In this document: piece after piece, positions 1 to 64,000 of the stretch
How the letters are laid out: each line of letters starts with the position of its first letter
Position numbering within the stretch: the first letter of the stretch is position 1
Virus record (IMG/VR): IMGVR_UViG_3300017978_000250
Coordinates: 1 to 64,000 of that record
Length of the DNA stretch: 64,000 nt
From: a virus
Lineage: Duplodnaviria; Heunggongvirae; Uroviricota; Caudoviricetes
Strand: one strand, 5' to 3'
Notes under the pieces: model-generated
Seen by the model: only the letters and a program-made list of their open reading frames with translations
Database searches by the model: none
What the model was told of the DNA's origin: nothing
Program-made: the position numbers and the translations under genes

Positions 1-1
1 T

Positions 2-310
2 TCATAACCAGCTATGTGCTGTCCATTTGTTTAAAAATCTCATGCTTGCTTTGCCACCAGAGGCAAAGTGCTTTCTATCAAAGAGATTATACGCTGACTT
101 CCATTTCTTTGCAACTGGTTCGGGTGCGTGACATGCCAGATAATGTAGCTTTCTAAATTGCTTAGAGATAGTTTTCTTATTGAGTCGGTAACCTGCGGGG
201 TACCATTCGATTCGAGTTTGCCAATTGTAGCTCTCACGCATACCTAATCGATTTTCTCGCATGATAGCGGGTTTGTGCATTTCTTGAGGTCGAAACTTAT
301 TTTGGGACAT
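2..310 (-). CDS. hypothetical protein, 3' end truncated by window edge
   Basis: ORF with ATG at 310 running off the window; upstream small ORF stop overlaps its start (ATGTCCCAAAATAAG). Confidence 0.45.
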   Translation of the reverse strand: MSQNKFRPQEMHKPAIMRENRLGMRESYNWQTRIEWYPAGYRLNKKTISKQFRKLHYLACHAPEPVAKKWKSAYNLFDRKHFASGGKASMRFLNKWTAHSWL

Positions 311-470
311 GAGGTACTCCGATTACTTTACAATGCTGGTCACGAGGAAGTGTTCGTTCACATTCTTGAATTGCTTGACGATACTTAGTGTTATCACTCC
401 ACGGGTGGTTTAAGCACCACACAGAGATAACGAGTCCCAAGAAGATACCCCACCAAAAGTCTTTCATTAT
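297..470 (-). CDS. small hydrophobic hypothetical protein (about 57 aa)
   Basis: Translated by eye from minus strand; start overlaps stop of next small ORF (TAATGA); below 60-aa track cutoff. Confidence 0.3.
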   Translation of the reverse strand: MMKDFWWGIFLGLVISVWCLNHPWSDNTKYRQAIQECERTLPRDQHCKVIGVPHVPK

Positions 471-613
471 TCCTCCACCGGGAAACGTTTTTGCAGTTTA
501 CGCTTAAAGTACCCATTGAGTACTTCACTATCAAACATAAAGAACAATCCTAGCCACATTGCTATCACTAGTGTAAGTCCTAGGAATGCCAACAAAATAT
601 CAACCACGAACAT
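467..613 (-). CDS. small membrane protein (about 48 aa), possible NfeD-like partner of SPFH
   Basis: Hydrophobic 48-aa ORF immediately downstream of SPFH stop; manual translation. Confidence 0.3.
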   Translation of the reverse strand: MFVVDILLAFLGLTLVIAMWLGLFFMFDSEVLNGYFKRKLQKRFPVEE

Positions 614-614
614 A

Positions 615-1505
615 TTACTTACCCAAGTTGAGCATCATGCCCTGACTACCATTGACAACTGTGTTGGGCATCTTACCGTCCCACTTGTCAATCCATTGTA
701 GTTGAACGTATGCTTGTCCACCATTTGATTGAATAGCTTCTGCTTGAATCTTAATCGCTTTAGCTTCACCTTCAGCTTGTGCGATACGTGACTTAGCTTC
801 AACCTCAATTCGTTGCAAGTCTTGTTCGGCTTTCAACTTACTTTGTGTAGCAACCATCTTTGCGTCAATCGCATCTTGATATGCTTTACCAAATCCAAAG
901 TTGACCAAGCTGATGTTACTCACTGTGATATCGAAGGGTGCGACTTTTGTTTGTAGACGTTCCAGAATCTTACCAGACACTTCTTCACGCTTGATAATCA
1001 ATTCTTCACTTGTATACTGACCAGTCACAGTCTTAAACACTTCGCTGATAGCAGGAGCAAGTACTTTGTCTGCTACGTTCAATCCAAACTCTTTGTAGAT
1101 AGTTGGGACCATGTTAGGAGTCAAACGATAGTTTACAACAATGTCAGTGTGTACTTGTTGCATATCTTTAGTACCTGCGCTTTGATTTTCAAGCTGGGCA
1201 CGTTGCAACTGCACGTTGACATTCTTGACTGAACTGATTGGGTTTACGAGTGTAACACCTTCAGTCAATACGTTGTCTAAGTTAGTTTTACCTAGAGTAA
1301 CTTGCACGCCTACGTTACCAGGTGGAACGATTGTGATTGATTCAAACGCAATGACTGCTACAACTAGCAAGAAGGGCAATGCCACCAACTTACGAAACGG
1401 ATACGTAGTTTCGTATCCTGTATTAGTACGTGTATTAATTGACATGAAATACAAGAAGATTGCAGCACCGAGTGCTACTACAAAAGAGAGACCAATTAAA
1501 AACAT
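615..1505 (-). CDS. SPFH/band-7 (prohibitin/HflC-like) membrane protein
   Basis: N-terminal TM helix then SPFH-like core (NVGVQVTLGKT...VHTDIVVNYRL) and coiled-coil C-terminus; RBS AAGGAAAC before ATG. Confidence 0.75.
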   Translation of the reverse strand: MFLIGLSFVVALGAAIFLYFMSINTRTNTGYETTYPFRKLVALPFLLVVAVIAFESITIVPPGNVGVQVTLGKTNLDNVLTEGVTLVNPISSVKNVNVQLQRAQLENQSAGTKDMQQVHTDIVVNYRLTPNMVPTIYKEFGLNVADKVLAPAISEVFKTVTGQYTSEELIIKREEVSGKILERLQTKVAPFDITVSNISLVNFGFGKAYQDAIDAKMVATQSKLKAEQDLQRIEVEAKSRIAQAEGEAKAIKIQAEAIQSNGGQAYVQLQWIDKWDGKMPNTVVNGSQGMMLNLGK

Positions 1506-1526
1506 GTTGTTTCCTTAAAGAAATTT

Positions 1527-1550
1527 AAAAAGCCCCCGAGGGGGCGTTAT
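1527..1550 (-). terminator. intrinsic terminator between ATPase and SPFH genes
   Basis: GCCCCCTCGGGGGC hairpin followed by TTTTTAAATTT on minus. Confidence 0.65.
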
Positions 1551-2596
1551 TAAAAAGCGTCCCAGTAACGGGGTTGCTTTTCAACTTTGCGTGTCAGTGT
1601 GACACGGGTGCCTTTATCTTCAAAGATAAAGTGACCGTCTTTCACAGTAACCAATGTGTTGGCTGTGAATGTTTTGTGAACGTAGTCATCGTCTGCGTTC
1701 TCTGGATCAGGGTCGAAACCAACATTGACACCGTCAGCATTCAACGGGTTACCGCGGAATGTATCTTGGTAATCGATTTCTTTGTTGTTGTGAACAACTT
1801 TGATATCGTATGTAGAAGCACCATCGAACTCTGGCTTAGCGTTCAACATCTTCAATGCTTCGACTGGAGATTCATTGTAACGATTCATTTCTTCAACCAA
1901 TGCCTTCAACATGTCGAAGTTGAATTCAGAGAACAAAGTAGAGATAGAAACAATACGTTCAATCTGATCCTTAGCTTCCAAGTTGTCGTTGCAGTATTCA
2001 CGAATGAATGTAGCATCAACACCCTTAAAGTCAATCATGTAGAAGATACGACCTGGGCGGTTACGCATGTGACGATCCACACGCCACTTGTCGTTAGTTG
2101 TCAACATGAACAACTTCTTAGATGGGAAGACACCATCCAACAATGTCAAAATCATTTCTTGCTGTTCAGAATCATACACCTTCTCAAATTCATCAAACAA
2201 GATAGCGCAAGGTTGTTCGATAGATTGAATGAAAGAATTGAACTTGTCACCACACCATGGTGCGTTAATGACGATTGTTGGGATATCTTGCTTTGCCATT
2301 TCAAAGCAAACGTTCTTAGTAAGCAAAGTCTTACCAGAACCCTTTTCGCCTGTCAACATGACGCCGGTTGCGTTGTCACGTGCCAAGAATGTACGGATGA
2401 TTCGGTCAGTGTGCTTTAAGCAATCACCATAAATCTTTGTTGGAATGTTGAAATTGTCAATATGCTCAAGGAAGAATTGACCAGACATTTCATCCTTACC
2501 AACGGTGTAGTTACCACCGGGCAAATGTTCAGTCAAGTCCAATGCTTCTTTACGGGCAATACGGTATGTATTGCCAGTCTTCATAAAGTATGCCAT
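1550..2596 (-). CDS. AAA+/P-loop ATPase
   Basis: Walker A GEKGSGKT, Walker B ILFDEFE; 348 aa. Confidence 0.7.
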   Translation of the reverse strand: MAYFMKTGNTYRIARKEALDLTEHLPGGNYTVGKDEMSGQFFLEHIDNFNIPTKIYGDCLKHTDRIIRTFLARDNATGVMLTGEKGSGKTLLTKNVCFEMAKQDIPTIVINAPWCGDKFNSFIQSIEQPCAILFDEFEKVYDSEQQEMILTLLDGVFPSKKLFMLTTNDKWRVDRHMRNRPGRIFYMIDFKGVDATFIREYCNDNLEAKDQIERIVSISTLFSEFNFDMLKALVEEMNRYNESPVEALKMLNAKPEFDGASTYDIKVVHNNKEIDYQDTFRGNPLNADGVNVGFDPDPENADDDYVHKTFTANTLVTVKDGHFIFEDKGTRVTLTRKVEKQPRYWDAF

Positions 2597-2681
2597 TTAA
2601 TTTCTTTCTCTGTGTGTTTAACGATTTAAGATGTGTAGTATAACAGAGACTAGGTTTTTTGTCTAGTCTCTGTTTACCCAT

Positions 2682-4082
2682 TTACTTGCGAGAGTTTGCT
2701 CGGACTTCGTCAAAAGTGTAAGACTTTGTTAGTACACCGTCTTCGTAGACAGTAACCAATGCGTCAGTCCAACCACCGATGCCTTTGTCTGACCAACCTG
2801 TTGGGGCTGATACACCAGATGCGTATTCGCCACCACTGTTAGTGAACAGTTTGACACGACCGCCTTTACTGCGTTTGCCTGAGTCAGTGATTGGATCCTT
2901 GACTACATCACGCCATTCACCATCGACCTGGACACTTGAGCATTTCATTGCGAAACGTTGTGTATCTCGGTCAACGATTTGCAACAACGCACCGCCCATA
3001 CCGAAAGCAAAGTTGTCAGCACTCCAGCCATTCAAGTCTACCATGATACGCATGATTGCTTGGATGCTTTGAATGTTGATACCATCGCCCCAGATTACTC
3101 GGACGTTGTTCAATACTTTGTAGCCTTTGCTGTTCTTAGTGTGACCGAATCCTGTGTTCAAGATGCCAACTACTTTTGGCAAGACTTCGACAGGATCACC
3201 TGAGTCAGGACGAATCACAACAGTAGCACCCGAATCAATAACTTGTTGCTTCAATTCAGTGCCCCACATTTTAGAGGCTTCGTAGATATCAAAGCTATCG
3301 GATACCACTGCAAGAATTGCACCGGGCTTGCCGTACTGTGTAACCATGTTGCTGTAGGCTTTTGCTTCGTTTTCACGACCCCAGCTTGTTACTGTGCTGT
3401 GCTCCATTGCAGGAATGCTAAAACCGCAAACGTCAGCATCATAATACTCCATAGCGTACAAAATACCAGTAATAGTGTCTGTACCCATAAAGTTGATGAG
3501 GTGTCCCGCACCACCAATCCCAGCGCTTTCAAGAGAACTAACGCCCCGAGCACCGAAATCGTGTAACTTAAAATCAATACCACTAATATCTCCTGACTTG
3601 TTTAAGTACTCGGCAATCACTTTCTTGATTGTGTAACTTTGTGTTGCCACTGTTGTTCCGTACCAGACTGCACGAAGCAATGCTGTTTCAAGCCACGTAG
3701 TAAGCCAGAAACACTTGGGGTCCGTGTTCTCGATTGTTGCCAATACGTTTGATACAGGTACGACTGACCCTTCTGGTACTGCTCGGATACGTACGGGTAA
3801 ACGCCCGCCGAGCTGTTCGACAATATACTCCCAACCGTCCCTGTTGAAAGGTACACCGTGAGCTGTGAGGATCTTATCTGCGACCTCAATGTCTTCTCGG
3901 GTGACTGGAGTAGTGAGATACTCTTTAATAAATGCCTGTAATCCGAACATGACGGTTGCATCATATTTGCCACCGCGGCTTTCAATGTATGAATAGACAC
4001 CTGTAGTTCCTACTGGGTATTGTTTGAACATTGAGACTTTGTAGCTGTCTGTGTTCAGGATGATGTTTTTAGCGAGTTTCAT
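2682..4082 (-). CDS. nadV: nicotinamide phosphoribosyltransferase (NAMPT/NadV)
   Basis: 466 aa with conserved NAMPT family blocks (DSYKV..., GTD..., WGDG...); typical of phage NadV. Confidence 0.85.
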   Translation of the reverse strand: MKLAKNIILNTDSYKVSMFKQYPVGTTGVYSYIESRGGKYDATVMFGLQAFIKEYLTTPVTREDIEVADKILTAHGVPFNRDGWEYIVEQLGGRLPVRIRAVPEGSVVPVSNVLATIENTDPKCFWLTTWLETALLRAVWYGTTVATQSYTIKKVIAEYLNKSGDISGIDFKLHDFGARGVSSLESAGIGGAGHLINFMGTDTITGILYAMEYYDADVCGFSIPAMEHSTVTSWGRENEAKAYSNMVTQYGKPGAILAVVSDSFDIYEASKMWGTELKQQVIDSGATVVIRPDSGDPVEVLPKVVGILNTGFGHTKNSKGYKVLNNVRVIWGDGINIQSIQAIMRIMVDLNGWSADNFAFGMGGALLQIVDRDTQRFAMKCSSVQVDGEWRDVVKDPITDSGKRSKGGRVKLFTNSGGEYASGVSAPTGWSDKGIGGWTDALVTVYEDGVLTKSYTFDEVRANSRK

Positions 4083-4162
4083 AATAAAGTTCCTTTATTT
4101 TCAAATTGCCTAGAGTCTATCTCTAGGACTTGTTATCAGTATAACACAACATTATTATTGTG

Positions 4163-4366
4163 TCAACCTTCTTCGGGTTCCATATCAGTTGGATCGTATA
4201 CATATCCACCTTTGATTCCAAGAATAGGGTCAACAATAAAGTTTGGCACCCATTTGTCTTTCTTGCCAATCAGTGAGTAAACTGGGAGTGACTTACCGTC
4301 TACTACCATTTCACCTACTTGTTTGGTTTCGTATTTGTATTCCCACCAACCCATATCAGCCCCCAA
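4163..4366 (-). CDS. hypothetical protein
   Basis: 67-aa ORF in operon context between macro and nadV genes. Confidence 0.45.
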   Translation of the reverse strand: MGADMGWWEYKYETKQVGEMVVDGKSLPVYSLIGKKDKWVPNFIVDPILGIKGGYVYDPTDMEPEEG

Positions 4367-4865
4367 ATTCTACCAAAGTGACAGAGCCACCACGTTCTTT
4401 AATTACTCTTGCAAAGTTGTCAAGCATTGGGATGATTCGTTCTGGATCGCCCATTGCTAGACCCATACCAATGTAGGGGAATGCCCATCGTTCTTGGGGC
4501 AACCAACCTGCCCACTTATACAACAACAATTCAAAGCCTAGATATTCGAAAACATCTTGACCACGACTAATCGTATATTGTGTATACGCATTAACCAAGA
4601 ACCATGCATCATTCTTACTACGCTCAATAACTGAGTGAGTATAGGTACCTACTTTGTCAAACTTACCTGCTTGTGTTGCATTGTCTGCTTCAACCGCTTG
4701 TGGATAACGACTTGCAATCTCTTTAGCGATGCCGCCGCCCATCATGTTGTAACAGTTACAACCTTGTACTACAACGTCAAACTCACCTGCTTCTGCCATG
4801 TCAAGGATATTACCTCGTGCATGTTTGAGGTGCATAGTTGGAATTGAACCTGGATTGATTGTCAT
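4356..4865 (-). CDS. macro domain protein (ADP-ribose / O-acetyl-ADP-ribose processing)
   Basis: VVVQGCNCYNMMGGGIAKEI motif typical of macro (Appr-1-p) domains. Confidence 0.7.
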   Translation of the reverse strand: MTINPGSIPTMHLKHARGNILDMAEAGEFDVVVQGCNCYNMMGGGIAKEIASRYPQAVEADNATQAGKFDKVGTYTHSVIERSKNDAWFLVNAYTQYTISRGQDVFEYLGFELLLYKWAGWLPQERWAFPYIGMGLAMGDPERIIPMLDNFARVIKERGGSVTLVEFGG

Positions 4866-4866
4866 A

Positions 4867-5886
4867 TTAAGCTCCTAAGAAGTGTTGCAAAATTTCGTAG
4901 TGGTCTTCGAAACATTCTTCCGACTTAACCTCTGCGATTGGTACCCAACGTGCTTTCTCAGCATCGTCACTACCTTTTACTTTGGGCAGTTCGCCATCGG
5001 GCAATTGAATGTAGAATGCGTGTGTAATGATACGACCACGAGGTGAGCGGTCAATAGCATCGAACACTTTACTGCGAACGATACTACCACGCAACACGGG
5101 TGCGGGCACTTTAATCATTGTTTCTTCACGCAACTCACGAATAGCCGCATCTTCTACTGACTTGTCAGTGTTTGCGTTGACATAACCACCGGGCAGTGCC
5201 CACAAACCTTTACCTGGTTCTGCTCTACGCTTAATCATAAGAATGTGACCTGAGCAAATAACCACAGCGTCAGCAGTAGAGAAGATGGGAGGGTACTTCA
5301 AGCTGGCATATTGTTTGTTGTGTTCGATAATGAATTCACGTTCACGGATGATTTGTGCGAATTCCTCAGTCTTACGAAACTCCATTAAGAAGTCATAAGT
5401 AGATGCTGGCACAACATTCTTAATAAAGTTGCTGTTGAAAGTCCAGTTAAAGTACAGGTCACGGATGTTAACTGCACTGAGTGGTTCAATTTCTTCCACA
5501 TCAACGTATTCCCATTGAGGGAACATATCCAAGTAGAAACTTGATTCGTCTTTTTTGTGACCGATGATGGCAGTTTTAGTGCCGAGGATGCGATAGCGTG
5601 ACACGATACTTTGAACACGTACAGCCCACGCTTGGTCGTTGTACACGGTGTCAATATTTCCCTCAATGTGAATATTCATTGACAGACCGCTGGTTGCAGC
5701 CTTAATCATTTTAGCACGTTCGGCACTAGTGAACGGGTTTTTGTAAGTGCGGGGTTGAGCTGCCGAACCTGTGATAATCACGAGGTTGTCGGTCAATGCT
5801 GTGGCTCGCTTGATAATCTCTAAGTGAGCATTGTGAAAAGGTTGAAAGCGTCCGATAAGGACTAGTGTACCATATTGTTTTGACAT
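4867..5886 (-). CDS. natV: bifunctional NMN adenylyltransferase / Nudix ADP-ribose pyrophosphatase (NatV-like)
   Basis: N-terminal cytidylyltransferase GRFQPFHNAH motif; C-terminal Nudix box GGx5Ex7REUxEExGU-like (GGYVNANTDKSVEDAAIRELREET). Confidence 0.85.
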   Translation of the reverse strand: MSKQYGTLVLIGRFQPFHNAHLEIIKRATALTDNLVIITGSAAQPRTYKNPFTSAERAKMIKAATSGLSMNIHIEGNIDTVYNDQAWAVRVQSIVSRYRILGTKTAIIGHKKDESSFYLDMFPQWEYVDVEEIEPLSAVNIRDLYFNWTFNSNFIKNVVPASTYDFLMEFRKTEEFAQIIREREFIIEHNKQYASLKYPPIFSTADAVVICSGHILMIKRRAEPGKGLWALPGGYVNANTDKSVEDAAIRELREETMIKVPAPVLRGSIVRSKVFDAIDRSPRGRIITHAFYIQLPDGELPKVKGSDDAEKARWVPIAEVKSEECFEDHYEILQHFLGA

Positions 5887-5948
5887 TGAAAAATCCTTTC
5901 AATAAATGTCTGCTCGGCGTCTATCGCTCTGCTTCTTTATTTATACTT

Positions 5949-5977
5949 AGTATAACACCTTTAGTATTATTTGTCAA
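5949..5977 (-). promoter_or_regulatory. sigma70-type promoter (TTGACA-17-TATACT)
   Basis: Minus TTGACAAATAATACTAAAGGTGTTATACT upstream of natV. Confidence 0.55.
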
Positions 5978-6209
5978 CCTTTTTTGCCCATTTGCTGTCT
6001 GGAAAGGGGAAAAATTCTGTCTCAATTACAAAGAATTTGTGTCTACCTTTTGGGTTCTCTTGGTTGTACTCTTTCTGAGTAAAGTCTCGGTAAAAATCAG
6101 CATCCTCTTTTCGCTGGAATCCACGACTTTCAACTTTCCATGTTACTTTTTTGGAACAATGGCTAAGAGTATTTGTACGCATTACTAGAAACATATCAGT
6201 CCTTACCAA
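5967..6209 (-). CDS. hypothetical protein
   Basis: 80-aa ORF upstream of promoter P1. Confidence 0.4.
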   Translation of the reverse strand: MVRTDMFLVMRTNTLSHCSKKVTWKVESRGFQRKEDADFYRDFTQKEYNQENPKGRHKFFVIETEFFPFPDSKWAKKVDK

Positions 6210-6532
6210 CTAATCTGAACGCCGTAGTTTTGAATTGTTGGGCCGTTGCCGTTGTCGTCTGCTAAACCCCGTGGAACATATTTGTCACCGTCTAACCTAA
6301 TCTCAACACGATAACCCAATGTTTTGAGTTTGTCTGCTACTGCCTGTTGCAAGGGAGTGATAGTGTGATGTAGGTACTCAAACTGTTTCACGCTACCCAT
6401 ATCGATAAACACTTGACGCTTGCCACCTTCGGCAGCTTTTTTCACTATCCTCTCGACTGTATTCTTCAAGTAATCATTGACCTCTGCGCCACTTTGGTCA
6501 TACAGTTCTTTGGCTTCTTTTGCAGTAATCAT
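6203..6532 (-). CDS. hypothetical protein
   Basis: 109 aa; N-terminus (ITAKEAKEL) paralogous to ORF 6921-7463. Confidence 0.55.
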   Translation of the reverse strand: MITAKEAKELYDQSGAEVNDYLKNTVERIVKKAAEGGKRQVFIDMGSVKQFEYLHHTITPLQQAVADKLKTLGYRVEIRLDGDKYVPRGLADDNGNGPTIQNYGVQISW

Positions 6533-6780
6533 TTTAATCCCAATACAACTTTTTCAGCATCAGTCAATTTAGCCAATGCACGTTTACGAAGTTCACCATC
6601 TTTGAATGCTTTGAGTACATCCCAGCTGTCAAGAATCACGAATTCTGTTTCATATACCGAATCGAACTTGTTCTTTGCCATCCATTCGTCTGCGGCTTCT
6701 TTGGTCTTAACGTAGTACCTGTGATTGTGACGGTCGCCACCATCCCAAACTTGAATGTCCCAGCATTTAATGATTTGCAT
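6529..6780 (-). CDS. hypothetical protein
   Basis: 83 aa; C-terminal AKLTDAEKVVLGLK tail paralogous to ORF 13354-13662. Confidence 0.55.
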   Translation of the reverse strand: MQIIKCWDIQVWDGGDRHNHRYYVKTKEAADEWMAKNKFDSVYETEFVILDSWDVLKAFKDGELRKRALAKLTDAEKVVLGLK

Positions 6781-6781
6781 T

Positions 6782-6922
6782 TTAACTCTCCTCTACTTCT
6801 GTAGCGTAACCTTCGGACTCAAGTTCATCAACAACTTCTTGGACTTCGGATTCTTCAATCGAGCATTCCTCAACGTGAAGTTCACCTTTCCAATAACCTT
6901 TGACTGTGTATGTTTTCATTTT
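6782..6922 (-). CDS. small acidic hypothetical protein
   Basis: Likely start MKTYTV with GGAG RBS; the longer track ORF would overlap its upstream neighbour. Confidence 0.4.
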   Translation of the reverse strand, partial: KMKTYTVKGYWKGELHVEECSIEESEVQEVVDELESEGYATEVEES

Positions 6923-7463
6923 ACCACTCCACAGTTGTAGCCATGTCAACAAATTGTGATTCGTTGTAGTAGAACCCAACTTTGTAGCCATCACCTTCAA
7001 GAATCATAACGGCTTGTTGCCAATCTTTCGATGCACTGTAACCACCATCAGCCCAGAACTTGTCACGCAACATAATATCACGTGCTTGTTGCCAATCTTT
7101 TGATGCACTGTAACCACCATCAGCCCAGAACTTGTCACGCAACATAATATCACGTTTGCCTTTAGTTGCGGCTTCACGAATCAAGGGATAGACTGCATCA
7201 ACCCGTTCTTGGACAGTGGGACCTGCAAGTTCGCGGGCTTCTTGTGCTGTGATTTTAGTCATCACGGGTTCCTTCACTTCTAAAAGTTTTTCAGTTGCTT
7301 TGCGATAAGAGATATAATAATCTCCGGTGTGTTCGTTTTTGAGACTTGCGACTTTGATTTTGGCTTCTGCCTCTGTCTCACATGTACCACCGATTCGTTG
7401 AGTAGAGTAACCACGACCTCCTGGGGCAGGGGGAAAGAATCGTTCAATAACTATTTCAAACAT
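6921..7463 (-). CDS. hypothetical protein carrying an internal 24-aa tandem duplication
   Basis: 180 aa; repeat RDIMLRDKFWADGGYSASKDWQQA occurs twice (72-bp DNA tandem repeat). Confidence 0.55.
   Translation of the reverse strand: MFEIVIERFFPPAPGGRGYSTQRIGGTCETEAEAKIKVASLKNEHTGDYYISYRKATEKLLEVKEPVMTKITAQEARELAGPTVQERVDAVYPLIREAATKGKRDIMLRDKFWADGGYSASKDWQQARDIMLRDKFWADGGYSASKDWQQAVMILEGDGYKVGFYYNESQFVDMATTVEW
7013..7156. repeat. 72-bp near-perfect tandem duplication (2 copies) inside ORF 6921-7463
   Basis: Copy A 7013-7084 and copy B 7085-7156 differ at about 2 positions. Confidence 0.8.
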
Positions 7464-7493
7464 CTTGTACCTCTTTTCTTACTCTATGACTAT

Positions 7494-7522
7494 ATTATAC
7501 AACCAAAGAGATTTATTGTCAA
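7494..7522 (-). promoter_or_regulatory. sigma70 consensus-type promoter
   Basis: Minus TTGACAATAAATCTCTTTGGTTGTATAAT. Confidence 0.65.
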
Positions 7523-7534
7523 GTTTTGGGCAAA

Positions 7535-7939
7535 TTAGTTTTTGTAGAGGACTGCAACTTTGGGGTAAGTGCAACCACTGCAACTTTGAAACAACACACG
7601 GTCGTTGCCAATTTCGTACTCTACATAGGTATAGTGCTTGTCTACATAACTCTTGCCTGAACGTTCACGTGAACCTTCAGCAACGAACCCAACTAATGTA
7701 CCAGTAACCTGTGTATTTTTGTAGTACTTTGTACTCTGGTCTGTCCACTCATAACTAACCATGTAAGCAATTCCTACTGGAATCAACAAGATTAAAAATA
7801 CATTAAACAATTTGTATTCTTCTTCACCGGTGATGTTAGAGTAAGCTGCCATCAAAAATACAACTAACATGAATACACAAACGATAACGAAACCTTTGTG
7901 TTCAACTACGATTGGGGCTAGTGGTTGCATTGTGTACAT
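7535..7939 (-). CDS. membrane protein
   Basis: Two to three hydrophobic helices at N-terminus; 134 aa. Confidence 0.55.
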   Translation of the reverse strand: MYTMQPLAPIVVEHKGFVIVCVFMLVVFLMAAYSNITGEEEYKLFNVFLILLIPVGIAYMVSYEWTDQSTKYYKNTQVTGTLVGFVAEGSRERSGKSYVDKHYTYVEYEIGNDRVLFQSCSGCTYPKVAVLYKN

Positions 7940-7970
7940 GTTAGTCCTGTTCTTTGCTGTCTAAGTATCT

Positions 7971-7999
7971 ATTATACAACCAAAACGATTATTTGTCAA
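7971..7999 (-). promoter_or_regulatory. sigma70 consensus-type promoter
   Basis: Minus TTGACAAATAATCGTTTTGGTTGTATAAT. Confidence 0.7.
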
Positions 8000-8014
8000 G
8001 TTTTGGGCAAAAAA

Positions 8015-8040
8015 ATACCCCGATTAACGGGGTATCAAAA
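8015..8040 (-). terminator. intrinsic terminator after rIIB
   Basis: ATACCCCG-attaa-CGGGGTAT followed on minus by T7. Confidence 0.65.
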
Positions 8041-8051
8041 AGTATTACTTT

Positions 8052-9020
8052 TTATGGTTTGCTTGGGCTTTGGGGCCAGCTTGCGTTAGTCTGTGTACTC
8101 GCTTGAGGGACGTAATACTCATAACGCTTGGTAACGTCATTAGTACCTTTGTCGAAACCTTCTGCATAGTCCTTACCAGAACCATTGTAGCCGTTTTCTT
8201 CCCAACCATCAGTGTAGCCACGATAGAATTCAGTCGAACCACGCTTAACTACTGGTGTCGGTGCCACGTAAGTGTTTGAGTTTGCATTAGCTTGCACTGG
8301 TTGAGTAAACTCAACTGCATCCTCAGGGTTTCTACCAACTTCACCAATCACTTCATATCGACATGTACGACCTTTTGTGTTGTTGTAGTCGTTTGGAATA
8401 GACACAACATCACGTGGGTTAATCTTAACGATAACAACACGTTCACCACCAAAGTGCTTCAAGTAGCCTTCAGAACAGAAGTGCAAACCATGTGAACAAG
8501 TGTTGTTTTGGTTATCATCAACCTTGTTACGAGCCATAGTCAAAACTTGACCTGGTGAGTTGTCCATTGTACCTGAGTACACGTCCTTGTAGTCACCACG
8601 AACTTTCTTGTAAGCCAAGAAATGACCATCTGGGGTGATTGGCAAGTTGTTCTTTTCCAAGAAGCCATACAATTCATCTACGGAACGCTTAGATGGGTTA
8701 TCCATCAAGTTCTCCATGAACTTAATGAGAGGTTCGATAGTGAAACCCTCAGTCAGCATTTGCACCATGCGAGTAGCAAGAGTGCCGTTGAACACTTCGC
8801 CGTCCCAGTACATTGTTTCGCCCTTGATGGACACTCGACCTTGACCGTAGTCTAGTACGACTTTCTTTGGCTCAATCACATTTTGCACAGTTTCCCAGTC
8901 ACCTGCTTTGATAGCATCAACAACCTTTTGATAGGTAATGTGTGTCTTAGAAATTGTGTGTGGCTTGTTGCCGATAACTACGGTAACATTGTTACCTTGA
9001 ATAATGAATGGATAACTCAT
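8052..9020 (-). CDS. rIIB: rIIB protein
   Basis: C-terminal block DNSPG...TCSHGLHFCSEGYLKHFG...VKINPRDVVSIPNDYN...RTCRYEV matches T4 rIIB family; immediately downstream of rIIA. Confidence 0.8.
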   Translation of the reverse strand: MSYPFIIQGNNVTVVIGNKPHTISKTHITYQKVVDAIKAGDWETVQNVIEPKKVVLDYGQGRVSIKGETMYWDGEVFNGTLATRMVQMLTEGFTIEPLIKFMENLMDNPSKRSVDELYGFLEKNNLPITPDGHFLAYKKVRGDYKDVYSGTMDNSPGQVLTMARNKVDDNQNNTCSHGLHFCSEGYLKHFGGERVVIVKINPRDVVSIPNDYNNTKGRTCRYEVIGEVGRNPEDAVEFTQPVQANANSNTYVAPTPVVKRGSTEFYRGYTDGWEENGYNGSGKDYAEGFDKGTNDVTKRYEYYVPQASTQTNASWPQSPSKP

Positions 9021-9021
9021 T

Positions 9022-11163
9022 TTAGATTCCTTTTACTTGGTCAATCAAATTAACATACTCTGCTACAGCCGATTTTTCAACGCCGTAACTCAGAGACTTT
9101 AACAGAGGATAACGAGTAAACACATCGTAAACATCCTTTGTATACTTATCAATCAATGCTTGTGGGCTAGTAGAAGTTTTCACATCATACCGAGAACACA
9201 ACCATTGAGTTGCATTTTGCACAGTCGAATCGATAGCCTTCACATCTTTGAATGTGTTCACTAATTTAGCGAACGGGCTATTTGCATCAATCTTGTCACT
9301 ATTATACTTGATAAAATCATTAATGTCAAGGTTTTGTTTTACCAAACCCATGATATTTGCCTTATCCATTTTAGCAAGTTTTTCAACAATGAATGTATCC
9401 AACTCAACCCAATTCTTTTGCAGTTTGACCCATTCAATGTCAGTCTTACGAACACCATGAATTGTACCAGTGTAAACACCAGACTTTTCTAAGTAACGAC
9501 CCAATGTCTTCACATCGGAGCACTTGTTCAAAGCAGTGAAGCCTGACAATGGGATGTAGTAGTAAGTTGTTTTGTTGTCAAACGTATCAGCTTTACCAGC
9601 ATCACGCCAGACCAACTCACCGCTGCCACCCCAACCACGACTGCGACCTTCTTCCAAACGCATGATAGTAACGTTCTTACCCATTGTTGAGGTACGTTCT
9701 TTTTCAAGCAACGAACTAGCCTGCATGAAATAACTTTCAGGAGGGTTTGCCAACAACTTTTTGAAACCTACCAAGTCAATTGGCTTAGTCTTGTCGTATG
9801 CTTCAATGACAAACACGTGGACACTATTAAGACCTTGATCCTTGATGAAAGAACTTTCTTTCACGTGATGCTTGGCTCTCTCAACAGCACCAACTTTAGT
9901 GTCATTGATTACGAAACGTGCTTCCTCAGCAATAGAAATATCCCATTCATTGTAATGAGCCTGTGCAGTAGCATCATAACGATGTGCAACTTTCATGTTA
10001 GTACATGCGGTGTAATTACGACTCTTGCTAAAGCCACGAATGATAATGTTGTGGTTAGTTTTCAGGTCACTTTCTGGGATAGCAAAACGATGTAAACGTG
10101 CCCAAGATTGGCTAGTGTTAACATACTCAAACTTGGTGTCGGTGCAATACTTAGTAACAGCAGACTGCCACAAATATGTGCTTGACTTCTTAGTAAGGAA
10201 CAAAGCCTTTTCCCAAGTGTTTGCGATACCGTCAGCTTCCTTAGCAACCACACCAGCGAGTGCCGCGTTTACTTCTTCCAACTTACGCTTGATTGATTCA
10301 ATTGTTTGTGGAATGTACGACAAGCCTTCACGTGACGCTTGAAAGTCAAGTTCACCGATACCAAATTCCATCATTAAGCCGCAATGCAACAAGTGACGCA
10401 ATTCACCGATAGTGTTATCAGCAGAAGGAATCTCGATTGGATATGCAATGTTACCCATGATAGCATAGCTACCACGACTATCTTTCATACTGTGAACACC
10501 GGGGATGATGTTTTCAGTTTCGTATTCAACCTTAGAAACTTCAAACTTGTCAACACCAGAGACAACTGGTTGTTGTTTGAACCACTTGTAAACTGAACGA
10601 GCCTCTTGACGGAACTTGTCAAAGTCATAACGGTCGTTAACTGAGAATTTAACCTCGACGCCATTTGGTTCGTCGGTGTTTTCAGTCATCATTTGGGCGA
10701 TACTAGGTACGCCAGATTCGTTGATAAACGCGGTGTAGACACCTTTGACACCATTCTGTACAGCAGTGACCGTGAAGTTATCGGTGTAAGAGAAAGGTGA
10801 CTTTGATCCAAGACCCAAAGCGCCGATGAATTCGTTGGACGCTGTTTTAGTACTTTCAAAGTAAGTGGTGTAGATGTTTGTGACCTGGTCAGCTGAAAGA
10901 CCTGTTCCATAGTCACGAATTGAGAACCAAGGTTCGAGTGAGTTGGGGAGGTGTACATCAAACGGCGTAGTGCTCTTGCCGGCAGCCACGTGCGAGTCCA
11001 CTGCGTTACATGATAGTTCACGAATGATAGCACGGACTTTGTTTGCATACAAACCTGATGAAAGAATTGAGAAAGCCTTCGCACTATTGCGAATACGAAA
11101 TTCACCAATTTGACCGACGTTTGAAACAACAGCTTGGTCTTGGGGAGCAGAATTTAGAATCAT
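9022..11163 (-). CDS. rIIA: rIIA protein (GHKL/HATPase-like N-terminal domain)
   Basis: 713 aa; N-terminal NAVDSH...IRDYGTGL HATPase-like motifs; gene order rIIA then rIIB as in T4. Confidence 0.8.
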   Translation of the reverse strand: MILNSAPQDQAVVSNVGQIGEFRIRNSAKAFSILSSGLYANKVRAIIRELSCNAVDSHVAAGKSTTPFDVHLPNSLEPWFSIRDYGTGLSADQVTNIYTTYFESTKTASNEFIGALGLGSKSPFSYTDNFTVTAVQNGVKGVYTAFINESGVPSIAQMMTENTDEPNGVEVKFSVNDRYDFDKFRQEARSVYKWFKQQPVVSGVDKFEVSKVEYETENIIPGVHSMKDSRGSYAIMGNIAYPIEIPSADNTIGELRHLLHCGLMMEFGIGELDFQASREGLSYIPQTIESIKRKLEEVNAALAGVVAKEADGIANTWEKALFLTKKSSTYLWQSAVTKYCTDTKFEYVNTSQSWARLHRFAIPESDLKTNHNIIIRGFSKSRNYTACTNMKVAHRYDATAQAHYNEWDISIAEEARFVINDTKVGAVERAKHHVKESSFIKDQGLNSVHVFVIEAYDKTKPIDLVGFKKLLANPPESYFMQASSLLEKERTSTMGKNVTIMRLEEGRSRGWGGSGELVWRDAGKADTFDNKTTYYYIPLSGFTALNKCSDVKTLGRYLEKSGVYTGTIHGVRKTDIEWVKLQKNWVELDTFIVEKLAKMDKANIMGLVKQNLDINDFIKYNSDKIDANSPFAKLVNTFKDVKAIDSTVQNATQWLCSRYDVKTSTSPQALIDKYTKDVYDVFTRYPLLKSLSYGVEKSAVAEYVNLIDQVKGI

Positions 11164-11218
11164 GTGTGTTCCTATGTTTTCGACTTAAAGAAATATTATA
11201 CTTGATTTTGGATTAATT

Positions 11219-11398
11219 GTCAACCGAAACTTCATCCAAGTCATATCGCAAATCATCAATGGCATCATTGATAGCATGGATAGAAATTTCAGCACTGTCG
11301 GAATCACCTAATGCACCACGCACTAAGTCTTTGGCTTCCTCTAGCTTTTGGATTGCTAAAGTCAAACGATTCAGTTGGTCTTTGTTGAGCATTTTGAT
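11219..11398 (-). CDS. small hypothetical protein (59 aa)
   Basis: Manual translation MLNKDQLNRLTLAIQKLEEAKD...; just below track cutoff; downstream of promoter P4. Confidence 0.35.
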
Positions 11399-11518
11399 TC
11401 CTTATTGAATAAACAAAACATATATCCAGAGAGCAACGCCACCTAACCAAAAGATTATTTGGTCACGCTTGTGTCTTGCGTTGTGCTTTTTGATATCGTT
11501 TTCTGTCATCATGTGTAT

Positions 11519-11547
11519 ATTATACAACCAAAACGCTTTATTGTCAA
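11519..11547 (-). promoter_or_regulatory. sigma70 consensus-type promoter
   Basis: Minus TTGACAATAAAGCGTTTTGGTTGTATAAT. Confidence 0.65.
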
Positions 11548-11550
11548 GCC

Positions 11551-11868
11551 TTAGACCGAAACAATCTCAATTTTACCCTCGTCAATCCACTTGTCCCAAG
11601 TCAAGCAGGCGTAACCGTTATTGAAACTTTTGTATACAGTTCCATCCTTCTTTATCTTCTTGAAAAAGTAGGACTGACGCTGGGGCTTCAATTTGTCTGC
11701 TCCAGTGCAAAACGGGGCAAGTATGTACTCAACACGATATAAACCTGTTTTCCAGCAATCCTTATTGTAAACGCTAGGAATTGTTTCTTTTAGTTTTACA
11801 ACTGAACCTACTTGGAGCTTGAAATTGAATGACATAGTATTACCTTTAGTCAATGTAAGCAATGACAC
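11551..11868 (-). CDS. hypothetical protein
   Basis: 105-aa ORF. Confidence 0.5.
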   Translation of the reverse strand: MSLLTLTKGNTMSFNFKLQVGSVVKLKETIPSVYNKDCWKTGLYRVEYILAPFCTGADKLKPQRQSYFFKKIKKDGTVYKSFNNGYACLTWDKWIDEGKIEIVSV

Positions 11869-12139
11869 GAATGTACTCGGGACCGTAGTAAATTTCAGGA
11901 CTAGTCAGTTTTGGGATGCGACTTGTGAAACCTGCTTCGATAAACATGTCACGAGCAATTTCTAATACTTTACGACTATCACCGTAGACTGGGAAAACAA
12001 CTGAGCGGCGCTTGGGGTCATTCTCGGTAGTTTTCTCTGTATAGGTGTGTTCAACTGCACAGTTGGCAGCTTTGAATGCTTGGCGCAAGATAGCGCGGGC
12101 TTGTTTTGTAGTTGCAAACATTTTCGTTCCTTTTCTCAA
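11846..12139 (-). CDS. hypothetical protein
   Basis: 97-aa ORF downstream of promoter P5. Confidence 0.5.
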   Translation of the reverse strand: MRKGTKMFATTKQARAILRQAFKAANCAVEHTYTEKTTENDPKRRSVVFPVYGDSRKVLEIARDMFIEAGFTSRIPKLTSPEIYYGPEYIRVIAYID

Positions 12140-12150
12140 TCAATACATGT

Positions 12151-12179
12151 ATTATATGCCCAAAGTGATTATTTGTCAA
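12151..12179 (-). promoter_or_regulatory. sigma70 consensus-type promoter
   Basis: Minus TTGACAAATAATCACTTTGGGCATATAAT. Confidence 0.65.
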
Positions 12180-12236
12180 CCTTTGGGCATACATTTGTAA
12201 AGATACAACAGTTTGAAAAGGTAGTACTTCTGTTTC

Positions 12237-12545
12237 TTATTTCATTAAGAGTTCTTTTAGCTTTTTAGCTGTGATAACTTCGTGGACACCCTTCACATCT
12301 TTTATAACCATCTCCAGTTCAACTACTTCCCATTCAGCTACACGGTTGCGATGATTTTTACTATTCCGATTGTAACCACTATCAGAATTCATAACACCAG
12401 TTATGAACGTGCGTAGTTGCCCCAGTGTTTGAAAGATGCGACCGGTCTTGTCGTAGCTTTGGTAGTAGGGAGTGCCCTTAACAAATAGTTCAGGGTCGTT
12501 TTTGCTTCTAATCTTGTAAAAAATCATAATTTTAATGTTGCCCAC
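12237..12545 (-). CDS. hypothetical protein
   Basis: 102-aa ORF. Confidence 0.5.
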   Translation of the reverse strand: MGNIKIMIFYKIRSKNDPELFVKGTPYYQSYDKTGRIFQTLGQLRTFITGVMNSDSGYNRNSKNHRNRVAEWEVVELEMVIKDVKGVHEVITAKKLKELLMK

Positions 12546-12826
12546 ATTGCAGTCTTCTCCAAGTCTTGTTGGAACTCTGGATAGACTTCATCCAAGTGAT
12601 GCTTGTCTACTTCGGTATAACCATTTCTTAATTTCTTCCTGAAAGAATCAGCGACCTCTCGAAAATTACCCTCAAGTATTTTGGTTTGAAGTTTTGCTCC
12701 TCGGCGCCCCCAGAACGTGAGGTACTTGCCTTTAGACCAAAAAGATTCAGATTCTTGTAAACATATAACACCCCAAACTTTATCAGAGGTACCTTCTTTG
12801 CACCAACCAATATGTGTGAAATTCAT
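12524..12826 (-). CDS. WGR-domain protein
   Basis: KVWGVI...YLTFWGRRGAKLQTK resembles the WGR domain signature (W..G...WGRiG). Confidence 0.5.
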   Translation of the reverse strand: MNFTHIGWCKEGTSDKVWGVICLQESESFWSKGKYLTFWGRRGAKLQTKILEGNFREVADSFRKKLRNGYTEVDKHHLDEVYPEFQQDLEKTAMWATLKL

Positions 12827-12842
12827 ATTATGCTCCTACAGA

Positions 12843-13115
12843 CTAGTGAAGGGTACGAGTAGTTCGTGGTACAAAATCAGAAGACAATTCTTCGACTCCG
12901 ATTTCTTCCGAGACTTCATCCATAAGTTGTGCGAGTTCTTCCTCTGTCAAGTCATCAAGCAAGTCATTCAAAGAAATTGCTTGCACTTGTGCTTCACCAC
13001 TTTCAAACATATCTTGAATTTGTTTCATCAACTGGTCAAGTTCTTCTTGGGTGCCATCAAAGTTATCGAAACAACCTGGGGCGAAAACAATCTCTGGGGT
13101 CTTTTTATCTGTCAT
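12843..13115 (-). CDS. acidic hypothetical protein
   Basis: 90 aa, highly acidic. Confidence 0.5.
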   Translation of the reverse strand: MTDKKTPEIVFAPGCFDNFDGTQEELDQLMKQIQDMFESGEAQVQAISLNDLLDDLTEEELAQLMDEVSEEIGVEELSSDFVPRTTRTLH

Positions 13116-13354
13116 TTTGAATCTCTCAGTTTATCAAACAAATGTGCTTTGTCGTCAAGGTATTTGACGAATGAAATTTGGTCACGCCACTTTGCAAGTC
13201 GTGCCGCGAATCGTTCATTCCAACGAAGAAAGTCATCACGGAACCAGAATGGGTTAACGATTGCTAACAATAGTGTCACTAGCAAAGGCAGCGCACACCA
13301 AAACGTCATAAAGTAAAATACAATCTTGTATTTTTGCATTGGGGAAAGTTTCAT
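13112..13354 (-). CDS. small membrane protein
   Basis: 80 aa with hydrophobic helix. Confidence 0.45.
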   Translation of the reverse strand: MKLSPMQKYKIVFYFMTFWCALPLLVTLLLAIVNPFWFRDDFLRWNERFAARLAKWRDQISFVKYLDDKAHLFDKLRDSK

Positions 13355-13662
13355 TATTTGATTCCTAAAATTTTCTTTTCTTCGTCACTGAGTTTAGCAA
13401 GTGCATCTTTTTTAAGTTTTGCCTTACGTGCCCGTTCTGCCTTCGCTTCTTGCGCTTTGCGGTCGTCTTCTTGGTGTTTATCCCACCATTCACGAACCTC
13501 GTCATCTTTGAGTACGAGGAAGTCAGCGTGTCCTGATTTTACTAGTTCGGTCATCGCTTTACAAGCAATGCGGGCGAGTTTATCAGCCTCTGATTTGAGG
13601 CGTTTGATATCTCGGTCATTACTATCACTAGCCCAATTTGATTCATAACTCATGCAAGGCAT
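13354..13662 (-). CDS. hypothetical protein
   Basis: 102 aa; C-terminal AKLSDEEKKILGIK tail paralogous to ORF 6529-6780. Confidence 0.5.
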   Translation of the reverse strand: MPCMSYESNWASDSNDRDIKRLKSEADKLARIACKAMTELVKSGHADFLVLKDDEVREWWDKHQEDDRKAQEAKAERARKAKLKKDALAKLSDEEKKILGIK

Positions 13663-13691
13663 ATCATGCTCCTAATCTCAACTATGACTAT

Positions 13692-13720
13692 AGTATATCA
13701 CCAAAATGATTATTTGTCAA
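13692..13720 (-). promoter_or_regulatory. sigma70-type promoter (TTGACA-17-TATACT)
   Basis: Minus TTGACAAATAATCATTTTGGTGATATACT. Confidence 0.55.
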
Positions 13721-14433
13721 CCTACCAGAGGATCAGGACAAACCCAATCACTTGGAATATCAGCATCAGTGACCGGTGGAGTCAACCCTTTACCACCGAG
13801 ACTGCGCCACACGAACATTTTCTCTTGGTTCTGTTTCATAACCCAAGTATCACGACAGTGCTTTTCCCAGATAACGGGGAAGTCACTTGCCCACAATGTC
13901 AGGTCGTAACTAAGACAAGTATCGCCGCCGCCACCACTACCAGTACAGATAGGAGTGTCGTCAAAGTATGCACTACCAAAAGTAGTAGAACTTGTCACTG
14001 AGTAAGTGATACGACCGCGCCAGCCTGGGTAGCCAATTGGTTTATCTTTATTGTGCTCACTCCGGCGGTCAAAATTACTAACACCTTTTCGAGGACACTT
14101 GTGACTATTGCTAGTTAACACATTGAACCCATCTACTTTCAAAGTCAGTCCGAGCAAGTTATCATCTTTTGCACCAAAGCGTCTACCATGTGATTGCTCT
14201 TGTGCGTTCAATCGGAAGAAACTCCAGTTGTCTTTGATGAATTGTTCCAACTCAGCGAACGAGCCAACCTGACCCATCTTGTCAAGGAACACTTCACGAT
14301 TAGCAAGATGTTGAATGCGCTTTTTTTCAGCACGGCGCTTGGCTGCTAGTTTACGCAGGTGCTTGGTGTAGTCCGCTTTGAACTCAAACACTTTACCGTC
14401 TTCATCACTTTTGTATGCTTGGATAATACTCAT
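13717..14433 (-). CDS. hypothetical protein
   Basis: 238-aa ORF. Confidence 0.55.
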   Translation of the reverse strand: MSIIQAYKSDEDGKVFEFKADYTKHLRKLAAKRRAEKKRIQHLANREVFLDKMGQVGSFAELEQFIKDNWSFFRLNAQEQSHGRRFGAKDDNLLGLTLKVDGFNVLTSNSHKCPRKGVSNFDRRSEHNKDKPIGYPGWRGRITYSVTSSTTFGSAYFDDTPICTGSGGGGDTCLSYDLTLWASDFPVIWEKHCRDTWVMKQNQEKMFVWRSLGGKGLTPPVTDADIPSDWVCPDPLVG

Positions 14434-14708
14434 TTTAAAAACTTCTTCATAGCTTTTTGAATTTCATTCACCGCATCTTGTTTGGCTTTTTGTTGTGTCT
14501 TAGTATGGACACTACCGGCAACATTACTTTTGATAACTTTCATGATCCATTCAAGAGTTTTATCTTGGACTGCGTAGCTACCTTCAGTTTGAAACACGTA
14601 ACGATACTGGTCATCTTTCTCAAAGAAAGGATCGACCCACCAAATCTGACCCATATATTCTTCTTGGGTGAAACCAATTGACTGTAAGAATCTTTCGTTT
14701 TCTGACAT
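14430..14708 (-). CDS. hypothetical protein
   Basis: 92-aa ORF, start overlaps upstream stop. Confidence 0.5.
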   Translation of the reverse strand: MSENERFLQSIGFTQEEYMGQIWWVDPFFEKDDQYRYVFQTEGSYAVQDKTLEWIMKVIKSNVAGSVHTKTQQKAKQDAVNEIQKAMKKFLK

Positions 14709-14709
14709 A

Positions 14710-15225
14710 TTAAACCTTTACAGTAGCACGAGGGTCATTGATGGTAAGTGTCTGGTCTTCAACTTCATCACGGACAGTCAGTTTGCGATTCACTATACCG
14801 TAACTTGCAATGAAGGGCTTCTTGGCTATCTTTACAACTTCAACGCGGCGAACTTCATTCTTACTGGCAATCATAATCATATCACCCTCTTTGATTTCGT
14901 TGTTGTAACGGTCAAAGGGAACACACAAGTCCATGTAGGTGTCATCATAATTAACACCTTCTTCGGTGATTTCAACTTTGGGAGGACGAACACCTTGAAC
15001 GGGAAGTGGGCGATACAACGGACTAGCAACTTCACCCAACCAGATACCTTCGCATTCACCACGTTGATAGGTTTCGTCACGCTTAGCCATGATTTGTTCA
15101 TGGGTCATTTGTTCAATGACAAACTGGTCGGGGTAATCCTGAGTGCCGATTTGCTGACCATCAGCAACTAGACCCTTCATAGGACCTGAAAGAACTTTGT
15201 AACGTTTCATGTAAACTCGGCGCAT
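14710..15225 (-). CDS. hypothetical protein
   Basis: 171-aa ORF downstream of promoter P7. Confidence 0.55.
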   Translation of the reverse strand: MRRVYMKRYKVLSGPMKGLVADGQQIGTQDYPDQFVIEQMTHEQIMAKRDETYQRGECEGIWLGEVASPLYRPLPVQGVRPPKVEITEEGVNYDDTYMDLCVPFDRYNNEIKEGDMIMIASKNEVRRVEVVKIAKKPFIASYGIVNRKLTVRDEVEDQTLTINDPRATVKV

Positions 15226-15259
15226 GTTTTAGTCCCTGTTTGTTGCTGTCTAAGTATCT

Positions 15260-15288
15260 ATTATATGCCCAAAATGATTATTTGTCAA
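15260..15288 (-). promoter_or_regulatory. sigma70 consensus-type promoter
   Basis: Minus TTGACAAATAATCATTTTGGGCATATAAT. Confidence 0.65.
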
Positions 15289-15309
15289 GTACTACTTGAG
15301 TACTACCTT

Positions 15310-15648
15310 TTAGAAAGGAATGTCATCGTCCCAGCTTGCAGGGTATTTGACTGGTTTAGGCTTGGGTGCTACATAACTTTCATCATGGAAGTTATTGAAT
15401 ACTTCTTGATACCCGCCACTCCAATCGCTACTACGCAACCTGTCTTGATTGTCGCATAGGATTTCAGTTTTCTCAAGTTCAGACCAAGGGTTCCAAGGAT
15501 GATGTACAGTGACATATCCATTGTAGTAGGTGCCATCCCAATTGCCGTTGACTACCCAAAAGTCAAAGTGATTGGGACTATACTCTTGCCCGACATTGAC
15601 AAGCAAACTTGGCTTGTCTTTTGTACCTAACATTAATCTCATAACCAC
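15310..15648 (-). CDS. hypothetical protein
   Basis: 112-aa ORF. Confidence 0.5.
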   Translation of the reverse strand: MVMRLMLGTKDKPSLLVNVGQEYSPNHFDFWVVNGNWDGTYYNGYVTVHHPWNPWSELEKTEILCDNQDRLRSSDWSGGYQEVFNNFHDESYVAPKPKPVKYPASWDDDIPF

Positions 15649-15899
15649 CTCAATGTAAACATCATTGCATCTTCCTGACGCTTGAATGCAAAGTAAGAAC
15701 CAACGTTACGCCAGTTACCACTTTTCAATGTCTTGTAACACCATCGCTCAGGTAACTGAGATTCACTAATCTTAATGTGATAGGGCCAATACTTTTTATT
15801 CAATACTCTCATTATATGTTCCTCATTTCTACGAATGACATTGGAATAATCTATCATGCTTGGGTACATGCTACTAACGTCATAATCCATCGTTGTCAC
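15639..15899 (-). CDS. hypothetical protein, member of tandem paralog trio (C-terminal MMFxLRWL)
   Basis: C-terminus FKRQEDAMMFTLRWL shared with two downstream neighbours. Confidence 0.5.
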   Translation of the reverse strand: MTTMDYDVSSMYPSMIDYSNVIRRNEEHIMRVLNKKYWPYHIKISESQLPERWCYKTLKSGNWRNVGSYFAFKRQEDAMMFTLRWL

Positions 15900-16123
15900 A
15901 TCCTTAACAAAAACATCATGTAGTCTTTTTCATCTTTGAACACAATGTAATTTTTGTCTTTGCGCCAACTAAATTCTTGGTCACCGTTATACTCTTTTTT
16001 AACAAACTCCCAAAAGCTCTTGCTGTAGACTCCGGTGTTTTGGCTAATCATTATACGAATTATTCTGTCACTATAATCCTCTGCAAGTACCCTGTGTTTT
16101 TTACGAAATACATTCATAACCAC
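15896..16123 (-). CDS. hypothetical protein, paralog trio member
   Basis: C-terminus FKDEKDYMMFLLRM. Confidence 0.5.
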   Translation of the reverse strand: MVMNVFRKKHRVLAEDYSDRIIRIMISQNTGVYSKSFWEFVKKEYNGDQEFSWRKDKNYIVFKDEKDYMMFLLRM

Positions 16124-16374
16124 CTCAACTTAAACCACATCAATGTTTTTTCGTCAGGGAAGTGGACCCACAATGGTCTAGTATCACCGGTGTGATAGAG
16201 GCGACTGATATTGTAGTCACGCTTGAGCCAATCCCAAATGCTGCCATCAGTTGCTGGATCCATGTTGTCCCAGTAGTAATTAGCTACACGAGGGAAGTAT
16301 GGACGAATGTCAACACGTACCTTAACACCAGTCATACTTACCTCTTTAAAAGGTCCCAAGCAAGACCATTCCAT
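16114..16374 (-). CDS. hypothetical protein, paralog trio member
   Basis: C-terminus FPDEKTLMWFKLRWL. Confidence 0.5.
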   Translation of the reverse strand: MEWSCLGPFKEVSMTGVKVRVDIRPYFPRVANYYWDNMDPATDGSIWDWLKRDYNISRLYHTGDTRPLWVHFPDEKTLMWFKLRWL

Positions 16375-16610
16375 CGTTCAAATGAAATAACAGTTTCATA
16401 GCGCCCGATGCGAAACACAATTTCCCACAATTCGTTGTCAGTGTCTTCATACACAACACGAACACGATTACCATAAAGTGAACGACAATAATCCACAACA
16501 TGTTCAGCATCGTTAGTGACACTCATGCCACCAAGTTGATTTGACATGTCCTTTAAGTATACAATGTCGTGGTCAATATCTCGGTTGGTGATAGCAACTT
16601 TTGCTTTCAT
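16338..16610 (-). CDS. hypothetical protein
   Basis: 90-aa ORF. Confidence 0.45.
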   Translation of the reverse strand: MKAKVAITNRDIDHDIVYLKDMSNQLGGMSVTNDAEHVVDYCRSLYGNRVRVVYEDTDNELWEIVFRIGRYETVISFERWNGLAWDLLKR

Positions 16611-16894
16611 TGACCCATCCTGTCAGGGTTGATTTGCCAACCCATATCTGAATTTTCACGTTCAAGTTGACGAACACGACCATTGGCTTCTTTCAGGTCT
16701 TCTTTCAATTCGTCATAGTCAAACACACACTGTTCCACATCAGTGAGGATTTTGGTGAGTTCATCGATGTTAATTTCTAGCCATTGCTTGATAATGTAGT
16801 AGCCCTCTTTGCCATTATCGTTAAGACCATCAAGCATTGCCTGCTTGCCGGCGATTGTGTTACGCAGATTTTCTGCTACGGTTTGGATGTTCAT
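16607..16894 (-). CDS. hypothetical protein
   Basis: 95-aa ORF. Confidence 0.45.
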   Translation of the reverse strand: MNIQTVAENLRNTIAGKQAMLDGLNDNGKEGYYIIKQWLEINIDELTKILTDVEQCVFDYDELKEDLKEANGRVRQLERENSDMGWQINPDRMGQ

Positions 16895-17100
16895 TGTAAG
16901 CCCTTTCCATTGAGTAGTTGGTCATGAATGACGATACCTTGTGCCTTAGACTTGAGCGCCTTACGCAGGTAGCGATTCTGTTCTTCTGTCGTTTCGGCCC
17001 AGTATGCGAAACCTTTGAGACAATCATAACGGTCGTAGTACCAAGTCAGCTTAGCCATTGCGGCGCCTAGTCTGTACCATGGATTATCAAAATCGTTCAT
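16891..17100 (-). CDS. hypothetical protein
   Basis: 69-aa ORF. Confidence 0.45.
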   Translation of the reverse strand: MNDFDNPWYRLGAAMAKLTWYYDRYDCLKGFAYWAETTEEQNRYLRKALKSKAQGIVIHDQLLNGKGLQ

Positions 17101-17438
17101 TACTTAACTCCGAATGTGTTCAATGCTGGTTGCAATGTGTTAATCAATTCTGTCTCACGTGCGTGTGCGGGACGCTTACCACGAACTACTTCAACCACAC
17201 CGAACACAAAACGCTCGGCACCATTTTCACGCAATGCACGAGACAAGCCCCAATCTTTGTTCTCAGCGAGGGCACGTTGCATGTGCTTTTGCATGCGGCG
17301 ATTCAATGTCTTACGCAAGTTACCTGCAAAGCAAACAGCAGTCAAACCAATGTAGTACTCAAGTGTTACTTTATCTTGGATAAAGTAAATCACTTGATTG
17401 CGGTCTGTTCTACGTTTGCGTGTGATTTTCGAGTTCAT
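17100..17438 (-). CDS. GIY-YIG nuclease domain protein
   Basis: VIYFIQDK...EYYIGLT GIY-YIG motif, conserved R and E downstream; 112 aa. Confidence 0.65.
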   Translation of the reverse strand: MNSKITRKRRTDRNQVIYFIQDKVTLEYYIGLTAVCFAGNLRKTLNRRMQKHMQRALAENKDWGLSRALRENGAERFVFGVVEVVRGKRPAHARETELINTLQPALNTFGVK

Positions 17439-17444
17439 GTAAGT

Positions 17445-17473
17445 ATTATATGCCCAAAACGATTATTTGTCAA
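17445..17473 (-). promoter_or_regulatory. sigma70 consensus-type promoter
   Basis: Minus TTGACAAATAATCGTTTTGGGCATATAAT. Confidence 0.65.
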
Positions 17474-17991
17474 CCGAAATTTTGTAACACTTTAGTAACA
17501 TATTCGTCACTACTATCACCCAAGTCTTTTTCGTCAGTAAAAAGTACTACATCTCCGAACTTTGCTAACTTACGGCCCGCGGCATCATTGTCACAAACGG
17601 CTACTACTTTTCTATTAAGACAAGTAAGCCAGTTACGCAAGTCGGGACTAGGGTTGTTAGACAGTACCGCTAACGCACTAAATCCACGCTGAGTGAGTCG
17701 GGCCGCATCGAACAGACCCTCACACACAAACACAACATGAGGGCTTAAATCCAGGCTTTCAACACCCCAGACAGCTAGAGTAGGAGTCTTTCTGTATGTG
17801 AAATACTTGCCTAGCTTGGGATTGTTGTTGGGCTTCTTGTCACCCTCAGGGCGATACTGTTGATAACCAACCAGTTGACCGCTGAGGTTATATAAGTAAA
17901 AAGTAGCAACACGTTCAACTTCATCGACCATTGGACGATGTAAGTCTACGTCAAGGTGACGACTTTTGAGGTGCTCTAATACTGTGTTCAT
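17470..17991 (-). CDS. Toprim-domain protein
   Basis: VFVCEGLFDA ... VAVCDNDAAGRKLA = Toprim E...DxD motifs. Confidence 0.6.
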   Translation of the reverse strand: MNTVLEHLKSRHLDVDLHRPMVDEVERVATFYLYNLSGQLVGYQQYRPEGDKKPNNNPKLGKYFTYRKTPTLAVWGVESLDLSPHVVFVCEGLFDAARLTQRGFSALAVLSNNPSPDLRNWLTCLNRKVVAVCDNDAAGRKLAKFGDVVLFTDEKDLGDSSDEYVTKVLQNFG

Positions 17992-18043
17992 GCCTCAATT
18001 ATAAACCCAAACTGATTATTAGTCAAGTTTGGGTTGTAGTGTT

Positions 18044-18235
18044 TTAGTTTACTTTTCGGTAATCTGCACGATAGTAGCAATCGGGGTCACCTGGGTCTTT
18101 GTTGTACTCTGCGACAAAAGCCTTTGCTTCGTCTTCGTTGTCAAAGAACTTGGTTCCCATATCACGTTGACCATAGCCTCGTTCGTATTCAGTCATAGAA
18201 ACTTTATACAGACCATTTACTTTAACTTCTGCCAT
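18044..18235 (-). CDS. hypothetical protein
   Basis: 63-aa ORF downstream of promoter P10. Confidence 0.45.
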   Translation of the reverse strand: MAEVKVNGLYKVSMTEYERGYGQRDMGTKFFDNEDEAKAFVAEYNKDPGDPDCYYRADYRKVN

Positions 18236-18264
18236 TTGCTACTCCTTCTATCTAGTGAAGTTTC

Positions 18265-18293
18265 AGTATATAGCAAGTTGGATTATTTGTCAA
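18265..18293 (-). promoter_or_regulatory. sigma70-type promoter (TTGACA-17-TATACT)
   Basis: Minus TTGACAAATAATCCAACTTGCTATATACT. Confidence 0.55.
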
Positions 18294-18727
18294 GTTTTAT
18301 TGTGTAATTGTAACGCTTGTGCAAACACTGAATCTTGCTTCAATCTCACATCTACTTCCCAGGGCAAGTTCATGTATTCCTCATACGTGAAATTCTCGGG
18401 GGTTACGTCTGTGTACTTTACCCCATGCCAGCTACATATACCATGTCTATCAATTTTAAGATATCCCTTAAATTTTTGATGCACGTGAATCAATTCATGC
18501 GTCAGAATCTTTGGAACATCTTGCAAAGGTAAGTGTAGATTGATTGCTAGTCTATTCATTCTCACTCTATCGATACCACCATGTACATTCTTATCCATAT
18601 GTTGTAGACACACTTCGATAGTGTCGGGAAGTTCTATCACTTGTGCTACAAGTTTGGTAAAAGAGGATATGATTATCTCATAATCCTCTTGTCTCGGGGT
18701 TTTGTTGTAAAAGATTTGTACGTTCAT
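18290..18727 (-). CDS. putative zinc metallopeptidase (HExxH, SprT-like)
   Basis: HELIHVH motif with downstream Cys/His residues. Confidence 0.5.
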   Translation of the reverse strand: MNVQIFYNKTPRQEDYEIIISSFTKLVAQVIELPDTIEVCLQHMDKNVHGGIDRVRMNRLAINLHLPLQDVPKILTHELIHVHQKFKGYLKIDRHGICSWHGVKYTDVTPENFTYEEYMNLPWEVDVRLKQDSVFAQALQLHNKT

Positions 18728-19161
18728 TTACGAATGTATTCGTAATTCACCGTATCAGTGTTTTCACGGAATACACAAGCACCGTTCTTCATGTGAAAAC
18801 GTCTTGCTAGTTCAGTCTTTGGGCTTAGTGTAACAAAACGATTGACTGTAGGGTGTAGTTGCGTGATTTCTTCCACTGCTCTTGTTAACAACTCTCTGCC
18901 AGCGCCTGGCTTGTAACTCCAGATAGTGTAGAACACTGCTGTTGTAGGCACTTCTGTGACTTTTTCTAAGTCTTGGACTGACTCAGGAACAAAGTCATGG
19001 AAACTAACGCACACCATTGCTGATGGTTTGTCTTCTTGTGCTAGTGCTACTACTGTTCTTCCGTTACTTACGCGGAACTCAGTAGGGATATCAGGACGAA
19101 CGGGGTCGTCTTTGATGAATTGTAATAATTGGTGTGTGGGATTGGTGATGATTGTCAACAT
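18724..19161 (-). CDS. hypothetical protein (possible acetyltransferase-like fold)
   Basis: 145-aa ORF; weak GNAT-like motif only. Confidence 0.4.
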   Translation of the reverse strand: MLTIITNPTHQLLQFIKDDPVRPDIPTEFRVSNGRTVVALAQEDKPSAMVCVSFHDFVPESVQDLEKVTEVPTTAVFYTIWSYKPGAGRELLTRAVEEITQLHPTVNRFVTLSPKTELARRFHMKNGACVFRENTDTVNYEYIRK

Positions 19162-19212
19162 GGCTCGCTACTTTAAAAATGTATTTATGCCAGGCTGCAA
19201 AAAAGTCGTATA

Positions 19213-20019
19213 TTATGCGTTGTAGATTTTCTTCAAACTCTGTTCAACTATACGCTGGCGTTCTTGTTTTGTCTTAGCACCTAACACAGTTATATTATAC
19301 AGCTTATCGTTAGACATTACAAGCATTGTGATACAAAAACCGGCTGCTCTGGTAAAACCTGTTTTGATTGTAACGATACCTTCACGACCAAAGAAGTTAC
19401 TCGTTGGATGTGCTGTAATCTTACGCTCACCTTCACGTGTAACCTTGTGTCTGTTCTTATATTTCTTAACAGTCTTTACACCTTCAGCGTTTGCATTGAC
19501 TTCTTTCTGAGTCTTTGCGGCAGATTGTACTTGCTTGAACTCGCTAACTGCTTTAGTCAACGCCACAACGTCACTGATACTTGAGTAGTTCATGGGGCTT
19601 AGACCAGTTGGCTCGACAAAGCCAGTATGAAACATCTTTAGTTCGTCAGCATGTTTGTTCATTTGGTAGACAAAGTAGTTCATGCCACCTGGATAGTTCT
19701 CACCTAAAGTAATCGCGGCAATGTTGTCGCTGGACACTAGAGCAAGGTCAATTAGTTCTCTACGTGTTAAACGCATCCCTTTTTGTAACTTGGTATTGGG
19801 GGTACGTTGACTACGTACAGTGAGCTTTTCGTCCAAGTCTTGGTCTGCTTTTAATACAGTATAGATAGTCATTAGTTTACTGATACTAGCAATGCTTTTC
19901 TCAGTGTCAGCTAGGGAACCGGTAATGACTTGATTATTAGTTACGTTGTAGACTACTGTTTCAGTCTTAGCAAAAGCCAAGAAAGGTAGTAGCGTCAACA
20001 ATAGAATAATTTTACGCAT
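19213..20019 (-). CDS. secreted D-alanyl-D-alanine carboxypeptidase (peptidase S11, PBP5-like)
   Basis: Signal peptide; SxxK (SISKL), SxN (SSDN) and KTG (KTGFT) motifs. Confidence 0.75.
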   Translation of the reverse strand: MRKIILLLTLLPFLAFAKTETVVYNVTNNQVITGSLADTEKSIASISKLMTIYTVLKADQDLDEKLTVRSQRTPNTKLQKGMRLTRRELIDLALVSSDNIAAITLGENYPGGMNYFVYQMNKHADELKMFHTGFVEPTGLSPMNYSSISDVVALTKAVSEFKQVQSAAKTQKEVNANAEGVKTVKKYKNRHKVTREGERKITAHPTSNFFGREGIVTIKTGFTRAAGFCITMLVMSNDKLYNITVLGAKTKQERQRIVEQSLKKIYNA

Positions 20020-20084
20020 CAGATATTTATTATATCTGAAACCAGCATCATTGTACAGAAGTATGGAAGTATAGCCAAAAAAAT

Positions 20085-20105
20085 AGACCCCGAAGGGTCT
20101 AAAAG
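20085..20105 (-). terminator. intrinsic terminator
   Basis: AGACCC-TTCG-GGGTCT followed by T7 on minus strand. Confidence 0.6.
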
Positions 20106-20110
20106 TTCTA

Positions 20111-20302
20111 TTATACTCGCTTAACCATATCAGTTAATCGGTCAATCTCGTTCGCAGCCTCTTCAAGTAAGTCAGCAATGCGGTCGGGCTTGCCTTCTTC
20201 CACTGACTTACGACCTTGAATCTGTCTGCGAATCTCTGCCCTCTTGCGAAGGCGAAAGACTAGACTTTGTTCAGAGACAGGCAAATGACTTTCATCAATC
20301 AT
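20111..20302 (-). CDS. hypothetical protein
   Basis: 63-aa ORF followed by terminator hairpin. Confidence 0.45.
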   Translation of the reverse strand: MIDESHLPVSEQSLVFRLRKRAEIRRQIQGRKSVEEGKPDRIADLLEEAANEIDRLTDMVKRV

Positions 20303-21240
20303 ACTGCCTCCACAAAGTTACGAACCCATGCTAAACGAGCTTGTTCATCCATAGCTGTGTATTCAACAATGTTTGCACGAATAGCGTCTACCAGTGGGTA
20401 GTATTCTTCGTCCAAGTTCTTCTTGATATCAGCTTGCATGTTTACTAACTTGTCAGTACGAGGGTTACGTGCTACCCACTTGCTAGTCAAGTAGTACGGA
20501 CTCTTGATTTTAGCACTACGACCGTCTTCTGTGTAGAATACGAAACCTTCATGCTTAACCTTCTTAGACATTGCTACAAGTTCGCCAACAGTAGTATGAA
20601 CTGCTTCCGCATATCCACACTTCAAATGGCTCATTGCATAGTCACGTGACCAATCTGCCATATCCTTGCCATACATCTTTACCTTAGAGTCCCAAGAGTT
20701 TTCGCGGCAACCTAAGAAGTACATACCAGCGTCTTCTGGGACAATATGTGGATCACTTGGATGCACACATTCAAACATCAAGGTCATACCTTCTGCCGAC
20801 TTTAGTTCCATTTGCCAGTCTGTCCAAGGCATGTGCTTCTGCATCATTTCCTTAGCGTACTCAACATAGTCGTTAGCAGTTGAACCAGTAGTTGACACCA
20901 GAACATCGTTGTTGTACCAAGTCATAGCAACCATAAAGCCGTTAACTTTGCGATATGCTGTAACCTTTACATCGTCGGACAATACAGGAGCCTTTGCTTC
21001 TATACCGTAGTTGTAAATCTTAGTGAATGGACGAGACACGATATTGAAATCTTTGTCCACAATAGTACCACGACATTCTTCTAAGTAGTCATTCCACAAG
21101 TTATCAAAGAAAACTGTCTTCTTATACTTCAACACAAAGATACCGTCGCCGGCACTACGCATTGAAACTAGTTTTGGGTTGTCTTCTACAAACTTCTTTA
21201 AGTCTTCCTTACGCATACAATATTTCCTTAAAGCCTTCAT
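20299..21240 (-). CDS. RNA ligase (Rnl1-like nucleotidyltransferase)
   Basis: 313 aa with KxNG-type lysine motif (YRKVNGFMV); adjacent to PNK kinase and phosphatase genes. Confidence 0.55.
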   Translation of the reverse strand: MKALRKYCMRKEDLKKFVEDNPKLVSMRSAGDGIFVLKYKKTVFFDNLWNDYLEECRGTIVDKDFNIVSRPFTKIYNYGIEAKAPVLSDDVKVTAYRKVNGFMVAMTWYNNDVLVSTTGSTANDYVEYAKEMMQKHMPWTDWQMELKSAEGMTLMFECVHPSDPHIVPEDAGMYFLGCRENSWDSKVKMYGKDMADWSRDYAMSHLKCGYAEAVHTTVGELVAMSKKVKHEGFVFYTEDGRSAKIKSPYYLTSKWVARNPRTDKLVNMQADIKKNLDEEYYPLVDAIRANIVEYTAMDEQARLAWVRNFVEAV

Positions 21241-21670
21241 CTAGTGTAGGCATTTGAAAACCACGAATCATTTGAACCATCACGTGTGATGGAATGTTCT
21301 TACCTGGACGTGATGCTAATCGTTCTTTCAACACAACCAATTCAGGTGTCTTGAACACAACAGCAACATGGTCATAGTCTGGCAACATGTTAAACTTCTT
21401 TCGGCGTGAGCCAATAGTAGTAGATGTTTGGTCCCAGATAATATCCTTACCAGCTTCGCGGGCTCGAACAACTTTTTCAGCCATCAACTTTACAGCAGTT
21501 GGCATGTAGTCGTCAAATACATCAGAGTAAGTGGAACCTACTTCCTTTGCATAGTCTTCTACAAATTCATCAGTGCTAACAACAACACAGTCCTTAGACC
21601 AGTCTTGCAACTTTATCCAAGTACTCTTGCCTGCTGCCGGTACACCGACTAATTGATAACACTTTGTCAT
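21209..21670 (-). CDS. polynucleotide 5'-kinase (P-loop, T4 Pnk kinase-domain-like)
   Basis: Walker A GVPAAGKST; 153 aa. Confidence 0.65.
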   Translation of the reverse strand: MTKCYQLVGVPAAGKSTWIKLQDWSKDCVVVSTDEFVEDYAKEVGSTYSDVFDDYMPTAVKLMAEKVVRAREAGKDIIWDQTSTTIGSRRKKFNMLPDYDHVAVVFKTPELVVLKERLASRPGKNIPSHVMVQMIRGFQMPTLDEGFKEILYA

Positions 21671-21680
21671 AACTTACTCC

Positions 21681-22226
21681 TTAGTGGTGAGACTTAATCT
21701 CACCTTTCAATGCGTCAGCAATCATATCGTCAAAGTTGCTTACAACTTTACCAGTAGCGTCAAACGCTACATCACGGGCACGATACTTTTCCAAGCCAGT
21801 CACTGCGCCATGAACGTGTCCATAGAAGTGAACTGCGCCTCGATGCATCTGGTCCCATTCCAAGATTGGAAAGTGAAACATACAAACGATTTGACCGTTG
21901 TGGTTGTAACGCAAGTACTTGTGAACCTCTTTGAAACATGCTCGGAAGCCTGCGTCATTCAAGTTCTTAACGTCATGGTTACCCTCAATCAAAATCTTTG
22001 TACCATTCAACCGTTGCATGATAGCAGTTGCCTTTTGTGCGTTGCAAAATGCAACGTCACCCAAGATAAAGACCTCGTCTTCGGGAGCAACTTTGCTGTT
22101 CCACTCACGAATCATCTTCTCATCCATATCCACTACATCAGTGAAGCCTGCCCGAGTTACTGGGCAAAACTTCATAATGTTTGCGTGACCGAAATGCAAG
22201 TCACTTGTAATCCATTTTGTCATCAT
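21681..22226 (-). CDS. calcineurin-like metallophosphoesterase (putative 2',3'/3'-phosphatase)
   Basis: DLHFGH ... GDV ... GNHD motifs of the MPP family. Confidence 0.75.
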   Translation of the reverse strand: MMTKWITSDLHFGHANIMKFCPVTRAGFTDVVDMDEKMIREWNSKVAPEDEVFILGDVAFCNAQKATAIMQRLNGTKILIEGNHDVKNLNDAGFRACFKEVHKYLRYNHNGQIVCMFHFPILEWDQMHRGAVHFYGHVHGAVTGLEKYRARDVAFDATGKVVSNFDDMIADALKGEIKSHH

Positions 22227-22423
22227 TATTCTCCTATGTACTCACGAACCCATTCAAACTCAGCTTCACTAGCTTTGATCCATTTGAATTGTTCGCGGCG
22301 TCTGTTTATTTTATCAAAATCTTGGCAGATAAAAATCCAACCCTTGTCTTGTGAGAACATGACGGTGTCTTGGACTTTGACAATCTGTACGATTTTGCCC
22401 TTCATCTTTGCTACAATCATCAT
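22226..22423 (-). CDS. hypothetical protein
   Basis: Start set at MMIVAK with GGGAGAG RBS so that promoter P11 lies upstream. Confidence 0.45.
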   Translation of the reverse strand: MMIVAKMKGKIVQIVKVQDTVMFSQDKGWIFICQDFDKINRRREQFKWIKASEAEFEWVREYIGE

Positions 22424-22447
22424 GCTTCTCTCCCAATCAATATATGT

Positions 22448-22476
22448 ATTATATACCCAAAACCATTTATTGTCAA
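22448..22476 (-). promoter_or_regulatory. sigma70 consensus-type promoter
   Basis: Minus TTGACAATAAATGGTTTTGGGTATATAAT. Confidence 0.65.
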
Positions 22477-22838
22477 CCTCTAGCGTTGCGCCACCAGACT
22501 GGTTGGTCACGGAAGCGTAGTTGAAGATACTCTTTTACTACTTCTGTTTTCATTTTTGAAAACCCTGTTTTCAGTAGAAAAAACAATTCGTCCTTCTCTG
22601 TTTCTACACCAACTTGATATACATCGCCGTCACTTATCCTGGCGTGACTGTTACAAACAAACTCAATCAATGTTCCAGTTTCTACTCTAAGTATCTCCGT
22701 TGGGGAACTAGAAATACTCCAATCGTATTTGTACCCAGAAGGTACCTCTACGTAGAAAATGTGCATTACACTCGCACACGCTTTGGTGCGCCGATACGAC
22801 TTGCTTTGTTCCAGTCGTAAGCAACGCCGTCTGGGCAC
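22473..22838 (-). CDS. hypothetical protein
   Basis: 121-aa ORF. Confidence 0.45.
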   Translation of the reverse strand: MPRRRCLRLEQSKSYRRTKACASVMHIFYVEVPSGYKYDWSISSSPTEILRVETGTLIEFVCNSHARISDGDVYQVGVETEKDELFFLLKTGFSKMKTEVVKEYLQLRFRDQPVWWRNARG

Positions 22839-22993
22839 TTGCCATCTTTAACTGAATCAACACCGAACATGCCCACGATTTCAAAGTCTGGTCCAGTGAT
22901 AGTCACAAACTCGTTCATCTTCTTTGCTAAGAACATAGCTTCGTCCAATGACAAAACTTCATATTCTACATTCTTGCCTGTTACCTTAAACAT
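22766..22993 (-). CDS. hypothetical protein
   Basis: 75-aa ORF, 3' overlap with next ORF. Confidence 0.4.
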   Translation of the reverse strand: MFKVTGKNVEYEVLSLDEAMFLAKKMNEFVTITGPDFEIVGMFGVDSVKDGKCPDGVAYDWNKASRIGAPKRVRV

Positions 22994-23330
22994 TATCTAT
23001 CCTTTTCAATTTGTACTGAATTTCCAATCTTTCATGTGCTGCTATAGCTTGTTCCTTAGTGACATACCTAGTGATAACATCACTATCACCATTAGCAAAG
23101 AACCAGCAACTTTCGTATGGAGCAGCTCTATACAACTCGCTGTCCAATTCAACTGTGCTTAGAGTCCTGTCAGCAGGATACATCCAAACATGGTCGTCAC
23201 TGACGATTTGCCAACGTTCTTTATGCATACTATTAAGTGTCACCAAGCTGTTCCTCAGGTCGCTTATTCGGGATGATGAGTCCAGATTCAAGTTCAATTC
23301 CATTAATTGTGTGAGGTTCGTTTTCGTCAT
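22986..23330 (-). CDS. hypothetical protein
   Basis: 114-aa ORF. Confidence 0.45.
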   Translation of the reverse strand: MTKTNLTQLMELNLNLDSSSRISDLRNSLVTLNSMHKERWQIVSDDHVWMYPADRTLSTVELDSELYRAAPYESCWFFANGDSDVITRYVTKEQAIAAHERLEIQYKLKRIDNV

Positions 23331-23736
23331 AAGTCCATCCTAAATGTTTCATCATCTTGTGCTTAACCAACAGATTAGGGCTACGGAAAATTTCAGTATC
23401 TTCAAAGCCCAGCATCACTCCAACTTCACAAACTGCACCACTGCGACAAACGCCAGCAACACAATGCACAATCACATTCATGCGTTGACCGTATGCCTTC
23501 AGCAACAAGTCAACCAATTGTTGAGCCTGTGCATCGGTGACTTTAAATTCCTCAGCACTTGGCATGTCGTCTTTTTCAAGGTCTAAGAATTCAAACTGGT
23601 GAACTTCTTTGAACTGATACTTGGGAGTAGGGAACTCCATACATGGGTCAACAATCTGGATGAGCATGGCATTCTCGCCCGGGTTGATGTGAAAACCTTT
23701 TTGAATGTCGCTCAATGCAACGTTTTGAATCCACAT
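23233..23736 (-). CDS. protein tyrosine / dual-specificity phosphatase
   Basis: VHCVAGVCRSGA = CX5R catalytic loop. Confidence 0.7.
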   Translation of the reverse strand: MWIQNVALSDIQKGFHINPGENAMLIQIVDPCMEFPTPKYQFKEVHQFEFLDLEKDDMPSAEEFKVTDAQAQQLVDLLLKAYGQRMNVIVHCVAGVCRSGAVCEVGVMLGFEDTEIFRSPNLLVKHKMMKHLGWTYDENEPHTINGIELESGLIIPNKRPEEQLGDT

Positions 23737-23738
23737 GT

Positions 23739-24194
23739 TTAATCCTCTCGAAACATTTTAATCATGGGTCCGTCAAGATAATCTCGTCCTGGATCCATGT
23801 CACTGTATACTGTCTTCTTACCAAACTTAGCATGTAGTTTTTCATACAATGCTTTTTCACTTGCCTCGTCAGCTAAAACTTTTGCAAGTTCTTTAGCCTT
23901 CTTAGCTTCCTTCTTCAAACGCTTTTTTTCTTCCTGTGCGTTGAATTCGTCAATACGTGCTTGGTATTCTTTGTCAGTTTCCCAACGATAGAAACAAGCA
24001 ACAACCTCAGTGCCACCGTCATAGCCTGCCCAATGAGTTTCGAACTCAACCATCAATTTTTCTTTAGTGGCTATTTCTTTAAACCGTGCATAGATTTTCT
24101 TAGAACCTTCAAGCATAGCGGGCAAGTCTTTGTTACTAAACATGTCATCAAGGTCAACATCTTGACGACGGACAAAAATTCGTTCTTTACTCAT
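23739..24194 (-). CDS. hypothetical protein
   Basis: 151-aa ORF with K/E-rich coiled-coil segment. Confidence 0.5.
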   Translation of the reverse strand: MSKERIFVRRQDVDLDDMFSNKDLPAMLEGSKKIYARFKEIATKEKLMVEFETHWAGYDGGTEVVACFYRWETDKEYQARIDEFNAQEEKKRLKKEAKKAKELAKVLADEASEKALYEKLHAKFGKKTVYSDMDPGRDYLDGPMIKMFRED

Positions 24195-24376
24195 TTTACT
24201 TCCTCCAATTTGTATTCAGGGATAACTCGCAAACTACCTTCAGTCTTGTCACCTTCTATCTCAGTGACCACACGTGACTCTCCTTGTCCAGGATGAGGAA
24301 CACAGGGACCTGCGTCATACCAGAATGTACCTGGCTTCATGTCAAAGTGTTGTTGAGTTAATTTAAATTTCATCAT
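24191..24376 (-). CDS. hypothetical protein
   Basis: 61-aa ORF directly downstream of tRNA at 24381. Confidence 0.4.
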   Translation of the reverse strand: MMKFKLTQQHFDMKPGTFWYDAGPCVPHPGQGESRVVTEIEGDKTEGSLRVIPEYKLEEVK

Positions 24377-24380
24377 TGTT

Positions 24381-24457
24381 TGGTGCCCTTGACAGGACTC
24401 GAACCTGCAGAACCTAGTCTCTCAAACTAGTGCCTATACCAATTCGGCTACAAGGGC
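24381..24457 (-). tRNA. tRNA, apparent anticodon GAG (Leu-type) but class I (short variable arm)
   Basis: Cloverleaf by eye: acceptor GCCCTTG/CAAGGGC, T-loop TTCGAGT, anticodon loop TTGAGAG, encoded CCA; directly downstream of promoter P12. Confidence 0.55.
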
Positions 24458-24475
24458 TTTTTCTTTCAATGATGT

Positions 24476-24504
24476 ATTATACAATGATTTGGGATTTATG
24501 TCAA
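24476..24504 (-). promoter_or_regulatory. sigma70 consensus-type promoter (TTGACA-17-TATAAT)
   Basis: Minus strand reads TTGACATAAATCCCAAATCATTGTATAAT. Confidence 0.7.
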
Positions 24505-25109
24505 GCGCAAAGGAAGCACCCTAGTTGCGCTGATAAAGACTTTTTATAGAATAGTAATATAAAGTATTAAAAATAAAGAACAAAAGACCTCAAGGGTAAT
24601 AATAATGCGAGATTTTCGTCTAGGGTGCTTATGTAAGTATACTGTCTTTTTCAAACACAGAGCCTGTCTTATCGGGCAGGGTGCGACATTATACTTACAT
24701 AAGTGTTCTATCACCTCTCACCACAAGAGTCATAGAACCGAGATGCCTACTCTGTCTACGTATTTATTTTATTCTGGCAGTTGTTAGCGTTCAACTTCCC
24801 TAGATTGTTTCCGTACTCTGAAATTGAGTCGTGTGGTCGAGTCCTAGTGTACCAGATAAGTGATAAGCCAACTTATCATTGGCCATTTGTTATCGTACAA
24901 ATGTAGACGGGGTTTGAGTTTGATATGTCACTAAATGCTCAATCCTGAGAAAGATTTTACGGCATGCCAGCATTTTTTATTGTGAACAGAAGGGGTCTCG
25001 GTTACTGTTTTTAAACTTCTTCATATCAAATTAGGGGTGAATGATTAGGCTGACTCCCAAGCGTCCTCGGGCTTTATTTAAAGTGACGCACACTCACCTA
25101 ATCAATCGT

Positions 25110-26528
25110 TTAAGCCAAGTCGTAACGAGGCTTCATTACGGTCTTCAACATGATTGCTTCTGGGGTGAAGTCATCCATGTTACCGCCCATGATACCACCA
25201 GCAACAGCAGGGCTGAAACCAGAGACTAGAGCAGTACCCTTCTTGTCAAAAGACACAGGGGTGTTACCGTAAGCGGCGTTCAAGTTCCAGAACACAACAT
25301 TAGGAACAGTGTAACCTGCATCCTTAAACTTGCGTTCAATCATTTCGATTGCTGATTCGTCACGGTCTACACCTTGGTCGAATTGCATATCTGAAAAGAT
25401 TACCAATGTTTCAGGCATTTCTGCTTGTGGAACATTGTTCTTAACTGCAACATCCAGGATCAATTCAAACGCCTTGTGCAAGTTAGTGTTAGCTACCTCG
25501 CCTGTGTTCATTTGGTCAATCTTTTGGTTGATGTTACCTGTTAGGTTCACCAACTTAGGACGGTTGCTGAAAGTCAAGAATGTATCCTTGAACTTACCAG
25601 TGTTCTTGTCAGCAAAGTACAAGCCCAAAGAGATTGCAACTTCCAAGCAGGTCAAGCCTGACTTAGAGTTGTAACCACCTGCTGGACAAGTCATTGAACC
25701 TGACGAGTCTACCATTGGCAACACGTTAGCGTCACCGATGTAGTTTGGCAATGCGTTCCATTGCGCTTCCACAACATCCAACTCAGTCTTAGACATAGAG
25801 TTGTAACGACCGATGCGACCCTTAAGGACATCGTACGGGAAGATTGCGGATGCGTTGATTTTAACGCCTGCTTCACCCTTCACCAACTTCGAAACGTATT
25901 CAGCGTATGTTTGACCATGACGACCGAATGCCTTCTTGTATCGTGCGTGAGCAACTGAAGGGACATGTGAGAAGTTGATAGAGTCCCAGTTGTTCGAACA
26001 CATTTGTGTTTCGACAACATTTGTCATACCAACTAGTGTCTTACGATATTGCTTTGGAGTCATACCGAAGAACTCGCGGATTTCACGTGCAAGGGTGCCC
26101 TTACGTGGAGTCCACTTCGCAGCCAAGCCATTGCCGGAACGCAAAGCGTCACCGAGAATGTTGAATGCTTCCCACTTTAGTTTAGGGTCGGTGAAAACGA
26201 ACAAGTCGTCAAATCGACCCACTTCTGGAATCTTCTTCATCAAACGCAAAGCGTCTTCAGGAGAAGTCTTTTCCAAGTGACGCAAAACTGAACGGAACAA
26301 TTCACGTTCACCTGAGCCACCACGAACGTCACGTGCCCATTGAGCAATACGCAACGCCAAATCGGAGTTTTCTACGAAGGCAGCAGTGAAAGCAGGGACA
26401 ATGTCCTTACCTCGGGATGCGCCAATGTTATAGAACAAATCAACGCAAGCGTTTGCGCTGGATGCTCGTGCCTTCATGCCATTGGCAGTGCGGGCTTCTT
26501 GGTTCTTAATCGCTTCTACGAACTTCAT
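25110..26528 (-). CDS. Ro60-like protein (helical TROVE-like N-terminal region plus vWA domain with MIDAS DxSxS)
   Basis: 472 aa; MIDAS motif MVDSSGSM; architecture helical domain plus vWA as in Ro60/Rsr orthologs; Y-RNA-like element in its 5' leader. Confidence 0.55.
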   Translation of the reverse strand: MKFVEAIKNQEARTANGMKARASSANACVDLFYNIGASRGKDIVPAFTAAFVENSDLALRIAQWARDVRGGSGERELFRSVLRHLEKTSPEDALRLMKKIPEVGRFDDLFVFTDPKLKWEAFNILGDALRSGNGLAAKWTPRKGTLAREIREFFGMTPKQYRKTLVGMTNVVETQMCSNNWDSINFSHVPSVAHARYKKAFGRHGQTYAEYVSKLVKGEAGVKINASAIFPYDVLKGRIGRYNSMSKTELDVVEAQWNALPNYIGDANVLPMVDSSGSMTCPAGGYNSKSGLTCLEVAISLGLYFADKNTGKFKDTFLTFSNRPKLVNLTGNINQKIDQMNTGEVANTNLHKAFELILDVAVKNNVPQAEMPETLVIFSDMQFDQGVDRDESAIEMIERKFKDAGYTVPNVVFWNLNAAYGNTPVSFDKKGTALVSGFSPAVAGGIMGGNMDDFTPEAIMLKTVMKPRYDLA

Positions 26529-26552
26529 AGTTTTTCCTTTCTGTGTGTATAT

Positions 26553-26618
26553 GAAGCAGGATACATTTTTTCTTTTATACCAAAAAGTTAAAAGTTGCTG
26601 TTAGTATCCTAAAATTTC
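26553..26618 (-). ncRNA. Y-RNA-like stem element (copy iv) in 5' leader of Ro60-like gene
   Basis: 5' UUUUAGGAUACUAACAGCAAC ... 3' GUAUCCUG; AGGAUAC pairs with GUAUCCU; lies between the Ro promoter and the ATG. Confidence 0.5.
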
Positions 26619-26636
26619 TTACTGTCTAAAGATGTT

Positions 26637-26665
26637 ATTATAACATCCTTTTGAAATACTGTCTG
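26637..26665 (-). promoter_or_regulatory. sigma70-like promoter for Ro60-like gene (CAGACA-17-TATAAT)
   Basis: Minus strand CAGACA then 17-nt spacer then TATAAT. Confidence 0.5.
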
Positions 26666-27116
26666 TACTTTTGGGTACATGACTGGATGGACGAGACGTA
26701 ATTTATTTTTAGGGTCACCCGTCGATATCTCATGACCTTAGCTAACACGTTCACTGTTAGACTGCATATCCCATGTTCTACGGGAGACTATCTTATATTC
26801 TACAAGCACTAGTTAGCCTACCTTGCGGATACTAACATGCGTTAATATTGTTACTTGCTGAAACCATCCAAATATAACAGGTTAGTTGTTGACTGCTTTT
26901 ATTTTACTCAGGCCATCACTCTGAGCTTGTTAGTCTATTTCAATAGCGACCTTCAACGATTCACAGATTTTAACCTGCTTCACTCCAGCCAACTACCATA
27001 GGGTCTAACGATTCATAGTTAATGAATATTGCTGCGCCTAACCTTATGAAACTCGATACAAGTATTATAGCACAAATTCTTTGTTCTACAATACATTTTG
27101 GGTAACTAAATACTGA

Positions 27117-27713
27117 ATGACTTTATACGAAGAACTAGGCTTACAGCCAGACTGCACAATGGACCAGATTAAACTAAAGTATAGAATACTTGCTGGTGTC
27201 CATCATCCAGATAAGGGTGGCGATGAAGAACGATTCAAACGTATAAAGTTTGCTTATGAAGTTCTCAGTGATCCTGCACGCCGTAGACAATACGATGAAG
27301 ACAAGACTACCGATGAACCAACAGATAAACACAAAGAGGCTATTTCAAATCTAGCCGAAGTGTTCTTTGCAATCATTCCCAACTTTGATTGTCTCGGTGG
27401 CAACTTAATAGAAGCCATGAAGAACGAAATCAACAAAGTTAAAGCCATTGCTTTAAAAAACTTAGTTGAGAATGATATGTATATTTCTAATTTGGAAGTT
27501 GTCAAAAGTAAATTGAAGATGAAGAATCCTGAAAAGGAAAACATCATACTAGCATTTATTGAAACTCAATTAGAAACACGGTTAAGAGATAAAATTATCT
27601 ATGAAAAGAGAATTTCTATATCTGACTTGATGTTGTCAATACTTGATGACTATCAGTATGGATTCCTTGAGTTATTCAATGAAGTTCCAACTGACATTGT
27701 TGGCGGAAACTGA
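27117..27713 (+). CDS. J-domain (DnaJ-like) protein
   Basis: YEELGL...YRILAGVHHPDKGG...FKRIKFAYEVLSD: J domain with HPD motif; 3' end overlaps tRNA-Ser on the opposite strand. Confidence 0.7.
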   Translation: MTLYEELGLQPDCTMDQIKLKYRILAGVHHPDKGGDEERFKRIKFAYEVLSDPARRRQYDEDKTTDEPTDKHKEAISNLAEVFFAIIPNFDCLGGNLIEAMKNEINKVKAIALKNLVENDMYISNLEVVKSKLKMKNPEKENIILAFIETQLETRLRDKIIYEKRISISDLMLSILDDYQYGFLELFNEVPTDIVGGN

Positions 27714-27790
27714 GAGATTCGAACTCTCGGAACACGTTAATGTTCGACGGTTTTCAAGACCGTTGCGTTAAACCACTCTGCCAAGTTTCC
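27701..27790 (-). tRNA. tRNA-Ser(UGA)
   Basis: Acceptor GGAAACU/AGUUUCC, anticodon loop CTTGAAA, long variable arm, TTCGAAT T-loop, encoded CCA. Confidence 0.75.
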
Positions 27791-27795
27791 ATTAT

Positions 27796-27871
27796 TGGTG
27801 GAGGTGACAGGGATCGAACCCGCTACCTATTGCTTGCAAAGCAACCGCTCTCCCAGATGAGCTACACCCCC
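27796..27871 (-). tRNA. tRNA-Ala(UGC)
   Basis: Anticodon loop TTTGCAA; G3:U70 pair in acceptor stem; encoded CCA. Confidence 0.7.
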
Positions 27872-27880
27872 CATTATTTC

Positions 27881-36312: not shown

Positions 36313-36380
36313 AACAGGATCGTTTTTGTCGCTAGACATCCAAAGTTAGCTTTTTGATTGCTGAACCGATCCTAAAACTG
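36313..36380 (-). ncRNA. Y-RNA-like stem element (copy v) with compensatory stem change
   Basis: 5' GUUUUAGGAUCGGUUCAGCAA ... 3' CGAUCCUGUUAU: AGGAUCG pairs with CGAUCCU where other copies have AGGAUAC/GUAUCCU. Confidence 0.5.
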
Positions 36381-36382
36381 AG

Positions 36383-36449
36383 GCCCCTGTGAGAGGAATT
36401 GAACCTCTACCACCGCGCGCCGTGTATGCTCCCATTACACTACACAGGG
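36383..36449 (-). ncRNA. 67-nt tRNA-like RNA lacking an anticodon arm
   Basis: Perfect acceptor CCCTGTG/CACAGGG, D arm GTGT-AATGGGAGCAT-ACAC, T arm AGAGG-TTCAATT-CCTCT, only 13 nt where anticodon and variable arms should be. Confidence 0.5.
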
Positions 36450-36456
36450 ATTGAAT

Positions 36457-36576
36457 TGGTGCCGCCGGAAGGATTCGAACCTCCATTACTTCCTTGAAAT
36501 GGAATTTTATGTTGCTGTAAGTACTCTTGTCAGAGTAGACCTTTTTAAGCGTCCTAGCCAATTAGACGACAGCGGC
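36457..36576 (-). ncRNA. 120-nt tRNA-like RNA: anticodon arm replaced by about 65-nt insertion carrying UACUUACAGCAAC motif
   Basis: Acceptor GCCGCTG/CGGCGGC plus CCA, D arm GTC-TAATTGGCTAG-GAC, T arm GGAGG-TTCGAAT-CCTTC; inserted hairpin TACTCT-GACA-AGAGTA followed by TACTTACAGCAAC. Confidence 0.5.
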
Positions 36577-36582
36577 ATTGTT

Positions 36583-36657
36583 TGGAGGGTCGTACAAGAT
36601 TCGAACTTGTGACTGCTGGTTTCGAAGACCAGAACTCTTCCACTGAGTTAACGACCC
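36583..36657 (-). tRNA. tRNA-Arg(UCG)
   Basis: Anticodon stem CTGGT/ACCAG, loop CTTCGAA, T loop TTCGAAT, CCA. Confidence 0.7.
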
Positions 36658-36820
36658 ATTGAATAGGTTTTTGAGAGACCAACTATCTTTCTCAAGGACT
36701 CATTGGCTTGTCTCGATTGAGAGAGTTTAACGACCTTGTGTAGCTACTGGCGTGTCAGTCACAAGAATAGGGACCTAGCGCACAAGGGACTCAATCTCAT
36801 CGTCTATCTCAAAACTTGAA

Positions 36821-36901
36821 TGTGTGTTGCAGGATTCGAACCTACATCCGGAGGTTGTTACGCCTCATGTAATGACGCCCTAACATTTATACTAAACACA
36901 C
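36821..36901 (-). tRNA. tRNA (81 nt, no encoded CCA), anticodon unresolved
   Basis: Acceptor GTGTGTT/AACACAC, T arm GTAGG-TTCGAAT-CCTGC; internal region does not give a clean cloverleaf by eye. Confidence 0.4.
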
Positions 36902-36907
36902 AAAACT

Positions 36908-36982
36908 TGGTGCTCCATGACAGACTTGAACTGCCTTCTCCGGACTACAAAACCGGTGTTCTACCACGTGAACTAATAGAGC
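36908..36982 (-). tRNA. tRNA-Thr(UGU) (Gln not excluded)
   Basis: D stem GTTC/GAAC, anticodon stem CCGGT/TCCGG with loop TTTGTAG, T loop TTCAAGT, CCA. Confidence 0.6.
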
Positions 36983-37113
36983 ATAATATAACAGGATACA
37001 TCTAGTGACCGAGTATGAATCGGTTGCTCTACCTTAGAGCGTATTTGGCAAACGCCAAATGTTGGAATCGAACCAACTGACTTTGTAAGTCGTTGCTGTA
37101 AGTATCCTAAAAC
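36983..37113 (-). ncRNA. Y-RNA-like RNA (copy i) with circularly permuted tRNA-like domain
   Basis: 5' GUUUUAGGAUACUUACAGCAAC; then T arm GTTGG-TTCGATT-CCAAC; acceptor stem closed by loop ATTTGGC-GTTT-GCCAAAT; D arm GCTC/GAGC; anticodon-like arm ACCGA-TTCATAC-TCGGT; 3' GUAUCCUGUUAUA pairs with 5' AGGAUAC; flanked by a tRNA 3' end and a tRNA 5' end. Confidence 0.55.
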
Positions 37114-37188
37114 TGGCGATGCATGGGAGAATCGAACTCCCGTCTCCGGATAGACAATCCGGGATAATGACCATTATATGAATGCACC
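37114..37188 (-). tRNA. tRNA, anticodon GUC-like (Asp?)
   Basis: Anticodon stem CCGGA/TCCGG with loop TTGTCTA, T arm GGGAG-TTCGATT-CTCCC, CCA; AT-rich D arm. Confidence 0.5.
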
Positions 37189-37195
37189 TTAAACT

Positions 37196-37273
37196 TGGCT
37201 CCGTGACTAGGGATCGAACCTAGCTTATTTCTGATTAACAGTCAGACGCCTACACCTTGCTTGCTCTCACGGA
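37196..37273 (-). tRNA. tRNA-Asn(GUU)-like
   Basis: Anticodon stem TCTGA/TCAGA, loop CTGTTAA, T arm CTAGG-TTCGATC-CCTAG, CCA. Confidence 0.55.
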
Positions 37274-37280
37274 ATAAAAT

Positions 37281-37355
37281 TGGTAGCCACGGACAATTTT
37301 GAAATGTCGACCTATCGCTTATCAAGCGAGTGCTCTTCCTCTGAGCTACGCGGCT
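37281..37355 (-). tRNA. tRNA-Ile(GAU)
   Basis: D stem GCTC/GAGC, loop TTGATAA, CCA. Confidence 0.65.
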
Positions 37356-37372
37356 ATATGTTTGGTGCCTCC

Positions 37373-37447
37373 ACCTGGGTTCGAACCAGGGACTCCCACC
37401 TTATCAAGATGATACTCTACCACTGAGTTATAGAGGCATTAATTGTT
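37373..37447 (-). tRNA. tRNA-Ile(GAU)-like (second copy)
   Basis: Loop TTGATAA, T arm CCTGG-TTCGAAC-CCAGG, CCA. Confidence 0.6.
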
Positions 37448-37457
37448 TGGTGGATGT

Positions 37458-37532
37458 AAGTAGATTCGAACTACTGACCTGCTCCGTATGAAGGAGATGC
37501 ACTACCGCTGTGCTATACATCCATTGTATATT
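37458..37532 (-). tRNA. tRNA-Met(CAU)
   Basis: Loop TTCATAC, D stem GCAC/GTGC, T loop TTCGAAT, CCA. Confidence 0.7.
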
Positions 37533-37541
37533 GGTGCGTGA

Positions 37542-37616
37542 TGAAAGGATTGAACTTTCGACCTCTTCAATGTCACTGAAGCGTTCTACCACTGAACTAA
37601 TCACGCATGACAGGAT
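37542..37616 (-). tRNA. tRNA-Val(GAC)
   Basis: Anticodon stem CTTCA/TGAAG with loop GTGACAT, D stem GTTC/GAAC, CCA. Confidence 0.65.
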
Positions 37617-37728
37617 ACATTTACTTTTTGCTGGCTGCTCTACCATTGAGCTACATCCTTTCGGAGATGGGACTCGAACCCACAACAGGCTAGTTGGACA
37701 GTAAAAATTGCTGTTAGTATCCTAAAAC
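37617..37728 (-). ncRNA. Y-RNA-like RNA (copy ii) with permuted tRNA-like domain and GNRA-capped acceptor-like stem
   Basis: 5' GUUUUAGGAUACUAACAGCAAUUUUUACUG; T arm GTGGG-TTCGAGT-CCCAT; stem CATCTCC-GAAA-GGATG; D arm GCTC-AATGGTA-GAGC; 3' GCCAGCAAAAAGUAAAUGUAUCCUGUC pairs back to the 5' end (AGGAUAC/GUAUCCU plus UUUUU/AAAAA); sits exactly between tRNA-Trp 3' end and tRNA-Val 5' end. Confidence 0.55.
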
Positions 37729-37802
37729 TGGCGTCCCCCCAGGGAGTCGAACCCCGGCCTGCGGATTTGGAATCCGTAATGCTACCGTAACACTTGGGAG
37801 AC
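37729..37802 (-). tRNA. tRNA-Trp(CCA)
   Basis: Loop TTCCAAA, T arm CCGGGG-TTCGACT-CCCTGG, CCA. Confidence 0.8.
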
Positions 37803-37809
37803 ATAAAAC

Positions 37810-37886
37810 TGGAACACGGGGTGAGATTCGAACTCACGAAAAACTGGTTTGCAATCAGTCACATTAGACCACTCTGTCACCCGTGC
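37810..37886 (-). tRNA. tRNA-Cys(GCA)-like (second copy)
   Basis: Loop TTGCAAA with A:C 31:39, T arm GTGAG-TTCGAAT-CTCAC, CCA. Confidence 0.5.
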
Positions 37887-37894
37887 ATAAACTT

Positions 37895-37968
37895 TGGTGC
37901 TCAAACGTAGAATCGAACTACGATATCTGTCATACCAAGACAGTGTTCTTCCATTAAACTATATGAGC
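37895..37968 (-). tRNA. tRNA-Thr(GGU)
   Basis: Perfect anticodon stem CTGTC/GACAG, loop TTGGTAT, CCA. Confidence 0.8.
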
Positions 37969-37970
37969 AT

Positions 37971-38047
37971 TGGCGCCACCGAAGAGATTCGAACTCCTGA
38001 CTCCTTCGTTCGTAGCGAAGTACTCTAATCCACTGAGTTACGGCGGC
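37971..38047 (-). tRNA. tRNA-Arg(ACG)
   Basis: Anticodon stem CTTCG/CGAAG, loop CTACGAA, D stem GCTC/GAGT, CCA. Confidence 0.8.
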
Positions 38048-38148
38048 ATAAATTGCTGGCAGTCCTTGGGGCTTGTACCCCTGCGTTTTCTAAGTCGTGT
38101 CCCGTCTGCCGTAGGACGCACGAGCGCAGCTTTCTTCTGGCCAGAATC

Positions 38149-38224
38149 TGGCACCCCCTGATGGACTCGAACCACCGCATGTCGGAATCAAAATCCGATG
38201 CCTTACCAACTTGGCGAAGAGGGT
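38149..38224 (-). tRNA. tRNA-Gln(UUG)
   Basis: Perfect anticodon stem TCGGA/TCCGA, loop TTTTGAT, T arm GGTGG-TTCGAGT-CCATC, CCA. Confidence 0.75.
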
Positions 38225-38300
38225 ATATAAAACAGGATAGAATTTTTACTGGTTGAATTAAAAGTTCAGAGTATAAATGTTGCTGTTACTATCCTAAAAC
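38225..38300 (-). ncRNA. Y-RNA-like stem element (copy iii), no tRNA-like domain
   Basis: 5' GUUUUAGGAUAGUAACAGCAAC ... 3' CUAUCCUGUUUUAUAU; AGGAUAG pairs with CUAUCCU; bounded by the tRNA 3' end at 38301 and the tRNA-Gln 5' end. Confidence 0.5.
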
Positions 38301-38375
38301 TGGTGGAGACCGAGGGAGTTGAACCCTTCTAGTCAGCAATCTTGCAAGGATCACCCGTAGCCCGCTACTGTCCCC
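38301..38375 (-). tRNA. tRNA-like gene, anticodon uncertain (UGC-like)
   Basis: Acceptor GGGGACA/GGTCTCC, T loop TTCAACT, CCA; contains ATTGCTGA motif. Confidence 0.4.
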
Positions 38376-38381
38376 ATATCT

Positions 38382-38467
38382 TGGTGGTGCGTGAAGGAAT
38401 CGAACCTAATTGCTGCCACTACACTTTTAAGCAACTGTTTTACAGACAGCCGTGTAGAACACACACC
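38382..38467 (-). tRNA. 86-nt tRNA-like gene with long extra arm, GUA-like loop
   Basis: Acceptor GGTGTGT/ACGCACC plus CCA, TTCGATT T loop, internal hairpin CTGT-CTGTAAA-ACAG, GTTGCT motif. Confidence 0.4.
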
Positions 38468-38562
38468 ATTAACTAATTTGTAGAGTACGAAACCATCTGT
38501 ACACTTACGCTACTTGACTTCTCACACCCGGGTGTTTACGTCTGGGTCATCACTACAAAACT

Positions 38563-38638
38563 TGGTACTGAGTACGGGAATCGAACCCGTCTTTCCGACT
38601 TGAAAGGCCAGCGTCCTAAACCGATAGACGAACCCAGT
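38563..38638 (-). tRNA. tRNA-Glu(UUC)-like (second copy)
   Basis: Loop CTTTCAA, D stem GTCT/GGAC, T arm ACGGG-TTCGATT-CCCGT, CCA. Confidence 0.55.
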
Positions 38639-38646
38639 ATAAATTG

Positions 38647-38720
38647 TGGTCACCGCGGGCAGAGTCGAACTGCCGCTTCCTGTATCCAAGACAGGGATGC
38701 TACCGTAACATTTCGCGGAG
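38647..38720 (-). tRNA. tRNA-Pro(UGG)-like (second copy)
   Basis: Perfect anticodon stem CCTGT/ACAGG, loop CTTGGAT, T arm GGCAG-TTCGACT-CTGCC, CCA; U2:U71 mismatch. Confidence 0.6.
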
Positions 38721-38727
38721 ATAAATT

Positions 38728-38801
38728 TGGTGCGGGGTAAGGGAGTTGAACCCTTGACTAAACGTTGGCAACGTTTGATTTTACCGTTAAACTAACCACG
38801 C
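38728..38801 (-). tRNA. tRNA-Gly(GCC)-like (second copy)
   Basis: Perfect anticodon stem AAACG/CGTTT, loop TTGCCAA, T arm AAGGG-TTCAACT-CCCTT, CCA. Confidence 0.6.
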
Positions 38802-38808
38802 ATAAACT

Positions 38809-38883
38809 TGGTAGGGGTGCTTGGAATCGAACCAAGATTAGCGAGTTCAAAGCCCGCGGTGATAACCATTACACTACACCCCA
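38809..38883 (-). tRNA. tRNA-Gln(UUG)-like with U1/U72 mismatch
   Basis: Acceptor TGGGGTG, anticodon stem GCGGG/CTCGC, loop CTTTGAA, T arm CTTGG-TTCGATT-CCAAG, CCA. Confidence 0.6.
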
Positions 38884-39267
38884 ACAAATACTATTCATTA
38901 GTATATAAGCAGTGCCCGTCAGAAGGATACTGTACTTTTCATCTTATTATACTAATGAATAGCATCTTTCGATGCTATGATAGGGTTGATACCCTACCCA
39001 GTGATTTTAGTCTCTGCATTATCGCTACAGATTTCATCCTACTGTCCGCCCATTCGATACACTTAACGCTGTATTCCGGCTCTCGTTGCCTATTCACGTT
39101 TGAGTTTAACGAGCTTTCAGGACGTGCCTTACTTTCTTGTCAAACTCTTTTTGATTGAGATATCGTTGAACTTTATCTTCAATCAATTTTTTTCTTTCTT
39201 CCTCAGTGTAAGAATGATTCTTCAACCATTCAGACCTGTCATTCTTCAATTCTTTTATGTCCATATA

Positions 39268-39305
39268 AACAAAAACCCCTGAGACTTTTAGTTCCCAGGG
39301 GTTTC
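39268..39305. terminator. bidirectional intrinsic terminator separating tRNA region from downstream island
   Basis: AAAAACCCCTGAG-acttttagtt-CCCAGGGGTTT with A/T runs on both sides. Confidence 0.6.
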
Positions 39306-39561
39306 ATAAAACTTTAGAGTAGTTACTTTAAGCGTAACCTGCTCCTTCTATGAAACTCCCTGGTAGCCCCTCATCATTATATGATGTGCGAATACTTGGG
39401 TTAAACGTACCTGCAAAGGCTGACACGGGTTGCTGTGGTAACCACATGCCCAAATGTCTTAGCGATTTACAAGTAATATTTTTCATAGTCTTTTATTTAG
39501 TCCTGGTTAAAAATTTCTTCAATTTAATAGTGTTTTTTTCACTTTTTGTTTCGATGTGTCT

Positions 39562-39590
39562 ATTATATAACAGGTTTCATTTGTTGTCAA
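39562..39590 (-). promoter_or_regulatory. sigma70 consensus-type promoter
   Basis: Minus TTGACAACAAATGAAACCTGTTATATAAT. Confidence 0.6.
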
Positions 39591-39672
39591 CACTTTTTTA
39601 AAGTATTTTCAATTTTGTTACCCGAAACATAGAGACTCTTGTTTCATTGTTGATTTCTCAACTCATGCATGT

Positions 39673-39701
39673 ATTATAGCAGGTTTATCATTTACTGTCA
39701 A
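39673..39701 (-). promoter_or_regulatory. sigma70 consensus-type promoter
   Basis: Minus TTGACAGTAAATGATAAACCTGCTATAAT; overlaps start region of the first plus-strand island gene. Confidence 0.6.
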
Positions 39702-39722
39702 CCTTTGTTGCTAAATATCTTT

Positions 39723-40973
39723 ATGATATTTAACCCGAGAGACTATTCAGTAATTTTTCTTAGTTTCGATGAACCGAACTGTGAAGAAAACTATCAACAC
39801 CTTTTGACACTTTGCCCCACTGCTCTTAGAGTACATGGAGTAAAGGGTTCAGACACCGCACACAAAGAAGTTGCTAAACTTTCTAAAACTTCTAACGTGA
39901 TTATAGTCGATGGTGATAATTTTGTCAAGCCTGAATTCTTCACTAAGACTTTTAACTTAGTAGATTCAGTGGACTTGAGTACTACTGTTTTAAGTTATAG
40001 TGCTTTCAACCCTGTAAACGGGAACTCTTATGGGAACGGTGGCATCAAAGTCTGGCCCGTTTCCAAGCTACTTTCGATGAGAACACACGAAAATGCGACT
40101 GAGGGAACTAGTGTAGACTTTGACTTTAAGAGCTACTTAGAGCTAAATTTTGTTGGTTCTATCACTGACATTACAGCAAGTCCGTTGCAAGCGTTTAAAG
40201 CTGGGTTCCGTGAAGGATCCAAGCTATGCATGGAAAACAATCAAATAGTCACATACGTAAATGAGATAAACTGGAAGAACTACGAAAGACTATGGCGCTG
40301 GACTCATATTGGTGGTGACGTAGAGAACGGTTTATGGGCAATCTACGGAGCTCGTATGGGCTACTACATGTCAATGGTTCACAGGGGTGACTTTTCTAAG
40401 ATTAAAGATGCTGACCATTTGAAGGCAGTGTTCAACGAAACAACGTTTAACTTAACATCTTTGTTTACCGAAGTGAACAAACTTACCCCGTTGATTCGCA
40501 AGGCAACAATGGATAACAGATTTGTTGACATATATGGAATCGAAGAAAGCAAAGAATTCAGAGAGAAAGTTCCCTGCACGATTCGTGGGTTACAGGATTT
40601 CATCAAGTATCAATACAACGAGACACCGCAAGTGTTCTTTGTGGGCGCCGGGTCTGATGAAAATTTCAATAGGCTGTTGCAAAAAGAACCCAAAGCAACA
40701 AGAGTAGATTCATATCTCAGTGCCGCACAACAGGCAACTACAGATTATTTTTGGGTAGTCGATTCAAATCAATATATAGTAGATAGATTCGAATTTGAAT
40801 TCAACGTTCCATTCTACGACAACCCAAAAACTAGAGTGTGGCGAAATCAACGTAATGCAAATGATACAGTATACGGAGAGAACGGAGTAAAGTTGTTGAA
40901 TAGATTTTCAACAATCATAGGCGAACAACTACCGGTCGAATCTATATTTGAAATCAGTAGCATCAATGACTAA
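39723..40973 (+). CDS. hypothetical protein, possible nucleotide-sugar (DxD) transferase
   Basis: Start set at MIFNPRDY; IIVDGDNFV DxD-like motif; function weakly supported. Confidence 0.5.
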   Translation: MIFNPRDYSVIFLSFDEPNCEENYQHLLTLCPTALRVHGVKGSDTAHKEVAKLSKTSNVIIVDGDNFVKPEFFTKTFNLVDSVDLSTTVLSYSAFNPVNGNSYGNGGIKVWPVSKLLSMRTHENATEGTSVDFDFKSYLELNFVGSITDITASPLQAFKAGFREGSKLCMENNQIVTYVNEINWKNYERLWRWTHIGGDVENGLWAIYGARMGYYMSMVHRGDFSKIKDADHLKAVFNETTFNLTSLFTEVNKLTPLIRKATMDNRFVDIYGIEESKEFREKVPCTIRGLQDFIKYQYNETPQVFFVGAGSDENFNRLLQKEPKATRVDSYLSAAQQATTDYFWVVDSNQYIVDRFEFEFNVPFYDNPKTRVWRNQRNANDTVYGENGVKLLNRFSTIIGEQLPVESIFEISSIND

Positions 40974-41937
40974 CCCAATAAACTTTTCTGAAATCCCATT
41001 TGATAAGATAGTAAAATTCGGACAAGACACAATGCTAGACAAAGACTTGTTTAGCGTTAGTTGGATTCTGGGTAGATTCTGCAACTACAAATGCAGCTAT
41101 TGCTGGCCCTATGCTAACAGTCAAACACCTGACCATCAAGAGTTAGAAGTCTATACACGTGCGATAGACGAGATTAGATTCCAAGCTGCGAACAACGGGT
41201 TCACTAAGTTTCACTGGAGCTTTAGTGGGGGTGAGCCCACAGCATACAAACACTTGCCCGTACTAATGAGTAAGGTCTTGTATGATAGTGTTCACATGAC
41301 AACTAACTTGAGCCCAGGCATTCAATGGTGGGATAGATGGTTAGAGAACACACAACTAAGCAGACGCCGTAGTCTCACCGCAAGCTATCATCACGAGTTT
41401 GCAAACGAACAAGAGTTTGGAGACAAGATACTTCACTTGATGAAGAACAATGTATTTGTCACTGTAAATCAAGTTATGGTCCCTGGACACTTTGATGAAC
41501 TATATGAACGTTGTGAACGTTTCCATAAGCGTGGCATCAACGTAACACTAAAGCCACAGAGCAATGAACAAGCAAACGGGATAGTTGATGGTTACACTGA
41601 CGTTATGATACACAAGATGCGTACAGGGTTTCCGCAACAAGTAAACGAACAAGAACTATTGCAAGTTAAACTAATAGACGACACTAAGAAAGTGTGGTGG
41701 CTTGACCAAGCTGAACGTTTCAATAGTTTTGGGTTCAACAAGTTCAATGGCTGGACTTGCAATGCTGGATATCAAAGTGTTATAATAAGGGGTAATGAAG
41801 TTAAACGAGCATACAGTTGCCATGCAGCAGAATTAGGAACATTAGATAACTTTACGCTATTTGATAGCCCTGAGCGATGTGTTACACCTACATGTGTTAG
41901 TTCCGCAGACAGTAAGATACCAAAATGGAAAGACTAA
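40948..41937 (+). CDS. radical SAM enzyme with SPASM/twitch-like C-terminal Cys cluster (paralog group A)
   Basis: CNYKCSYCW CxxxCxxC, FSGGEPT, C-terminal WTCNAGY...SCH...CVTPTC cysteines. Confidence 0.8.
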   Translation: MKSVASMTNPINFSEIPFDKIVKFGQDTMLDKDLFSVSWILGRFCNYKCSYCWPYANSQTPDHQELEVYTRAIDEIRFQAANNGFTKFHWSFSGGEPTAYKHLPVLMSKVLYDSVHMTTNLSPGIQWWDRWLENTQLSRRRSLTASYHHEFANEQEFGDKILHLMKNNVFVTVNQVMVPGHFDELYERCERFHKRGINVTLKPQSNEQANGIVDGYTDVMIHKMRTGFPQQVNEQELLQVKLIDDTKKVWWLDQAERFNSFGFNKFNGWTCNAGYQSVIIRGNEVKRAYSCHAAELGTLDNFTLFDSPERCVTPTCVSSADSKIPKWKD

Positions 41938-42599
41938 TAGTTTTCGGATGCTCACTTTCATATGGTCATGGATTGTCCGATTGTTTCATCCCGCCAAACC
42001 TGCCCGGTGATAAGCATAGCAATCTAGGTTGGCCGTCAATTGTAGCAAAGCACATGAATAGGGTCTGCATCAATAAATCTAGTCCAGGTTCTAGCAACAA
42101 ACGAATATGGAACGAGGTAATTAACTTTGAGTACCACCCAAATGACATAGTAATTATTCAATGGAGTTTCATAGACCGCACTTCAATTATAAAAGTAAAT
42201 AACATAGAAGACATTGGTCCATGGACTAACCATACATTCTACAGCGACATGTATGATGAGAATGATAGCTTGCTAATGTCAAAGCTATTTGTTAATCATA
42301 GCAATATGTTTTTGCTATCAAAGAATATCAAACTATACAACTTAGTGCCAGGTAAAGAAGAACTAGCGTTACTAAAATTTAATGATACTACTACAGACCA
42401 TATACCTGTATATCTTAGTAAACTTAGAACACTATATCCATTTGCATTAGACAACCGACACCCAGGTATTGAATGCCAAGAAGTGTATAGCAAAAAAATA
42501 CTAGACTATCTCAATATACCAAACGATATGCCATATCACGAACCACATAATATGTGTTTTCGAATAAAACGATATTTAAAATTTTTGAGGGACAATTAA
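41925..42599 (+). CDS. SGNH/GDSL-like hydrolase
   Basis: N-terminal VFGCSLSYGHGL (GDS-like nucleophile block) and C-terminal DNRH (DxxH) block. Confidence 0.5.
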   Translation: MERLIVFGCSLSYGHGLSDCFIPPNLPGDKHSNLGWPSIVAKHMNRVCINKSSPGSSNKRIWNEVINFEYHPNDIVIIQWSFIDRTSIIKVNNIEDIGPWTNHTFYSDMYDENDSLLMSKLFVNHSNMFLLSKNIKLYNLVPGKEELALLKFNDTTTDHIPVYLSKLRTLYPFALDNRHPGIECQEVYSKKILDYLNIPNDMPYHEPHNMCFRIKRYLKFLRDN

Positions 42600-43210
42600 T
42601 GTTAATTGATACTGAACATTTACATCATTGGATGAACGCAGTGCGTATCTCCAATAACCCCATGCGTACATTAGACGCATTCTGGGGTGGACAAATCAAA
42701 AGTAAAGAATGGCTTATTGAACGTTTAGAAAGTGTTGTTGACCACACTGAGCCAGTAACGATTGAGATTCACGGCGGGTGGGTCGGAACACTAGCAAGTA
42801 TGTTGTTCCAATCTAAACTAAACATTAAGAGTATTCGCAGTGTTGACCTTGACCCATACGTTCAACACATTTCGGAAGAGATGAATCGTATTGAATATCA
42901 TCAGGGTAGATTCTCAGCTATCACGGCTGACATGTGTAACCTAACAAACTATTCTGCTGACATTGTAATCAATACAAGTTGTGAGCATATCACACAAGAA
43001 CAGTATGACAAATGGTTAGAGAATACACCTGAAAATTCTATGGTCATAGCACAAGGCAATAACTACAAGATAGACGAGCATATCCGAATCAGTGAAGACA
43101 TAGATGAATTTGAACAACAATGTCATCTCACACGCAAGTATGTAGGTACATTGCGTCTTCCACTATATGCCCGTTACATGATTATAGGTTACAAAAATGT
43201 ACAAGTTTAA
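42599..43210 (+). CDS. putative SAM-dependent methyltransferase
   Basis: Start at MLIDTEH after GAGGGA RBS; IEIHGGWVG glycine-rich motif-I-like segment; acidic motif-II-like DIVINTSCEH. Confidence 0.45.
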   Translation: MLIDTEHLHHWMNAVRISNNPMRTLDAFWGGQIKSKEWLIERLESVVDHTEPVTIEIHGGWVGTLASMLFQSKLNIKSIRSVDLDPYVQHISEEMNRIEYHQGRFSAITADMCNLTNYSADIVINTSCEHITQEQYDKWLENTPENSMVIAQGNNYKIDEHIRISEDIDEFEQQCHLTRKYVGTLRLPLYARYMIIGYKNVQV

Positions 43211-44288
43211 TGAATTAAATATTCTGGATATTGAAATCACTAGCAACTGCCAAGCAAGTTGCCCCATGTGCGCCAGAAACCACCACGGTGGCATGGAGAA
43301 CCCTTTACTTAATGTAAAGAGTATTTCAATTGACGGCTTTAAAACTGTTTGCCCTACCGAGTTCATTCAGCAACTAAAGACAATCTCATTCTGTGGTAAC
43401 TACGGTGATCCTATTCTCAACAAAGAACTAGTTGAAATGGTTGAGTACGCCAAAGAGACTAATCCGAATTTAAGTATAGAAGTTCACACAAATGGAAGTG
43501 CAAGAACCACTGAGTGGTGGACAAGATTAGCAAAGGCTCTACCCGAAAATCACCTAATTCATTTTGCGTTAGATGGGTTAGCAGACACACATCACTTGCA
43601 TAGAATTGGTACAGACTTTAACAAGATTATTGAGAATGCAAAGGCGTTTATAGCTGCCGGTGGAAGAGCAAGATGGGTGTACATCACGTTCAAACACAAT
43701 GAGCATCAGCTTGAAGAAGCACGTGAGATGAGCAAGGAACTAGGCTTTGAGAGTTTCCAAGAAAAGCAATCAAGTAGATTCATCACCGAGCCCTGGTTTG
43801 ATGTATTAGACCGTGACGGTAATGTAACTCATAGACTTGAGAGTCCTACTGAACAAAAACTAATCTTCATTGACCGCAAGACTGTTGAGAACTACAAGCA
43901 AATTCTTGGTTCAGCAACAATCGACTGTCAAGTAAAAAAGTCTAAAAGCGTTTACATAGATGCTAATGGACATCTTTTCCCGTGCTGTTATACAGGGGCT
44001 GTTCCTTATATTCACATAAAACCATCTCAATTAGTTTACAACTTTCAACAAGATAATAGACGCACGTTTTTTGAAATGGTTGACCGTTTCGGTGGCATGG
44101 ATTTCTTTAATCTATATAAACACAATATCAAAGATGTCATTGACAGTGAAGAATGGCAAACTATTTGGGGCGATGTTCTAGAAAACAATAAAATGTACAT
44201 GTGTGCTAGAGCATGCGGAAAATTTCCTAAGCCAGTTATAAGTCAAGGTCGTGACCAATTTTTAAAGCTAGATAACTTCAATGAGTAA
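43197..44288 (+). CDS. radical SAM/SPASM-domain enzyme (group B)
   Basis: CQASCPMC CxxxCxxC; FCGNYGDP; C-terminal CQV...FPCCY...CARACGK SPASM-like cluster. Confidence 0.8.
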   Translation: MYKFNELNILDIEITSNCQASCPMCARNHHGGMENPLLNVKSISIDGFKTVCPTEFIQQLKTISFCGNYGDPILNKELVEMVEYAKETNPNLSIEVHTNGSARTTEWWTRLAKALPENHLIHFALDGLADTHHLHRIGTDFNKIIENAKAFIAAGGRARWVYITFKHNEHQLEEAREMSKELGFESFQEKQSSRFITEPWFDVLDRDGNVTHRLESPTEQKLIFIDRKTVENYKQILGSATIDCQVKKSKSVYIDANGHLFPCCYTGAVPYIHIKPSQLVYNFQQDNRRTFFEMVDRFGGMDFFNLYKHNIKDVIDSEEWQTIWGDVLENNKMYMCARACGKFPKPVISQGRDQFLKLDNFNE

Positions 44289-45321
44289 AATCATAAAAAT
44301 AGAATCAACCCAACAGTCTCATATCTTATCAATCAGATGGAATCCTAACAACGTTTGTAATTACAAATGTGAATACTGTTGGCCTGATAACAATGCGGGA
44401 GATTCTCAATCCCCCAAAGACTTAGACCTTACTATTAAAAATTTCAATCATATGATTGAACGTTACAGAACAGAATTAGGAAAAACTAAAATACATCTAA
44501 GTATAGCTGGTGGCGAACCCACACTGTGGAAAGACCTTGCATTGTTCATAGAAGCAATTAAAAAAGAGAATGATATCTATTTCACTTTACTTAGTAATGG
44601 ATCAAGAACACTTAGATGGTGGAAAGAGTATGGACATCTGATAGACAATGCTCACTTGTCTTACCACATAGCACAAGCTGACCCTGACCACATGATTGCG
44701 GTAGCAGATACACTATTTGAACTAAACAAAAAAGTCACAGTAAAAGTATTGATGGATCGTAAGCATTGGCAAGCGGGCTTAGATGTTATTGAATACATGA
44801 AGAAGAATAGCAAACACAAATGGTTCATCATGTCCGGTGAAGTCATTGAACCAGAGGTTGTACAGATAGCAAACATCAAAGTTATCAATGCTGACGATAA
44901 ACAACTGACACCTAAGCAAAAAAAGTTCCTAAAGAATCCACTAAAGAGATTACCAAATCTGTTATGGATATGGAAAAATAGAAAACTAATCTTCGAGGGA
45001 CAAATGAGATTGTACGAGAGTGTGGCTCATTTTGAAGACAAGAAAACAGTCAAAGCAAAGTCTAATACGTATATCAACAGAAACTGGAACAACTTCGAAG
45101 GGTGGAGTTGCGATATAGGATTAGATAACGTTTACATACATTGGGACGGATCAATCAAGGGTGCTTGCAACCAAACTATATTTGGTTTGGATCATTCATT
45201 CAATATTCTAGATGAGAACTTCGTAGATACGTTTGATCCTAAATTTCAACCTTCAATTTGCACTAAGAAGAACTGCTATTGTTCTCCTGAAACACACTTA
45301 TCAAAGCGCAGACTTAGTTAA
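44281..45321 (+). CDS. radical SAM/SPASM enzyme (paralog group A)
   Basis: CNYKCEYCW, IAGGEPTLW, C-terminal WSCDIG...GACNQ...CTKKNCYC. Confidence 0.8.
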   Translation: MSKIIKIESTQQSHILSIRWNPNNVCNYKCEYCWPDNNAGDSQSPKDLDLTIKNFNHMIERYRTELGKTKIHLSIAGGEPTLWKDLALFIEAIKKENDIYFTLLSNGSRTLRWWKEYGHLIDNAHLSYHIAQADPDHMIAVADTLFELNKKVTVKVLMDRKHWQAGLDVIEYMKKNSKHKWFIMSGEVIEPEVVQIANIKVINADDKQLTPKQKKFLKNPLKRLPNLLWIWKNRKLIFEGQMRLYESVAHFEDKKTVKAKSNTYINRNWNNFEGWSCDIGLDNVYIHWDGSIKGACNQTIFGLDHSFNILDENFVDTFDPKFQPSICTKKNCYCSPETHLSKRRLS

Positions 45322-46197
45322 AGGAATATCGGCTGCACATGTGCAGTAGTTTCTATCACATATCACGGGCTCAACAGGGACAGTGAATGAATCGTTATAG
45401 ATATTCCCTAGACTGCCACCCACACGACAAGTAGCACGATGAACTTCCCCGTCCCAGTTAATCATCAGTGATTCTAAGCCCGCGTTACACTTCCAACCCT
45501 TGTATTGATTCTTGTGAAGTTTGATTACATCGTTGGCATGATACATTTCTTCTTTGTCTTTATAGAACAAGATAGTATTTGGACCCACAGTAGAATCACT
45601 AGCTAAGATATAGTCTAAGTCTTTCTGGTCATACTTCATATCGTCAAACAAATCGTGGTCGCCCTCTGTCCAGCGAACTCTACGAAGGTTATACTTGATA
45701 TTGTTTGCTTCTAGTATATGTACTGCTGAACGAACCTCATTCATTTTATCCTGATGACACATAACATTAACTAAGATATGTGCCCCGTGAATCTGTTCAT
45801 GTACTGTTTTAATAGTGTACAATACTTCTGCCCAATTATGCTCAAAGTGTAGACTGAACACGTATTGGTCAAGCAATTGCAATGTGTACCATAATGGCTT
45901 ACGTGTACCGTTAGTAGTCATACTCAGCCACATGTTCTTACTCTTGATATAACTAACTAACCGTTCAATGTCAGGGTGTACCGCCGGCTCTCCACCTGTT
46001 AAACTTAATCGAATAGGCTTTCCAATTTGAGCTAGTCTGTCTACTGTGTTTTGTAGTGTGTAATAATCAGTATGAGGGCTAAAGTTATCGTGGATATAAC
46101 TAGGACAGTAACTACAGTCGTAGTTACAACGCTTGCCCAAGTTCCATTCTACCTTGATACTATCGCCGTGATTCCATCTACTTTTTACTTTATACAT
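45301..46197 (-). CDS. radical SAM/SPASM enzyme (paralog group A)
   Basis: CNYDCSYCP, LTGGEPAVH, C-terminal WKCNAG...CRVGG...CDRNYCTCAAD. Confidence 0.8.
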   Translation of the reverse strand: MYKVKSRWNHGDSIKVEWNLGKRCNYDCSYCPSYIHDNFSPHTDYYTLQNTVDRLAQIGKPIRLSLTGGEPAVHPDIERLVSYIKSKNMWLSMTTNGTRKPLWYTLQLLDQYVFSLHFEHNWAEVLYTIKTVHEQIHGAHILVNVMCHQDKMNEVRSAVHILEANNIKYNLRRVRWTEGDHDLFDDMKYDQKDLDYILASDSTVGPNTILFYKDKEEMYHANDVIKLHKNQYKGWKCNAGLESLMINWDGEVHRATCRVGGSLGNIYNDSFTVPVEPVICDRNYCTCAADIPLTKSAL

Positions 46198-47000
46198 ACA
46201 ACACTTTCTACCTTATTATACTTTAATAGGGTGTCTTTGTCAACTACTGTAATCAAGTCTGCAACCGGAATCAACCCGATATTCAAGTTCTTAAATGGAA
46301 ACTTCTTAAACTTTGCCCAAACATTGATAACTCTCATTCTTAACCAATGAAGTATACTGTTAGATGAGGGTCCAAACTTTACCATAAAGTCTGCGCTATA
46401 ATGGGTTTGAGGTCTAATAGCCTCTGCTATCTTATCATTGTCTTTAAACGCATCTAACACAGTTTTCCCCACATGACAGTAGTTAACGTAAACTGTGCCT
46501 TGTTTCCACTTACATGTAAAGTGTTTTAAGTCTGATGAATCTAATTCACATCTTAGTCTATCCTTAAATGTAACCACTAGTGTTGGGTGCTTGTTAGATG
46601 TTCTAATATTTGATTCCATCTGATGGATCACAATGTTGAACTGGTCTACTGCTCTTTGTACATGCTCGGGGGCACTGTTGTACCAATCAGTGCCCACAGT
46701 TACTTCTCCCCGCAAGTCTTCAAAATATTTGTGAAGATAGTTCATATCGTCCTGAGTAGAATCTACACTAACTTTTCTATCAATGATACGTTGATATCGG
46801 TTGATGATATCAATCTGGGTATTCAATCGTTCGACATAAGTTTCTTTAGTCGTTCCCCAATTAGAAAATCTATCTGTTTCGTATAACGTATAGTTCTTAG
46901 CTACTTCATCAAACCATTTATGTGCAATAGGTGTGTCACGAACGCTGAACTCTAACTCAAGGTTATCAGTGTCATTAGCAATTGTTAACACTAGTTTCAT
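46185..47000 (-). CDS. hypothetical protein
   Basis: 271-aa ORF between radical SAM genes. Confidence 0.55.
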   Translation of the reverse strand: MKLVLTIANDTDNLELEFSVRDTPIAHKWFDEVAKNYTLYETDRFSNWGTTKETYVERLNTQIDIINRYQRIIDRKVSVDSTQDDMNYLHKYFEDLRGEVTVGTDWYNSAPEHVQRAVDQFNIVIHQMESNIRTSNKHPTLVVTFKDRLRCELDSSDLKHFTCKWKQGTVYVNYCHVGKTVLDAFKDNDKIAEAIRPQTHYSADFMVKFGPSSNSILHWLRMRVINVWAKFKKFPFKNLNIGLIPVADLITVVDKDTLLKYNKVESVVCIK

Positions 47001-48244
47001 ATAAACTCTTTAAACTCAGGCGTTACCGTAGTAAATGATTGACTACGAGTTTTATCTAGTCTATGGTTGAATTCGACACAATCACTCCACTTGTCTGACT
47101 GGTCACGTGCATTAAGATAATTGATGTTATCTTGTATTTGCCCTAATGTGTATGATAATAGCTGTGGGTGTTGCTTAACCATTTTAAAGTCTTTTACTTT
47201 AGACTTGATGTTCTCTAAACGCTCAACTGCTAAGTCTTTAAGTTCTCTAGGCAATACTTGTGCAGACAATACTTTAGGATACTCTACACGATGGGTGTGA
47301 AAGACAATACCCAAGTCATCCAAGAAGTATTCAATCATCTTATCTAATACAAGCACGTTAGACACTTGCACAGTTACAGCTCCCACGATACGGCTAATGT
47401 TTGAGATAGATTGAATCTCTTTGATATTAGCTATCATTGTGTCCCAATTAGCATTTCCACGAACATATTCGTAACTATCACCAATGCCATCAATAGACAC
47501 GTTCACGGCTACTGATTTGAACTTAGGCCAGTATTCGTATATGTTACGTGAGCCTTTACCCAGCATACTTAAATTAGTAGCATATTTAATTTCAATCTGA
47601 TGTCCATATTGACTGAGCATATCTAAGATACGATAGTGTTGCGGGTCCATTAAGGGCTCACCACCAGCAAACTCTACTCTACGGAAGTGAGGCAATAGCT
47701 TCTCTAATGAACTCCACCACTCAGGGTTATCTTGGAACTTATCTAAGTGGGGCTTGTTCTCTAAGTTGTGTTCTTCTACAATAGCGTACATGATATTGTT
47801 TTCGTTCTTATAGAACTCTTTAACTTCACTCCAGTCGTTCCACGATGTACTGTCCATTGGATGACACATTCTGCACTTTAAATTGCATAGATTGTTCAAC
47901 TTTAATTCCATAGTAGGAATCTCGAAGGGCATAACTTCTTGTAAGACAGTGTTAGGATATAAGTTAATTCGTGCTTCGGGAATCTTACCCGAGATATGTC
48001 GCATACGTAATGATTCAACACCCTGATCCTCTAAGCTAAAGCATGGCTCACACTCGCTAGGACGCTCGTCATTTAACACTTGACGACGGATACGTTGCAT
48101 TGTATCGTTATTCCAGATTTCTTCTAACGTATTATCTTGTATATTACCCACAGGGTGACTACGACAGCAAGCACATATTGCTCCATCTTCTCGTGTAGCT
48201 AACCCAGTGAAGGGATGCATACAGAATGTTTTACTTTGATTCAT
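46997..48244 (-). CDS. radical SAM enzyme with N-terminal Cys-rich extension (group C)
   Basis: N-terminal FCMHPF...CACCRS...CEPC; CNLKCRMC CxxxCxxC; FAGGEPLMD. Confidence 0.8.
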   Translation of the reverse strand: MNQSKTFCMHPFTGLATREDGAICACCRSHPVGNIQDNTLEEIWNNDTMQRIRRQVLNDERPSECEPCFSLEDQGVESLRMRHISGKIPEARINLYPNTVLQEVMPFEIPTMELKLNNLCNLKCRMCHPMDSTSWNDWSEVKEFYKNENNIMYAIVEEHNLENKPHLDKFQDNPEWWSSLEKLLPHFRRVEFAGGEPLMDPQHYRILDMLSQYGHQIEIKYATNLSMLGKGSRNIYEYWPKFKSVAVNVSIDGIGDSYEYVRGNANWDTMIANIKEIQSISNISRIVGAVTVQVSNVLVLDKMIEYFLDDLGIVFHTHRVEYPKVLSAQVLPRELKDLAVERLENIKSKVKDFKMVKQHPQLLSYTLGQIQDNINYLNARDQSDKWSDCVEFNHRLDKTRSQSFTTVTPEFKEFI

Positions 48245-49097
48245 TTTCCAAGTACCTTAATAATGGACTGACACCCACGGGCTGATTATCTTTTAATGCT
48301 AGATAAATTGATTTAGTAGGGGTTAAATTAAAGTCCCTGCATACTTTATAATAATTATTACCATGCTTATTCCATAAGTAATCTACGGGGAACTTTCTAA
48401 CAAAATGTAATCCAATCATACTTAATGCACGATTGTTCATCCTAAAGTCATTCATTATTGTAACACTATCGGGTTCTGTTTGTCTAGTGTATCGTAGCCC
48501 GATTCTATTCCAACCCAATCCCAAACCCTTGCTTAGACTTATTCCCACTGACTTGATACTTGGGTGGCTAAAATCAAAGTCAATATCTCTACAACATGTT
48601 ACCCAAGCTCCGTCAATATGTACGTCTACTTTCTTCTCTAGTGCTTCGTCTAGTATGTCTGTCATGTGTTCGTGCTTTGCCCCAATTCTGGGAAAGGGCA
48701 TTGCTATGATTATGGGTAAGTTTTTAACTAAGCTACCCGGCTCAACATAGTAGATGCAACGCTTTAAACGTTCATGGTAACGATAATCCCCATTTAACAC
48801 TTGGGGAGGGTTATCGTGCATCATATAGATATTATCTATATATTGAGTACACCCGTTTATAATGTCAACACGGGTAAAGTCTTCAATACCCGTTAATGTA
48901 TTCAAGTTACTATTAAAGATATAGTCGTGTGCTTCACGTTTGAAATTGTCATATACACTGTCTGTAATGTCTTTATCTAAGTAGCCACTCAGTACTTCTT
49001 GTATTGTCTTTTCAATTAAGTTATCTGTTAACGGACTTGGACGTTCAATTTCTAAGAATTTGTCCGAATATTCTGTAGCCACTCTAATGCGATTCAT
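48231..49097 (-). CDS. hypothetical protein
   Basis: 288-aa ORF; no confident motif. Confidence 0.55.
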   Translation of the reverse strand: MNRIRVATEYSDKFLEIERPSPLTDNLIEKTIQEVLSGYLDKDITDSVYDNFKREAHDYIFNSNLNTLTGIEDFTRVDIINGCTQYIDNIYMMHDNPPQVLNGDYRYHERLKRCIYYVEPGSLVKNLPIIIAMPFPRIGAKHEHMTDILDEALEKKVDVHIDGAWVTCCRDIDFDFSHPSIKSVGISLSKGLGLGWNRIGLRYTRQTEPDSVTIMNDFRMNNRALSMIGLHFVRKFPVDYLWNKHGNNYYKVCRDFNLTPTKSIYLALKDNQPVGVSPLLRYLENESK

Positions 49098-49137
49098 TGA
49101 AATATTTATAGAACAGTCCCGTAGATTAAATATTTTG

Positions 49138-50568
49138 ATGAATAAAACTTTCTGGATGCAACCCGCTGAGACTCAAATAGGTAAATGGCAACAACAAATC
49201 AAAGACGTTTCTGGATCAAACAGCTTCTGTGTTTTACCCTGGATTCACTTAGCCACTAGACCCAATGGTGATATGCGTATCTGCTGTGTTGCAAACGCAT
49301 CAGGGGCAGACACTGGGGATTATACTGTAGGGTTAGTTAAAATGGAAGACGGTGAACCCGCTAACTTTGCTAAAGACTTACCCACAGAAGCATTCAACAA
49401 TGATTACATGAAGTCAGTACGTAAGACTATGCTTGAAGGCAAAGTTCCTGCTAGTTGTACTAAGTGCTTTAAAGAAGAGGAAGAGGGTATTGCTAGTAAG
49501 CGTATCTGGGAGACAGGAACTTGGTACTTACAAGAACAATTAGATATACAAGAACTAATTAAAGAAACAGAAGAAGACGGAACTGTTCCATATAAGTTAA
49601 GATATCTTGATTTACGTTTAGGACATACTTGTAATTTAAAGTGTGTCATGTGCAGCCCGCACGACTCTAGCTTGTGGGTGTCTGAACACAAGAAGATTAT
49701 TCCTCTAATACAAAGCCCATTGATTCAAAAGCAAATGGCTTGGGAACCAGGATCGTTTAATAATCAATGGCATGAGAACCCTGAGTTCTGGGATCAAGTG
49801 TACGACCAAATCCCTAACATTAAACAGTTATACTTTGCGGGTGGTGAACCTCTATTAATTAAAGAACACAAAACATTCTTATTAGAGATTATTAAGCGAG
49901 GATATGCAGATAAGATTAGCTTACGTTATAACAGTAATGGTATCTTAGTCAATGACGAGATTATTGAGATTTGGGAACAGTTTAAGAAAGTTAAAGTGGG
50001 TATTAGTCTTGACGGTTTAGGAGAAAGAGTTGGATATATTCGTTATCCAACAGACTTTAAAACAGTAGAGAAAAACATCTGGCGCTTAGAGCAAACTAGC
50101 GATAAGATACAAACAAACATTGCATTAGCTGTACAGATATTGAATATCAAACACATCCCAGACTTTATCAAGTGGAAAGTCATGTCAGGATTTAAGAAGT
50201 TAAACTTAGATAAGAATGCTGCGGGTCAAACAGCAGGTGGCGGCTTATGCGGAGTTCATCTATTATGGATTCCAACGTGGTTAAGTCTACGTGTATTGCC
50301 CAAAGAAGACAAACTACATGTACGTGAGTTGTTTAGTGAACTAAAACAATGGCTGTGGGATAACTATACTCAAGACGATGAATTCTGGAAAGTTAACCCC
50401 TATGGGTGGAAACGTTGGGAGGGTATATTAGACTGGATGGACGCAGAAGACCATACTAATCTACTTCCAGACTTCCGTGAGTATATTACTACACTAGACA
50501 AACAACGTAAGACAGACTTTAAAGAAGTATTCCCAGAGCTTGGTCATTTATTATTATCCGATAAGTGA
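49138..50568 (+). CDS. radical SAM enzyme with N-terminal Cys-rich extension (group C paralog)
   Basis: FCVLPW...CCVAN...CTKC; CNLKCVMC; FAGGEPLLI; start moved to MNKTFW to avoid a divergent start overlap. Confidence 0.75.
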   Translation: MNKTFWMQPAETQIGKWQQQIKDVSGSNSFCVLPWIHLATRPNGDMRICCVANASGADTGDYTVGLVKMEDGEPANFAKDLPTEAFNNDYMKSVRKTMLEGKVPASCTKCFKEEEEGIASKRIWETGTWYLQEQLDIQELIKETEEDGTVPYKLRYLDLRLGHTCNLKCVMCSPHDSSLWVSEHKKIIPLIQSPLIQKQMAWEPGSFNNQWHENPEFWDQVYDQIPNIKQLYFAGGEPLLIKEHKTFLLEIIKRGYADKISLRYNSNGILVNDEIIEIWEQFKKVKVGISLDGLGERVGYIRYPTDFKTVEKNIWRLEQTSDKIQTNIALAVQILNIKHIPDFIKWKVMSGFKKLNLDKNAAGQTAGGGLCGVHLLWIPTWLSLRVLPKEDKLHVRELFSELKQWLWDNYTQDDEFWKVNPYGWKRWEGILDWMDAEDHTNLLPDFREYITTLDKQRKTDFKEVFPELGHLLLSDK

Positions 50569-50584
50569 CTCGATAAATATCAAG

Positions 50585-51265
50585 ATGCTAGTCAAGACGA
50601 ATCATTCAGTTCCATTGCATCTAATTAATACTGCTAGGGAAGAATTTAATTTTACAGAGTTTAGAACTTCAATTAATAAACCCACAGGAAACTTCTTTTA
50701 CGATCCATGGGAAATTAAAGATGAGTTTAAAAATACTATCTGGGAACAACTGTTAGATACGTTGCCCTACACTGTGGGTGAAGCAAGAGTTATTAATCTT
50801 AAAATGGGTACTTGTTATCAAAGTCACAGTGACATTGATGATAGATATCACTTAAACATTCAGGGTGATATATCCTACTTAGTTAACCTTGACACTGACA
50901 CAATGCACAGAGTTACTAACGATGGGTTTTGGTACGATTTAGACGCTGGATTTAGACACTCAGCAGTTAACGTGGGTGTAGAGTACAGACTTCAACTAGT
51001 TGTTAGGAAATTACTATTAAACAACGAAGTTTCTAACCCCACTAATATCACTATTAAATCCCCTCTATCTAATGTTGATAGAACAAGATTCATGTTTGAC
51101 AATCAACTTAGTGGCATATTAAATAAGTACAATAAAACTAATATCATTAACAAGTTCAATCCTGCCGTTGACGGATTATCCGTAAGTATGACAATTAACT
51201 CAGATTACATAAGCGAACTAGAAAGTTTGTTGCCCCCAAATTTTTACATTGAAAGAATAACATGA
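50585..51265 (+). CDS. cupin / aspartyl-asparaginyl beta-hydroxylase-like oxygenase (HxD...H)
   Basis: QSHSDIDDRYH ... FRHSAVN; HxD plus distal His. Confidence 0.5.
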   Translation: MLVKTNHSVPLHLINTAREEFNFTEFRTSINKPTGNFFYDPWEIKDEFKNTIWEQLLDTLPYTVGEARVINLKMGTCYQSHSDIDDRYHLNIQGDISYLVNLDTDTMHRVTNDGFWYDLDAGFRHSAVNVGVEYRLQLVVRKLLLNNEVSNPTNITIKSPLSNVDRTRFMFDNQLSGILNKYNKTNIINKFNPAVDGLSVSMTINSDYISELESLLPPNFYIERIT

Positions 51266-51948
51266 TTGACAACACTAACTGGGAATTTATCCGCAAAATA
51301 GAAGAAGGATATGAATGCTCAACTAACGTACTATACGTTCCCACAATAAGCCCAGAGAAAGATAAAATGTGTATGCACTTCACGGAAGATGCAGCAGAAT
51401 ACATGAGGGGTAGCTGTGTTCCTCGCACCCCTGAATTAATGGAGACTTTTTTCCAGCGTGAATTAAAATACTTAACACTATTTCAAGGAAAGCCATGGTG
51501 CCCTGAGATATTTGACGTTGATCCTGTCGAACGAAAGATTCTCGTAGAATTCAATAAAGAGAGTCTTAATAAGCCTATTAGGACTGAGAGCAGGTCGTTA
51601 GATAGTGAGTTCCCAACTTGGAAACAAGATTTATTCGAAATTATCAAGGATGTACACGACTCAGGTTATATCAAGTCTTCTTTATACCCTCACTGTTTCT
51701 TTTATACTAACTCAGGACAAATGAAGATGATTGATTACTATGCAACCATAGAAAAAGATGATACTTTACTTCATAAGAGTTTAATTGAGCCAATTATCGG
51801 TGTTGATTCTCATCAACGATTTGTTGAAGTGAAGGAAGGGGATTATTATCAAATGAGGGATCATTTTAAAAACTCATTGAAGACTTGGATTAAATGGCCT
51901 GGGGATCCCTTGCCTGAGTTCTTTGAAACGATTTTTGGTAATAAATGA
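51262..51948 (+). CDS. hypothetical protein (paralog of 59420-60109)
   Basis: Shared motif SLYPHCFFY..G.MKMIDYYA versus SLHPSSYFIVDGKLKSMNYFFA. Confidence 0.55.
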   Translation: MIDNTNWEFIRKIEEGYECSTNVLYVPTISPEKDKMCMHFTEDAAEYMRGSCVPRTPELMETFFQRELKYLTLFQGKPWCPEIFDVDPVERKILVEFNKESLNKPIRTESRSLDSEFPTWKQDLFEIIKDVHDSGYIKSSLYPHCFFYTNSGQMKMIDYYATIEKDDTLLHKSLIEPIIGVDSHQRFVEVKEGDYYQMRDHFKNSLKTWIKWPGDPLPEFFETIFGNK

Positions 51949-53411
51949 GTAATCATACACTATTAGTAAATGTAATGCTCACTGAAGCATACCCTAGACA
52001 TGCAGGGGTATACAGGATTGCAACGTTTCTAAGAGAACTAGACTGGGACTGTGAAGTTTTAGACTATACTCTAGTTTGGTCATTGAGTGAACTAAAAGAG
52101 TTTGCACGGTCTAGAATAACTAAAGACACTAAGTTTATTGGCTTTAGTCAGTTGTTCACTGCTTGGACACCTATCATGGAAGACTGGTGTGCTTGGATGA
52201 GAGAAACATGGCCGCACTTAATCTTCATTGCCGGAGCGCCTGCGCCTCCTACATATGAATCAAAACAATTAGATTATTACGTCAGCGGTTACGGTGAAGA
52301 AGCACTAATTGTTCTATTAAAGTATTTGTTTTCGAACGGTCCTAGACCCATATTTGATTTAAGTATATCTACTTCAAAGAAGATAATCAGCGCAGATAAA
52401 AATTATAAAGCATTTCCTTACCCCAAGTTAACTACTCTATATGAAGAAAGAGATTTTATTCGTCCTGAAGAATGGATTGCAATAGAAACATCACGCGGGT
52501 GCATCTTTAAATGCGACTTTTGTAGCTTTCCTATCCTTGGGGTAAAAGAAGATTACACTAGGTCACAAACTGACTTTGAAGTTCAAGTTAAAGAGTCTTA
52601 TGATAAGTGGGGAATTACTAAGTTTAATGTCGTAGATTCAACGTTCAACGACAGAATTGACAAGATAGAAAAATATGCAGACGTTGTTCAGTCACTCCCG
52701 TTTAAGCCATTGTTCGGTGGTTATATTCGAGGAGATTTGTTAGTTACTAGACCCAGAGATAGAGAAGAATTAGCTCGAATGAACTTTGTACAACATTACT
52801 ATGGAGTAGAGAGTTTTAATAAACCATCAGCAAAAGCAATTCACAAAGGATTAGACCCCGAGAAAATGAAAGAGGGTTTAATGGGTGTTAGAGACTATTT
52901 TGTTGATAAAGTTAAAGAAGACTATGTGGGTTGTATTGGATTAATTATTGGTCTACCCCACGAGACTAAAGAAACTATAGCCAACAGCTTTCAGTGGTTA
53001 GAAGACAATTGGAGTGACCAAGCACACTCACTTATACCATTAGCAATTTGGCGTAAAGAGTTTACTAATAACACAAGTGCTATCTCATTAGATTATGAGA
53101 AATATGGTTATTCTGAAATGTCAATTGAAGAAGGTCTACAACGTGCTAAAGAAAAAAATGTAAATTTTTATATCGATTCAGACCCATCAGATGCATTAAC
53201 ACCTGATTCAGGCATCACATTAATTTCTGAAAGACTTTGGAAGAATGAGCATATGGATATATTTGATGCTCATAGAATATGGCAGGATGCTAACGAAAGA
53301 ATGTGGTGGAGAGATAATCACTTCTCAGCAGGAAGAAAAGTCATACAAGAGTTAATAGTAGAAGGTAAGCCATTCGTTGAATGGTATAAAGATAAAAAGT
53401 TAGGAAAATAA
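51945..53411 (+). CDS. B12-binding-domain radical SAM enzyme (class B-like)
   Basis: N-terminal Rossmann-like B12-binding-type region, ETSRGCIFKCDFCSFP CxxxCxxC; paralog of 56847-58310. Confidence 0.75.
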   Translation: MSNHTLLVNVMLTEAYPRHAGVYRIATFLRELDWDCEVLDYTLVWSLSELKEFARSRITKDTKFIGFSQLFTAWTPIMEDWCAWMRETWPHLIFIAGAPAPPTYESKQLDYYVSGYGEEALIVLLKYLFSNGPRPIFDLSISTSKKIISADKNYKAFPYPKLTTLYEERDFIRPEEWIAIETSRGCIFKCDFCSFPILGVKEDYTRSQTDFEVQVKESYDKWGITKFNVVDSTFNDRIDKIEKYADVVQSLPFKPLFGGYIRGDLLVTRPRDREELARMNFVQHYYGVESFNKPSAKAIHKGLDPEKMKEGLMGVRDYFVDKVKEDYVGCIGLIIGLPHETKETIANSFQWLEDNWSDQAHSLIPLAIWRKEFTNNTSAISLDYEKYGYSEMSIEEGLQRAKEKNVNFYIDSDPSDALTPDSGITLISERLWKNEHMDIFDAHRIWQDANERMWWRDNHFSAGRKVIQELIVEGKPFVEWYKDKKLGK

Positions 53412-53412
53412 G

Positions 53413-53985
53413 ATGAACTTTAAAAACGCAAAATTCGTAGATATTGAAATCCCAATCGATTGGCAATCATTACTAGAAAATGTGAAGCCGCAACAAGGTG
53501 TAGAGATTACAACAGACCCAGCAATTTGGAGAATGGAAGTACCCGCTTACACAGAGATTCTTAATATATGGGATAAGGCTAACTATCCTAATGATGCAGT
53601 TAAATGGATTAACTACTATCCCGGGCAACATTACTCTGAGGATGATATTGATAGAACGTTATGTCAGTATTTAAATGTCAAATATCGCAGGTCTTGGCTT
53701 AGTAGAATCGACCCGGGATATTCTGCACCATGGCATTGGGATGTTGAAGATGATGCTGAGGAAGAAGAAAATGCACTGCGTTTCAGTGTATTCTTAGGAG
53801 ACGGAAAACTCGGACATATCTTTATCTTAGGTGGAGAGAGTGGAGAACCCGGCAACGAAGACTACTTTATCAATATGAAGCATGGTTCTATCATTGAATG
53901 GAATAACTATCATAATTGGCACATTGGGGCAAACATCGGTTTACAACCAAAGTATATGTACCATCTCAAGGCAACTCGCTTGTGA
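53413..53985 (+). CDS. cupin / Asp-beta-hydroxylase-like oxygenase
   Basis: APWHWDVEDD ... HIGAN; HxD...H arrangement. Confidence 0.5.
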   Translation: MNFKNAKFVDIEIPIDWQSLLENVKPQQGVEITTDPAIWRMEVPAYTEILNIWDKANYPNDAVKWINYYPGQHYSEDDIDRTLCQYLNVKYRRSWLSRIDPGYSAPWHWDVEDDAEEEENALRFSVFLGDGKLGHIFILGGESGEPGNEDYFINMKHGSIIEWNNYHNWHIGANIGLQPKYMYHLKATRL

Positions 53986-54523
53986 TATCTCGCCATTTCT
54001 TAAATCTAGCATCATCTATCTTATCTACGTAAAGTAACGGAAAGTCTAAGCTAGAATTAAGAATAAATTTAATAGTCTCTACTATATAATCTGGGTCAAT
54101 CTTATTATCTTTTTCGGGACCATTAACTTGAAAGCCACTCGTTATTAAATGAGTGGTTTTTATATTTTCACTAGCAAGACTAAGACTACGGTTGCGGGTA
54201 GAGAGTTTCTCAGCACTAGTTACTGTATCTAACTTACGCCATTCATCAAACTCTAGCACAGACCCAATAGATATAATATGTCCGTGTGTCCATGAGTTAT
54301 ATACGTCAGTTAACGCTTTTTCTTGGAAGCCCATGTAAATCTGTGCATGGTTAATGAATACATCATACTCTTTAGCTATCTCTAAGAAGTTAGAATAACC
54401 TTCAGTTGATGTTAAATCAAACCCTGAACTCTTACTAATAAACTTAGTATCGGGGTAATATTTTTCTAAACTTCTTGCAATTCCCCCGTGTTCAGGATTA
54501 CCCGTACATATAATCTTAGTCAT
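53966..54523 (-). CDS. Rossmann-fold protein (possible NAD(P)-dependent dehydrogenase/epimerase-like)
   Basis: N-terminal KIICTGNPEHGGIARSL glycine-rich dinucleotide-binding-like motif. Confidence 0.45.
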   Translation of the reverse strand: MTKIICTGNPEHGGIARSLEKYYPDTKFISKSSGFDLTSTEGYSNFLEIAKEYDVFINHAQIYMGFQEKALTDVYNSWTHGHIISIGSVLEFDEWRKLDTVTSAEKLSTRNRSLSLASENIKTTHLITSGFQVNGPEKDNKIDPDYIVETIKFILNSSLDFPLLYVDKIDDARFKKWRDITSELP

Positions 54524-55040
54524 GTAGTGTTATCTGTAATGTATATCGAATATTATAGCTTAGATTACAAGCAGCATGAATACATTCAGGATCGCTCCAC
54601 TCGAATAAGTCACCCTTCTTATAATTTGTTGCTAGAAAGTCGTCAAATACAAATACATGTCCTGGCTCATAATCTTGCAAGAACATAGTATATCTTACTG
54701 GATTCGAGACTTCAACTAAGTGAGGATCAATGTGCATAGTCTGCATTTGTCCCGGTAAGTACTTAACAAACCACCAATGACAGTGTTTTCTTTCTTTAGG
54801 GAGTTCGGGTAGTGTAATCTCAAAACCCTGCATGTCTTTACTTCTAGTATTAAACTGCTGAAAATAAGGAGTTTCTTTCTCAAAGAAGGGTCTAGCACTC
54901 TCTCTGAACTTATCTAGTGTAGGATGTCCTGCCCATCTGTCTGGTTGCCATACGGGAATCTTGTCGCCGTTGCTAGAAGATAGATGATTCATTAACTCAT
55001 CAGTCACCCAGTCTTTTTCGTTTTTAATAAATTCAAACAT
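54516..55040 (-). CDS. cupin / Asp-beta-hydroxylase-like oxygenase (tandem paralog 1)
   Basis: WWFVKYLPGQMQTMHIDPH ... HAACNLS. Confidence 0.55.
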   Translation of the reverse strand: MFEFIKNEKDWVTDELMNHLSSSNGDKIPVWQPDRWAGHPTLDKFRESARPFFEKETPYFQQFNTRSKDMQGFEITLPELPKERKHCHWWFVKYLPGQMQTMHIDPHLVEVSNPVRYTMFLQDYEPGHVFVFDDFLATNYKKGDLFEWSDPECIHAACNLSYNIRYTLQITLHD

Positions 55041-55041
55041 A

Positions 55042-64000: not shown

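Follow-up and report, generated by a model that had tools for sequence, protein, structure and literature searches.

The window, that is, the whole 64,000-nucleotide stretch of DNA that was analyzed, belongs to a large uncultivated T4-like phage, in which rIIA and rIIB lie at 8052–11163. Numerous further genes of this phage serve metabolism or translation, 44 of them being tRNA genes. A megablast search with positions 2400–6300 against 50,697 phage records gave no match. Four ORFs had been singled out in a preliminary description of this DNA, and all of them were present on the minus strand at 2682–4082, 4356–4865, 4867–5886 and 12524–12826. The features of the locus are as follows:

1550–2596, minus strand: AAA+ ATPase (phrog_2376), preceded by a separate promoter-like site (2637–2665)
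2682–4082, minus strand: Nampt/NadV, first NARP2 enzyme (Pfam, PHROG, NCBIfam and PDB matches)
4138–4166, minus strand: promoter-like site as at 5949–5977 (TTGACA-17-TATACT, TG), with a short hairpin after it (consensus match 11/12)
4163–4354, minus strand: 63-aa ORF directly 3' of the macro gene (sequence reading)
4356–4865, minus strand: 169-aa macrodomain protein of the Poa1p/Adpp/T4 Tk.4 (AdfM) family (homology, AlphaFold model, gene coupling)
4867–5886, minus strand: NatV, second NARP2 enzyme, an NadM-type NMN adenylyltransferase (approximately residues 1–180) fused to an ADP-ribose-pyrophosphatase-type Nudix domain (approximately 200–339) (Pfam, NCBIfam, PDB)
5949–5977, minus strand: early-promoter-like sigma-70-type site, TTGACA-17-TATACT, the -10 hexamer being preceded by TG (consensus match 11/12)
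12524–12826, minus strand: WGR-like protein (weak matches)

The three genes at 2682–5886 are real conserved genes and not a chance pattern. The 63-aa ORF, for which no notable match was obtained in Pfam, PHROG or NCBIfam and which occurred in few related contigs only, does not belong to the conserved module. In relatives, Nampt was usually followed by the AAA+ ATPase, which is a candidate member of the module at most.

NAD+ depletion is among the commonest bacterial anti-phage strategies, and, to our knowledge, the phage answers to it (NARP1, NARP2, NARP3 and NARP1-AP) all entered the literature in 2024 or later. The reading of ORF 2682–4082 as NadV was confirmed by agreement of the Pfam NAPRTase domain (E-value = 6.8e-55; NAMPT_N, E-value = 2.4e-29), NCBIfam NF006629 (628.5 bits; cut-off, 405) and NAMPT structures in the PDB, which were matched over the full length (bacterial NAMPT 7yqo, E-value = 1.7e-172; mammalian NAMPT entries, approximately 1e-127); phrog_448 was matched with an E-value of 2e-160. 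The protein falls in the Nampt clade, which uses PRPP, and not in the Namat clade, and its predicted substrate preference follows from this placement. The fusion of NMNAT to Nudix at 4867–5886 likewise held, with CTP_transf_like (E-value = 3.7e-15) and NUDIX (E-value = 4.7e-21) both passing and with the bifunctional enzyme of Synechocystis (2qjo) matched over residues 4–337 (E-value = 9.8e-87); the top NCBIfam model scored 390 bits, slightly below its cut-off of 397. The nucleotidyltransferase motif of NatV is HNAH and not HxGH, and HNAH was present in 81 of the 88 distinct clade sequences as well as in phage B23; the REUxEE Nudix box is intact. The two genes belong to one genome and lie 785 bp apart, and together the two predicted enzymes constitute NARP2, an already known two-enzyme pathway from nicotinamide to NAD+.

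The two-step salvage route claimed from the sequence corresponds to a pathway with experimentally demonstrated activity against Thoeris, DSR2 and aRES in the phage literature (bioRxiv 10.1101/2024.02.11.579819; bioRxiv 10.64898/2026.01.28.702374). Experiments on NARP2 of Vibrio phage KVP40 showed that it defeats Thoeris and DSR2 (Osterman et al. 2024, bioRxiv 10.1101/2024.02.11.579819), and its Nampt/NadV and Nmnat-Nudix/NatV go back to Lee et al. 2017, cited in that preprint. The enzyme families and the domain architecture are the same in KVP40 and in the window, whereas the adenylyltransferase motif of the KVP40 type is HNGH instead of HNAH. The NMNAT-Nudix of the KVP40-like phage VH7D is 36% identical to that of the window (E-value = 1e-60); however, the NARP2 genes of VH7D are not adjacent, with neither Nampt nor a macro gene within 9 kb of NatV, whereas in the window they form a compact cluster with the macro gene.

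A macrodomain protein had been placed between the two NAD+ genes, and its position was borne out; of the domain claim itself, the fold and the homology stood, whereas the Pfam profile proposed for its confirmation (PF01661) remained below its threshold of 22 bits (13.9 bits, E-value = 0.055), and the Pfam and NCBIfam scans of this ORF gave sub-threshold matches only. The AlphaFold2 model (pLDDT 82) matched the macrodomains of Poa1p, TARG1 and DarG best in a fold search against the PDB (probability 1.00, E-value approximately 1e-6, TM 0.6–0.7), with 135 PDB matches at E ≤ 0.001, nearly all of the 50 listed being macrodomains. A phmmer search against the PDB also returned Poa1p (E-value = 1.8e-4), and phrog_335, annotated as "phosphatase", was matched with an E-value of 2.4e-30. 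Thus, ORF 4356–4865 is identified as a macrodomain protein by structure prediction and homology.

In BLASTP comparisons, the protein was 28% identical to the characterized Adpp of Vibrio phage Gary (E-value = 2e-10) and 37% identical to a homologue in Acinetobacter phage phiAbaA1 that is associated with NARP1 (E-value = 9e-21), while its identity with T4 Tk.4 (AdfM) was 27% over 149 residues (54.7 bits, E-value = 1e-11); by bit score, it was no nearer to the Adpp proteins than to Tk.4-type proteins. The best solved match by both sequence and fold is yeast Poa1p, an ADP-ribose-1''-phosphate phosphatase (PDB 6lfq–6lfu), with which it shares the xCNCxxxxGGGIA loop at approximately 18% identity over the fold alignment; Poa1p, however, is a cellular, non-viral enzyme acting on a by-product of tRNA splicing, and its residues His23, Ser30 and Phe152, altered in deposited mutants, correspond to Gln34, Met41 and Ala137 here. 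Among 85 distinct macro sequences of the clade, C36-N37-C38, the GxG loop (GGG at residues 43–45 in the window), N92/Y94/T95/Q96 and G133/G135 were invariant. Position 34 is either Gln or His within the clade, whereas Poa1p, every Adpp compared and Tk.4 have His. The conserved Asn37 and the GxG loop are compatible with a putative ADPR-1''-phosphate phosphatase activity, but Gln34 sets the window protein apart from every Adpp in the comparison. In a profile alignment, the invariant Gln96 stands opposite the catalytic Lys of the "PTKK" sequence of M. tuberculosis DarG; the catalytic lysine follows the central strand and is K80 in DarG and K84 in TARG1. The use of this lysine for separating glycohydrolases from phosphatases was abandoned, as T4 Tk.4/AdfM also has Gln there and the position does not discriminate. 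Residue 34 and pI were likewise dropped as markers of genomic context, given that Gln and His both occurred in both contexts and pI did not differ.

The start codon of the macro gene lies 1 nt past the stop codon of NatV, and an AGGAG Shine-Dalgarno sequence is located within the last NatV codons, 7 nt before the macro ATG; by these sequence features, the macro gene is translationally coupled to the NMNAT-Nudix gene in the window. Gene order was assessed in 80 IMG/VR loci retrieved with the NMNAT-Nudix protein alone, 71 of which hold both NARP2 genes. The macro gene lay between the NARP2 genes in 52 of these 71 related viral contigs (73%), with a median gap to Nampt of 94 bp, and no macro gene was present in the locus in 16 of the 71; among 80 loci retrieved with the macro protein, 11 had no NARP2 gene within approximately 7 kb. 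The order was kept both where the NMNAT-Nudix protein had diverged to 44–48% identity and where rIIA/rIIB flank the opposite side of the cluster. It should be noted that the related loci represent one phage clade, so the shared order may be partly inherited and not selected. In relatives, the NARP2 interval also gathers other nucleotide-processing genes, e.g., Nuc_deoxyri_tr2. The placement of a macro gene between the NARP2 genes, which is what is new here, was not found described in the literature searched. Measured from the start codons, the promoter-like sites lie approximately 60 nt upstream for NMNAT-Nudix (5949–5977) and approximately 55 nt upstream for Nampt (4138–4166); these sites are consensus matches only, and their total in the region did not exceed that in shuffled sequences.

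From homology and gene order, we give about an even chance to the locus as a whole being an early-expressed counter-defense module, in which NARP2 would be combined with ADP-ribose release by the macro enzyme and with recycling to PRPP through the Nudix domain. Nampt would convert nicotinamide and PRPP to NMN, which the NMNAT half of the fusion would adenylate to NAD+, both steps being predicted from strong homology, and NARP2 would in this way refill the NAD+ destroyed by host Sir2, TIR, SEFIR or RES enzymes. The macro enzyme, with modest confidence, would turn blocked ADP-ribose species into free ADP-ribose, the likeliest substrate being ADPR-1''-phosphate from RES-type NAD+ phosphorylases. 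The fused Nudix domain would then split ADP-ribose into AMP and ribose-5-phosphate, which the host PRPP synthetase may convert to PRPP, the co-substrate of Nampt; both halves of the broken NAD+ would therefore be salvaged and the drain of NARP2 on PRPP lessened. The roles suggested earlier for the macro protein, namely, the removal of ADP-ribose adducts or the supply of ADP-ribose-derived intermediates, agree with the functions reported for its homologues AdfM and Adpp.

The nearest precedent is NARP1-AP of Vibrio phage Gary, with the order Adps – Adpp macro phosphatase – Namat (Osterman et al. 2026, bioRxiv 10.64898/2026.01.28.702374), where Adpp dephosphorylates ADPR-1''-phosphate to ADPR. 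A macro gene occurs in 15% of NARP1 operons (bioRxiv 10.64898/2026.01.28.702374), and the homology of the characterized one to the window protein lends the module support. In both phages, a Poa1p-like macro gene lies inside an NAD+ reconstitution operon; however, its partners are Adps and Namat in Gary and the NARP2 enzymes in the window, outside a NARP1 operon. Furthermore, NARP2 with no macro gene at all cancels aRES defense (bioRxiv 10.64898/2026.01.28.702374), so an Adpp-like step is not required. As ADPR is moreover no substrate of NARP2, a macro gene would have to bring some other benefit here, such as Nudix recycling, detoxification or another. Against the module stand the exceptions to the association, which is not obligatory (16/71 and 11/80), and the lack of a PRPP synthetase among the window ORFs scanned. 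In these ORFs of the 64-kb part of the genome, which beyond 39 kb are a selection, no PRPP-synthetase-like Pfam match was obtained that would point to Adps and hence to NARP1, and none of Adps, Prs, NadR, PnuC, NADAR, Sir2 or ADP-ribosyltransferases was found.

A second line of support comes from Synechococcus phage B23, the closest cultured relative, which has NADAR, another ADP-ribose-releasing enzyme, in the same slot; NADAR beside NadM and NadV in phages was reported by Iyer et al. (2022, PMC9503650). Genes gp46–gp49 of B23 thus resemble the window in holding an ADP-ribose-processing domain between NMNAT-Nudix and Nampt, but the domain is NADAR (PF08719, 164.8 bits), of an unrelated fold, and the macro homologue of B23 lies 24 kb away. 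A wider form of the proposal, which we put forward tentatively and consider rather less probable than the module itself, is a closed loop of NARP2 and an ADP-ribose-releasing enzyme: macro and Nudix would return the ADP-ribose half, received as ADPR-1''-phosphate or as ADP-ribose taken off DNA, to PRPP, while Nampt and NMNAT would reuse nicotinamide. The interval would then be a slot for a macro, NADAR, Nuc_deoxyri_tr2 or SLOG-like protein, each matched to an NAD+-derived product of host defenses.

The macro protein may instead be an AdfM-like anti-DarT factor, which would remove ADP-ribose from thymidine in DarT2-modified phage DNA independently of NARP2, its position reflecting the clustering of early counter-defense genes; this is a serious though clearly less probable alternative to the counter-defense module. 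T4 Tk.4 is AdfM, an anti-DarTG2 macrodomain whose knockout sensitizes T4 to DarTG2 (bioRxiv 10.1101/2025.11.20.689424), and the homology noted above (27%, E-value = 1e-11), the T4-like character of the window phage with its rIIA and rIIB, the relatives that have a macro gene with no NARP2 genes nearby and the presence of DarG macrodomains among the top fold matches all favor such a role, as does the NADAR in the slot of B23, which belongs to the family of T4 AdfN, an anti-DarTG1 factor. The two macro proteins belong to one family, are encoded in T4-like early regions and share Gln at the DarG Lys position, so that Gln96, which by itself would speak against DarG-like catalysis, does not discriminate. 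However, T4 has no NARP2, and its tk.4 lies beside tk and vs; in KMI9, too, the gene adjoins tk, whereas that of the window stands between the two genes of NARP2, and no tk neighbor of the macro gene was seen in the 64-kb window. The anti-DarT role also leaves the coupling to NMNAT-Nudix and the 73% retention between the NARP2 genes unexplained, and AdfM itself is known by its phenotype and not by a biochemical activity. It was also considered that the cluster might simply be the plastic nrdC–tk region of T4, in which case AAA348 would be NrdC.10 and the SPFH protein would be the lipoprotein beside NatV in RB16 and Aes508, but no such match was found by tblastn at an E-value of 1e-3, so a shared regional origin is conjectural.

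It is improbable that the macro enzyme degrades or trims another soluble ADP-ribose derivative, such as the O-acetyl-ADP-ribose of sirtuins, ADP-ribose cyclic phosphate or Thoeris-type signals, as a detoxifier or signal-degrader beside NARP2. Many compounds with 1''- or 2''-linked ADP-ribose are substrates of macrodomains, and mainly soluble targets were proposed for the phage versions by Iyer et al. (PMC9503650); the nucleotide-processing genes gathered in the interval of relatives point the same way, as does the JGI label "O-acetyl-ADP-ribose deacetylase" on many of the macro homologues, but this label is an automatic annotation, none with this activity turned up among the homologues, and the closest characterized relatives are phosphatases (Poa1p, Adpp) and an anti-DarT factor. 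Least probable of all is the pre-2024 view that Nampt and NMNAT-Nudix are general auxiliary metabolic genes raising NAD+ for phage nucleotide and DNA metabolism, with macro an unrelated neighbor: KVP40 NARP2 does lift NAD+ even in defense-free cells (bioRxiv 10.1101/2024.02.11.579819), and the window phage is rich in metabolic, translation-related and tRNA genes (44 of the latter), but in experiments these enzymes overcame Thoeris, DSR2 and aRES, and the repeated presence of ADP-ribose-processing domains in the slot (macro here, NADAR in B23) points to NAD+ breakdown products and not to plain biosynthesis.

If the macro enzyme does work with NARP2, a costly PRPP-draining pathway would gain a built-in recycling or detoxifying branch, and one macro family would have been independently recruited to NARP1 and NARP2. 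Two preprints give this one phage family two jobs, ADPR-1''-phosphate phosphatase and anti-DarT2 factor, and a possible bifunctionality of the family could well be tested on a member that, as in this T4-like phage, is embedded in an NAD+ operon. The three-gene operon is testable as a construct, and nature offers many variants of it, some having the macro gene and some lacking it.

The WGR-like protein had been thought to fit an ADP-ribose/NAD theme, but this link found no support: WGR domains are known as nucleic-acid-binding modules of PARPs and are not known to bind NAD or ADP-ribose, and the gene lies 6.6 kb from the module, beyond rIIA/rIIB, at a position that is variable in relatives. Its identity as a WGR protein is itself weakly supported. 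The match to Pfam WGR (PF05406) was below threshold (13.4 bits against a cut-off of 22), as were those of 34 of the 40 family members (best E-value = 1.9e-4), and a profile search of the PDB with the family led to WD40 repeat proteins, which were rejected as spurious (many weak repeats of a short motif). In a Foldseek search with the model (pLDDT 89.5), 13 of the 14 top matches were WGR domains of PARP1/2/3 or WGR-containing PARP2 chains, all of them weak (E-value 0.07–0.6, TM 0.4–0.48), and the W-G-R-R-G motif was invariant in the family.

Nearly all long ORFs from 1 to about 24 kb of the window were carried by the minus strand, and the ORFs of the preliminary description were all present with exactly the boundaries it reported. 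They included the following genes:

4867-5886, minus strand: NatV, an NadM-type NMN adenylyltransferase fused to a Nudix domain, 339 aa (Pfam and PDB matches)
4356-4865, minus strand: macrodomain protein, 169 aa (PDB sequence/profile match, AlphaFold2 model and phrog_335)
2682-4082, minus strand: nicotinamide phosphoribosyltransferase (Nampt/NadV), 466 aa (Pfam, NCBIfam, phrog and PDB matches)

The proposed pair of Nampt and NMNAT-Nudix enzymes was borne out by the Pfam search, in which the NAPRTase, CTP_transf_like and NUDIX domains were all found. The Nampt ORF matched Pfam NAPRTase (E = 6.8e-55) and NAMPT_N (E = 2.4e-29), NCBIfam NF006629 (628.5 bits, cut-off 405) and phrog_448 (E = 2e-160), and aligned with solved NAMPT structures across their full length (7yqo, E = 1.7e-172; mammalian entries, about 1e-127). 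NatV matched CTP_transf_like (E = 3.7e-15) and NUDIX (E = 4.7e-21); its residues 4-337 aligned with the bifunctional Synechocystis enzyme 2qjo (E = 9.8e-87), and the Francisella enzyme 2qjt was also found (E = 4e-63). The Nudix box had an intact REUxEE core, whereas the nucleotidyltransferase signature was HNAH instead of HxGH; this variant was kept in 81 of 88 distinct clade sequences and in Synechococcus phage B23, and is therefore a lineage trait rather than decay. Judged by strong homology, the two proteins are very probably the enzymes of NAD+ reconstitution pathway 2 (NARP2). In Vibrio phage KVP40, Nampt and NatV rebuild NAD+ from nicotinamide, PRPP and ATP, at a PRPP cost, and cancel the Thoeris and DSR2 defences (bioRxiv 10.1101/2024.02.11.579819) as well as aRES (bioRxiv 10.64898/2026.01.28.702374).

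The macrodomain proposed for the ORF between these genes was upheld by its fold and by a sequence match, whereas the Pfam Macro threshold was missed (13.9 bits vs 22). With the ORF as the phmmer query, yeast Poa1p, an ADP-ribose-1''-phosphate phosphatase, was found among PDB sequences (E = 1.8e-4), and a profile of 48 homologues also recovered it (E = 2.4e-5). An AlphaFold2 model built on the 48-homologue alignment (mean pLDDT 82) matched 135 PDB chains in Foldseek at E <= 0.001, and nearly all of the best 50 of these 135 were macrodomains, with Poa1p, TARG1 and DarG at the top (probability 1.00, TM 0.6-0.7). The protein was assigned to phrog_335 'phosphatase' (E = 2.4e-30), and tblastn relatives were detected in 2,255 phage records. 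Thus, the macrodomain assignment is sound despite the sub-threshold Pfam score.

No DNA-level match to cultured phages was obtained for window positions 2400-6300 (megablast, 50,697 phage records); IMG/VR was rich in related contigs, of which several measure 200-354 kb. The window proteins were placed by local tblastn in all 155 fetched related loci, and the arrangements were counted. Among the 80 loci retrieved by searching only with the NMNAT-Nudix protein, where the macro gene was not a selection criterion, 71 contained both NARP2 genes. The macro gene lay between them in 52 of these 71 (73%) and elsewhere in the locus in three; it was missing from 16, in 11 of which Nampt and NatV were directly adjacent. 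When loci were seeded with the macro profile, the gene lay between the NARP2 genes in 60 of 80, and 11 of the 80 had no nearby NARP2 gene. Nampt almost always followed directly downstream of the macro gene (median gap 94 bp), and the NatV-macro gap in the NatV-seeded loci ranged from a 2-nt overlap to 2.2 kb. The order NatV-macro-Nampt was kept at NatV identities down to 44-48% (loci L144, L149 and L152-L155), as well as with rIIA/rIIB on the other side of the cluster. This conserved NatV-macro-Nampt operon occurs in a large clade of uncultivated T4-like phages, which are probably jumbo phages.

In cultured Straboviridae, the arrangement of the macro gene and NatV was looser than in the IMG/VR loci: the two were 3.3-3.6 kb apart in KMI9 (macro gene beside tk) and avDM12-TAAL, and no macro gene was present within 6-9 kb of NatV in RB16, Aes508 and the KVP40-like phage VH7D. 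The closest cultured relative by the module proteins, phage B23, carried in the NatV-Nampt slot a NADAR domain protein, gp47, annotated as hypothetical (7036-7566 of fetched locus L159; PF08719, 164.8 bits); NADAR beside NadM/NadV was noted previously (Iyer et al. 2022, PMC9503650). Other genes seen in this interval in some IMG/VR relatives encoded a Nuc_deoxyri_tr2 protein in 12 loci (PF15891, 124 bits), a radical SAM enzyme in seven, an R2K ATP-grasp in five and a 133-aa SLOG-like-looking ORF with no Pfam hit in three; examples of interval genes are L032 8390-8923, L109 6102-7004, L079 8282-9283 and L087 7510-7911.

In the window, the NatV stop codon is followed by one base and then the macro ATG, and an AGGAG lies 7 nt ahead of that ATG, within the final codons of NatV. 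Because of this spacing and the position of AGGAG inside the NatV end, the arrangement indicates that the two genes would be co-transcribed and translationally coupled. Promoter-like sites were located near the following genes:

5977-5949, minus strand: TTGACA-17-TATACT with TG before the -10, 11/12 match, intergenic, upstream of NatV
4166-4138, minus strand: TTGACA-17-TATACT with TG before the -10, 11/12 match, intergenic, upstream of Nampt
1550-2596, minus strand: AAA+ ATPase gene (Pfam AAA, E = 6e-11; phrog_2376, E = 3e-95), with a 10/12 match to TTGACA-17-TATACT upstream

Across the region, such sites were no more numerous in total than in shuffles, and those upstream of NatV, Nampt and the AAA+ gene are suggestive by placement alone. 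The AAA+ gene directly followed Nampt in most relatives and adjoined the macro gene in some NARP2-less contigs (L098, L104 and L135).

Members of this phage macro family have been given functions in two recent preprints. Adpp, a Poa1p-like macro protein, is encoded in 15% of NARP1 operons; the RES-domain defence aRES yields ADPR-1''-phosphate, from which the purified Adpp of Vibrio phage Gary forms ADPR, and this conversion enables NARP1 against aRES (Osterman et al., bioRxiv 10.64898/2026.01.28.702374). T4 tk.4 is required for resistance to DarTG2 and was renamed adfM in the HIDEN-SEQ study, where the T4 NADAR protein AdfN was identified as an anti-DarTG1 factor (bioRxiv 10.1101/2025.11.20.689424). 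With sequences from Table S1 of bioRxiv 10.64898/2026.01.28.702374 and tk.4 from the T4 record, the window protein had 28% identity with Gary Adpp (E = 2e-10), 37% with the NARP1-associated homologue of phiAbaA1 (E = 9e-21), 33% with the Tk.4-position protein of Klebsiella phage KMI9 (67 bits) and 27% with T4 Tk.4 (54 bits). The score of KMI9_208 was 105 bits against phiAbaA1 Adpp and 88 bits against T4 Tk.4, and bit scores failed to split Adpp-type from Tk.4-type proteins into separate groups. The xCNCxxxMGxGIA loop, the NxYxQ strand end and the IGxGLA loop were common to the window protein, Adpp and Tk.4, and partly to Poa1p. C36, N37, C38, the GxG loop, N92, Y94, T95, Q96, G133 and G135 were invariant in 85 distinct clade sequences, in every genomic context; purifying selection therefore acts on the macro protein. 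At the position of Poa1p His23, a residue altered in PDB entry 6lfs, all Adpp and Tk.4 proteins compared have His, whereas the window protein has Gln34 (within its clade, 69 distinct sequences have Gln and 16 have His). Gln96 occupies the position of the DarG catalytic lysine and does not help to choose between the two candidate activities, since T4 Tk.4 also has Gln there.

We tentatively favour an Adpp-like role coupled to the Nudix domain of NatV, at somewhat below even probability. In this scheme the macro enzyme would act on ADPR-1''-phosphate or a comparable blocked species and release ADP-ribose, which the Nudix domain would split into AMP and ribose-5-phosphate, and PRPP would be regenerated by host Prs. 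The Synechocystis and Francisella homologues, like KVP40 NatV, are known to catalyse this Nudix reaction. Such a role is in keeping with the NatV coupling, with retention of the gene between NatV and Nampt, with the precedent of NARP1-AP and with the PRPP cost known for NARP2. Counting against it, NARP2 alone defeats aRES (bioRxiv 10.64898/2026.01.28.702374), the association of the macro gene with NARP2 is not obligatory, and the related loci all come from one clade. Rather less probably, the protein is an independent AdfM-like anti-DarT2 factor; the NADAR protein in the B23 slot agrees with this, since AdfN counters DarTG1. The Adpp-like and AdfM-like roles are not exclusive, because both release ADP-ribose.

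NARP2 and the macro family, with two functions proposed in preprints, are already known, as are the macro gene inside NARP1 operons and NADAR beside NadM/NadV. No published report of a macro gene inside NARP2 was found in a limited literature search, which is not proof of absence; the NatV-macro-Nampt operon is directly testable.

A WGR protein had also been placed in the ADP-ribose/NAD theme, a link that was not supported:

12524-12826, minus strand: small WGR-like protein, 100 aa (FWGRRG motif invariant; predicted fold weakly WGR-like)

About 590 small proteins make up its family, which is widespread among contigs of related phages; the homologues have no Pfam domain on record. The Pfam WGR score of the window protein was sub-threshold (13.4 bits), and weak WGR matches occurred in 34 of 40 family members (best E = 1.9e-4). 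In its model (pLDDT 89.5), PARP1/2/3 WGR domains made up 13 of the 14 top fold matches, all of them weak (E 0.07-0.6, TM about 0.45), and the ORF is plausibly WGR-like. WGR domains are nucleic-acid binders and are not known to bind NAD or ADP-ribose. Given this domain type, its location beyond rIIA/rIIB from the NARP2 cluster and its variable position in relatives, the protein was not counted in the module.

Further genes of the window were as follows:

615-1505, minus strand: SPFH/Band 7 protein, early region (Pfam, E = 1e-28; phrog_200 'lipoprotein')
19213-20019, minus strand: D-alanyl-D-alanine carboxypeptidase-like protein, early region (Peptidase_S11, E = 1.6e-31)
25110-26528, minus strand: DUF7788 + DUF2828 protein, 472 aa, at the edge of the tRNA array (phrog_850 'RNA-binding protein', E = 9e-143)

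The tRNA array, unusually large for a phage, comprised 44 genes (ARAGORN; 24381-38883, all on the minus strand) that serve almost every amino acid, several being present in two or three copies, and that are separated only by short ORFs; it lies about 20 kb from the Nampt gene, and in B23 an array follows Nampt. At 39669-63979, G+C was about 37%, down from about 41-42%. At least nine ORFs above the Pfam Radical_SAM threshold were arranged in divergent operons from 40966 to 59365; SPASM and B12-binding domains occurred in two ORFs each, and an HMPTM zinc ribbon in one.

Follow-up and report, generated by a model that had tools for sequence, protein, structure and literature searches.

The recurrent promoter motif of the window, a 64,000-nt stretch of viral DNA, very probably represents a family of early promoters that serve the host sigma-70 polymerase and also act as recombination cassettes. 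This is the pattern known from the promoter-early stem-loops (PeSLs) of the T4-type phages RB49/phi1, T4/PST and KVP40/nt-1 (Arbiol et al. 2010, PMC2839356; Comeau et al. 2014, PMC4122927). The device is already described in T4-type phages; the clade-specific spacer consensus reported here differs from RB49. Sequence architecture, statistics, placement, clade-wide conservation and recombination footprints were observed directly, while use by the host sigma-70 RNA polymerase (RNAP), early timing and promoter strength are predicted from them.

The window contains 18 exact TTGACA-N17-TATAAT sites against 0.01 expected, and none of 100 shuffles reaches 18. All 18 are on the minus strand, co-directional with the genes. 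Allowing one hexamer mismatch adds four TATACT copies (4138-4166, 5949-5977, 13692-13720 and 18265-18293), one TACAAT copy (34735-34763) and one TTGACT copy (17998-18026), giving 24 copies with a 17-nt spacer. A 25th copy with a 16-nt spacer is at 29638-29665. Only one comparable site occurs on the plus strand. The family spans 4.1 to 46.2 kb of the window. The first-pass annotation had described about 19 near-identical 40-bp modules between 5949 and 39701. Its coordinates are all correct and copies do occupy that range, but the family reaches 4138-4166 on the left and 39900-39928 and 46215-46243 on the right. Near-identity holds for the roughly 11 copies with both spacer blocks, but the others share mainly the hexamers. 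The claim of promoters with sigma-70 geometry before early transcription units and inside the tRNA array agrees with the placement of 23 of the 24 copies in the leftward 4-40 kb block.

The 24 copies fall into two classes, with the complete spacer motif in only about 11 (class I) and the hexamers alone in about 13 (class II). Class I cassettes precede ORFans and homing endonuclease genes; hexamer-only promoters precede conserved genes and tRNAs. The usual distance is 18-56 nt before a start codon with a Shine-Dalgarno sequence (SD), or 12-40 nt before a tRNA. The genes served are rIIA, rIIB, NAMPT, NMNAT, Pnk, Rnl, many ORFans, tRNA genes and two homing endonuclease genes (GIY-YIG and HNH). 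Conservation runs on past the promoter through discrete 5'UTR types (A, B and C below) to the ATG. The predicted promoters and their associated elements are as follows.

4138-4166, minus: P4166, TTGACA-17-TATACT with TGn, for the NAMPT gene 2682-4082 (49-nt leader); 6-bp stem inside the spacer (4144-4163); TTGACA contains the stop codon TGA of the upstream small ORF
5949-5977, minus: TTGACA-17-TATACT with TGn, for the NMNAT/Nudix (natV-like) gene 4867-5886
7494-7522, minus: class I cassette, type C 5'UTR, for ORF 6921-7463
7971-7999, minus: P7999, class I cassette, type B 5'UTR, for ORFan 7535-7939; 7-bp stem encloses the -35
8014-8036, minus: intrinsic terminator, 9-bp stem and T7, directly before P7999 and abutting it as a terminator-promoter composite
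9301-9329, minus: perfect-hexamer promoter, class II spacer, within the rIIA coding sequence, about 270 nt before rIIB (8052-9020)
11195-11223, minus: rIIA promoter (rIIA 9022-11163, leader 25 nt)
11519-11547, minus: class I promoter, ATG 7 nt past the -10, small ORFs downstream
12151-12179, minus: P12179, class I cassette, type A 5'UTR, for ORFan 11846-12121
12155-12191: 11-bp perfect hairpin TATGCCCAAAG/CTTTGGGCATA enclosing the -35 of P12179, z = -6.2
13692-13720, minus: class I cassette, TATACT with TGn, type C 5'UTR, for ORFan 13354-13662; upstream gene's stop TGA inside TTGACA
15260-15288, minus: class I cassette, type B 5'UTR, for ORFan 14710-15225
17445-17473, minus: P17473, class I promoter of the GIY-YIG endonuclease gene 17100-17438; ATG exactly 7 nt past the -10 (leaderless geometry), a spacing kept in six relatives; stop TGA of the Toprim gene inside TTGACA
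17998-18026, minus: P18026, class I promoter (TTGACT) of the small Toprim protein gene 17470-17991; ATG 7 nt past the -10
18004-18035: 10-bp hairpin AACCCAAACT/AGTTTGGGTT enclosing the -35 of P18026, z = -5.7
18265-18293, minus: promoter (TATACT) of a 63-aa ORF 18044-18235; upstream gene's stop TGA inside TTGACA
22448-22476, minus: class I cassette, type A-like 5'UTR, heading an operon at 20299-22423 (65-aa ORF, phosphoesterase, Pnk, Rnl); upstream gene's stop TGA inside TTGACA
24476-24504, minus: promoter about 12 nt before tRNA-Leu(gag) 24381-24457; hexamers intact in six relatives (75-84% local identity)
29638-29665, minus: variant copy, 16-nt spacer, TATACT, abutting tRNA-Leu(taa) 29545-29629
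30086-30114, minus: P30114, 27 nt before tRNA-Leu(tag)
30108-30138, no strand assigned: perfect inverted repeat TTGTCAAACAGT / ACTGTTTGACAA overlapping the -35 of P30114, z = -3.4
34053-34081, minus: promoter inside the tRNA array, 172 nt before tRNA-Glu; nearest upstream consensus promoter for the downstream tRNA block and GOLLD RNA
34337-34365, minus: class I-like promoter inside the tRNA array, type A-like leader
34735-34763, minus: P34763, TACAAT with TGn, 39 nt before tRNA-Thr
34740-34776: 10-bp hairpin ATCACAACAA/TTGTTGTGAT enclosing the -35 of P34763, z = -8.0
35390-35418, minus: P35418, promoter of the HNH endonuclease gene 34786-35346
35397-35416: 8-bp stem between the -35 and the spacer of P35418
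39272-39305, minus: strong intrinsic terminator, 13-bp stem and T-run, separating the tandem head promoters from the tRNA array
39562-39590, minus: P39590, head-of-leftward-block promoter
39673-39701, minus: P39701, head-of-leftward-block promoter with TGn, divergent from a plus-strand gene
39900-39928, minus: perfect-hexamer promoter within the plus-strand gene (about 39723-40973) and antisense to it, leading a series of three tandem promoters
46215-46243, minus: isolated perfect-hexamer promoter in a radical-SAM island, about 11 nt before ORF 45301-46197

P39701 and P39590 precede a small ORF (52 aa plus stop, 39328-39486) and then the 39272-39305 terminator, as had been proposed. A third perfect copy, at 39900-39928, is located just upstream of both. 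The palindrome at 30108-30138 was also described accurately. Its arms (30108-30119 and 30127-30138) are 12 nt each with a 7-nt loop, and the -35 of P30114 lies within the 3', promoter-proximal arm.

The family is not limited to the window. The exact module occurs in 38 IMG/VR loci, with 169 sites in 332 kb that are strand-pure within each locus. A logo was built from 119 independent promoter clusters on related IMG/VR contigs, excluding every copy that matched the search pattern. Beyond the hexamers, A at -29, AATC at -26 to -23 and TTTGG at -20 to -16 are conserved clade-wide (63-91% of these unbiased clusters), and positions -22, -21, -14 and -13 vary freely. Other conserved positions are S at -36, A at -40/-39, G at -33, C at -1 and a GT-rich stretch 5' of -12. 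The logos of the window copies and of the 119 clusters both bear out the earlier claims that the spacer blocks are conserved and carry more information than sigma-70 needs. The proposed UP-like function does not fit, since UP elements lie upstream of the -35, where conservation in both logos is limited to A at -40/-39 and a purine at -37. The spacer consensus is also distinct from the TGn extended -10 element, from which it is offset by 2-3 bp. TGn is mostly absent from the family except in copies with a weakened -10; most TATACT and TACAAT copies carry it, apparently in compensation. Known RNAP contacts give no obvious explanation for the spacer consensus. Most likely, the conserved positions improve the fit to RNAP or the shape of the DNA, and a subset of copies uses them as the 3' arm of a stem-loop.

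In that subset the TTTGG(G) block pairs with a CCCAAA 5' arm upstream of the -35. At 12179, 18026 and 34763 the -35 is enclosed by perfect 10-11 bp stems, each with its own sequence, and additional stems are found at 30114, 35418 and 4166. The relatives have six stems of at least 9 bp compared to 0.3 expected, and terminators abut 9.5% of their sites versus 0.6% of random positions. Since a stem-loop or terminator accompanies only some 30% of the copies in the window and some 20% of those in relatives, the majority are simple consensus promoters rather than composite PeSLs.

The recombination footprints are centered on a cassette of about 60 bp (promoter, one of a few 5'UTR types and SD) that precedes many unrelated ORFs. 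The type A promoter-plus-5'UTR unit is found before at least 10 unrelated ORFs and type B before at least 8, with homology ending at the ATG. The early genes of the window show no paralogy to each other. Cassettes occupy the junctions of gene gain and loss. P18026 and P17473 flank the Toprim gene, which relatives L020 and L014 lack; these have a single cassette that is a chimera of the two flanking ones. In L016 and L028, rearranged modules are joined at cassettes. Cassettes are also swapped between near-identical phages; the type A cassette of P12179 is replaced by type B before the orthologous gene of the 94%-identical relative L018. All four combinations ("gametes") of spacer end and UTR type are present. 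Homology breakpoints fall inside cassettes about 2-fold more often than a uniform null predicts (19 versus 9.7 expected). The CCCAAA/TTTGG(G) hairpins, the conservation of 5'UTR types to the ATG and the cassettes as recombination modules had not been noted in the first-pass annotation.

Shared ancestry of one cassette family, homogenized by gene conversion and recombination, could leave similarity beyond the hexamers that has no function. Cassette conversion and chimeras are directly evidenced, the full-motif copies are those before mobile or ORFan genes, and orthologous spacers drift at the flank rate. However, such concerted evolution predicts even conservation, and the 119 clusters give 0.0 bits at -21 and 1.2 bits at -26. 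Free reassortment is also seen among the two blocks, the spacer-end trinucleotide and the UTR types; therefore, the conserved positions persist across recombinant backgrounds, and a functionless origin is unlikely. The blocks (AwwAATC at -29 to -23 and TTTGG at -20 to -16) could instead bind a clade-specific phage protein, injected or made early, that boosts class I promoters or later shuts them off. This would add a regulatory layer to sigma-70 recognition with a logic like MotA/AsiA or Alt in T4. Position-specific conservation with free positions in between is consistent with a binding site, as are the different gene sets of the two classes and the restriction of the motif to promoters, outside of which none was found. 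The motif is also missing from the RB49 PeSLs and thus is no general feature of such promoters. Nevertheless, a candidate DNA-binding regulator was not found in the window, and the motif shows neither dyad symmetry nor direct repeats. Four unrelated bacterial MAG contigs carry the identical extended motif too, seemingly as standard promoters amid ordinary genes; this fits an RNAP or DNA-shape optimum better than a binding protein. At orthologous sites the spacer (88%) evolves no slower than the flanks (88-93%), compared to 99% conservation of the hexamers, and the extra consensus of T4 early promoters is attributed to RNAP contacts (PMC2988021). A dedicated spacer-binding protein is improbable.

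The CCCAAA...TTTGGG pairing may also have a mainly structural purpose: a hairpin in RNA that reads through the site, or a cruciform in the DNA, could serve as a recombination signal, processing site, attenuator or terminator that happens to contain the promoter. Perfect 10-12 bp stems of differing sequence at the same position suggest such a role, as does pairing kept through a cassette swap, and the stem-loop of an RB49 PeSL terminated transcription in a reporter (PMC2839356). However, most copies with the TTTGG block lack a complementary upstream arm, and several have coding sequence in its place, with a stop codon inside TTGACA. No U-run follows the hairpins, and P7999 uses a separate canonical terminator. 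It is quite improbable that structure is the primary role of the pairing; sigma-70 promoters carried on recombination cassettes are the preferred explanation.

The likeness to PeSLs includes near-perfect TTGACA-N17-TATAAT early promoters, as in RB49/phi1, conservation that continues for about 60-100 bp as far as the SD and ATG, and clustering in a variable early region before ORFans. In both, stem-loops are found between the boxes, across the -35 or just upstream, and cassettes, some of them chimeric, mark the junctions of indels, replacements and rearrangements. In composition, the CCCAAA(A)/(T)TTTGGG stem is comparable in type to the A3-4G3-loop-C3T3-4 stem of nt-1. Unlike PeSLs, only a minority of copies here have a stem-loop or terminator, and the 5'UTR types are discrete. 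Direct inspection of the RB49 PeSLs revealed no counterpart to the strong position-specific, clade-specific spacer consensus. The family also resembles the extended-consensus ("uber") early promoters of T4 and T4-like phages (Nolan et al. 2006, PMC1524935; Hinton 2010, PMC2988021), which likewise have G/C at -36, an A-rich region near -40, a GT-rich tract ahead of the -10 and C directly upstream of +1. RB49, RB43 and Aeh1 also share the G at -33. Early promoters likewise precede rIIA/rIIB orthologs, novel ORFs and tRNA genes, the last placement also being known in T4-type phages (PMC1524935; PMC2988021). The rIIB promoter lies inside rIIA, where T4 also has PrIIB promoters. The differences are a perfect TTGACA compared to GTTTAC in T4, the scarcity of TGn, and the AwwAATC/TTTGG blocks, which are not described for T4-type phages.

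In gene content (rIIA/B, Pnk, Rnl, NAD salvage) the phage is T4-like or jumbo-like and not T5-like. Consensus hexamers, an A/T-rich spacer and conserved initial transcribed regions are also features of T5 PN25 and similar strong coliphage early promoters; the likeness extends to conserved sequence past the -10, including a TATAATAGAT start and TTGA motifs in the leader. The rIIA protein is at most 38% identical to those of Aeromonas T4-like phages and also of PA5oct-like jumbo phages, and the window does not place this uncultivated large freshwater phage among the T4-type phages.

In the proposed mechanism, the host primary-sigma (sigma-70-type) RNAP would read these promoters right after DNA entry of a large lytic phage. 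Perfect hexamers, optimal 17-bp spacing and favorable extra positions may allow them to out-compete host promoters and drive the leftward early-gene block of about 36 kb, the 44-tRNA array and the GOLLD RNA. About half of the copies belong to a standardized portable expression cassette of about 60-100 bp, in the order optional terminator or stem-loop, -35, AwwAATC-NN-TTTGG-NNN, -10, fixed 5'UTR type, SD and ATG. Since the cassettes are near-identical, the phage recombination machinery may take them as homology patches. Genes bracketed by cassettes could then be inserted, deleted, replaced or moved, and the cassettes converted into one another, as in the PeSL mechanism.

A sigma-70-type promoter has a -35 hexamer TTGACA and a -10 hexamer TATAAT, 17 ± 1 bp apart. 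The window has 18 exact matches to TTGACA-N17-TATAAT, all on the minus strand, while 0.01 are expected from dinucleotide shuffles. The first-pass annotation was correct in reading these sites as minus-strand promoters. A one-mismatch search with the 17-nt spacer adds 6 copies for a total of 24, and the plus strand of the window has a single comparable site.

Variant copies from the one-mismatch search (P plus a number names a copy by its upper coordinate)
P4166, minus strand, TATACT variant
P5977, minus strand, TATACT variant
P13720, minus strand, TATACT variant
P18293, minus strand, TATACT variant
P34763, minus strand, TACAAT variant
P18026, minus strand, TTGACT variant
29638-29665, minus strand, copy with a 16-nt spacer

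The coordinates in the first-pass annotation are correct, but its range is too narrow and misses the copies at 4138-4166, 39900-39928 and 46215-46243. Its roughly 19 near-identical 40-bp modules are a real repeated family whose uniformity was overstated: about 11 copies have both spacer blocks, AwwAATC and TTTGG (full-motif copies), and the others have mainly the hexamers in common.

The promoters are co-oriented with the genes of the minus-strand block, and across 4-40 kb there is one copy per ~1.5 kb. Most have an ATG with its SD 18-56 nt downstream, or a tRNA 12-40 nt downstream. The genes served are rIIA, rIIB, the Pnk/Rnl operon, NAD-salvage genes, ORFans and tRNAs. Full-motif cassettes (promoter, leader, SD and ATG) precede ORFs without a PHROG or Pfam function and homing endonucleases; rIIA, rIIB, the NAD-salvage genes and tRNAs have hexamer-only promoters. 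One copy is inside rIIA, 5' of rIIB, an arrangement reminiscent of the T4 PrIIB promoters (PMC2988021). P39701 and P39590, described earlier as pointing toward a short ORF and a terminator, are indeed followed by a 52-aa ORF (39328-39486) and a terminator with a 13-bp stem (39272-39305). A third perfect copy (39900-39928) is antisense within a plus-strand gene.

The minus-strand block encodes rIIA, rIIB, NAMPT, an NMNAT/Nudix protein, a Ro/TROVE-like protein, polynucleotide kinase, a phosphoesterase, RNA ligase, GIY-YIG and HNH endonucleases, and many unannotated ORFs. The best matches of rIIA, at 36-38% identity (38% being the maximum in the phage collection), are from PA5oct-like jumbo Pseudomonas phages and Aeromonas T4-like phages. 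The window is devoid of core genes for structure or replication, and none of 50,697 phage records has a nucleotide match to it. This block is the hyperplastic early region of a large lytic phage that resembles T4 in its early genes and may or may not be of the T4 type. A T5-like phage, the first guess from the promoter style, was rejected on the presence of rIIA/rIIB, Pnk, Rnl and NAD salvage and on the lack of a DNA match in the phage records.

The cassettes have discrete leader types. The type A unit, TATAAT-ACATGTATTGATTGAtTAAAGGAG-N5-7-ATG, precedes at least 10 unrelated ORFs, and the type B unit, TATAAT-AGATACTTAGACAGCAAaGAACAGGA-N6-8-ATG, precedes at least 8; in both, homology ends at the ATG. 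Cassettes of types A, B and C are conserved from about -40 (positions relative to the presumed +1) to the ATG before unrelated ORFs. No paralogs were found among the early genes, so gene duplication does not account for the similar promoters and leaders. The commonest type A leader opens with a 2-codon mini-ORF (ATG TAT TGA) and contains TTGATTGATTAA, which places stops in all three frames just 5' of the SD. These features could shield the cassette against translation coming from upstream, or may reflect mere AT-richness. The cassettes bearing this element are as follows.

Type A cassettes with TTGATTGATTAA
Window: 12130-12150
IMG/VR loci compared with the window: L002, L005, L012, L015, L019, L023, L028, L030, L032, L033

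The GIY-YIG gene (17100-17438, promoter 17445-17473) lacks an SD, and its ATG follows the -10 at exactly 7 nt. Six diverged relatives (L013, L014, L019, L020, L022 and L037) preserve this distance although their 6 intervening bases differ, and in L013 the promoter and GIY-YIG module is the sole homology to the window. Judged from these sequences, the mRNA is probably leaderless and carried on a mobile promoter-plus-endonuclease module. The 7-nt geometry is shared by the Toprim gene (ATG 17991) and by a small ORF at 11512.

The exact module TTGACAAATAATCNTTTTGGNNNTATAAT is found in 38 stretches of IMG/VR contigs (332 kb), which have 169 sites of the same geometry, confined to a single strand in 37 of the 38 loci. 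Many of these loci are syntenic relatives with 66-94% identity; in others, homology to the window is limited to ~55 bp of promoter and leader. Gene content among the relatives is highly variable, and the cassettes are found at the points of change. In the window, P18026 and P17473 flank a small Toprim gene. L020 and L014 lack this gene and retain one chimeric cassette, whose upstream half has the P18026 context and whose downstream half is that of P17473 with the GIY-YIG gene. Cassettes form the joints in L016 and L028 between modules that are distant in the window. L018, which is 94% identical to the window, has a type B cassette between two orthologous genes that are joined by a type A cassette in the window; the exchange extends from about -38 to the SD, and arm pairing is kept in both versions. 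All four combinations exist for the spacer-end trinucleotide with UTR type and for the block-1 variant with UTR type, which indicates exchange within the cassette. Homology breakpoints show a modest excess in cassettes (19 versus 9.7 expected, under a uniform null only). The possibility that the Toprim gene is part of a primase split by cassettes and a homing endonuclease was not supported; 17470-17991 encodes a stand-alone small Toprim protein, and its flanking small ORFs have no primase signal.

Early promoters of T4-like phages have G or G/C at -36, an A-rich stretch at -40 to -44, a GT-rich region 5' of -12 and C at -3 to -1, with G at -33 in RB49, RB43 and Aeh1, and are also found 5' of novel ORFs and tRNA genes (PMC1524935, Nolan et al.). 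Consensus regions beyond the known elements have been described for T4 itself (PMC2988021, Hinton). These extra features recur in the logos of the window and its relatives, although the A-rich stretch is here only -40/-39, and the placement before early-gene orthologs, ORFans and tRNAs is the same. The AwwAATC and TTTGG blocks belong to this clade: they are not described in PMC1524935 or PMC2988021 and are absent from RB49 promoters extracted directly. RB49 was taken for comparison since the T4 GenBank record has no annotated promoters.

The closest likeness is to the promoter-early stem-loops (PeSLs), strong sigma-70-like early promoters that in RB49/phi1 are near-perfect TTGACA-N17-TATAAT (Arbiol et al. 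2010, PMC2839356; Comeau et al. 2014, PMC4122927). Their stem-loops vary in position (between the boxes, over the -35 or -10, or a short way upstream), with SD and ATG at the 3' end; they concentrate before ORFans in hyperplastic regions and provide homology patches for modular shuffling (PMC2839356, PMC4122927). The cassettes share the consensus promoter with 3' SD and ATG conserved over ~60-100 bp, the ORFan-side placement in a hyperplastic region, the position at indel, replacement and rearrangement junctions, and the chimeric forms. The stem CCCAAA(A)/(T)TTTGGG seen here is of a kind with that of nt-1/KVP40 (A3-4G3-loop-C3T3-4). The cassettes differ from described PeSLs in that a minority have stem-loops, and in the clade-specific spacer consensus, the discrete leader types and the uncultivated freshwater lineage. 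Since these features fit PeSLs as Arbiol et al. 2010 and Comeau et al. 2014 define them, the family is read, by sequence and analogy, as putative host-RNAP early promoters, about half of which would be PeSL-like portable cassettes. The initial transcribed sequence of P39590, AGACACATCGAAAC (window 39562-39555), also resembles the RB49 PeSL start ...ACAC(C/A)CATCGA(A/C)AAC (RB49, L045, 46488 and 47732). This may be a common start-site preference or coincidence.

A stem-loop or terminator accompanies 7 of the 24 window copies. Three have perfect stems of 10-11 bp that enclose the -35, in three different sequences with folding z-scores of -5.7 to -8.0.

Stems enclosing the -35
P12179, minus strand, TATGCCCAAAG / CTTTGGGCATA
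P18026, minus strand, AACCCAAACT / AGTTTGGGTT
P34763, minus strand, ATCACAACAA / TTGTTGTGAT

Additional stems are present at P30114, P35418 and P4166, and a canonical terminator abuts P7999. The palindrome noted earlier at 30108-30138 is borne out, with 12-nt perfect arms and a 7-nt loop. Among relatives, ~10% of copies have stems, stems of at least 9 bp occur in 6 of 149 clusters versus 0.3 expected, and a terminator abuts 9.5% of promoters versus 0.6% of random positions. A composite architecture of terminator or stem-loop and promoter exists and is confined to a minority of copies.

The first-pass annotation described spacer conservation beyond the needs of sigma-70, and a logo of the 24 window copies confirms conserved positions outside the hexamers: S-36, A-29, A-26, A-25, T-24, C-23, T-18, K-17, G-16, T-15, A-6 and CA at -1/+1. 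The relatives provide 119 independent clusters, which are those left after discarding every copy matching the search pattern. In these, A-29 is found in 76%, A-26 in 91%, A-25 in 81%, T-24 in 84%, C-23 in 63%, T at -20 to -18 in ~67% and G-16 in 65%, with close to 0 bits at -22, -21, -14 and -13. Since the blocks survive in independent clusters with almost no information between them, the conservation is position-specific and is more than identity by descent. Pure concerted evolution as the source of the spacer similarity is contradicted by this uneven profile, but it clearly contributes. At orthologous sites the hexamers are conserved in 226 of 228 cases, and the spacer, at 88%, changes about as freely as the flanks (88-93%).

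The TTTGG(G) block is the reverse complement of the CCCAAA immediately 5' of the -35, and pairing could be proposed as the reason for the consensus. Most TTTGG copies lack the upstream partner arm; therefore, the hairpin was rejected as a general explanation. An UP element, the alpha-CTD site, is A/T-rich and located 5' of the -35 at about -40 to -60. The UP-like function proposed earlier for the spacer does not stand, since the blocks are between the hexamers, on the wrong side of the -35, and there is ~0 information upstream of -41. In five copies, coding sequence occupies the UP-element position. Gene packing is extreme in five cassettes, where the preceding gene ends on the TGA within TTGACA, which leaves no room for an upstream arm or UP element.

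Stop codons within TTGACA
4163-4166, minus strand
13717-13720, minus strand
17470-17473, minus strand
18290-18293, minus strand
22473-22476, minus strand

The extended -10 is a TG at -15/-14, adjoining the -10 hexamer. The TTTGG block was rejected as this element on position, as its conserved G is at -17/-16. TGn is found in 7 copies only, chiefly those with TATACT or TACAAT, and weakened -10 hexamers are mostly accompanied by this compensating element.

The favoured explanation is optimisation of RNAP contacts or of spacer DNA shape. T4 provides a precedent, where the extra early-promoter consensus is ascribed to RNAP contacts (PMC2988021). The motif is without symmetry, is found in the promoter register only (zero occurrences outside promoters in the window), and recurs in bacterial contigs. 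A scan of bacterial genomes, meant to identify the host, matched five MAG contigs only and gave no host assignment. Four of these (L040, L041, L043 and L044, binned as Saccharibacteria, Patescibacteria, Eubacteriales and Moranbacteria) carry TTGACAAwwAATCnnTTTGGGTGTATAAT, with the unselected GTG triplet identical in 4/4. They show no relatedness to the window, tblastx included, have the motif in ordinary bacterial gene contexts, and look like unrelated bacterial promoters. The fifth, from a Lake Erken bin, is probably a phage fragment. A dedicated factor binding the spacer has found no support so far and is improbable. It is likewise unlikely that AwwAATC-NN-TTTGG and the fixed 5'UTR types form a dedicated regulatory code of the clade, read by a putative phage factor that would bind DNA at the spacer, or bind or cleave RNA at the standard leaders, and would switch the ORFan cassettes on or off as a block, with the hexamer-only promoters of conserved genes and tRNAs controlled separately. 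If true, this would be a new sigma-70-accessory regulator in a lineage beyond the characterised T4 MotA/AsiA/Alt systems.

The window also has a very large minus-strand tRNA array (24381-38883) with 44 tRNAs by ARAGORN and one more at 30487-30583 by Rfam, duplicated isoacceptors and, within the array, an HNH endonuclease gene (34786-35346). There is no consensus promoter between the terminator at 39272-39305 and the first tRNA (38883). A GOLLD RNA is located inside the array (31568-32033, minus strand; Rfam RF02032, 208 bits versus a gathering threshold of 150, E = 2e-57) and matches model positions 1-416 of 416. A tRNA-Lys(ctt) (31898-31970) is nested within it, and P34081 is the nearest consensus promoter upstream. 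GOLLD RNAs with linker tRNAs are documented from the tRNA islands of phages (PMC12286853). The Ro/TROVE-like RNA-binding protein (25110-26528, minus strand; DUF2828/DUF7788; PHROG 850) adjoins the tRNA/GOLLD array and the Pnk-Rnl RNA-repair genes, an RNA-centred neighbourhood. From about 40000 to 64000 there is a lower-GC island (~37%) with genes on both strands, families of small paralogous ORFs at 53413-56045 and one consensus promoter only (46215-46243). The island may be a phage-carried peptide- or cofactor-modification cluster.

Radical-SAM/B12-binding/SPASM-domain proteins
46997-48244
49060-50568
51945-53411
56847-58310

These cassettes do not reveal a new kind of biology. They extend a PeSL-type mechanism, in which early promoters double as recombination linkers, to an uncultivated clade of large freshwater phages far from the cultured T4-type pairs in which PeSLs were defined. 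The footprints, obtained from metagenomic contigs alone, are unusually clean: a gene deletion marked by a chimeric cassette, a cassette exchanged between genomes of 94% identity, and one 60-bp expression unit before more than 10 unrelated genes. The cassettes are natural, compact promoter and leader modules of very high predicted strength and a marker for hyperplastic regions, and their positions directly outline the early transcription units when such genomes are annotated.

Follow-up and report, generated by a model that had tools for sequence, protein, structure and literature searches.

We identified a five-gene minus-strand operon that probably encodes a phage unit for RNA end healing and sealing. 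It lies in the window, the whole stretch of 64,000 nucleotides that was analysed (positions 1 to 64,000 of IMG/VR record IMGVR_UViG_3300017978_000250, a virus of the Caudoviricetes), and contains genes for a metallophosphoesterase, a P-loop kinase and an RNA ligase, flanked by two small conserved ORFs. The RNA heal-and-seal enzyme set proposed in the initial annotation drew support from the directly observed family membership of the three proteins, from their intact catalytic residues, from the organization of the operon, and from the conserved linkage and the fusion of the three activities in other phages.

[quoted passage not shown] The stand-alone dinuclear metallophosphoesterase would open the cyclic phosphate and then remove the phosphate to give a 3'-OH, the P-loop kinase would move a phosphate from an NTP onto the 5'-OH, and the Rnl1-type ligase, adenylylated on Lys98, would convert the 5'-phosphate to AppRNA and join it to the 3'-OH. 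It is by analogy that tRNA would be the substrate and an anticodon nuclease the target, and the exact chemistry that the phosphoesterase contributes to repair is likewise presumed. The idea itself is already known. A computational account of jumbo-phage RNA repair with calcineurin-like phosphatases followed the same logic (Iyer et al. 2021, PMC7824862, section 3.4.9), and the operon adds a new case to it; because the concept is established, the gain is incremental.

Organization of the operon and its surroundings

The three adjoining minus-strand genes described in the initial annotation were all recovered, at the coordinates given there, as consecutive entries of the ORF list, but the cassette was bigger than first described, forming a five-gene unit that includes the two small ORFs. 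The features of the region are as follows.

22448..22476, minus strand: putative promoter at the operon head, TTGACA-17-TATAAT, matching the sigma-70 consensus at 12 of 12 positions
22226..22423, minus strand: small conserved ORF of ~65 aa (called as 94 aa from GTG 22510), with homologues upstream of the phosphoesterase
21681..22226, minus strand: stand-alone dinuclear metallophosphoesterase of 181 aa, aq_1665/PHROG 547 clade (PHROG 547, 1xm7, motifs)
21209..21670, minus strand: P-loop polynucleotide 5'-kinase-like protein of 153 aa, AAA_33 (Pfam, family profile against the PDB)
20299..21240, minus strand: Rnl1-family ATP-dependent RNA ligase, an ORF of 313 aa (likelier 305 aa from 21216; Pfam, motifs, fold)
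20111..20302, minus strand: small conserved ORF of 63 aa, predicted to be helical and charged, with homologues after the ligase
20084..20101, minus strand: hairpin TAGACCCTTCGGGGTCTA and following T-run that resemble an intrinsic terminator, 10 nt past the last stop codon
23233..23736, minus strand: Cys-based (HCxxGxxRS) PTP/DSP-like phosphatase of 167 aa in the preceding transcription unit, a possible accessory

Between the consensus promoter and the terminator, the start and stop codons of the operon genes overlap or abut. The stop codon of the ORF called as 94 aa overlaps the phosphoesterase start, and the start of the 63-aa ORF overlaps the ligase stop (ATGA). Since the promoter-like site falls inside the called 94-aa ORF, ATG 22423, which has a GGGAGAG ribosome-binding site in front of it, is the likelier start of that ORF. 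Translation of the ligase more likely begins at its second ATG (21216), judging from an AAGGAA ribosome-binding site, an 8-nt overlap with the kinase stop (ATGCGTAA) and homologues that begin at residues 9-12. When positions 19000-24000 were searched for near-identical DNA, no match was found in the phage collection.

The initial annotation placed the cassette upstream of a very large tRNA complement. We did find 44 tRNA genes, at 24381-38883 on the strand shared with the cassette, but in the direction of transcription the cassette lies downstream of them. A GOLLD RNA is embedded within the tRNA array, and one tRNA of the array carries an unusual 26-nt D-loop insertion. Between the tRNA/GOLLD array and the operon is a DUF2828 protein (PHROG 850, annotated as an RNA-binding protein); we considered it as a possible Ro60/TROVE relative and rejected this, with no relationship detectable by sequence against the PDB.

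In most related loci, a homologue of the ~65-aa ORF (39-90% identity) directly precedes the phosphoesterase, and one of the 63-aa ORF (60-97% identity) comes immediately after the ligase; the latter was within 5 kb of the ligase in 20 of 30 fully flanked loci. Neither ORF matched a family in Pfam, PHROG or NCBIfam. The 63-aa ORF was specific to the clade, with no homologue after the ligase in ACP17, RSP15, 4MG or PhAER-3; the small ORFs that follow the ligase in RSP15 and 4MG were rejected as candidates, being not homologous. The 167-aa protein gave weak Pfam matches, under the cut-off in each case, to DSPc (E 2e-5) and PTP-SAK (E 2.5e-4). Its H91, C92, R98 and S99 were invariant, its similarity to PDB entries was confined to the active-site loop, and in many related loci it adjoined the kinase. 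We suggest that this Cys-phosphatase belongs to the cassette, and that in this phage clade it and the two small partner proteins may extend the pathway, with a presumed role for each of the three in repair.

The three enzymes

The ligase matched Pfam RNA_lig_T4_1 (PF09511) with 60.2 bits (cut-off 28.3, E 3.5e-16) over the whole profile (positions 1-227 of 227), as well as PHROG 562 (E 2e-51), and an exact look-up of the protein returned no identical sequence. Motifs III-V, on which its identification in the initial annotation depended, were present in both a family alignment of 87 sequences and a profile alignment with T4 Rnl1. Across the 87 sequences, motif I (K98-x-N100-G101, or KxNG), E157 (III), E231/G232 (IV) and K244/K246 (V) were invariant. 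In the Rnl1-specific N-terminal nucleotide-binding region, which has R54, K75 and F77 in T4, R57-G58 (ECRG), K74 and N77 were also invariant, and Y76 was nearly so.

We needed family profiles for comparison with known structures because searches of the PDB with single sequences gave zero matches for the ligase and only weak, noise-level matches for the kinase. The ligase profile matched T4 Rnl1 (2c5u) with an E value of 3.4e-17, and the alignment paired its residues with the ECRG, K-FFN (PMEKFFN), K-DG, FE, EG and KIK motifs of the T4 enzyme, under which fall what we take to be the T4 Rnl1 mutagenesis sites R54, K75, K99, E159, E227/G228 and K240/K242. An AlphaFold2 model of the ligase (pLDDT 94) was compared with the PDB using Foldseek. 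The best match was T4 Rnl1 (E 5e-14) and the second best were fungal Trl1 ligase domains (1e-12), followed more weakly by Rnl3-type ligases (4e-10), Naegleria Rnl (2e-6) and T4 Rnl2 (7e-5), with DNA ligases only far down the list. As modelled, the fold is nearest to Rnl1 and not to Rnl2, Rnl3, Rnl5 or DNA ligases. The protein lies outside the T4 RnlA equivalog (NCBIfam TIGR02308), scoring 34.9 bits against a cut-off of 242. The profile alignment stopped at T4 residue 250, so that a preference for tRNA is not readable from homology; the T4 C-terminal domain (residues ~255-374, presumably the tRNA-specificity domain) was unmatched, and about 65 residues, helical in the model, follow motif V of the phage ligase.

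The kinase matched Pfam AAA_33 at 65.3 bits (cut-off 27, E 9.5e-18). Its family profile had as top PDB match the kinase domain of Clostridium thermocellum Pnkp (4gp7, E 4e-15), followed by the tRNA kinase PSTK (7e-15), Pnkp1 (4xrp, 2e-14), T4 Pnk (1ly1, 2.7e-10) and mammalian PNKP (2e-9); shikimate, gluconate and adenylate kinases matched at 3e-5 or weaker. The Walker A motif (G9-x4-G14-K15-S16-T17) was invariant, as were D34, D80, T82 and R89, and R121 and K124 were nearly so. D34 aligned with the SSD-motif Asp of CthPnk, which is D38, the general base, in PMC3902929. An AlphaFold2 model built from the single sequence (pLDDT 38) was set aside. These matches suggest that the 153-aa protein is a 5'-OH polynucleotide kinase.

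The phosphatase is, as first proposed, a separate metallophosphoesterase, with no HAD domain fused to the kinase. It matched PHROG 547 ('phosphoesterase') at E 1.8e-50 and 1xm7, a structure with the metallophosphoesterase fold, at E 4.6e-8 (8e-26 with the family profile). Six metallophosphoesterase motifs (DxH, GD, GNH(D/E), H, GH, GHxH) were invariant in 14 sequences that included homologues from cultured phages, the residues being D9, H11, G56-D57, G82-N83-H84-D85, H118, G136-H137 and H139. Motifs, PHROG 547 and 1xm7 together place the protein in the metallophosphoesterase superfamily. No Pfam family, Metallophos (PF00149) included, was matched at E≤0.01, and the precomputed Metallophos match of a close homologue was only 'faint'. 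The sole NCBIfam match was to the DNA-ligase-associated PdeM (E 4e-4; 19.8 bits, with the cut-off at 150). Against the PDB, the family profile retrieved aq_1665 (8e-26), weakly GpdQ-type phosphohydrolases and nothing else, with no lambda phosphatase or Pnkp phosphatase chain at E≤1. Its sequence relationships put the enzyme in the aq_1665 clade, outside the lambda-phosphatase/CthPnkp clade. From gene linkage only, we infer that it is a 2',3'-cyclic phosphodiesterase/3'-phosphatase for RNA 3' ends.

Linkage in other phages and alternative explanations

A locus search with a smaller ligase alignment reached only close relatives, so linkage across clades was tested with a concatenated tblastn query. 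The phosphoesterase and the ligase were side by side in 452 of 50,697 GenBank phage records, counting those in which at least 80% of the concatenated query was covered in one place, which by the piece-joining rule as we read it puts the two genes on one strand no more than about 1.2 kb apart. The ligase alone was found in 743 phage records. Phages carrying the pair infect Ralstonia, Aeromonas, Escherichia, Klebsiella, Salmonella, Vibrio, Pseudomonas and Acinetobacter, and their gene orders differ. With 452 phage records in which the two genes are adjacent, their linkage is not due to chance. Of 30 fully flanked relatives, 27 had the phosphoesterase and 18 the kinase at 5 kb or less from the ligase, with the order shuffled.

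Homologues of the ligase also occurred as single-protein fusions in the arrangements AAA_33-ligase, ligase-AAA_33 and AAA_33-Metallophos-ligase, the triple fusion being present in cultured Staphylococcus and Fusobacterium phages. We observed what appears to be analogue displacement in Bacillus phage Nate and Campylobacter phage F341, where a kinase of the same clade and an HD phosphohydrolase form one protein beside an RNA ligase; in Sinorhizobium phage phiN3 the same kinase clade lies near a phosphoesterase of the aq_1665-type clade. Three further candidates were rejected. The N-terminal half of PHROG 6931, which is fused to the kinase clade, is an HD domain and not this phosphoesterase. The ORF upstream of the ACP17 ligase has long hydrophobic stretches and no P-loop and does not align as a kinase, and an apparent phosphoesterase-ligase fusion in PhAER-3 is two abutting genes, the ligase being unannotated.

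The three genes could instead be neighbours in a mosaic accessory region that act independently, an explanation we consider unlikely. The phosphoesterase might then serve as a protein phosphatase or as an anti-signalling phosphodiesterase for cyclic nucleotides, with the kinase perhaps acting on nucleotides or other small molecules, and the ligase would work alone. Iyer et al. (2021, PMC7824862) have indeed proposed that other phage enzymes of the calcineurin-like type degrade signals. The phosphoesterase family is wider than that of the ligase (1623 phage records, many of them without this ligase, versus 743), which counts against a dedicated repair role and indicates that the enzyme also works without this ligase, as in T5-like Vibrio phages. 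Also counting against a joint function, 12 of the 30 fully flanked relatives lacked a kinase at 5 kb or less, and nine of the 30 had none anywhere in the fetched region, up to 10 kb per side. Second-clade AAA_33 kinases were considered as substitutes and rejected, leaving these gaps unfilled. The region is, moreover, highly mosaic, with identity jumping gene by gene. Independent action is nevertheless hard to reconcile with a phosphoesterase-ligase pair kept adjacent on one strand in several gene orders across those 452 records, with start and stop codons that overlap inside one promoter-terminator unit, and with kinase-ligase and kinase-phosphoesterase-ligase fusions among the homologues. The best structural relatives of the kinase, too, are polynucleotide kinases and not nucleotide kinases.

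A role in maturing or maintaining RNAs of the phage itself (candidates being the 44-tRNA array, the tRNA with the D-loop insertion and the GOLLD RNA), in place of a response to host-inflicted damage, is improbable. The operon does lie directly downstream of the tRNA/GOLLD array, with a protein annotated as RNA-binding in between, and the insertion in one tRNA is unusual. The pair is present in hundreds of phages, however, counted regardless of GOLLD content, and no endonuclease able to make ligatable ends was found among the scanned ORFs. To our knowledge, a ligase is not normally required in bacterial or phage tRNA processing. We regard as very improbable a role in DNA-end repair, in which kinase, 3'-phosphoesterase and ligase would treat nicks or breaks in the phage DNA in the manner of ligase-associated PdeM systems, since despite the weak similarity of the phosphoesterase to PdeM and the in vitro activity of polynucleotide kinases of this clade on DNA, the ligase groups with Rnl1 and Trl1 RNA ligases by sequence and fold, and the related cultured phages 4MG and PhAER-3 have a separate ATP-dependent DNA ligase nearby.

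Significance and comparison with known repair systems

A major branch of bacterial immunity works by cleaving RNA, through anticodon nucleases, HEPN toxins, Cas13 and other defences, and T4 Pnkp/Rnl1 is the only counter-measure studied in depth. Here, a large and abundant uncultured phage clade pairs a very large supply of tRNA with a second strategy, repair by an enzyme set assembled from other parts than those of T4. In the 452 GenBank phage genomes with the pair, annotations mostly make no link between the two genes; the carriers include phages studied for therapy, such as Pakpunavirus and Vequintavirinae. The pairing gives the aq_1665-type phosphoesterase clade a testable function, for which cultured phages are tractable models. 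A stronger proposal, which we hold to be possible though doubtful, is that the aq_1665-type phosphoesterase and the KxNG Rnl1-like ligase constitute a distinct RNA repair pathway, its extensions by partner proteins included. If so, that pathway would be common to more than 450 sequenced phages, and the aq_1665 clade would gain its first function, as an RNA 2',3'-cyclic phosphodiesterase/3'-phosphatase.

T4 Pnkp and Rnl1, which counter the anticodon nuclease PrrC, provide the same activities as the operon: a 5'-kinase, a 3'-end phosphoesterase and an Rnl1-family ligase. T4 Pnk is homologous to the kinase described here, and T4 Rnl1, the best structural match of the ligase, has motifs I, III, IV and V and the Rnl1-specific Arg and Lys in common with it. 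Unlike T4, where the phosphatase is a HAD domain fused to the kinase and motif I of Rnl1 is KxDG, this phage has a separate metallophosphoesterase, a KxNG ligase and all of its repair genes in one operon.

In architecture (kinase-phosphoesterase-ligase), the operon is nearer to bacterial Pnkp than to T4. C. thermocellum Pnkp and Pnkp1 have the same triad of P-loop kinase, dinuclear metallophosphoesterase and ATP-dependent ligase, and among solved structures the CthPnkp kinase domain (4gp7) is the nearest to this kinase. CthPnkp supplies a biochemical precedent (PMC2190708) for a metallophosphoesterase that acts as both cyclic phosphodiesterase and phosphatase. Bacterial Pnkp is, however, one polypeptide with a Pnkp-specific ligase family and, in CthPnkp, a phosphatase of another clade, whereas here there are three separate genes, an Rnl1-type ligase and an aq_1665-type phosphoesterase. 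A non-exhaustive scan of the ORFs in the window found no methyltransferase, Hen1 included, which sets the operon apart from Pnkp-Hen1 systems.

The kinase-Metallophos-Rnl1 fusions of PHROG 8238 (Staphylococcus phage Stab22, Fusobacterium phage Fnu1) have homologous ligase domains (E ~1e-37) and a matching content of AAA_33, Metallophos and RNA_lig_T4_1 domains, but each is a single protein and its phosphoesterase domain comes from another clade; phmmer detected no similarity between the Metallophos domains in the triple fusions and the phosphoesterase described here. The phosphoesterase paired with an 'RNA ligase and tail fiber attachment catalyst' in Vequintavirinae, phi92-like phages, Pakpunavirus, RSP15, PhAER-3 and others corresponds to PHROG 547 and PHROG 562 as here, usually with an AAA_33 kinase nearby. 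These pairs differ in having 30-45% identity, in several cases a kinase of a second AAA_33 subclade, and neither the small ORFs nor the Cys-phosphatase of this clade. Pakpunavirus Adele has been described as having a polynucleotide kinase without a 3'-phosphatase domain beside an RNA ligase (PMC12846349).

The fungal and plant tRNA ligase Trl1 is also comparable, its ligase domain being the second-best structural match. Trl1 has a KxNG motif I and unites kinase, cyclic phosphodiesterase and ligase; its cyclic phosphodiesterase is of the 2H type, and it requires a junction 2'-phosphate that is later removed by Tpt1. Neither a 2H nor a Tpt1 gene was found among the scanned ORFs of the window. 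In the boldest version of our proposal, the phage pathway may follow a Trl1-like chemistry with a 3'-OH/2'-phosphate intermediate, and the Cys-phosphatase may strip the junction 2'-phosphate without NAD.

Operon and encoded enzymes

The initial annotation had placed a phosphoesterase, a kinase and a ligase side by side, and ORF calling recovered three consecutive minus-strand ORFs at those positions. From the sequence and consensus scans we found that this cassette sits within a tight five-gene unit, in the order promoter match, small ORF, phosphoesterase, kinase, ligase, 63-aa ORF, and hairpin with T-run.

Features of the operon
22476-22448, minus: promoter-like match, sigma-70-type TTGACA-17-TATAAT, 12/12 (consensus scan)
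22423-22226, minus: small ORF; stop overlaps phosphoesterase start
21681-22226, minus: phosphoesterase gene, 181 aa
21209-21670, minus: kinase gene, 153 aa; preceded by AAGGAG
20299-21240, minus: ligase gene, 313 aa as called
20302-20111, minus: 63-aa ORF; ATG overlaps ligase stop (ATGA)
20101-20084, minus: GC-rich hairpin with T-run (consensus scan)

For the ligase gene, the second ATG (21216) is the most likely start, since it comes with a ribosome-binding site and overlaps the kinase stop by 8 nt, and since homologues begin at positions equivalent to residues 9-12. Both small ORFs, which may encode additional parts of the system, are conserved, translationally coupled and clade-specific, and neither had a family match.

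The ligase scored above the Pfam RNA_lig_T4_1 cut-off (60.2 versus 28.3 bits), matched PHROG 562 (E 2e-51), and had 3529 relatives among the 1.84 billion representative proteins searched. An alignment of 87 relatives showed invariant K98, N100 and G101 (motif I), E157 (motif III), E231 and G232 (motif IV), and K244 and K246 (motif V), along with R57, G58 and K74. The 87-sequence profile found T4 Rnl1 (2c5u, E 3.4e-17), and profile alignment set the invariant residues against the ECRG, K-FFN, K-DG, FE, EG and KIK motifs of that enzyme, whose positions we take to be R54, K75, K99, E159, E227/G228 and K240/K242. Motifs III-V, on which the initial reading of this protein as a nucleotidyltransferase hinged, are present in both the family alignment and the T4 Rnl1 profile alignment. 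The best PDB match of an alignment-based AlphaFold2 model (pLDDT 94) was T4 Rnl1 (E 5e-14), followed by fungal Trl1 ligase domains and then by Rnl3-, Rnl5- and Rnl2-type ligases. Unlike T4 Rnl1, the window ligase has KxNG as motif I, and past motif V it has a short helical domain of ~65 residues with no match to the T4 C-terminal domain. Its score against the NCBIfam T4 RnlA equivalog was far below the cut-off. The protein is a member of the Rnl1 family and not an orthologue of T4 gp63, and 'tail fiber attachment catalyst', the name that databases commonly give it, is an inherited annotation.

The kinase exceeded the Pfam AAA_33 threshold. As a single sequence it gave weak matches in the PDB, while a profile of 13 clade members matched the Clostridium thermocellum Pnkp kinase domain best (4gp7, E 4e-15), followed in order by the tRNA kinase PSTK, Pnkp1 from a bacterial complex for RNA repair, T4 Pnk (2.7e-10) and mammalian PNKP; small-molecule kinases scored orders of magnitude poorer. 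The Walker A motif, D34, D80/T82 and R89 were invariant in the 13-member alignment, and D34 aligns with the catalytic Asp of CthPnk.

The phosphoesterase matched PHROG 547 (E 1.8e-50), and its family profile found the structural-genomics protein aq_1665 (1xm7, E 8e-26). Every metal-binding and catalytic motif of dinuclear metallophosphoesterases was invariant in the family, and Pfam Metallophos gave no match at E<=0.01. Since the protein, by its sequence, falls outside the lambda-phosphatase/CthPnkp clade, and its sole NCBIfam match, far below the cut-off, was the DNA-ligase-associated phosphoesterase PdeM, we infer its RNA end-healing role from context.

Linkage, fusion and displacement

The clade of the source phage is abundant and uncultured, with contigs of up to 240-483 kb. 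The phosphoesterase (M), kinase (K) and ligase (L) genes remain clustered in about 80 IMG/VR loci despite shifting order, with arrangements including M-K-L, K-M-L, M-L...K and M-x-K-L. Out of 30 loci flanked by 5 kb or more on both sides, which are related and so not independent, 27 had the phosphoesterase and 18 the kinase within 5 kb of the ligase.

Two metagenomic loci, L009 and L010, were mostly 93-100% identical to the window across about 5-6 kb of DNA, with a few short L009 bins at 65-89%, and identity to both fell to 51-72% only in the central ligase gene (window 20510-21025, ~residues 72-244). Each cassette gene also had its own identity level among relatives. The drop inside the ligase gene and the gene-specific levels indicate both gene-level and intragenic recombination in the cassette.

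With the concatenated phosphoesterase and ligase proteins as query, 452 of 50,697 GenBank phage records had one place that covered at least 80% of it. Both genes had to lie on one strand because the ligase makes up only 63% of the query, and a spacing within about 1.2 kb was deduced from the way the search tool joins pieces and from the extent of each listed match. The ligase alone was found in 743 records and the phosphoesterase alone in 1623. The 452 records include phages of Ralstonia, Aeromonas, Escherichia, Klebsiella, Salmonella, Vibrio, Pseudomonas and Acinetobacter, and the spacing and order of the pair vary among them. In Ralstonia phage RSP15 (K-L-x-x-M), the cultured phage 4MG (M-x-x-L-x-x-K) and Aeromonas phage PhAER-3 (M-L-K), the pair comes with an AAA_33 kinase. 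The ligase-neighboring kinase of these three belongs to a second AAA_33 subclade (RGxPGSGKST...EAD...NT), which the related loci L051 and L057 carry as well. This subclade points to displacement of the kinase inside one system.

Second-subclade AAA_33 kinases (coordinates of each locus)
L057, 7930-8364
L051, 14190-14795
L002, 3376-3921
L003, 5472-5879
L094, 3926-4327

Among the 150 best ligase representatives were AAA_33-ligase proteins, one ligase-AAA_33 protein with a kinase half similar to the window kinase (E 1e-13), and four proteins (700-812 aa) that combine AAA_33, Metallophos and ligase; this triple fusion is also carried by cultured Staphylococcus and Fusobacterium phages. Bacillus phage Nate and Campylobacter phage F341 encode, beside an RNA ligase, a fusion of a window-clade kinase with an HD phosphohydrolase, and in Sinorhizobium phage phiN3 a window-clade phosphoesterase (34% identity, E 1e-20) lies two genes from a window-clade kinase. 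T4 uses a HAD domain at the phosphatase step, whereas the window has a separate phosphoesterase. Together the neighborhoods, cultured-phage pairs, fusions and analogue displacement support a conserved arrangement of a kinase, some 3'-phosphoesterase and a ligase.

Genomic surroundings

Forty-four tRNA genes (24381-38883) share the strand of the cassette, which places the cassette transcriptionally after the array.

Other features in the window
615-5886, minus: SPFH/Band-7 protein, AAA ATPase, nicotinamide phosphoribosyltransferase, NMN adenylyltransferase-Nudix fusion (NAD salvage)
9022-11163, minus: rIIA-like protein (PHROG 612, E 2e-131)
17100-17438, minus: GIY-YIG homing-endonuclease-like ORF
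17470-17991, minus: stand-alone Toprim/primase fragment
19213-20019, minus: D-Ala-D-Ala carboxypeptidase (Peptidase_S11), directly downstream of operon
23233-23736, minus: Cys-based phosphatase-like protein, HCxxGxxRS, in preceding transcription unit
24381-24457, minus: isolated tRNA-Leu(gag)
24476-24504, minus: second perfect promoter consensus (12/12), directly upstream of tRNA-Leu(gag)
25110-26528, minus: DUF2828 + DUF7788 protein, 472 aa (PHROG 850 'RNA-binding protein', E 9e-143)
30487-30583, minus: tRNA with GAU (Ile) anticodon and 26-nt D-loop insertion (Rfam 56 bits; missed by ARAGORN)
31568-32033, minus: full-length GOLLD RNA (Rfam RF02032; 208 bits versus gathering 150; E 2e-57)
34786-35418, minus: HNH endonuclease within tRNA array
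39669-59365, both strands: at least eight radical-SAM ORFs

The promoter match at 24476-24504 heads the transcription unit with the Cys-based phosphatase-like gene, which adjoins the kinase in many relatives; its product, possibly another component of the system, resembles PTP/DSP enzymes in the active-site loop only and has one homologue among cultured phages. GOLLD, a large structured RNA, is embedded midway along the tRNA array and precedes the repair operon by ~9 kb in the direction of transcription; tRNA-Lys(ctt) (31898-31970) falls within the GOLLD match. The DUF2828 + DUF7788 gene separates tRNA-Leu(gag) from the main tRNA array, and in L018, a distant relative, it adjoins the ligase. 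Its product, which may have a Ro60/TROVE-like role, had no sequence-detectable similarity to solved structures.

For a phage, the radical-SAM cluster is unusually large, with SPASM domains in two members, B12-binding domains in two and an HMPTM zinc ribbon in one, and GC content goes from ~0.42 to ~0.37 over this region. The carboxypeptidase has a hydrophobic N-terminal segment that by eye is signal-peptide-like; at its position the close relative L090 has a second Metallophos protein of 266 aa (11725-12525). Besides the SPFH/Band-7 gene of the window, an SPFH (stomatin/prohibitin) gene lies near the phiN3 kinase-phosphoesterase pair.

Proposed pathway and known systems

The cassette unites three family members with intact active sites in one operon, and the linkage and fusion of their activities are conserved. 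By analogy with T4 Pnkp/Rnl1 and CthPnkp, the phosphoesterase would produce a 3'-OH and the kinase a 5'-phosphate, and the ligase would seal the break via Lys98-AMP and AppRNA. Biochemistry has proven that the metallophosphoesterase domain of CthPnkp acts both as a 2',3'-cyclic phosphodiesterase and as a phosphatase (PMC2190708). The adjoining 44-tRNA array and the T4 precedent suggest that the substrate may be tRNA. T4 Rnl1 owes its tRNA specificity to a domain that had no match in the window ligase.

Alternatively, the cassette may process the phage's own RNAs, as is suggested only by its location in the tRNA/GOLLD neighborhood. That the three genes serve independent functions would fit two observations, a phosphoesterase family more widespread than the ligase and relatives with no kinase nearby, but these points are outweighed by adjacency, gene fusions and operon organization. 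DNA repair is unlikely because the best structure matches of the ligase are to RNA ligases.

An RNA repair operon of this kind is already known as a concept. In jumbo phages, Iyer et al. 2021 described RNA repair by Rnl1/Rnl2 ligases, polynucleotide kinases and phosphoesterases (PMC7824862, section 3.4.9), with the phosphatase step in a few of them apparently carried out by calcineurin-like or HD domains (PMC7824862). A 2025 Pakpunavirus paper reported a polynucleotide kinase lacking a phosphatase domain beside an RNA ligase and draws no connection to the phosphoesterase (PMC12846349). Relative to these systems our gains are modest: the anatomy of the operon, and the recognition that this phosphoesterase clade and this ligase subfamily, both without biochemical characterization, are habitual neighbors in hundreds of phages.

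Follow-up and report, generated by a model that had tools for sequence, protein, structure and literature searches.

The 600-bp stretch that follows a Ro60-like gene in an IMG/VR viral record is most probably (about 0.6) a set of five structured non-coding RNA modules, which would be stable small RNAs derived from a polycistronic tRNA-island transcript, the last of them, module E, closing the 3′ end in the DNA studied here. The stretch (24505-25109) is part of the 64,000 nucleotides that were analysed, called hereafter the window. An earlier note had proposed a candidate ncRNA at this place, and this is strongly supported: dozens of related viral contigs conserve a structured RNA on the minus strand, with compensatory changes and G-U pairs. 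The same note had suggested a comparison with relatives, which found the whole of 24505-25109 conserved in dozens of related contigs.

Results

A gap between a Ro60-like gene and a promoter in a tRNA island

The window is a phage-like tRNA island, whose 44 tRNA genes are without exception on the minus strand. A full-length GOLLD RNA (31568-32033, minus strand; Rfam match of 208 bits, E 2e-57) lies in the common tRNA island, 7 kb from 24505-25109, and a tRNA-Lys(ctt) gene (31898-31970) is embedded in its variable region. Elsewhere, a minus-strand stretch of 97 nt (30487-30583), which adjoins tRNA-Met (30399-30476), matches the Rfam tRNA model with 56 bits, and ARAGORN makes no call there. Possibly this is a tRNA that contains an insertion or an intron.

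The region is bounded on one side by the TAA stop codon of the 472-aa Ro60-like gene (25110-26528, minus strand), and on the other by a perfect sigma-70 consensus promoter, TTGACA-N17-TATAAT (24504..24476, minus strand), which precedes a tRNA-Leu(gag) gene (24457..24381, minus strand). Eighteen perfect TTGACA-N16-18-TATAAT sites were found in the window (7494-46243), all on the minus strand, for 0.05 expected, and they look like a uniform early-promoter set. The spacer AATAATC...TTTTGG is common to many of them. A GCGCA...UGCGC hairpin is found upstream of the promoter 24504..24476 only.

A 15-bp inverted repeat had been described at about 24627-24712. The repeat is real, and these figures are approximately right: its arms (24628-24646 and 24685-24703) are 19 nt long with one mismatch (95% complementary), contain a perfect core of 14 nt, and lie 38 nt apart. 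Perfect inverted repeats of at least 14 nt with a loop of at most 80 nt were found only twice in the 64-kb window, against a mean of 0.045 in 200 first-order Markov resamplings; the repeat at 24628-24703 is far beyond chance. The other place, 38891-38962, is just past tRNA-Gln (38809-38883), the last tRNA of the array. Both hairpins listed by the earlier note are also present, and are kept as hairpins in relatives: GCGCAA...TTGCGC (24505-24530, minus strand), which touches the -35, and GCCAA-TGATAAG-TTGGC on the RNA strand, previously given as 24868-24890 and located here at about 24867-24883 (minus strand).

The description of the region as free of ORFs was borne out as well, the longest frames being 56 aa on the gene strand and 60 aa on the other strand. 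These small ORFs were rejected as coding, neither being conserved in relatives. They would be the starting point for a reading in which the region is no RNA, but a small protein gene or the remnant of one, or else acts as DNA, for example as an operator or an origin. The recurrence in close relatives of the antisense frame over module B and the AT-rich tract beside the promoter could be quoted in its favour. However, indels of 1 and 4 nt disrupt the frames from one relative to another, no Pfam match was found, and the compensatory changes and G-U wobbles described below extend over 60-110 nt, which DNA-level elements do not need. We regard such a reading as highly improbable.

Relatives and search results

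A set of 80 related IMG/VR loci was gathered via the neighbouring protein (69-97% protein identity). Their contigs come from what we take, by the sample ids, to be freshwater metagenomes. When the DNA that follows the stop codon was compared, conservation proved to be modular, the modules being detected separately. A further sample was obtained by a 16-mer pattern scan of IMG/VR, which gave 88 stretches, 84 of them newly fetched; the covariance model of module C1 (see below) kept 62 of these 84 and removed 22 as chance, which together with four contigs known beforehand makes 66 C1-bearing contigs. The related contigs are close to each other in phylogeny, and an arrangement that they share does not count as several independent observations.

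No catalogued RNA family accounts for the region. A cmscan of 24300-25300 against Rfam 15, at E up to 10, detected only the flanking tRNA-Leu and chance matches. The best of the latter was mir-8517, with 29 bits for a gathering score of 70, and is due to the long hairpin. With Rfam in gathering and E-value modes, nothing was found in the region, nor in the gap upstream of the Ro60-like gene. A blastn search against 50,697 phage records returned tRNA matches only, so that the region has no cultured close relatives there. No paralogue of the region was found elsewhere in the window, and an exact-pattern scan of 185,579 species genomes gave no cellular homologue: its single match, in a Pelagibacteraceae single-cell genome, was a chance one, inside a coding region. 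The modules are thus a new family of phage tRNA-island RNAs, uncatalogued in Rfam 15.

Raw MAFFT alignment followed by RNAalifold recovered the structures of modules C1 and B in part only, because of indels. As a remedy, a hand-given structure and a covariance model were used for C1, and hand-placed helices for B.

Module C1, the hairpin built on the inverted repeat

Module C1 (24628..24703, minus strand) is a hairpin of about 76 nt, whose basal stem P1 is the inverted repeat. P1 is long and AU-rich (14-22 bp, often with one mismatch). Beyond it come a 3-4-bp helix (GCA/UGU, ACA/UGU or GUA/UAC), the bulges C and CUC, a helix CCUG/CAGG and the apical loop CCGAUAAGA (24667-24675), and the same fold is found in every C1 copy. 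The apical loop is invariant, and is written C(C)CGAUAAGA across copies. The 3′ strand of the internal loop, UUUGAAAAAG, which is 10 nt long and contains GAAA, is conserved. In the upper helix, CCWG/CWGG across copies, a U-A pair swaps to A-U from one copy to another.

The C1 covariance model was built on 11 equal-length copies with the hand-given structure. It had one match only in the window (24624-24707, minus strand, 75 bits). Among 81 sequences (the 80 related loci and the window), a single copy was detected in 37, always on the strand of the gene, and none in the remaining 44. Where the top matches on the sense strand reached about 100 bits, the opposite strand did not exceed 28. Many G-U pairs work only on the minus strand, which is therefore the RNA strand. 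In an alignment of 36 distinct sequences fitted to the model, 95.2% of the cells were paired, against 29-41% with slid partners, and compensatory changes affected 20 of 26 pairs. The covariation score was 0.549, versus at most 0.108 in the controls. Covariation support for C1 is therefore strong.

One claim made about this stem did not survive the comparison. The octamer UACUUACA had been described as reminiscent of the conserved Y-like motif, but this part of the stem covaries in relatives (UACUUUCA, UACUUCCA, UGCUUAUA), and is therefore not a conserved motif. The octamer is not enriched in the window either (7 copies versus 3.9 expected).

Modules B, A and V

Module B (24705..24883, minus strand) is a multi-helix RNA of about 170 nt. 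It comprises a 5′ hairpin (24867-24883, loop UGAUAAG), a long-range helix CUAGG/CUAGG, two inner hairpins, and a terminal hairpin (24705-24738) whose loop UGUGGUG is invariant. In 27 distinct sequences aligned with MAFFT, 90.2% of the cells were paired, versus 39-47% in slid controls. Compensatory changes were found at 21 of 29 pairs, and the covariation score was 0.403, against at most 0.105. A promoter-like site in this module (24794..24766, 9/12 matches) was rejected as an RNA promoter, as relatives do not conserve it, and no conserved promoter proper to the region was found inside 24505-25109.

Module A (25036..25105, minus strand) starts 4 nt after the stop codon and folds into a three-way junction, with a 9-bp closing stem, GAUUAGG.../...CCUAAUC, and two inner hairpins. 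It was found in 8 distinct relatives, for which RNAalifold gave 19 pairs, 6 of them with compensatory changes. Module V (24884..25035, minus strand) consists of a long-range 9-bp helix (UUUGAUAUG.../...CAUAUCAAA) around three hairpins; 6 distinct relatives contain it, with 27 RNAalifold pairs and 4 showing compensatory changes. Both modules have consistent consensus folds and moderate structure support, as they rest on few close relatives; for A, the support is only moderate because the sequences are few and closely related.

A loop of sequence (U/C)GAUAAG recurs in the region: it is found in the apical loop of C1 (24667-24675), in the 5′ hairpin of module B (24867-24883) and, in some relatives, in an optional hairpin of module E. 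In four loci (L064, L123, L004 and L005), this last hairpin reads GGGC-CUGAUAA-GCCC, with a 7-nt loop identical to the anticodon loop of tRNA-Ile(GAU). The tRNA-Ile genes of the window (37281-37437) have the loop UUGAUAA followed by G. Judging from the sequences, the recurring loop could be a shared binding site or a case of anticodon-loop mimicry.

Module E and the 3′ boundary

Module E (24505..24627, minus strand) contains a long-range helix, P3, and a hairpin, P5, and abuts the next promoter. The 5′ strand of P3, GCACCCUAG (24620-24628), comes directly after P1. Its 3′ strand, CUAGGGUGC (24516-24524), lies in the loop of P5 (GCGCAA...UUGCGC, 24505-24530), which closes the module. P3 encloses an optional variable hairpin (24587-24597), an AU-rich tract, and a single-stranded GUUCUUUA (24574-24581) that is invariant in 30 of 30 distinct sequences; all these elements are on the minus strand. 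In relatives, P1 is mostly followed by (G/A)CACCCUAG and then, 58-94 nt further on, by CUAGGGUG(C/U).

The 9 bp of P3 are paired in all 28 distinct sequences of a plain MAFFT alignment, which was not fitted to the structure. Compensatory changes were observed at 4 of the 9 pairs (G-C to A-U 13 times, C-G to U-A 4 times), the further changes being single cases and wobbles. P5 is 85-96% paired with few compensations, which gives weak covariation support. If P3 and P5 were both formed, with the 3′ strand of P3 in the loop of P5, the result would be a pseudoknot.

P5 touches the -35 in 24 or more relatives. In three loci (L075, L128 and L002), neither the 3′ half of P5 nor the promoter is present, and a canonical terminator (L075), a tRNA-Leu (L128) or the start of an ORF (L002) is found within about 10 nt after P3. 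These switches place a functional 3′ boundary of the RNA just after P3. The ORF of L002 (about 6017 onward) starts right after P3 and replaces the promoter. In relatives, the usual next gene after module E and the promoter is phosphatase-like; in the window this dual-specificity-phosphatase-like gene (23233-23736, minus strand) encodes the motif HCxxGxxRS and the N-terminus MPWIQNVAL... In one locus (L099, 4293-4853), the unit formed by C1, E, the promoter and the phosphatase gene stands behind a rubrerythrin-like gene and not behind a Ro60-like gene.

Given that it abuts the next promoter, module E may be a regulatory structure, as the earlier note had put forward among its options. An extended form of this idea makes the gap a cis-acting 3′-UTR or intergenic device, which would stabilise the 3′ end of the upstream mRNA, provide an RNase III-type site, or insulate the promoter from read-through. 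The position between a gene and a strong promoter, the contact of P5 with the -35, and the canonical terminator that in L075 replaces the 3′ half of P5 all agree with such a device, and the long stem and internal loop of C1 are like the RNase III sites of phage T7. However, an intrinsic-terminator scan of the minus strand of 24505-25109 found none, P5 being followed by UUGACAUAAAU; there is no U-tract at C1 or P5, and the other terminators of the window are canonical. Moreover, C1 is also found between tRNAs, where no such device is needed, and the invariant loops CCGAUAAGA, GUUCUUUA and UGUGGUG exceed what end protection needs. We regard a cis-acting role for the gap as quite improbable.

Modules are recombined among relatives

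In the window, the five modules fill the whole gap with 0-4 nt between them, and the helices of B, C1 and E are only 0-1 nt apart. Because of these minimal spacers, B, C1 and E could function as one composite RNA. A stronger proposal is that A-V-B-C1-E folds as one large ornate RNA, about 650 nt long and of the type of GOLLD and ROOL, which likewise occur in phage tRNA islands, GOLLD being present 7 kb away. An RNA of this type is one transcript of more than 500 nt, with domains that depend on each other for their folding. The contiguity of five covarying modules fits this proposal, as do the z-score of the minus-strand fold (-3.3) and the complete A-V-B-C1-E order found also in L075, L128 and L002 (L123 has V-B-C1-E, A not being detected).

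The distribution of the modules among the 80 loci speaks against it. Nineteen loci have C1 and E only, beginning about 35 nt after the stop codon, 14 have B but neither C1 nor E, 11 have all three of B, C1 and E, and 26 have none of the modules; in L003, E is present and C1 is not. Modules can also be separated by a tRNA or an ORF: in L001 a 159-aa ORF (5057-5536) lies between B and C1. The one inter-module helix that was tested, a long-range complementarity of 24736-24751 with 24988-25003, was rejected for want of covariation in relatives, and no large-RNA model of Rfam matches. That the five modules form a single large RNA is therefore unlikely.

C1 is flush with tRNA genes in some relatives

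In seven loci, C1 is located 0-11 nt from tRNA genes (L088, L094, L146, L147, L151, L082 and L058). P1 ends 0-4 nt before a tRNA in five of them (L088, L094, L147, L151 and L058), and C1 begins about 11 nt after a tRNA in L082. In L146, C1 is flush between tRNA-Gly and tRNA-Met, and B is found upstream of that tRNA-Gly. C1 thereby resembles the stable non-tRNA RNAs of phage tRNA operons, which are inside the tRNA array, flush with its genes and on the same strand. Since it is flush with tRNA genes in relatives, C1 most likely exists, after excision, as a separate and stable small RNA; its ends are deduced from these flush neighbours.

The position of C1 relative to the Ro-like gene was determined in the 66 C1-bearing contigs, 6 of which were too short to place it. 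The gene is at most 733 nt upstream in 46 contigs (46 of the 60 informative ones), and is located on the other side of C1, at 3.8-9.4 kb, in two. In the remaining 12, no Ro-like gene is present within 1.5-11 kb upstream, and C1 there lies inside tRNA arrays.

The neighbouring protein

The 472-aa product of the gene at 25110..26528 (minus strand) has a helical-repeat N-terminal part and a vWA domain. It matches Pfam DUF2828 and DUF7788, with a weak VWA_2 match and no TROVE match, and PHROG 850, annotated 'RNA-binding protein' (E 9e-143). Its metal-binding motif DxSxS (D274-S276-S278) is invariant. A phmmer search of PDB sequences gave no match. An AlphaFold (AF2) model made from a shallow alignment was poor (pLDDT 62.5); the best Foldseek matches of this low-confidence model in the PDB were Xenopus Ro60 structures, matched over the full length (1yvr/1yvp, E 9e-5, with a TM of only 0.27). 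The predicted fold makes it plausible that 'Ro60-like' stands for remote homology, and not for orthology.

Homologues of the protein are present in 710 cultured phage records, 54 of them from Listeria phages, and no RNA partner has been shown for them in the literature searched. The cultured freshwater cyanophage BUCT-ZZ01 of Synechococcus (L166) has a homologous gene among tRNAs, and the C1 model had no match on this phage. The gene is flanked there by unannotated tRNA genes (4396-4878 and 1963-2140), and the 484-nt gap downstream of it contains three tRNAs, two of them unusually long (113-114 nt).

A second gap of about 590 nt without long ORF (26529-27116, minus strand) is located directly upstream of the Ro60-like gene in the window, and an extended -10 promoter near 27075 is ahead of it. 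Many more relatives conserve this gap than conserve the downstream region, the most distant ones (L079, L054 and L020) among them, and it is for this reason a better-linked candidate for a gene-associated RNA. It has no Rfam match, no CGAA motif and no Y-RNA hallmarks.

Are the modules Y RNAs?

The earlier note had further suggested that the region might be the principal Y RNA of the phage. In this case one or more modules, C1 being the best candidate, would be a Y-RNA analogue and a dedicated RNA ligand of the adjacent protein, acting on it as Y RNAs act on Rsr/Ro60, by gating it or by tethering it to a nuclease. The published traits of Y RNAs (PMC4201824, PMC12135203) are a gene close to that of Ro60 and in the same orientation; a motif near the 5′ end, which is GNCGAAN0-1G in bacteria and GGUCCGA in animals; in YrlA, a tRNA-like domain with near-invariant T and D stem-loops; and a stem that pairs the 5′ and 3′ ends around a large loop. 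The distance to Ro60, on the same strand, is within 4 kb (PMC4201824). The Ro60 of Thermus phage phiLo binds neighbouring Yrl RNAs (PMC12135203), and Listeria phage CKA15 has abundant ncRNAs near a protein whose best HHpred match is D. radiodurans Rsr (PMC12282133).

Several points agree with such a partnership. The neighbouring protein resembles Ro60 by its Foldseek matches, by its helical part followed by a vWA domain with DxSxS, and by its PHROG label. The RNAs begin 4 nt after its stop codon on the same strand, and most informative contigs keep the gene close upstream of C1. The ends of C1 pair in a long stem, followed by a large asymmetric internal loop of 10 nt and an upper stem.

The specific hallmarks, however, are missing. 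A regular-expression search of the minus strand of 24458-25109 found neither GNCGAAN0-1G nor GGUCCGA, and the single CGAA (24618) is not conserved in relatives. In the same interval, ARAGORN and the Rfam tRNA model found nothing, and neither GTTCRANYC nor a TTCRA T-loop is present; nor is there an Rfam match at E up to 10. C1 conserves its apex while its basal stem covaries, which is the opposite of Y RNAs. Association with the gene is loose, C1 being absent from 44 of 81 sequences, 12 contigs having no gene within 1.5-11 kb upstream and two having it on the other side, and the gene is much more regularly accompanied by its own upstream region. Finally, the gene family resides in tRNA islands even without C1, as in BUCT-ZZ01. 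Adjacency may therefore be a by-product of a shared location in tRNA islands, which weakens the argument drawn from it.

A Y-RNA role of the modules is possible, and no tested feature supports their being the principal Y RNA: they have no Ro-binding motif, no T/D arms and no Rfam match, and C1 is found in only 37 of 81 sequences. We consider it doubtful that any module is the dedicated ligand of the Ro60-like protein. It is somewhat more doubtful still that C1, possibly with B, is a structurally new Y RNA devoid of CGAA and of tRNA-like arms, matured from tRNA operons, with its (U/C)GAUAAG loops acting as a recognition element or as an anticodon-loop mimic.

Discussion

In our preferred reading, that of small RNAs released from a tRNA-island transcript, modules A, V, B, C1 and E would be transcribed on the minus strand as a 3′ continuation of the Ro60-like gene transcript, in the tRNA island of what is probably an uncultured freshwater jumbo phage. 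C1 itself, a hairpin of about 76-84 nt, would be freed from this transcript by tRNA-trimming enzymes and persist as a separate, stable small RNA: its 3′ side would be cut by RNase P, and its 5′ side set free by 3′-end trimming of the preceding tRNA. We infer these ends and this processing from the gene arrangement in relatives. Once released, C1 would act in trans and probably bind a protein. In the window no tRNA comes directly after C1, which runs straight into E; there, the RNA would be closed, immediately ahead of the following early promoter, by the 9-bp long-range helix P3 and the terminal hairpin.

The analysis adds at least three RNA motifs with good support (B, C1 and E), none of them in Rfam 15. 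They are reshuffled like cassettes and appear to mature via tRNA processing. Jumbo phages with large tRNA islands carry structured RNAs of unknown role, GOLLD being an example. Should one of the modules bind the Ro60-like protein, it would become possible to test directly what a very common phage RNA-binding protein does. Should none bind it, the modules would still be new candidates among the phage RNAs by which host RNA metabolism or defence is manipulated.

The modules can be compared with four known systems. With the Y RNAs of bacteria and phages (YrlA/Yrl), they share the location beside a Ro60-like gene on the same strand, the paired ends and large internal loop of C1, and the tRNA-related setting. 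Unlike these RNAs, they have no Ro-binding motif, no tRNA-like arms and no covariance-model match, the conserved part of C1 is apical and not basal, and linkage to the gene is not obligatory. The partner protein differs as well, since the neighbour here is a DUF2828 and DUF7788 protein, a remote relative of Ro60 outside Pfam TROVE, and not Rsr/Ro60 itself. GOLLD and ROOL are, like the modules, phage-borne, multi-domain and rich in covariation, and are found among tRNA genes, a GOLLD copy being present in the same window. In contrast to them, the modules match no Rfam model, are separable and reshuffled among relatives, and give no sign of a single large fold.

The RNase III hairpins of phage T7 are intergenic elements of early polycistronic transcripts, in which an asymmetric internal loop separates a lower from an upper stem. 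C1 is more elaborate, with its invariant loops, and is found flush between tRNAs, where RNase P and tRNA 3′ trimming suffice. The tRNA cluster of phage T4 encodes the stable small RNAs species 1 and 2 (rnaC/rnaD), which are not tRNAs and are presumably matured by the tRNA machinery. Whereas several modules of the window would also form a 3′ extension of a protein-coding gene, the likeness to species 1 and 2 is that of non-tRNA small RNAs in a phage tRNA operon, presumably matured by tRNA processing.

Follow-up and report, generated by a model that had tools for sequence, protein, structure and literature searches.

The window analyzed here, a 64,000-nt stretch of phage DNA, carries two neighboring tRNA-shaped RNAs within a tRNA array on its minus strand (candidates 1 and 2; Table 1), and they raise the question of what a tRNA-shaped RNA is for if it does not decode in the ordinary way. 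The original prediction, which gave the coordinates and strand of both RNAs correctly, considered them to be mimics or scaffolds and not decoders. This holds insofar as both are derived from tRNA and are unlikely to be ordinary decoders, but it sits less well with the GluRS identity set that candidate 2 has kept. The two RNAs are genuine and conserved, with support from covariation. The concern that they could be assembly artefacts is ruled out by identical sequence in two further assemblies (L123 and L149) and by diverged homologs in several phages; those of candidate 2 are found in L127, L147, Ci1, APT65, and Erwinia jumbo phages.

Table 1. Positions of the RNAs, RNA elements, and genes discussed in the text, numbered from the first nucleotide of the window
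Feature	Position	Strand	Description
Candidate 1	36384-36449	minus	66-nt tRNA-like RNA; acceptor, D, and T arms plus mini-arm; 3' tail G-CCU
Candidate 1 mini-arm	36409-36423	minus	15 nt, AC-G-GC[GCGCR]GU-R-GU, in place of anticodon and variable arms
Candidate 2	36457-36576	minus	tRNA-Glu-like RNA, 120 nt including ACCA; 44-nt insert in 5' strand of anticodon stem
Candidate 2 insert	36504-36547	minus	UAAAAAGGUC-UACUCU-GACA-AGAGUA-CUU-ACAGCAAC-AUAAAAU, between tRNA positions 28 and 29
Candidate 2 P2 hairpin	36522-36537	minus	UACUCU-GACA-AGAGUA; 6 bp, GACA loop
Candidate 2 single-stranded conserved motif	36511-36518	minus	ACAGCAAC; presumed core of putative protein-binding site
Candidate 2 anticodon-position loop	36494-36500	minus	AUUUCAA; UUC at 36496-36498; A32
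Y1	26559-26609	minus	Short Y-type RNA, directly upstream of Ro60-like gene
Y2	36994-37107	minus	YrlA-like; permuted tRNA-like domain (T arm, acceptor-like hairpin, D arm), frame GGAUAC-UU-ACAGCAAC...GUAUCC
Y3	37613-37722	minus	Second YrlA-like Y-type RNA
Y4	38235-38294	minus	Short Y-type RNA
Y5	36317-36372	minus	Short Y-type RNA adjoining the 3' side of candidate 1; GGAUCG-GU-UCAGCAAUC...ACAAAAA-CGAUCC
Ro60-like protein gene	25110-26528	minus	Pfam DUF2828 + DUF7788; predicted Ro60 fold; presumed module partner
RNA healing/sealing genes	20299-22226	minus	Same strand as Ro60-like gene
Phosphoesterase	21681-22226	minus	
Polynucleotide-kinase-like ATPase	21209-21670	minus	
Rnl1-type RNA ligase	20299-21240	minus	
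HNH endonuclease gene	34786-35418		

Candidate 2 runs from 36576 to 36457 and has the acceptor stem with CCA, the D and T arms, and the perfect hairpin that were originally described. Its anticodon arm had been thought to be replaced, but realignment recovers a standard 5-bp stem (C27-G43, U28-A42, U29-A41, C30-G40, and C31-G39) and a 7-nt loop containing UUC, which become contiguous only when the 44-nt, intron-like insert between the second and third pairs is looped out. A standard arm on realignment was the very outcome that the original prediction had named as its refutation. The insert boundary is ambiguous by +/-1 nt. The base pair that spans the insert covaries, being U-A in three sequences and G-C in two. 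As had been expected, ARAGORN called neither candidate; once the insert was removed in silico, candidate 2 was called as tRNA-Glu(UUC). With the insert in place it scored 16.8 bits against the Rfam tRNA model RF00005, which is under the gathering score of 29. Compared with the E. coli GluRS identity set (PMC9976931), candidate 2 holds nearly all of the elements (U34, U35, C36, A37, U11-A24, U13-G22, no residue 47, and G1-C72), so that GluRS may recognize it, or it may decode once spliced. UUC is kept in most but not all Glu-type orthologs. Orthologs with UUC are found in L127, Ci1, and an Erwinia phage; the ortholog in L147 has GUU, and that in APT65 has UAC together with C33. Two ordinary tRNA-Glu(UUC) genes are also present in the window.

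Candidate 1 runs from 36449 to 36384, and CC comes directly after its end. Its acceptor stem is 7 bp long and is accompanied by a D arm (GUGU-AAUGGGA-GCAU) and a T arm (AGAGG-UUCAAUU-CCUCU), and the prediction that it has no functional anticodon arm was borne out. Only 17 nt separate the D and T stems, the loop of the mini-arm is 5 nt, and the contiguous 5-bp stem and 7-nt loop of an anticodon arm are absent; the match to RF00005 was 42 bits, above the gathering score of 29, in an alignment with a local deletion of the anticodon arm. RNAalifold returned the cloverleaf with five compensatory pairs across three diverged variants, in which the center is nearly invariant while the stems covary. 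A covariance-model search of 0.84 Mb recovered just these three variants, at 97-98 bits, and neither the viral scans nor the metagenome scan, whose matches were almost all chance occurrences in GC-rich DNA, added further homologs. Two alternative foldings were rejected: an extended D hairpin proposed by RNAfold (GUGUA...UACAC) is not kept in L144, whereas every variant accommodates a canonical 4-bp D stem, and a central 3-bp CAC/GUG stem is likewise disrupted in L144. The mini-arm holds the sole GCGCGC of the window, within which no complementary partner for it was found.

Candidate 2 belongs to a widespread, apparently undescribed class of phage RNAs. We gathered 44 insert-bearing tRNAs, including those of the isolated phages Ci1 (Citrobacter), APT65 (Aeromonas), and the Erwinia jumbo phages; the hosts of phages with the candidate 2 type span Citrobacter, Aeromonas, Erwinia, Serratia, and Vibrio, and many metagenomic lineages carry it as well. 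GenBank pipelines tag homologs as "tRNA-Pseudo" or "tRNA-OTHER." No prior description of insert-bearing tRNAs or of the ACAGCAAY module that they carry was found in the literature on DUF2828, Ro60-like proteins and Y RNAs, or phage tRNA introns. When the family was aligned to the split cloverleaf plus P2 hairpin, 97.8% of cells were paired, with 14 compensatory pairs, and none of 500 shuffles was as good. Pairing fell to 40-55% when the partners were slid relative to each other, and a permutation control for the split stem gave 5.5% compared with the 73% observed. The P2 stem has a mean length of 6.7 bp (3.6 in shuffles), is built from 36 distinct strands among 41 elements, and contains three compensatory pairs. 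In several members the insert seemed by eye to be closed by a basal helix (P1), but this helix was discarded because it scored 4.19 compared with 4.29 in shuffles. The insert site varies (28/29, 29/30, or 31/32), and no conserved sequence was seen at the insert boundaries in the family.

Insert-bearing tRNAs have lost decoder-like properties across the family. Tested with ARAGORN, none of 32 was called with the insert and all 32 were called without it. Body and anticodon agreed in only 2/32 compared with 57% of controls, and A32 was found in 13/32 (41%) compared with 7/893 ordinary tRNAs, a 50-fold enrichment. Five of the 32 have a Ser or Leu anticodon on a body with a short variable loop (type I), anticodons change between close orthologs with identical bodies, and the anticodon is often duplicated by an ordinary tRNA already present. 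The closest relative was another insert-bearing tRNA in 18/32, and no insert-free allele was found among the 893 ordinary tRNAs of the same loci. The anticodon loop itself is tRNA-like, with 7 nt, U33 in 27/32, and a purine at position 37 in 31/32.

The hairpin and the single-stranded ACAGCAAY motif together make up a module that occurs in two topologies: in free-standing, permuted Y RNAs and in genuine tRNAs that have it in the anticodon stem. Circularly permuted, the module frames five Y-type RNAs in the window (Y1-Y5). The motif that candidate 2 was originally said to share with these elements, UACUUACAGCAAC, is repeated identically in a Y-type RNA at 37092-37104 (motif search, nine matches compared with 2.2 expected), and ACAGCAAY is also found in Y-type RNAs beside the Ro60-like genes of Sf14, LMSP-25, APT65, and Ci1. 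Y2 is a partial match to the Rfam YrlA model over its T, AS, and D elements (18.8 bits, gathering score 69); neither candidate matched YrlA (RF02553) at E<=10. The proposal that candidate 2 is a linear-order counterpart of the permuted Y RNAs is in effect correct, with the same hairpin and ACAGCAAY, an open acceptor, and a loop capping the Ro-type helix.

Conservation of Ro60 and Y RNA particles extends from bacteria to humans. The presumed partner in the window has the layout of a HEAT-repeat ring followed by a vWA domain with a DxSxS MIDAS motif, and it matches PHROG 850, annotated as "RNA-binding protein." Modeling with AF2 (pLDDT 82.8) predicts that the protein has a Ro60 fold, the top five Foldseek hits in the PDB all being Ro60; a fold search was needed for this assignment because searching the PDB by sequence alone, whether with the protein or with its profile, gave marginal results. 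The RNAs and this gene are linked. When loci were collected using the RNA pattern only, 31-32 of 120 carried a DUF2828/DUF7788 gene, and clean insert-bearing tRNAs were located at a median of 354 nt from it, on the same strand in 23/23 cases. In APT65, the insert-bearing RNAs adjoin the Ro60-like gene at a locus without any ordinary tRNA. The candidates of the window lie 9.9 kb from the gene, with the tRNA array between, and a nucleotide search of a phage collection with the 4-kb region returned only generic tRNA matches. The DUF2828-type protein is encoded by about 710 isolated phage genomes, among them Felix O1-like, P100-like, T4-like, and jumbo phages, groups with therapy or biocontrol use.

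Taking these data together, we lean toward the view that the insert-bearing RNAs, unlike ordinary decoders, serve the phage Ro60-like protein as Y-RNA-like scaffolds, and we hold it with a little over even confidence. The 44-nt insert of candidate 2 is probably the docking site for that protein, as judged from the module and its genomic linkage. The tRNA-shaped body would make the RNA a substrate for the usual end processing of the array (RNase P, 3' trimming, and CCA) and would confer a stable L shape, while the capped hairpin and single-stranded ACAGCAAY, projecting from the 5' strand of the anticodon stem, would recruit the Ro60-like protein. The tRNA part, which still has an anticodon-like hairpin and also, for candidate 2, the GluRS set, could then form a second surface that faces an effector, parallel to the presumed role of the tRNA-like domain of YrlA. 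Such a particle might contribute to repair or quality control of RNA, or to counter-defense, with the neighboring kinase, phosphoesterase, and ligase. Counting against a scaffold are the retention of a tRNA-like anticodon loop (7 nt, U33, and purine 37), the GluRS set and mostly retained UUC of candidate 2, for which a pure scaffold has no obvious need, and the nearby RNA ligase genes, which fit splicing.

The closest known system is YrlA (RF02553; Chen et al., 2014, PMC4201824), which adjoins a Ro60-family gene, as the relatives of candidate 2 do, and likewise joins a Ro-type helix and motif to a tRNA-like domain made up of T and D arms and an acceptor-like stem. In M. smegmatis, RNase P cuts YrlA at the 7-bp "acceptor" and CCA is added (PMC4201824), which yields, in effect, an open-acceptor molecule resembling candidate 2. 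YrlA differs in having its 5' and 3' ends in the Ro-binding stem, a closed acceptor hairpin (the permuted order), and no anticodon hairpin, whereas in candidate 2 the tRNA order is native, CCA is encoded, the module hairpin is capped, and the anticodon arm has been kept. The partner is a DUF2828/DUF7788 protein here and a Pfam TROVE protein for YrlA. The motif differs as well, ACAGCAAY (ACAGCAAC in candidate 2, where the helix is a capped internal hairpin) compared with GNCGAAN0-1G in YrlA, which is the canonical Ro-binding motif (PMC4201824); because of this difference, and because the protein is a distant Ro60 paralog, the analogy with Ro may fail here. Thermus phage phiLo (PMC12135203) and Bas63 (PMC11482910) similarly encode a Ro60-fold protein alongside small RNAs. 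The Yrl RNAs of phiLo, unlike those of the window, have a CGAA motif and a plain stem-bulge-stem (PMC12135203). In Bas63, the Ro60-like gp130, located upstream of a tRNA block, counters the ppl defense, and the authors guessed that some of the "tRNAs" might be Y RNAs (PMC11482910). The ACAGCAA module and tRNAs bearing it are described in neither study.

The leading alternative, which we consider unlikely, is that the insert is a new, protein-dependent tRNA intron that is excised by an endonuclease, after which phage enzymes (the kinase, phosphoesterase, and Rnl1 here and RtcB in other phages) rejoin the exons into a working tRNA, tRNA-Glu in the case of candidate 2. Archaeal bulge-helix-bulge introns can sit outside 37/38, and bacterial group I introns occur in anticodon loops. 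Like the insert of candidate 2, such non-canonical introns interrupt the anticodon arm at variable positions and leave a canonical tRNA on removal. The textbook tRNA obtained from all 32 members, the archaeal-like variation in insert position, the mostly retained U33 and R37, and the GluRS set of candidate 2 all agree with this explanation, as do the genes for ligase, kinase, and phosphoesterase that neighbor the Ro60-like gene and the RtcB gene that adjoins it in LMSP-25. An intron is, however, difficult to reconcile with the lack of insert-free alleles among the 893 ordinary tRNAs, the mismatch of body and anticodon in 30/32, the A32 frequency, the divergent anticodons on identical bodies, and the Ser/Leu anticodons on type-I bodies in some members. 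The anticodon is often already supplied by an ordinary tRNA, twice in this window, and RNA ligase genes also accompany phages that have Y-type RNAs only. At 44 nt the insert falls well short of the size of a group I intron, with no ribozyme-family match in an Rfam search; no bulge-helix-bulge motif was noted, and no splicing endonuclease was identified among the scanned ORFs. It also differs from known introns in containing a conserved module of protein-binding type that is common to free-standing, non-intron Y-type RNAs. Neither a conserved boundary sequence nor a supported basal helix was seen. The excised piece may itself be a Y-like RNA for the Ro60-like protein; the full version of this idea, a hitherto unknown class of phage tRNA intron that is resealed by Rnl1 or RtcB and releases a 44-nt hairpin-ACAGCAA RNA as the Y RNA of the protein, is more doubtful still. 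In that version, the tRNA gene would double as a Y RNA host gene, and the phage "tRNA repair" enzymes would double as a splicing machine.

We give slightly less credence again to the possibility that the RNAs act as decoys or baits toward host defenses that target tRNA, such as anticodon nucleases and acceptor-end toxins, through mimicry of the anticodon arm or top half, with the Ro60-like protein brought to the complex upon engagement. Between orthologs, the anticodon-like loops change rapidly but keep their shape, many resemble classic nuclease targets (Lys, Glu, Asn, Asp, and Arg), RNA repair enzymes are encoded nearby, and candidate 1 retains just the top half of a tRNA (acceptor, T, and D), all of which would suit a decoy. 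Thr and Pro anticodons, though, are common in the set and are not known nuclease targets, A32 likely changes recognition, and the nuclease or toxin partner is wholly conjectural. The ability of the Bas63 Ro60-like protein to counter a defense system is suggestive, but ppl is proposed to act on DNA and not on tRNA (PMC11482910). Finally, functionless decay of a tRNA-Glu gene broken by a Y-RNA fragment (candidate 2) and of a tRNA with an internal deletion (candidate 1) is very improbable: it would explain the missing ARAGORN calls and the GenBank labels, and phage tRNA arrays are prone to recombination (an HNH endonuclease gene is present here), but every helix of both RNAs is maintained by compensatory changes across diverged phages, candidate 1 hardly varies at its center although its stems covary, and the candidate 2 type is spread over phages of five host genera and many metagenomic lineages, always co-oriented with and near the Ro60-like gene.

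The scaffold function that we favor for the insert-bearing RNAs does not extend to candidate 1, for which the best explanation is a separate, conserved mimic of the tRNA top half (acceptor, T, and D elbow). This role is assigned by exclusion, because candidate 1 has neither the module nor evidence of linkage. Its specific surface would be the invariant GC-rich mini-arm. A more speculative possibility is that two copies of candidate 1 pair through the invariant GCGCGC loop to give a two-headed particle of tRNA top halves. Candidate 1 resembles mascRNA, a cloverleaf of ~60 nt with a stunted anticodon arm that is recognized by tRNA end-processing enzymes, and candidate 2 resembles engineered "tRNA scaffolds," in which a foreign RNA is embedded in the anticodon stem for processing and stability. 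The candidates come from a bacterial virus, however, and have no sequence or Rfam relationship to mascRNA (mentioned in PMC9976931), and candidate 2 retains its anticodon hairpin.

The hairpin and ACAGCAAY motif provide a concrete candidate RNA module for the DUF2828-type Ro60-like protein that is common in phages. The module accounts for features that have been mislabeled as "tRNA-Pseudo," "tRNA-OTHER," "tRNA-Phe(aaa)," or "hypothetical protein," and it suggests a possible identity for those transcripts of Listeria phage CKA15 that are abundant yet unexplained. It also offers a handle on how Bas63 gp130 counters host defense. The culturable phages Ci1 and APT65 and the Erwinia jumbo phages, moreover, are natural constructs with which the tRNA half of Y RNAs and its relation to synthetases, processing enzymes, and nucleases can be addressed.

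The two candidates are minus-strand members of a tRNA array in which ARAGORN identified 44 minus-strand tRNA genes from 24381 to 38883. A nucleotide search of a phage collection returned generic tRNA-sized matches only, so no close isolate is known. Three RNA repair genes follow the Ro60-like gene on the same strand. Gene order is shuffled between related arrays, and the HNH ORF within this array may play a part in that. The ~160-nt spacer between two of the tRNAs had no Rfam match, and its folding energy gave no sign of structure (z = -0.5); a near-identical copy is present at about 2300-2450 of L144, a phage locus whose anchor protein is just 42% identical.

Features of the window discussed in the text
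Feature	Position	Strand	Remarks
Candidate 1	36449-36384	-	66-nt tRNA-like RNA
Candidate 2	36576-36457	-	120-nt tRNA-Glu-like RNA
Y1, Y-type RNA	26609-26559	-	Directly upstream of Ro60-like gene, not after a tRNA
Y2, Y-type RNA	37107-36994	-	
Y3, Y-type RNA	37722-37613	-	
Y4, Y-type RNA	38294-38235	-	
Y5, Y-type RNA	36372-36317	-	Directly 3' of candidate 1
Ro60-like gene	25110-26528	-	Just downstream of Y1; Pfam DUF2828 + DUF7788; PHROG 850 'RNA-binding protein'
Phosphoesterase	21681-22226	-	PHROG 547, E 1.8e-50
Polynucleotide-kinase-like ATPase	21209-21670	-	
Rnl1-type RNA ligase	20299-21240	-	PF09511, E 3.5e-16
GOLLD RNA	31568-32033	-	Rfam, 208 bits
tRNA-Lys(CTT)	31898-31970		Nested within GOLLD RNA
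tRNA, 97 nt	30487-30583	-	Rfam 56.3 bits, yet no ARAGORN call; normal anticodon arm (UAU); 30-nt variable arm with hairpin GUGGAU-AGAUA-AUCCAC
Odd tRNA	36820-36902	-	D loop +13 nt; 8-nt anticodon loop (CGUAACAA); forced to Leu(gag) by ARAGORN; Rfam merely 39.7 bits
Spacer	36660-36819	-	
HNH homing-endonuclease-like ORF	34786-35418	-	
SPFH/Band-7 protein, AAA ATPase, NAMPT and NadM-Nudix enzyme (NAD salvage) genes	615-5886	-	Probably counter-defence or metabolic
Radical-SAM ORFs, at least 8	40948-58310		Clustered beside tRNA array; several with SPASM or B12-binding domains

Candidate 1 reads CCCUGUG UA GUGU AAUGGGA GCAU AC ACGGCGCGCGGUGGU AGAGG UUCAAUU CCUCU CACAGGG G, followed by CCU. ARAGORN made no call on it; a permissive Rfam search matched it to the tRNA model at 42 bits (gathering score 29) by aligning the anticodon arm as a deletion. 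The sequence is identical in two further assemblies (L123 and L149), which argues against an assembly artefact, and diverged homologs are found in L144/L146 and L147/L148. Among these three variants the acceptor stem changed at pairs 2-71, 3-70 and 6-67 and the T stem at 49-65 and 50-64, and all five changes were compensatory. The 17-nt centre, ACACGGCGCGC(G/A)GU(G/A)GU, varied at two positions only, both unpaired sites of a mini-arm (4 bp and a 5-nt loop) predicted by RNAalifold; the GCGCGC of this mini-arm has no other copy in the window. A covariance model of these variants recovered only the same three from 0.84 Mb of phage loci (97-98 bits), the next matches, at about 42 bits, being ordinary tRNAs. 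All three variants end in G-CCU, not CCA; by eye, CCA is encoded by the array tRNAs at 36583-36657 and 36908-36982 and by those before the Y-type RNAs. The original prediction of a tRNA-like RNA without a functional anticodon arm was borne out, as candidate 1 is conserved in three variants and incapable of presenting an anticodon. It is a conserved mimic of the tRNA top half, with the invariant GC-rich mini-arm as its putative functional surface. Short tRNA-like RNAs that lack a normal anticodon arm also occur, close to Y-type RNAs in related arrays, at L127 3083-3153 (minus strand, 71 nt) and L007 3354-3418 (minus strand, 65 nt), which suggests that elements resembling candidate 1 recur with different centres.

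In candidate 2, the acceptor stem (GCCGCUG/CGGCGGC), D arm (GUCU-AAUUGGCUA-GGAC), T arm, ACCA end, perfect hairpin (UACUCU-GACA-AGAGUA) and motif (UACUUACAGCAAC) were all confirmed. Its anticodon arm, originally thought to be replaced, is present. Past position 26 the order is C27 U28, a 44-nt insert, U29 C30 C31, AUUUCAA and G39 G40 A41 A42 G43; with the insert looped out, a complete anticodon stem of 5 bp closes a 7-nt loop that contains UUC. ARAGORN made no call on the native sequence and called tRNA-Glu(ttc) once the insert was deleted, and all 32 relatives with a full split stem behaved in the same way. When the 5' context of each element was combined with the 3' strand of another, a full stem formed in 5.5% of trials, compared with 73% observed. 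In an alignment of five orthologs, 97.8% of cells were paired in the full structure versus 40-55% with slid partners, and 14 pairs had compensatory changes, a number reached in none of 500 shuffles. These include three pairs of the insert hairpin and the insert-spanning pair 28-42, which is U-A in three of the sequences and G-C in the other two. Three independent checks (ARAGORN, the stem control and covariation) thus support a standard arm on realignment, the outcome that the original prediction had itself named as counting against it.

The insert carries a module consisting of a capped hairpin and the single-stranded motif ACAGCAAY. A search of viral contigs for ACAGCAA plus a T arm matched at least 120 stretches, and a generic detector (acceptor stem plus T arm) run over 1.4 Mb of fetched loci picked out 44 elements, 95-135 nt long, which were missed by ARAGORN and carry the motif or a near variant (ACNGCAA, UCAGCAW). 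A complete split anticodon stem is present in 32 of the 44; the usual insertion points are 28/29 and 29/30, with 31/32 a less frequent one. Among isolated phages, two such insert-bearing tRNAs occur in Citrobacter phage Ci1 (one at L122 13988-14101), two plus a short Y-type RNA in Aeromonas phage APT65, and one in Erwinia jumbo phages (pEa_SNUABM_12, L270 1448-1563); Serratia phage BF and Vibrio phage D479 (match H62) also match. These RNAs are mis-annotated by standard pipelines: in GenBank, one of the Ci1 copies is labelled 'tRNA-OTHER/tRNA-Pseudo-AAC' and the Erwinia jumbo phage copy 'tRNA-Phe(aaa)', and 'hypothetical protein' also occurs as a label among the records of Ci1, pEa_SNUABM_12 and D479. 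Other phage contigs have tRNAs interrupted in a second way, with a tRNA-like element nested in the anticodon region and no ACAGCAA module (L050 8073-8215, L089 1359-1512, L108 2989-3123 and 9601-9740).

We consider it somewhat probable that candidate 2 is a Y-RNA-like scaffold with an intact tRNA as its frame. This tRNA body would provide processing, stability and a tRNA-type surface, and the grafted module would dock the phage Ro60-like protein. The main rival, which we regard as unlikely, treats the insert as an intron of a new, protein-spliced kind, excised to give tRNA-Glu. Decoder-like constraint is visible in the 7-nt loops, U33 (27/32) and purine 37 (31/32) of the insert-bearing tRNAs. 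Candidate 2, which belongs to the most tRNA-like subfamily, has U34, U35, C36, A37, U11-A24, U13-G22, a 4-nt variable loop and G1-C72, a near-complete E. coli GluRS identity set (listed in PMC9976931), and UUC is kept in its L127, Ci1 and Erwinia phage orthologs. Against decoding, when the insert was removed, the anticodon masked and the closest ordinary phage tRNA taken, the isotype of the body agreed with that of the anticodon in 2 of 32, compared with 57% among ordinary tRNAs that are similarly diverged and 69% among all ordinary tRNAs. A32 occurs in 13/32 insert-bearing tRNAs versus 7/893 ordinary tRNAs of the same loci, and five of the 32 place a Ser or Leu anticodon on a body with a short variable loop. 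The anticodon also varies between close orthologs that share identical acceptor stems (UUC in candidate 2 versus GUU in L147; UAC with C33 in the APT65 ortholog; UGG in L047 versus UGU in L091; GUC in L139 versus GCU in L054). The closest relative was another insert-bearing tRNA in 18 of 32 cases, despite 893 ordinary tRNAs to 31, and the anticodon differed in 11 of those 18. No insert-free allele was found among the 893 (top score 0.51). Ordinary tRNA-Glu(UUC) is already encoded twice in the window, and the APT65 insert-bearing tRNAs flank the Ro60-like gene in a locus without an ordinary tRNA. The insert-bearing tRNAs behave as their own lineage of tRNA-derived RNAs, a family that keeps the shape of the anticodon arm and not its decoding identity. 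That candidate 2 is a decoy against tRNA-targeting defences is improbable. Both candidates are real and under selection, and pseudogene decay is very improbable.

The scaffold reading of candidate 2 draws on the Y-type RNAs. Y2 to Y5 begin 6 nt past a tRNA 3' end (for Y5, that of candidate 1), and all five share the frame helix strand, NN, (A/U)CAGCAAY, ..., AAAAAN, complementary strand, UGU. Y2 and Y3 also contain a permuted set of tRNA elements, ordered T arm, acceptor-like hairpin, D arm; the Rfam YrlA model aligns to exactly these parts of Y2, at 18.8 bits versus a gathering score of 69. The proposed relationship to these permuted RNAs held as a circular permutation: candidate 2 has its motif-adjacent helix capped by the GACA loop and its acceptor end open. 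Across 41 insert-bearing tRNAs, the hairpin preceding the motif has a mean of 6.7 contiguous pairs versus 3.6 in shuffles, with 36 distinct strand sequences and a recurrent apex, UC(A/U)U-GNNN-(G/A)(U/A)GA. A basal helix closing the insert was not supported across these RNAs.

PDB sequence searches with the Ro60-like protein were marginal. An AlphaFold model from 37 diverse homologs (pLDDT 82.8, pTM 0.83) had Ro60 as all five top PDB matches (full length, probability 1.0, TM 0.55-0.63), and the DxSxS MIDAS motif is invariant in the alignment. The protein is encoded in about 710 isolated phage genomes, and some records call it 'Ro-like RNA binding protein'. Its gene lies within the few kb fetched in 31-32 of the 120 RNA-pattern loci and in 15 of 24 loci with clean insert-bearing tRNAs, at a median of 354 nt from the tRNA and on the same strand in 23/23. 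Shigella phage Sf14 has the gene immediately before its tRNA block, with four Y-type RNAs between the first tRNAs. Because of this strong linkage and the Ro60/Y RNA precedent, the module probably binds the phage Ro60-like protein. In Listeria phage LMSP-25 (L271, about 3160-3460), three tandem ACAGCAA Y-type RNAs, preceded by a TTGACA-type promoter, sit directly upstream of the DUF2828 gene, and an RtcB-type ligase gene is 1.3 kb downstream of it. The related P100-like phage CKA15 has very abundant unexplained transcripts upstream of an Rsr-like gene and Rsr-like protein in its virions (PMC12282133); the tandem RNAs of LMSP-25 may be the counterparts of these transcripts.

YrlA RNAs mimic tRNA, and RNase P cleaves the one from M. 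smegmatis, which also gains CCA (PMC4201824). A Thermus phage Ro60 binds two phage Yrl RNAs with a CGAA motif (PMC12135203). The Ro60-like gp130 of Bas63, encoded upstream of a tRNA block, counters the ppl defence, and the authors of that work guessed that Y RNAs may be among the annotated tRNAs (PMC11482910). In the searchable literature, which takes in few subscription journals, neither the ACAGCAA module nor any tRNA carrying it was described as far as we could find. Candidate 2 departs from YrlA in motif and terminal stem topology, two YrlA-defining features, and stays under the Rfam threshold, so it is better described as working like a Y RNA than as being a YrlA. The finding falls among Y RNAs and tRNA mimics, as a variant.
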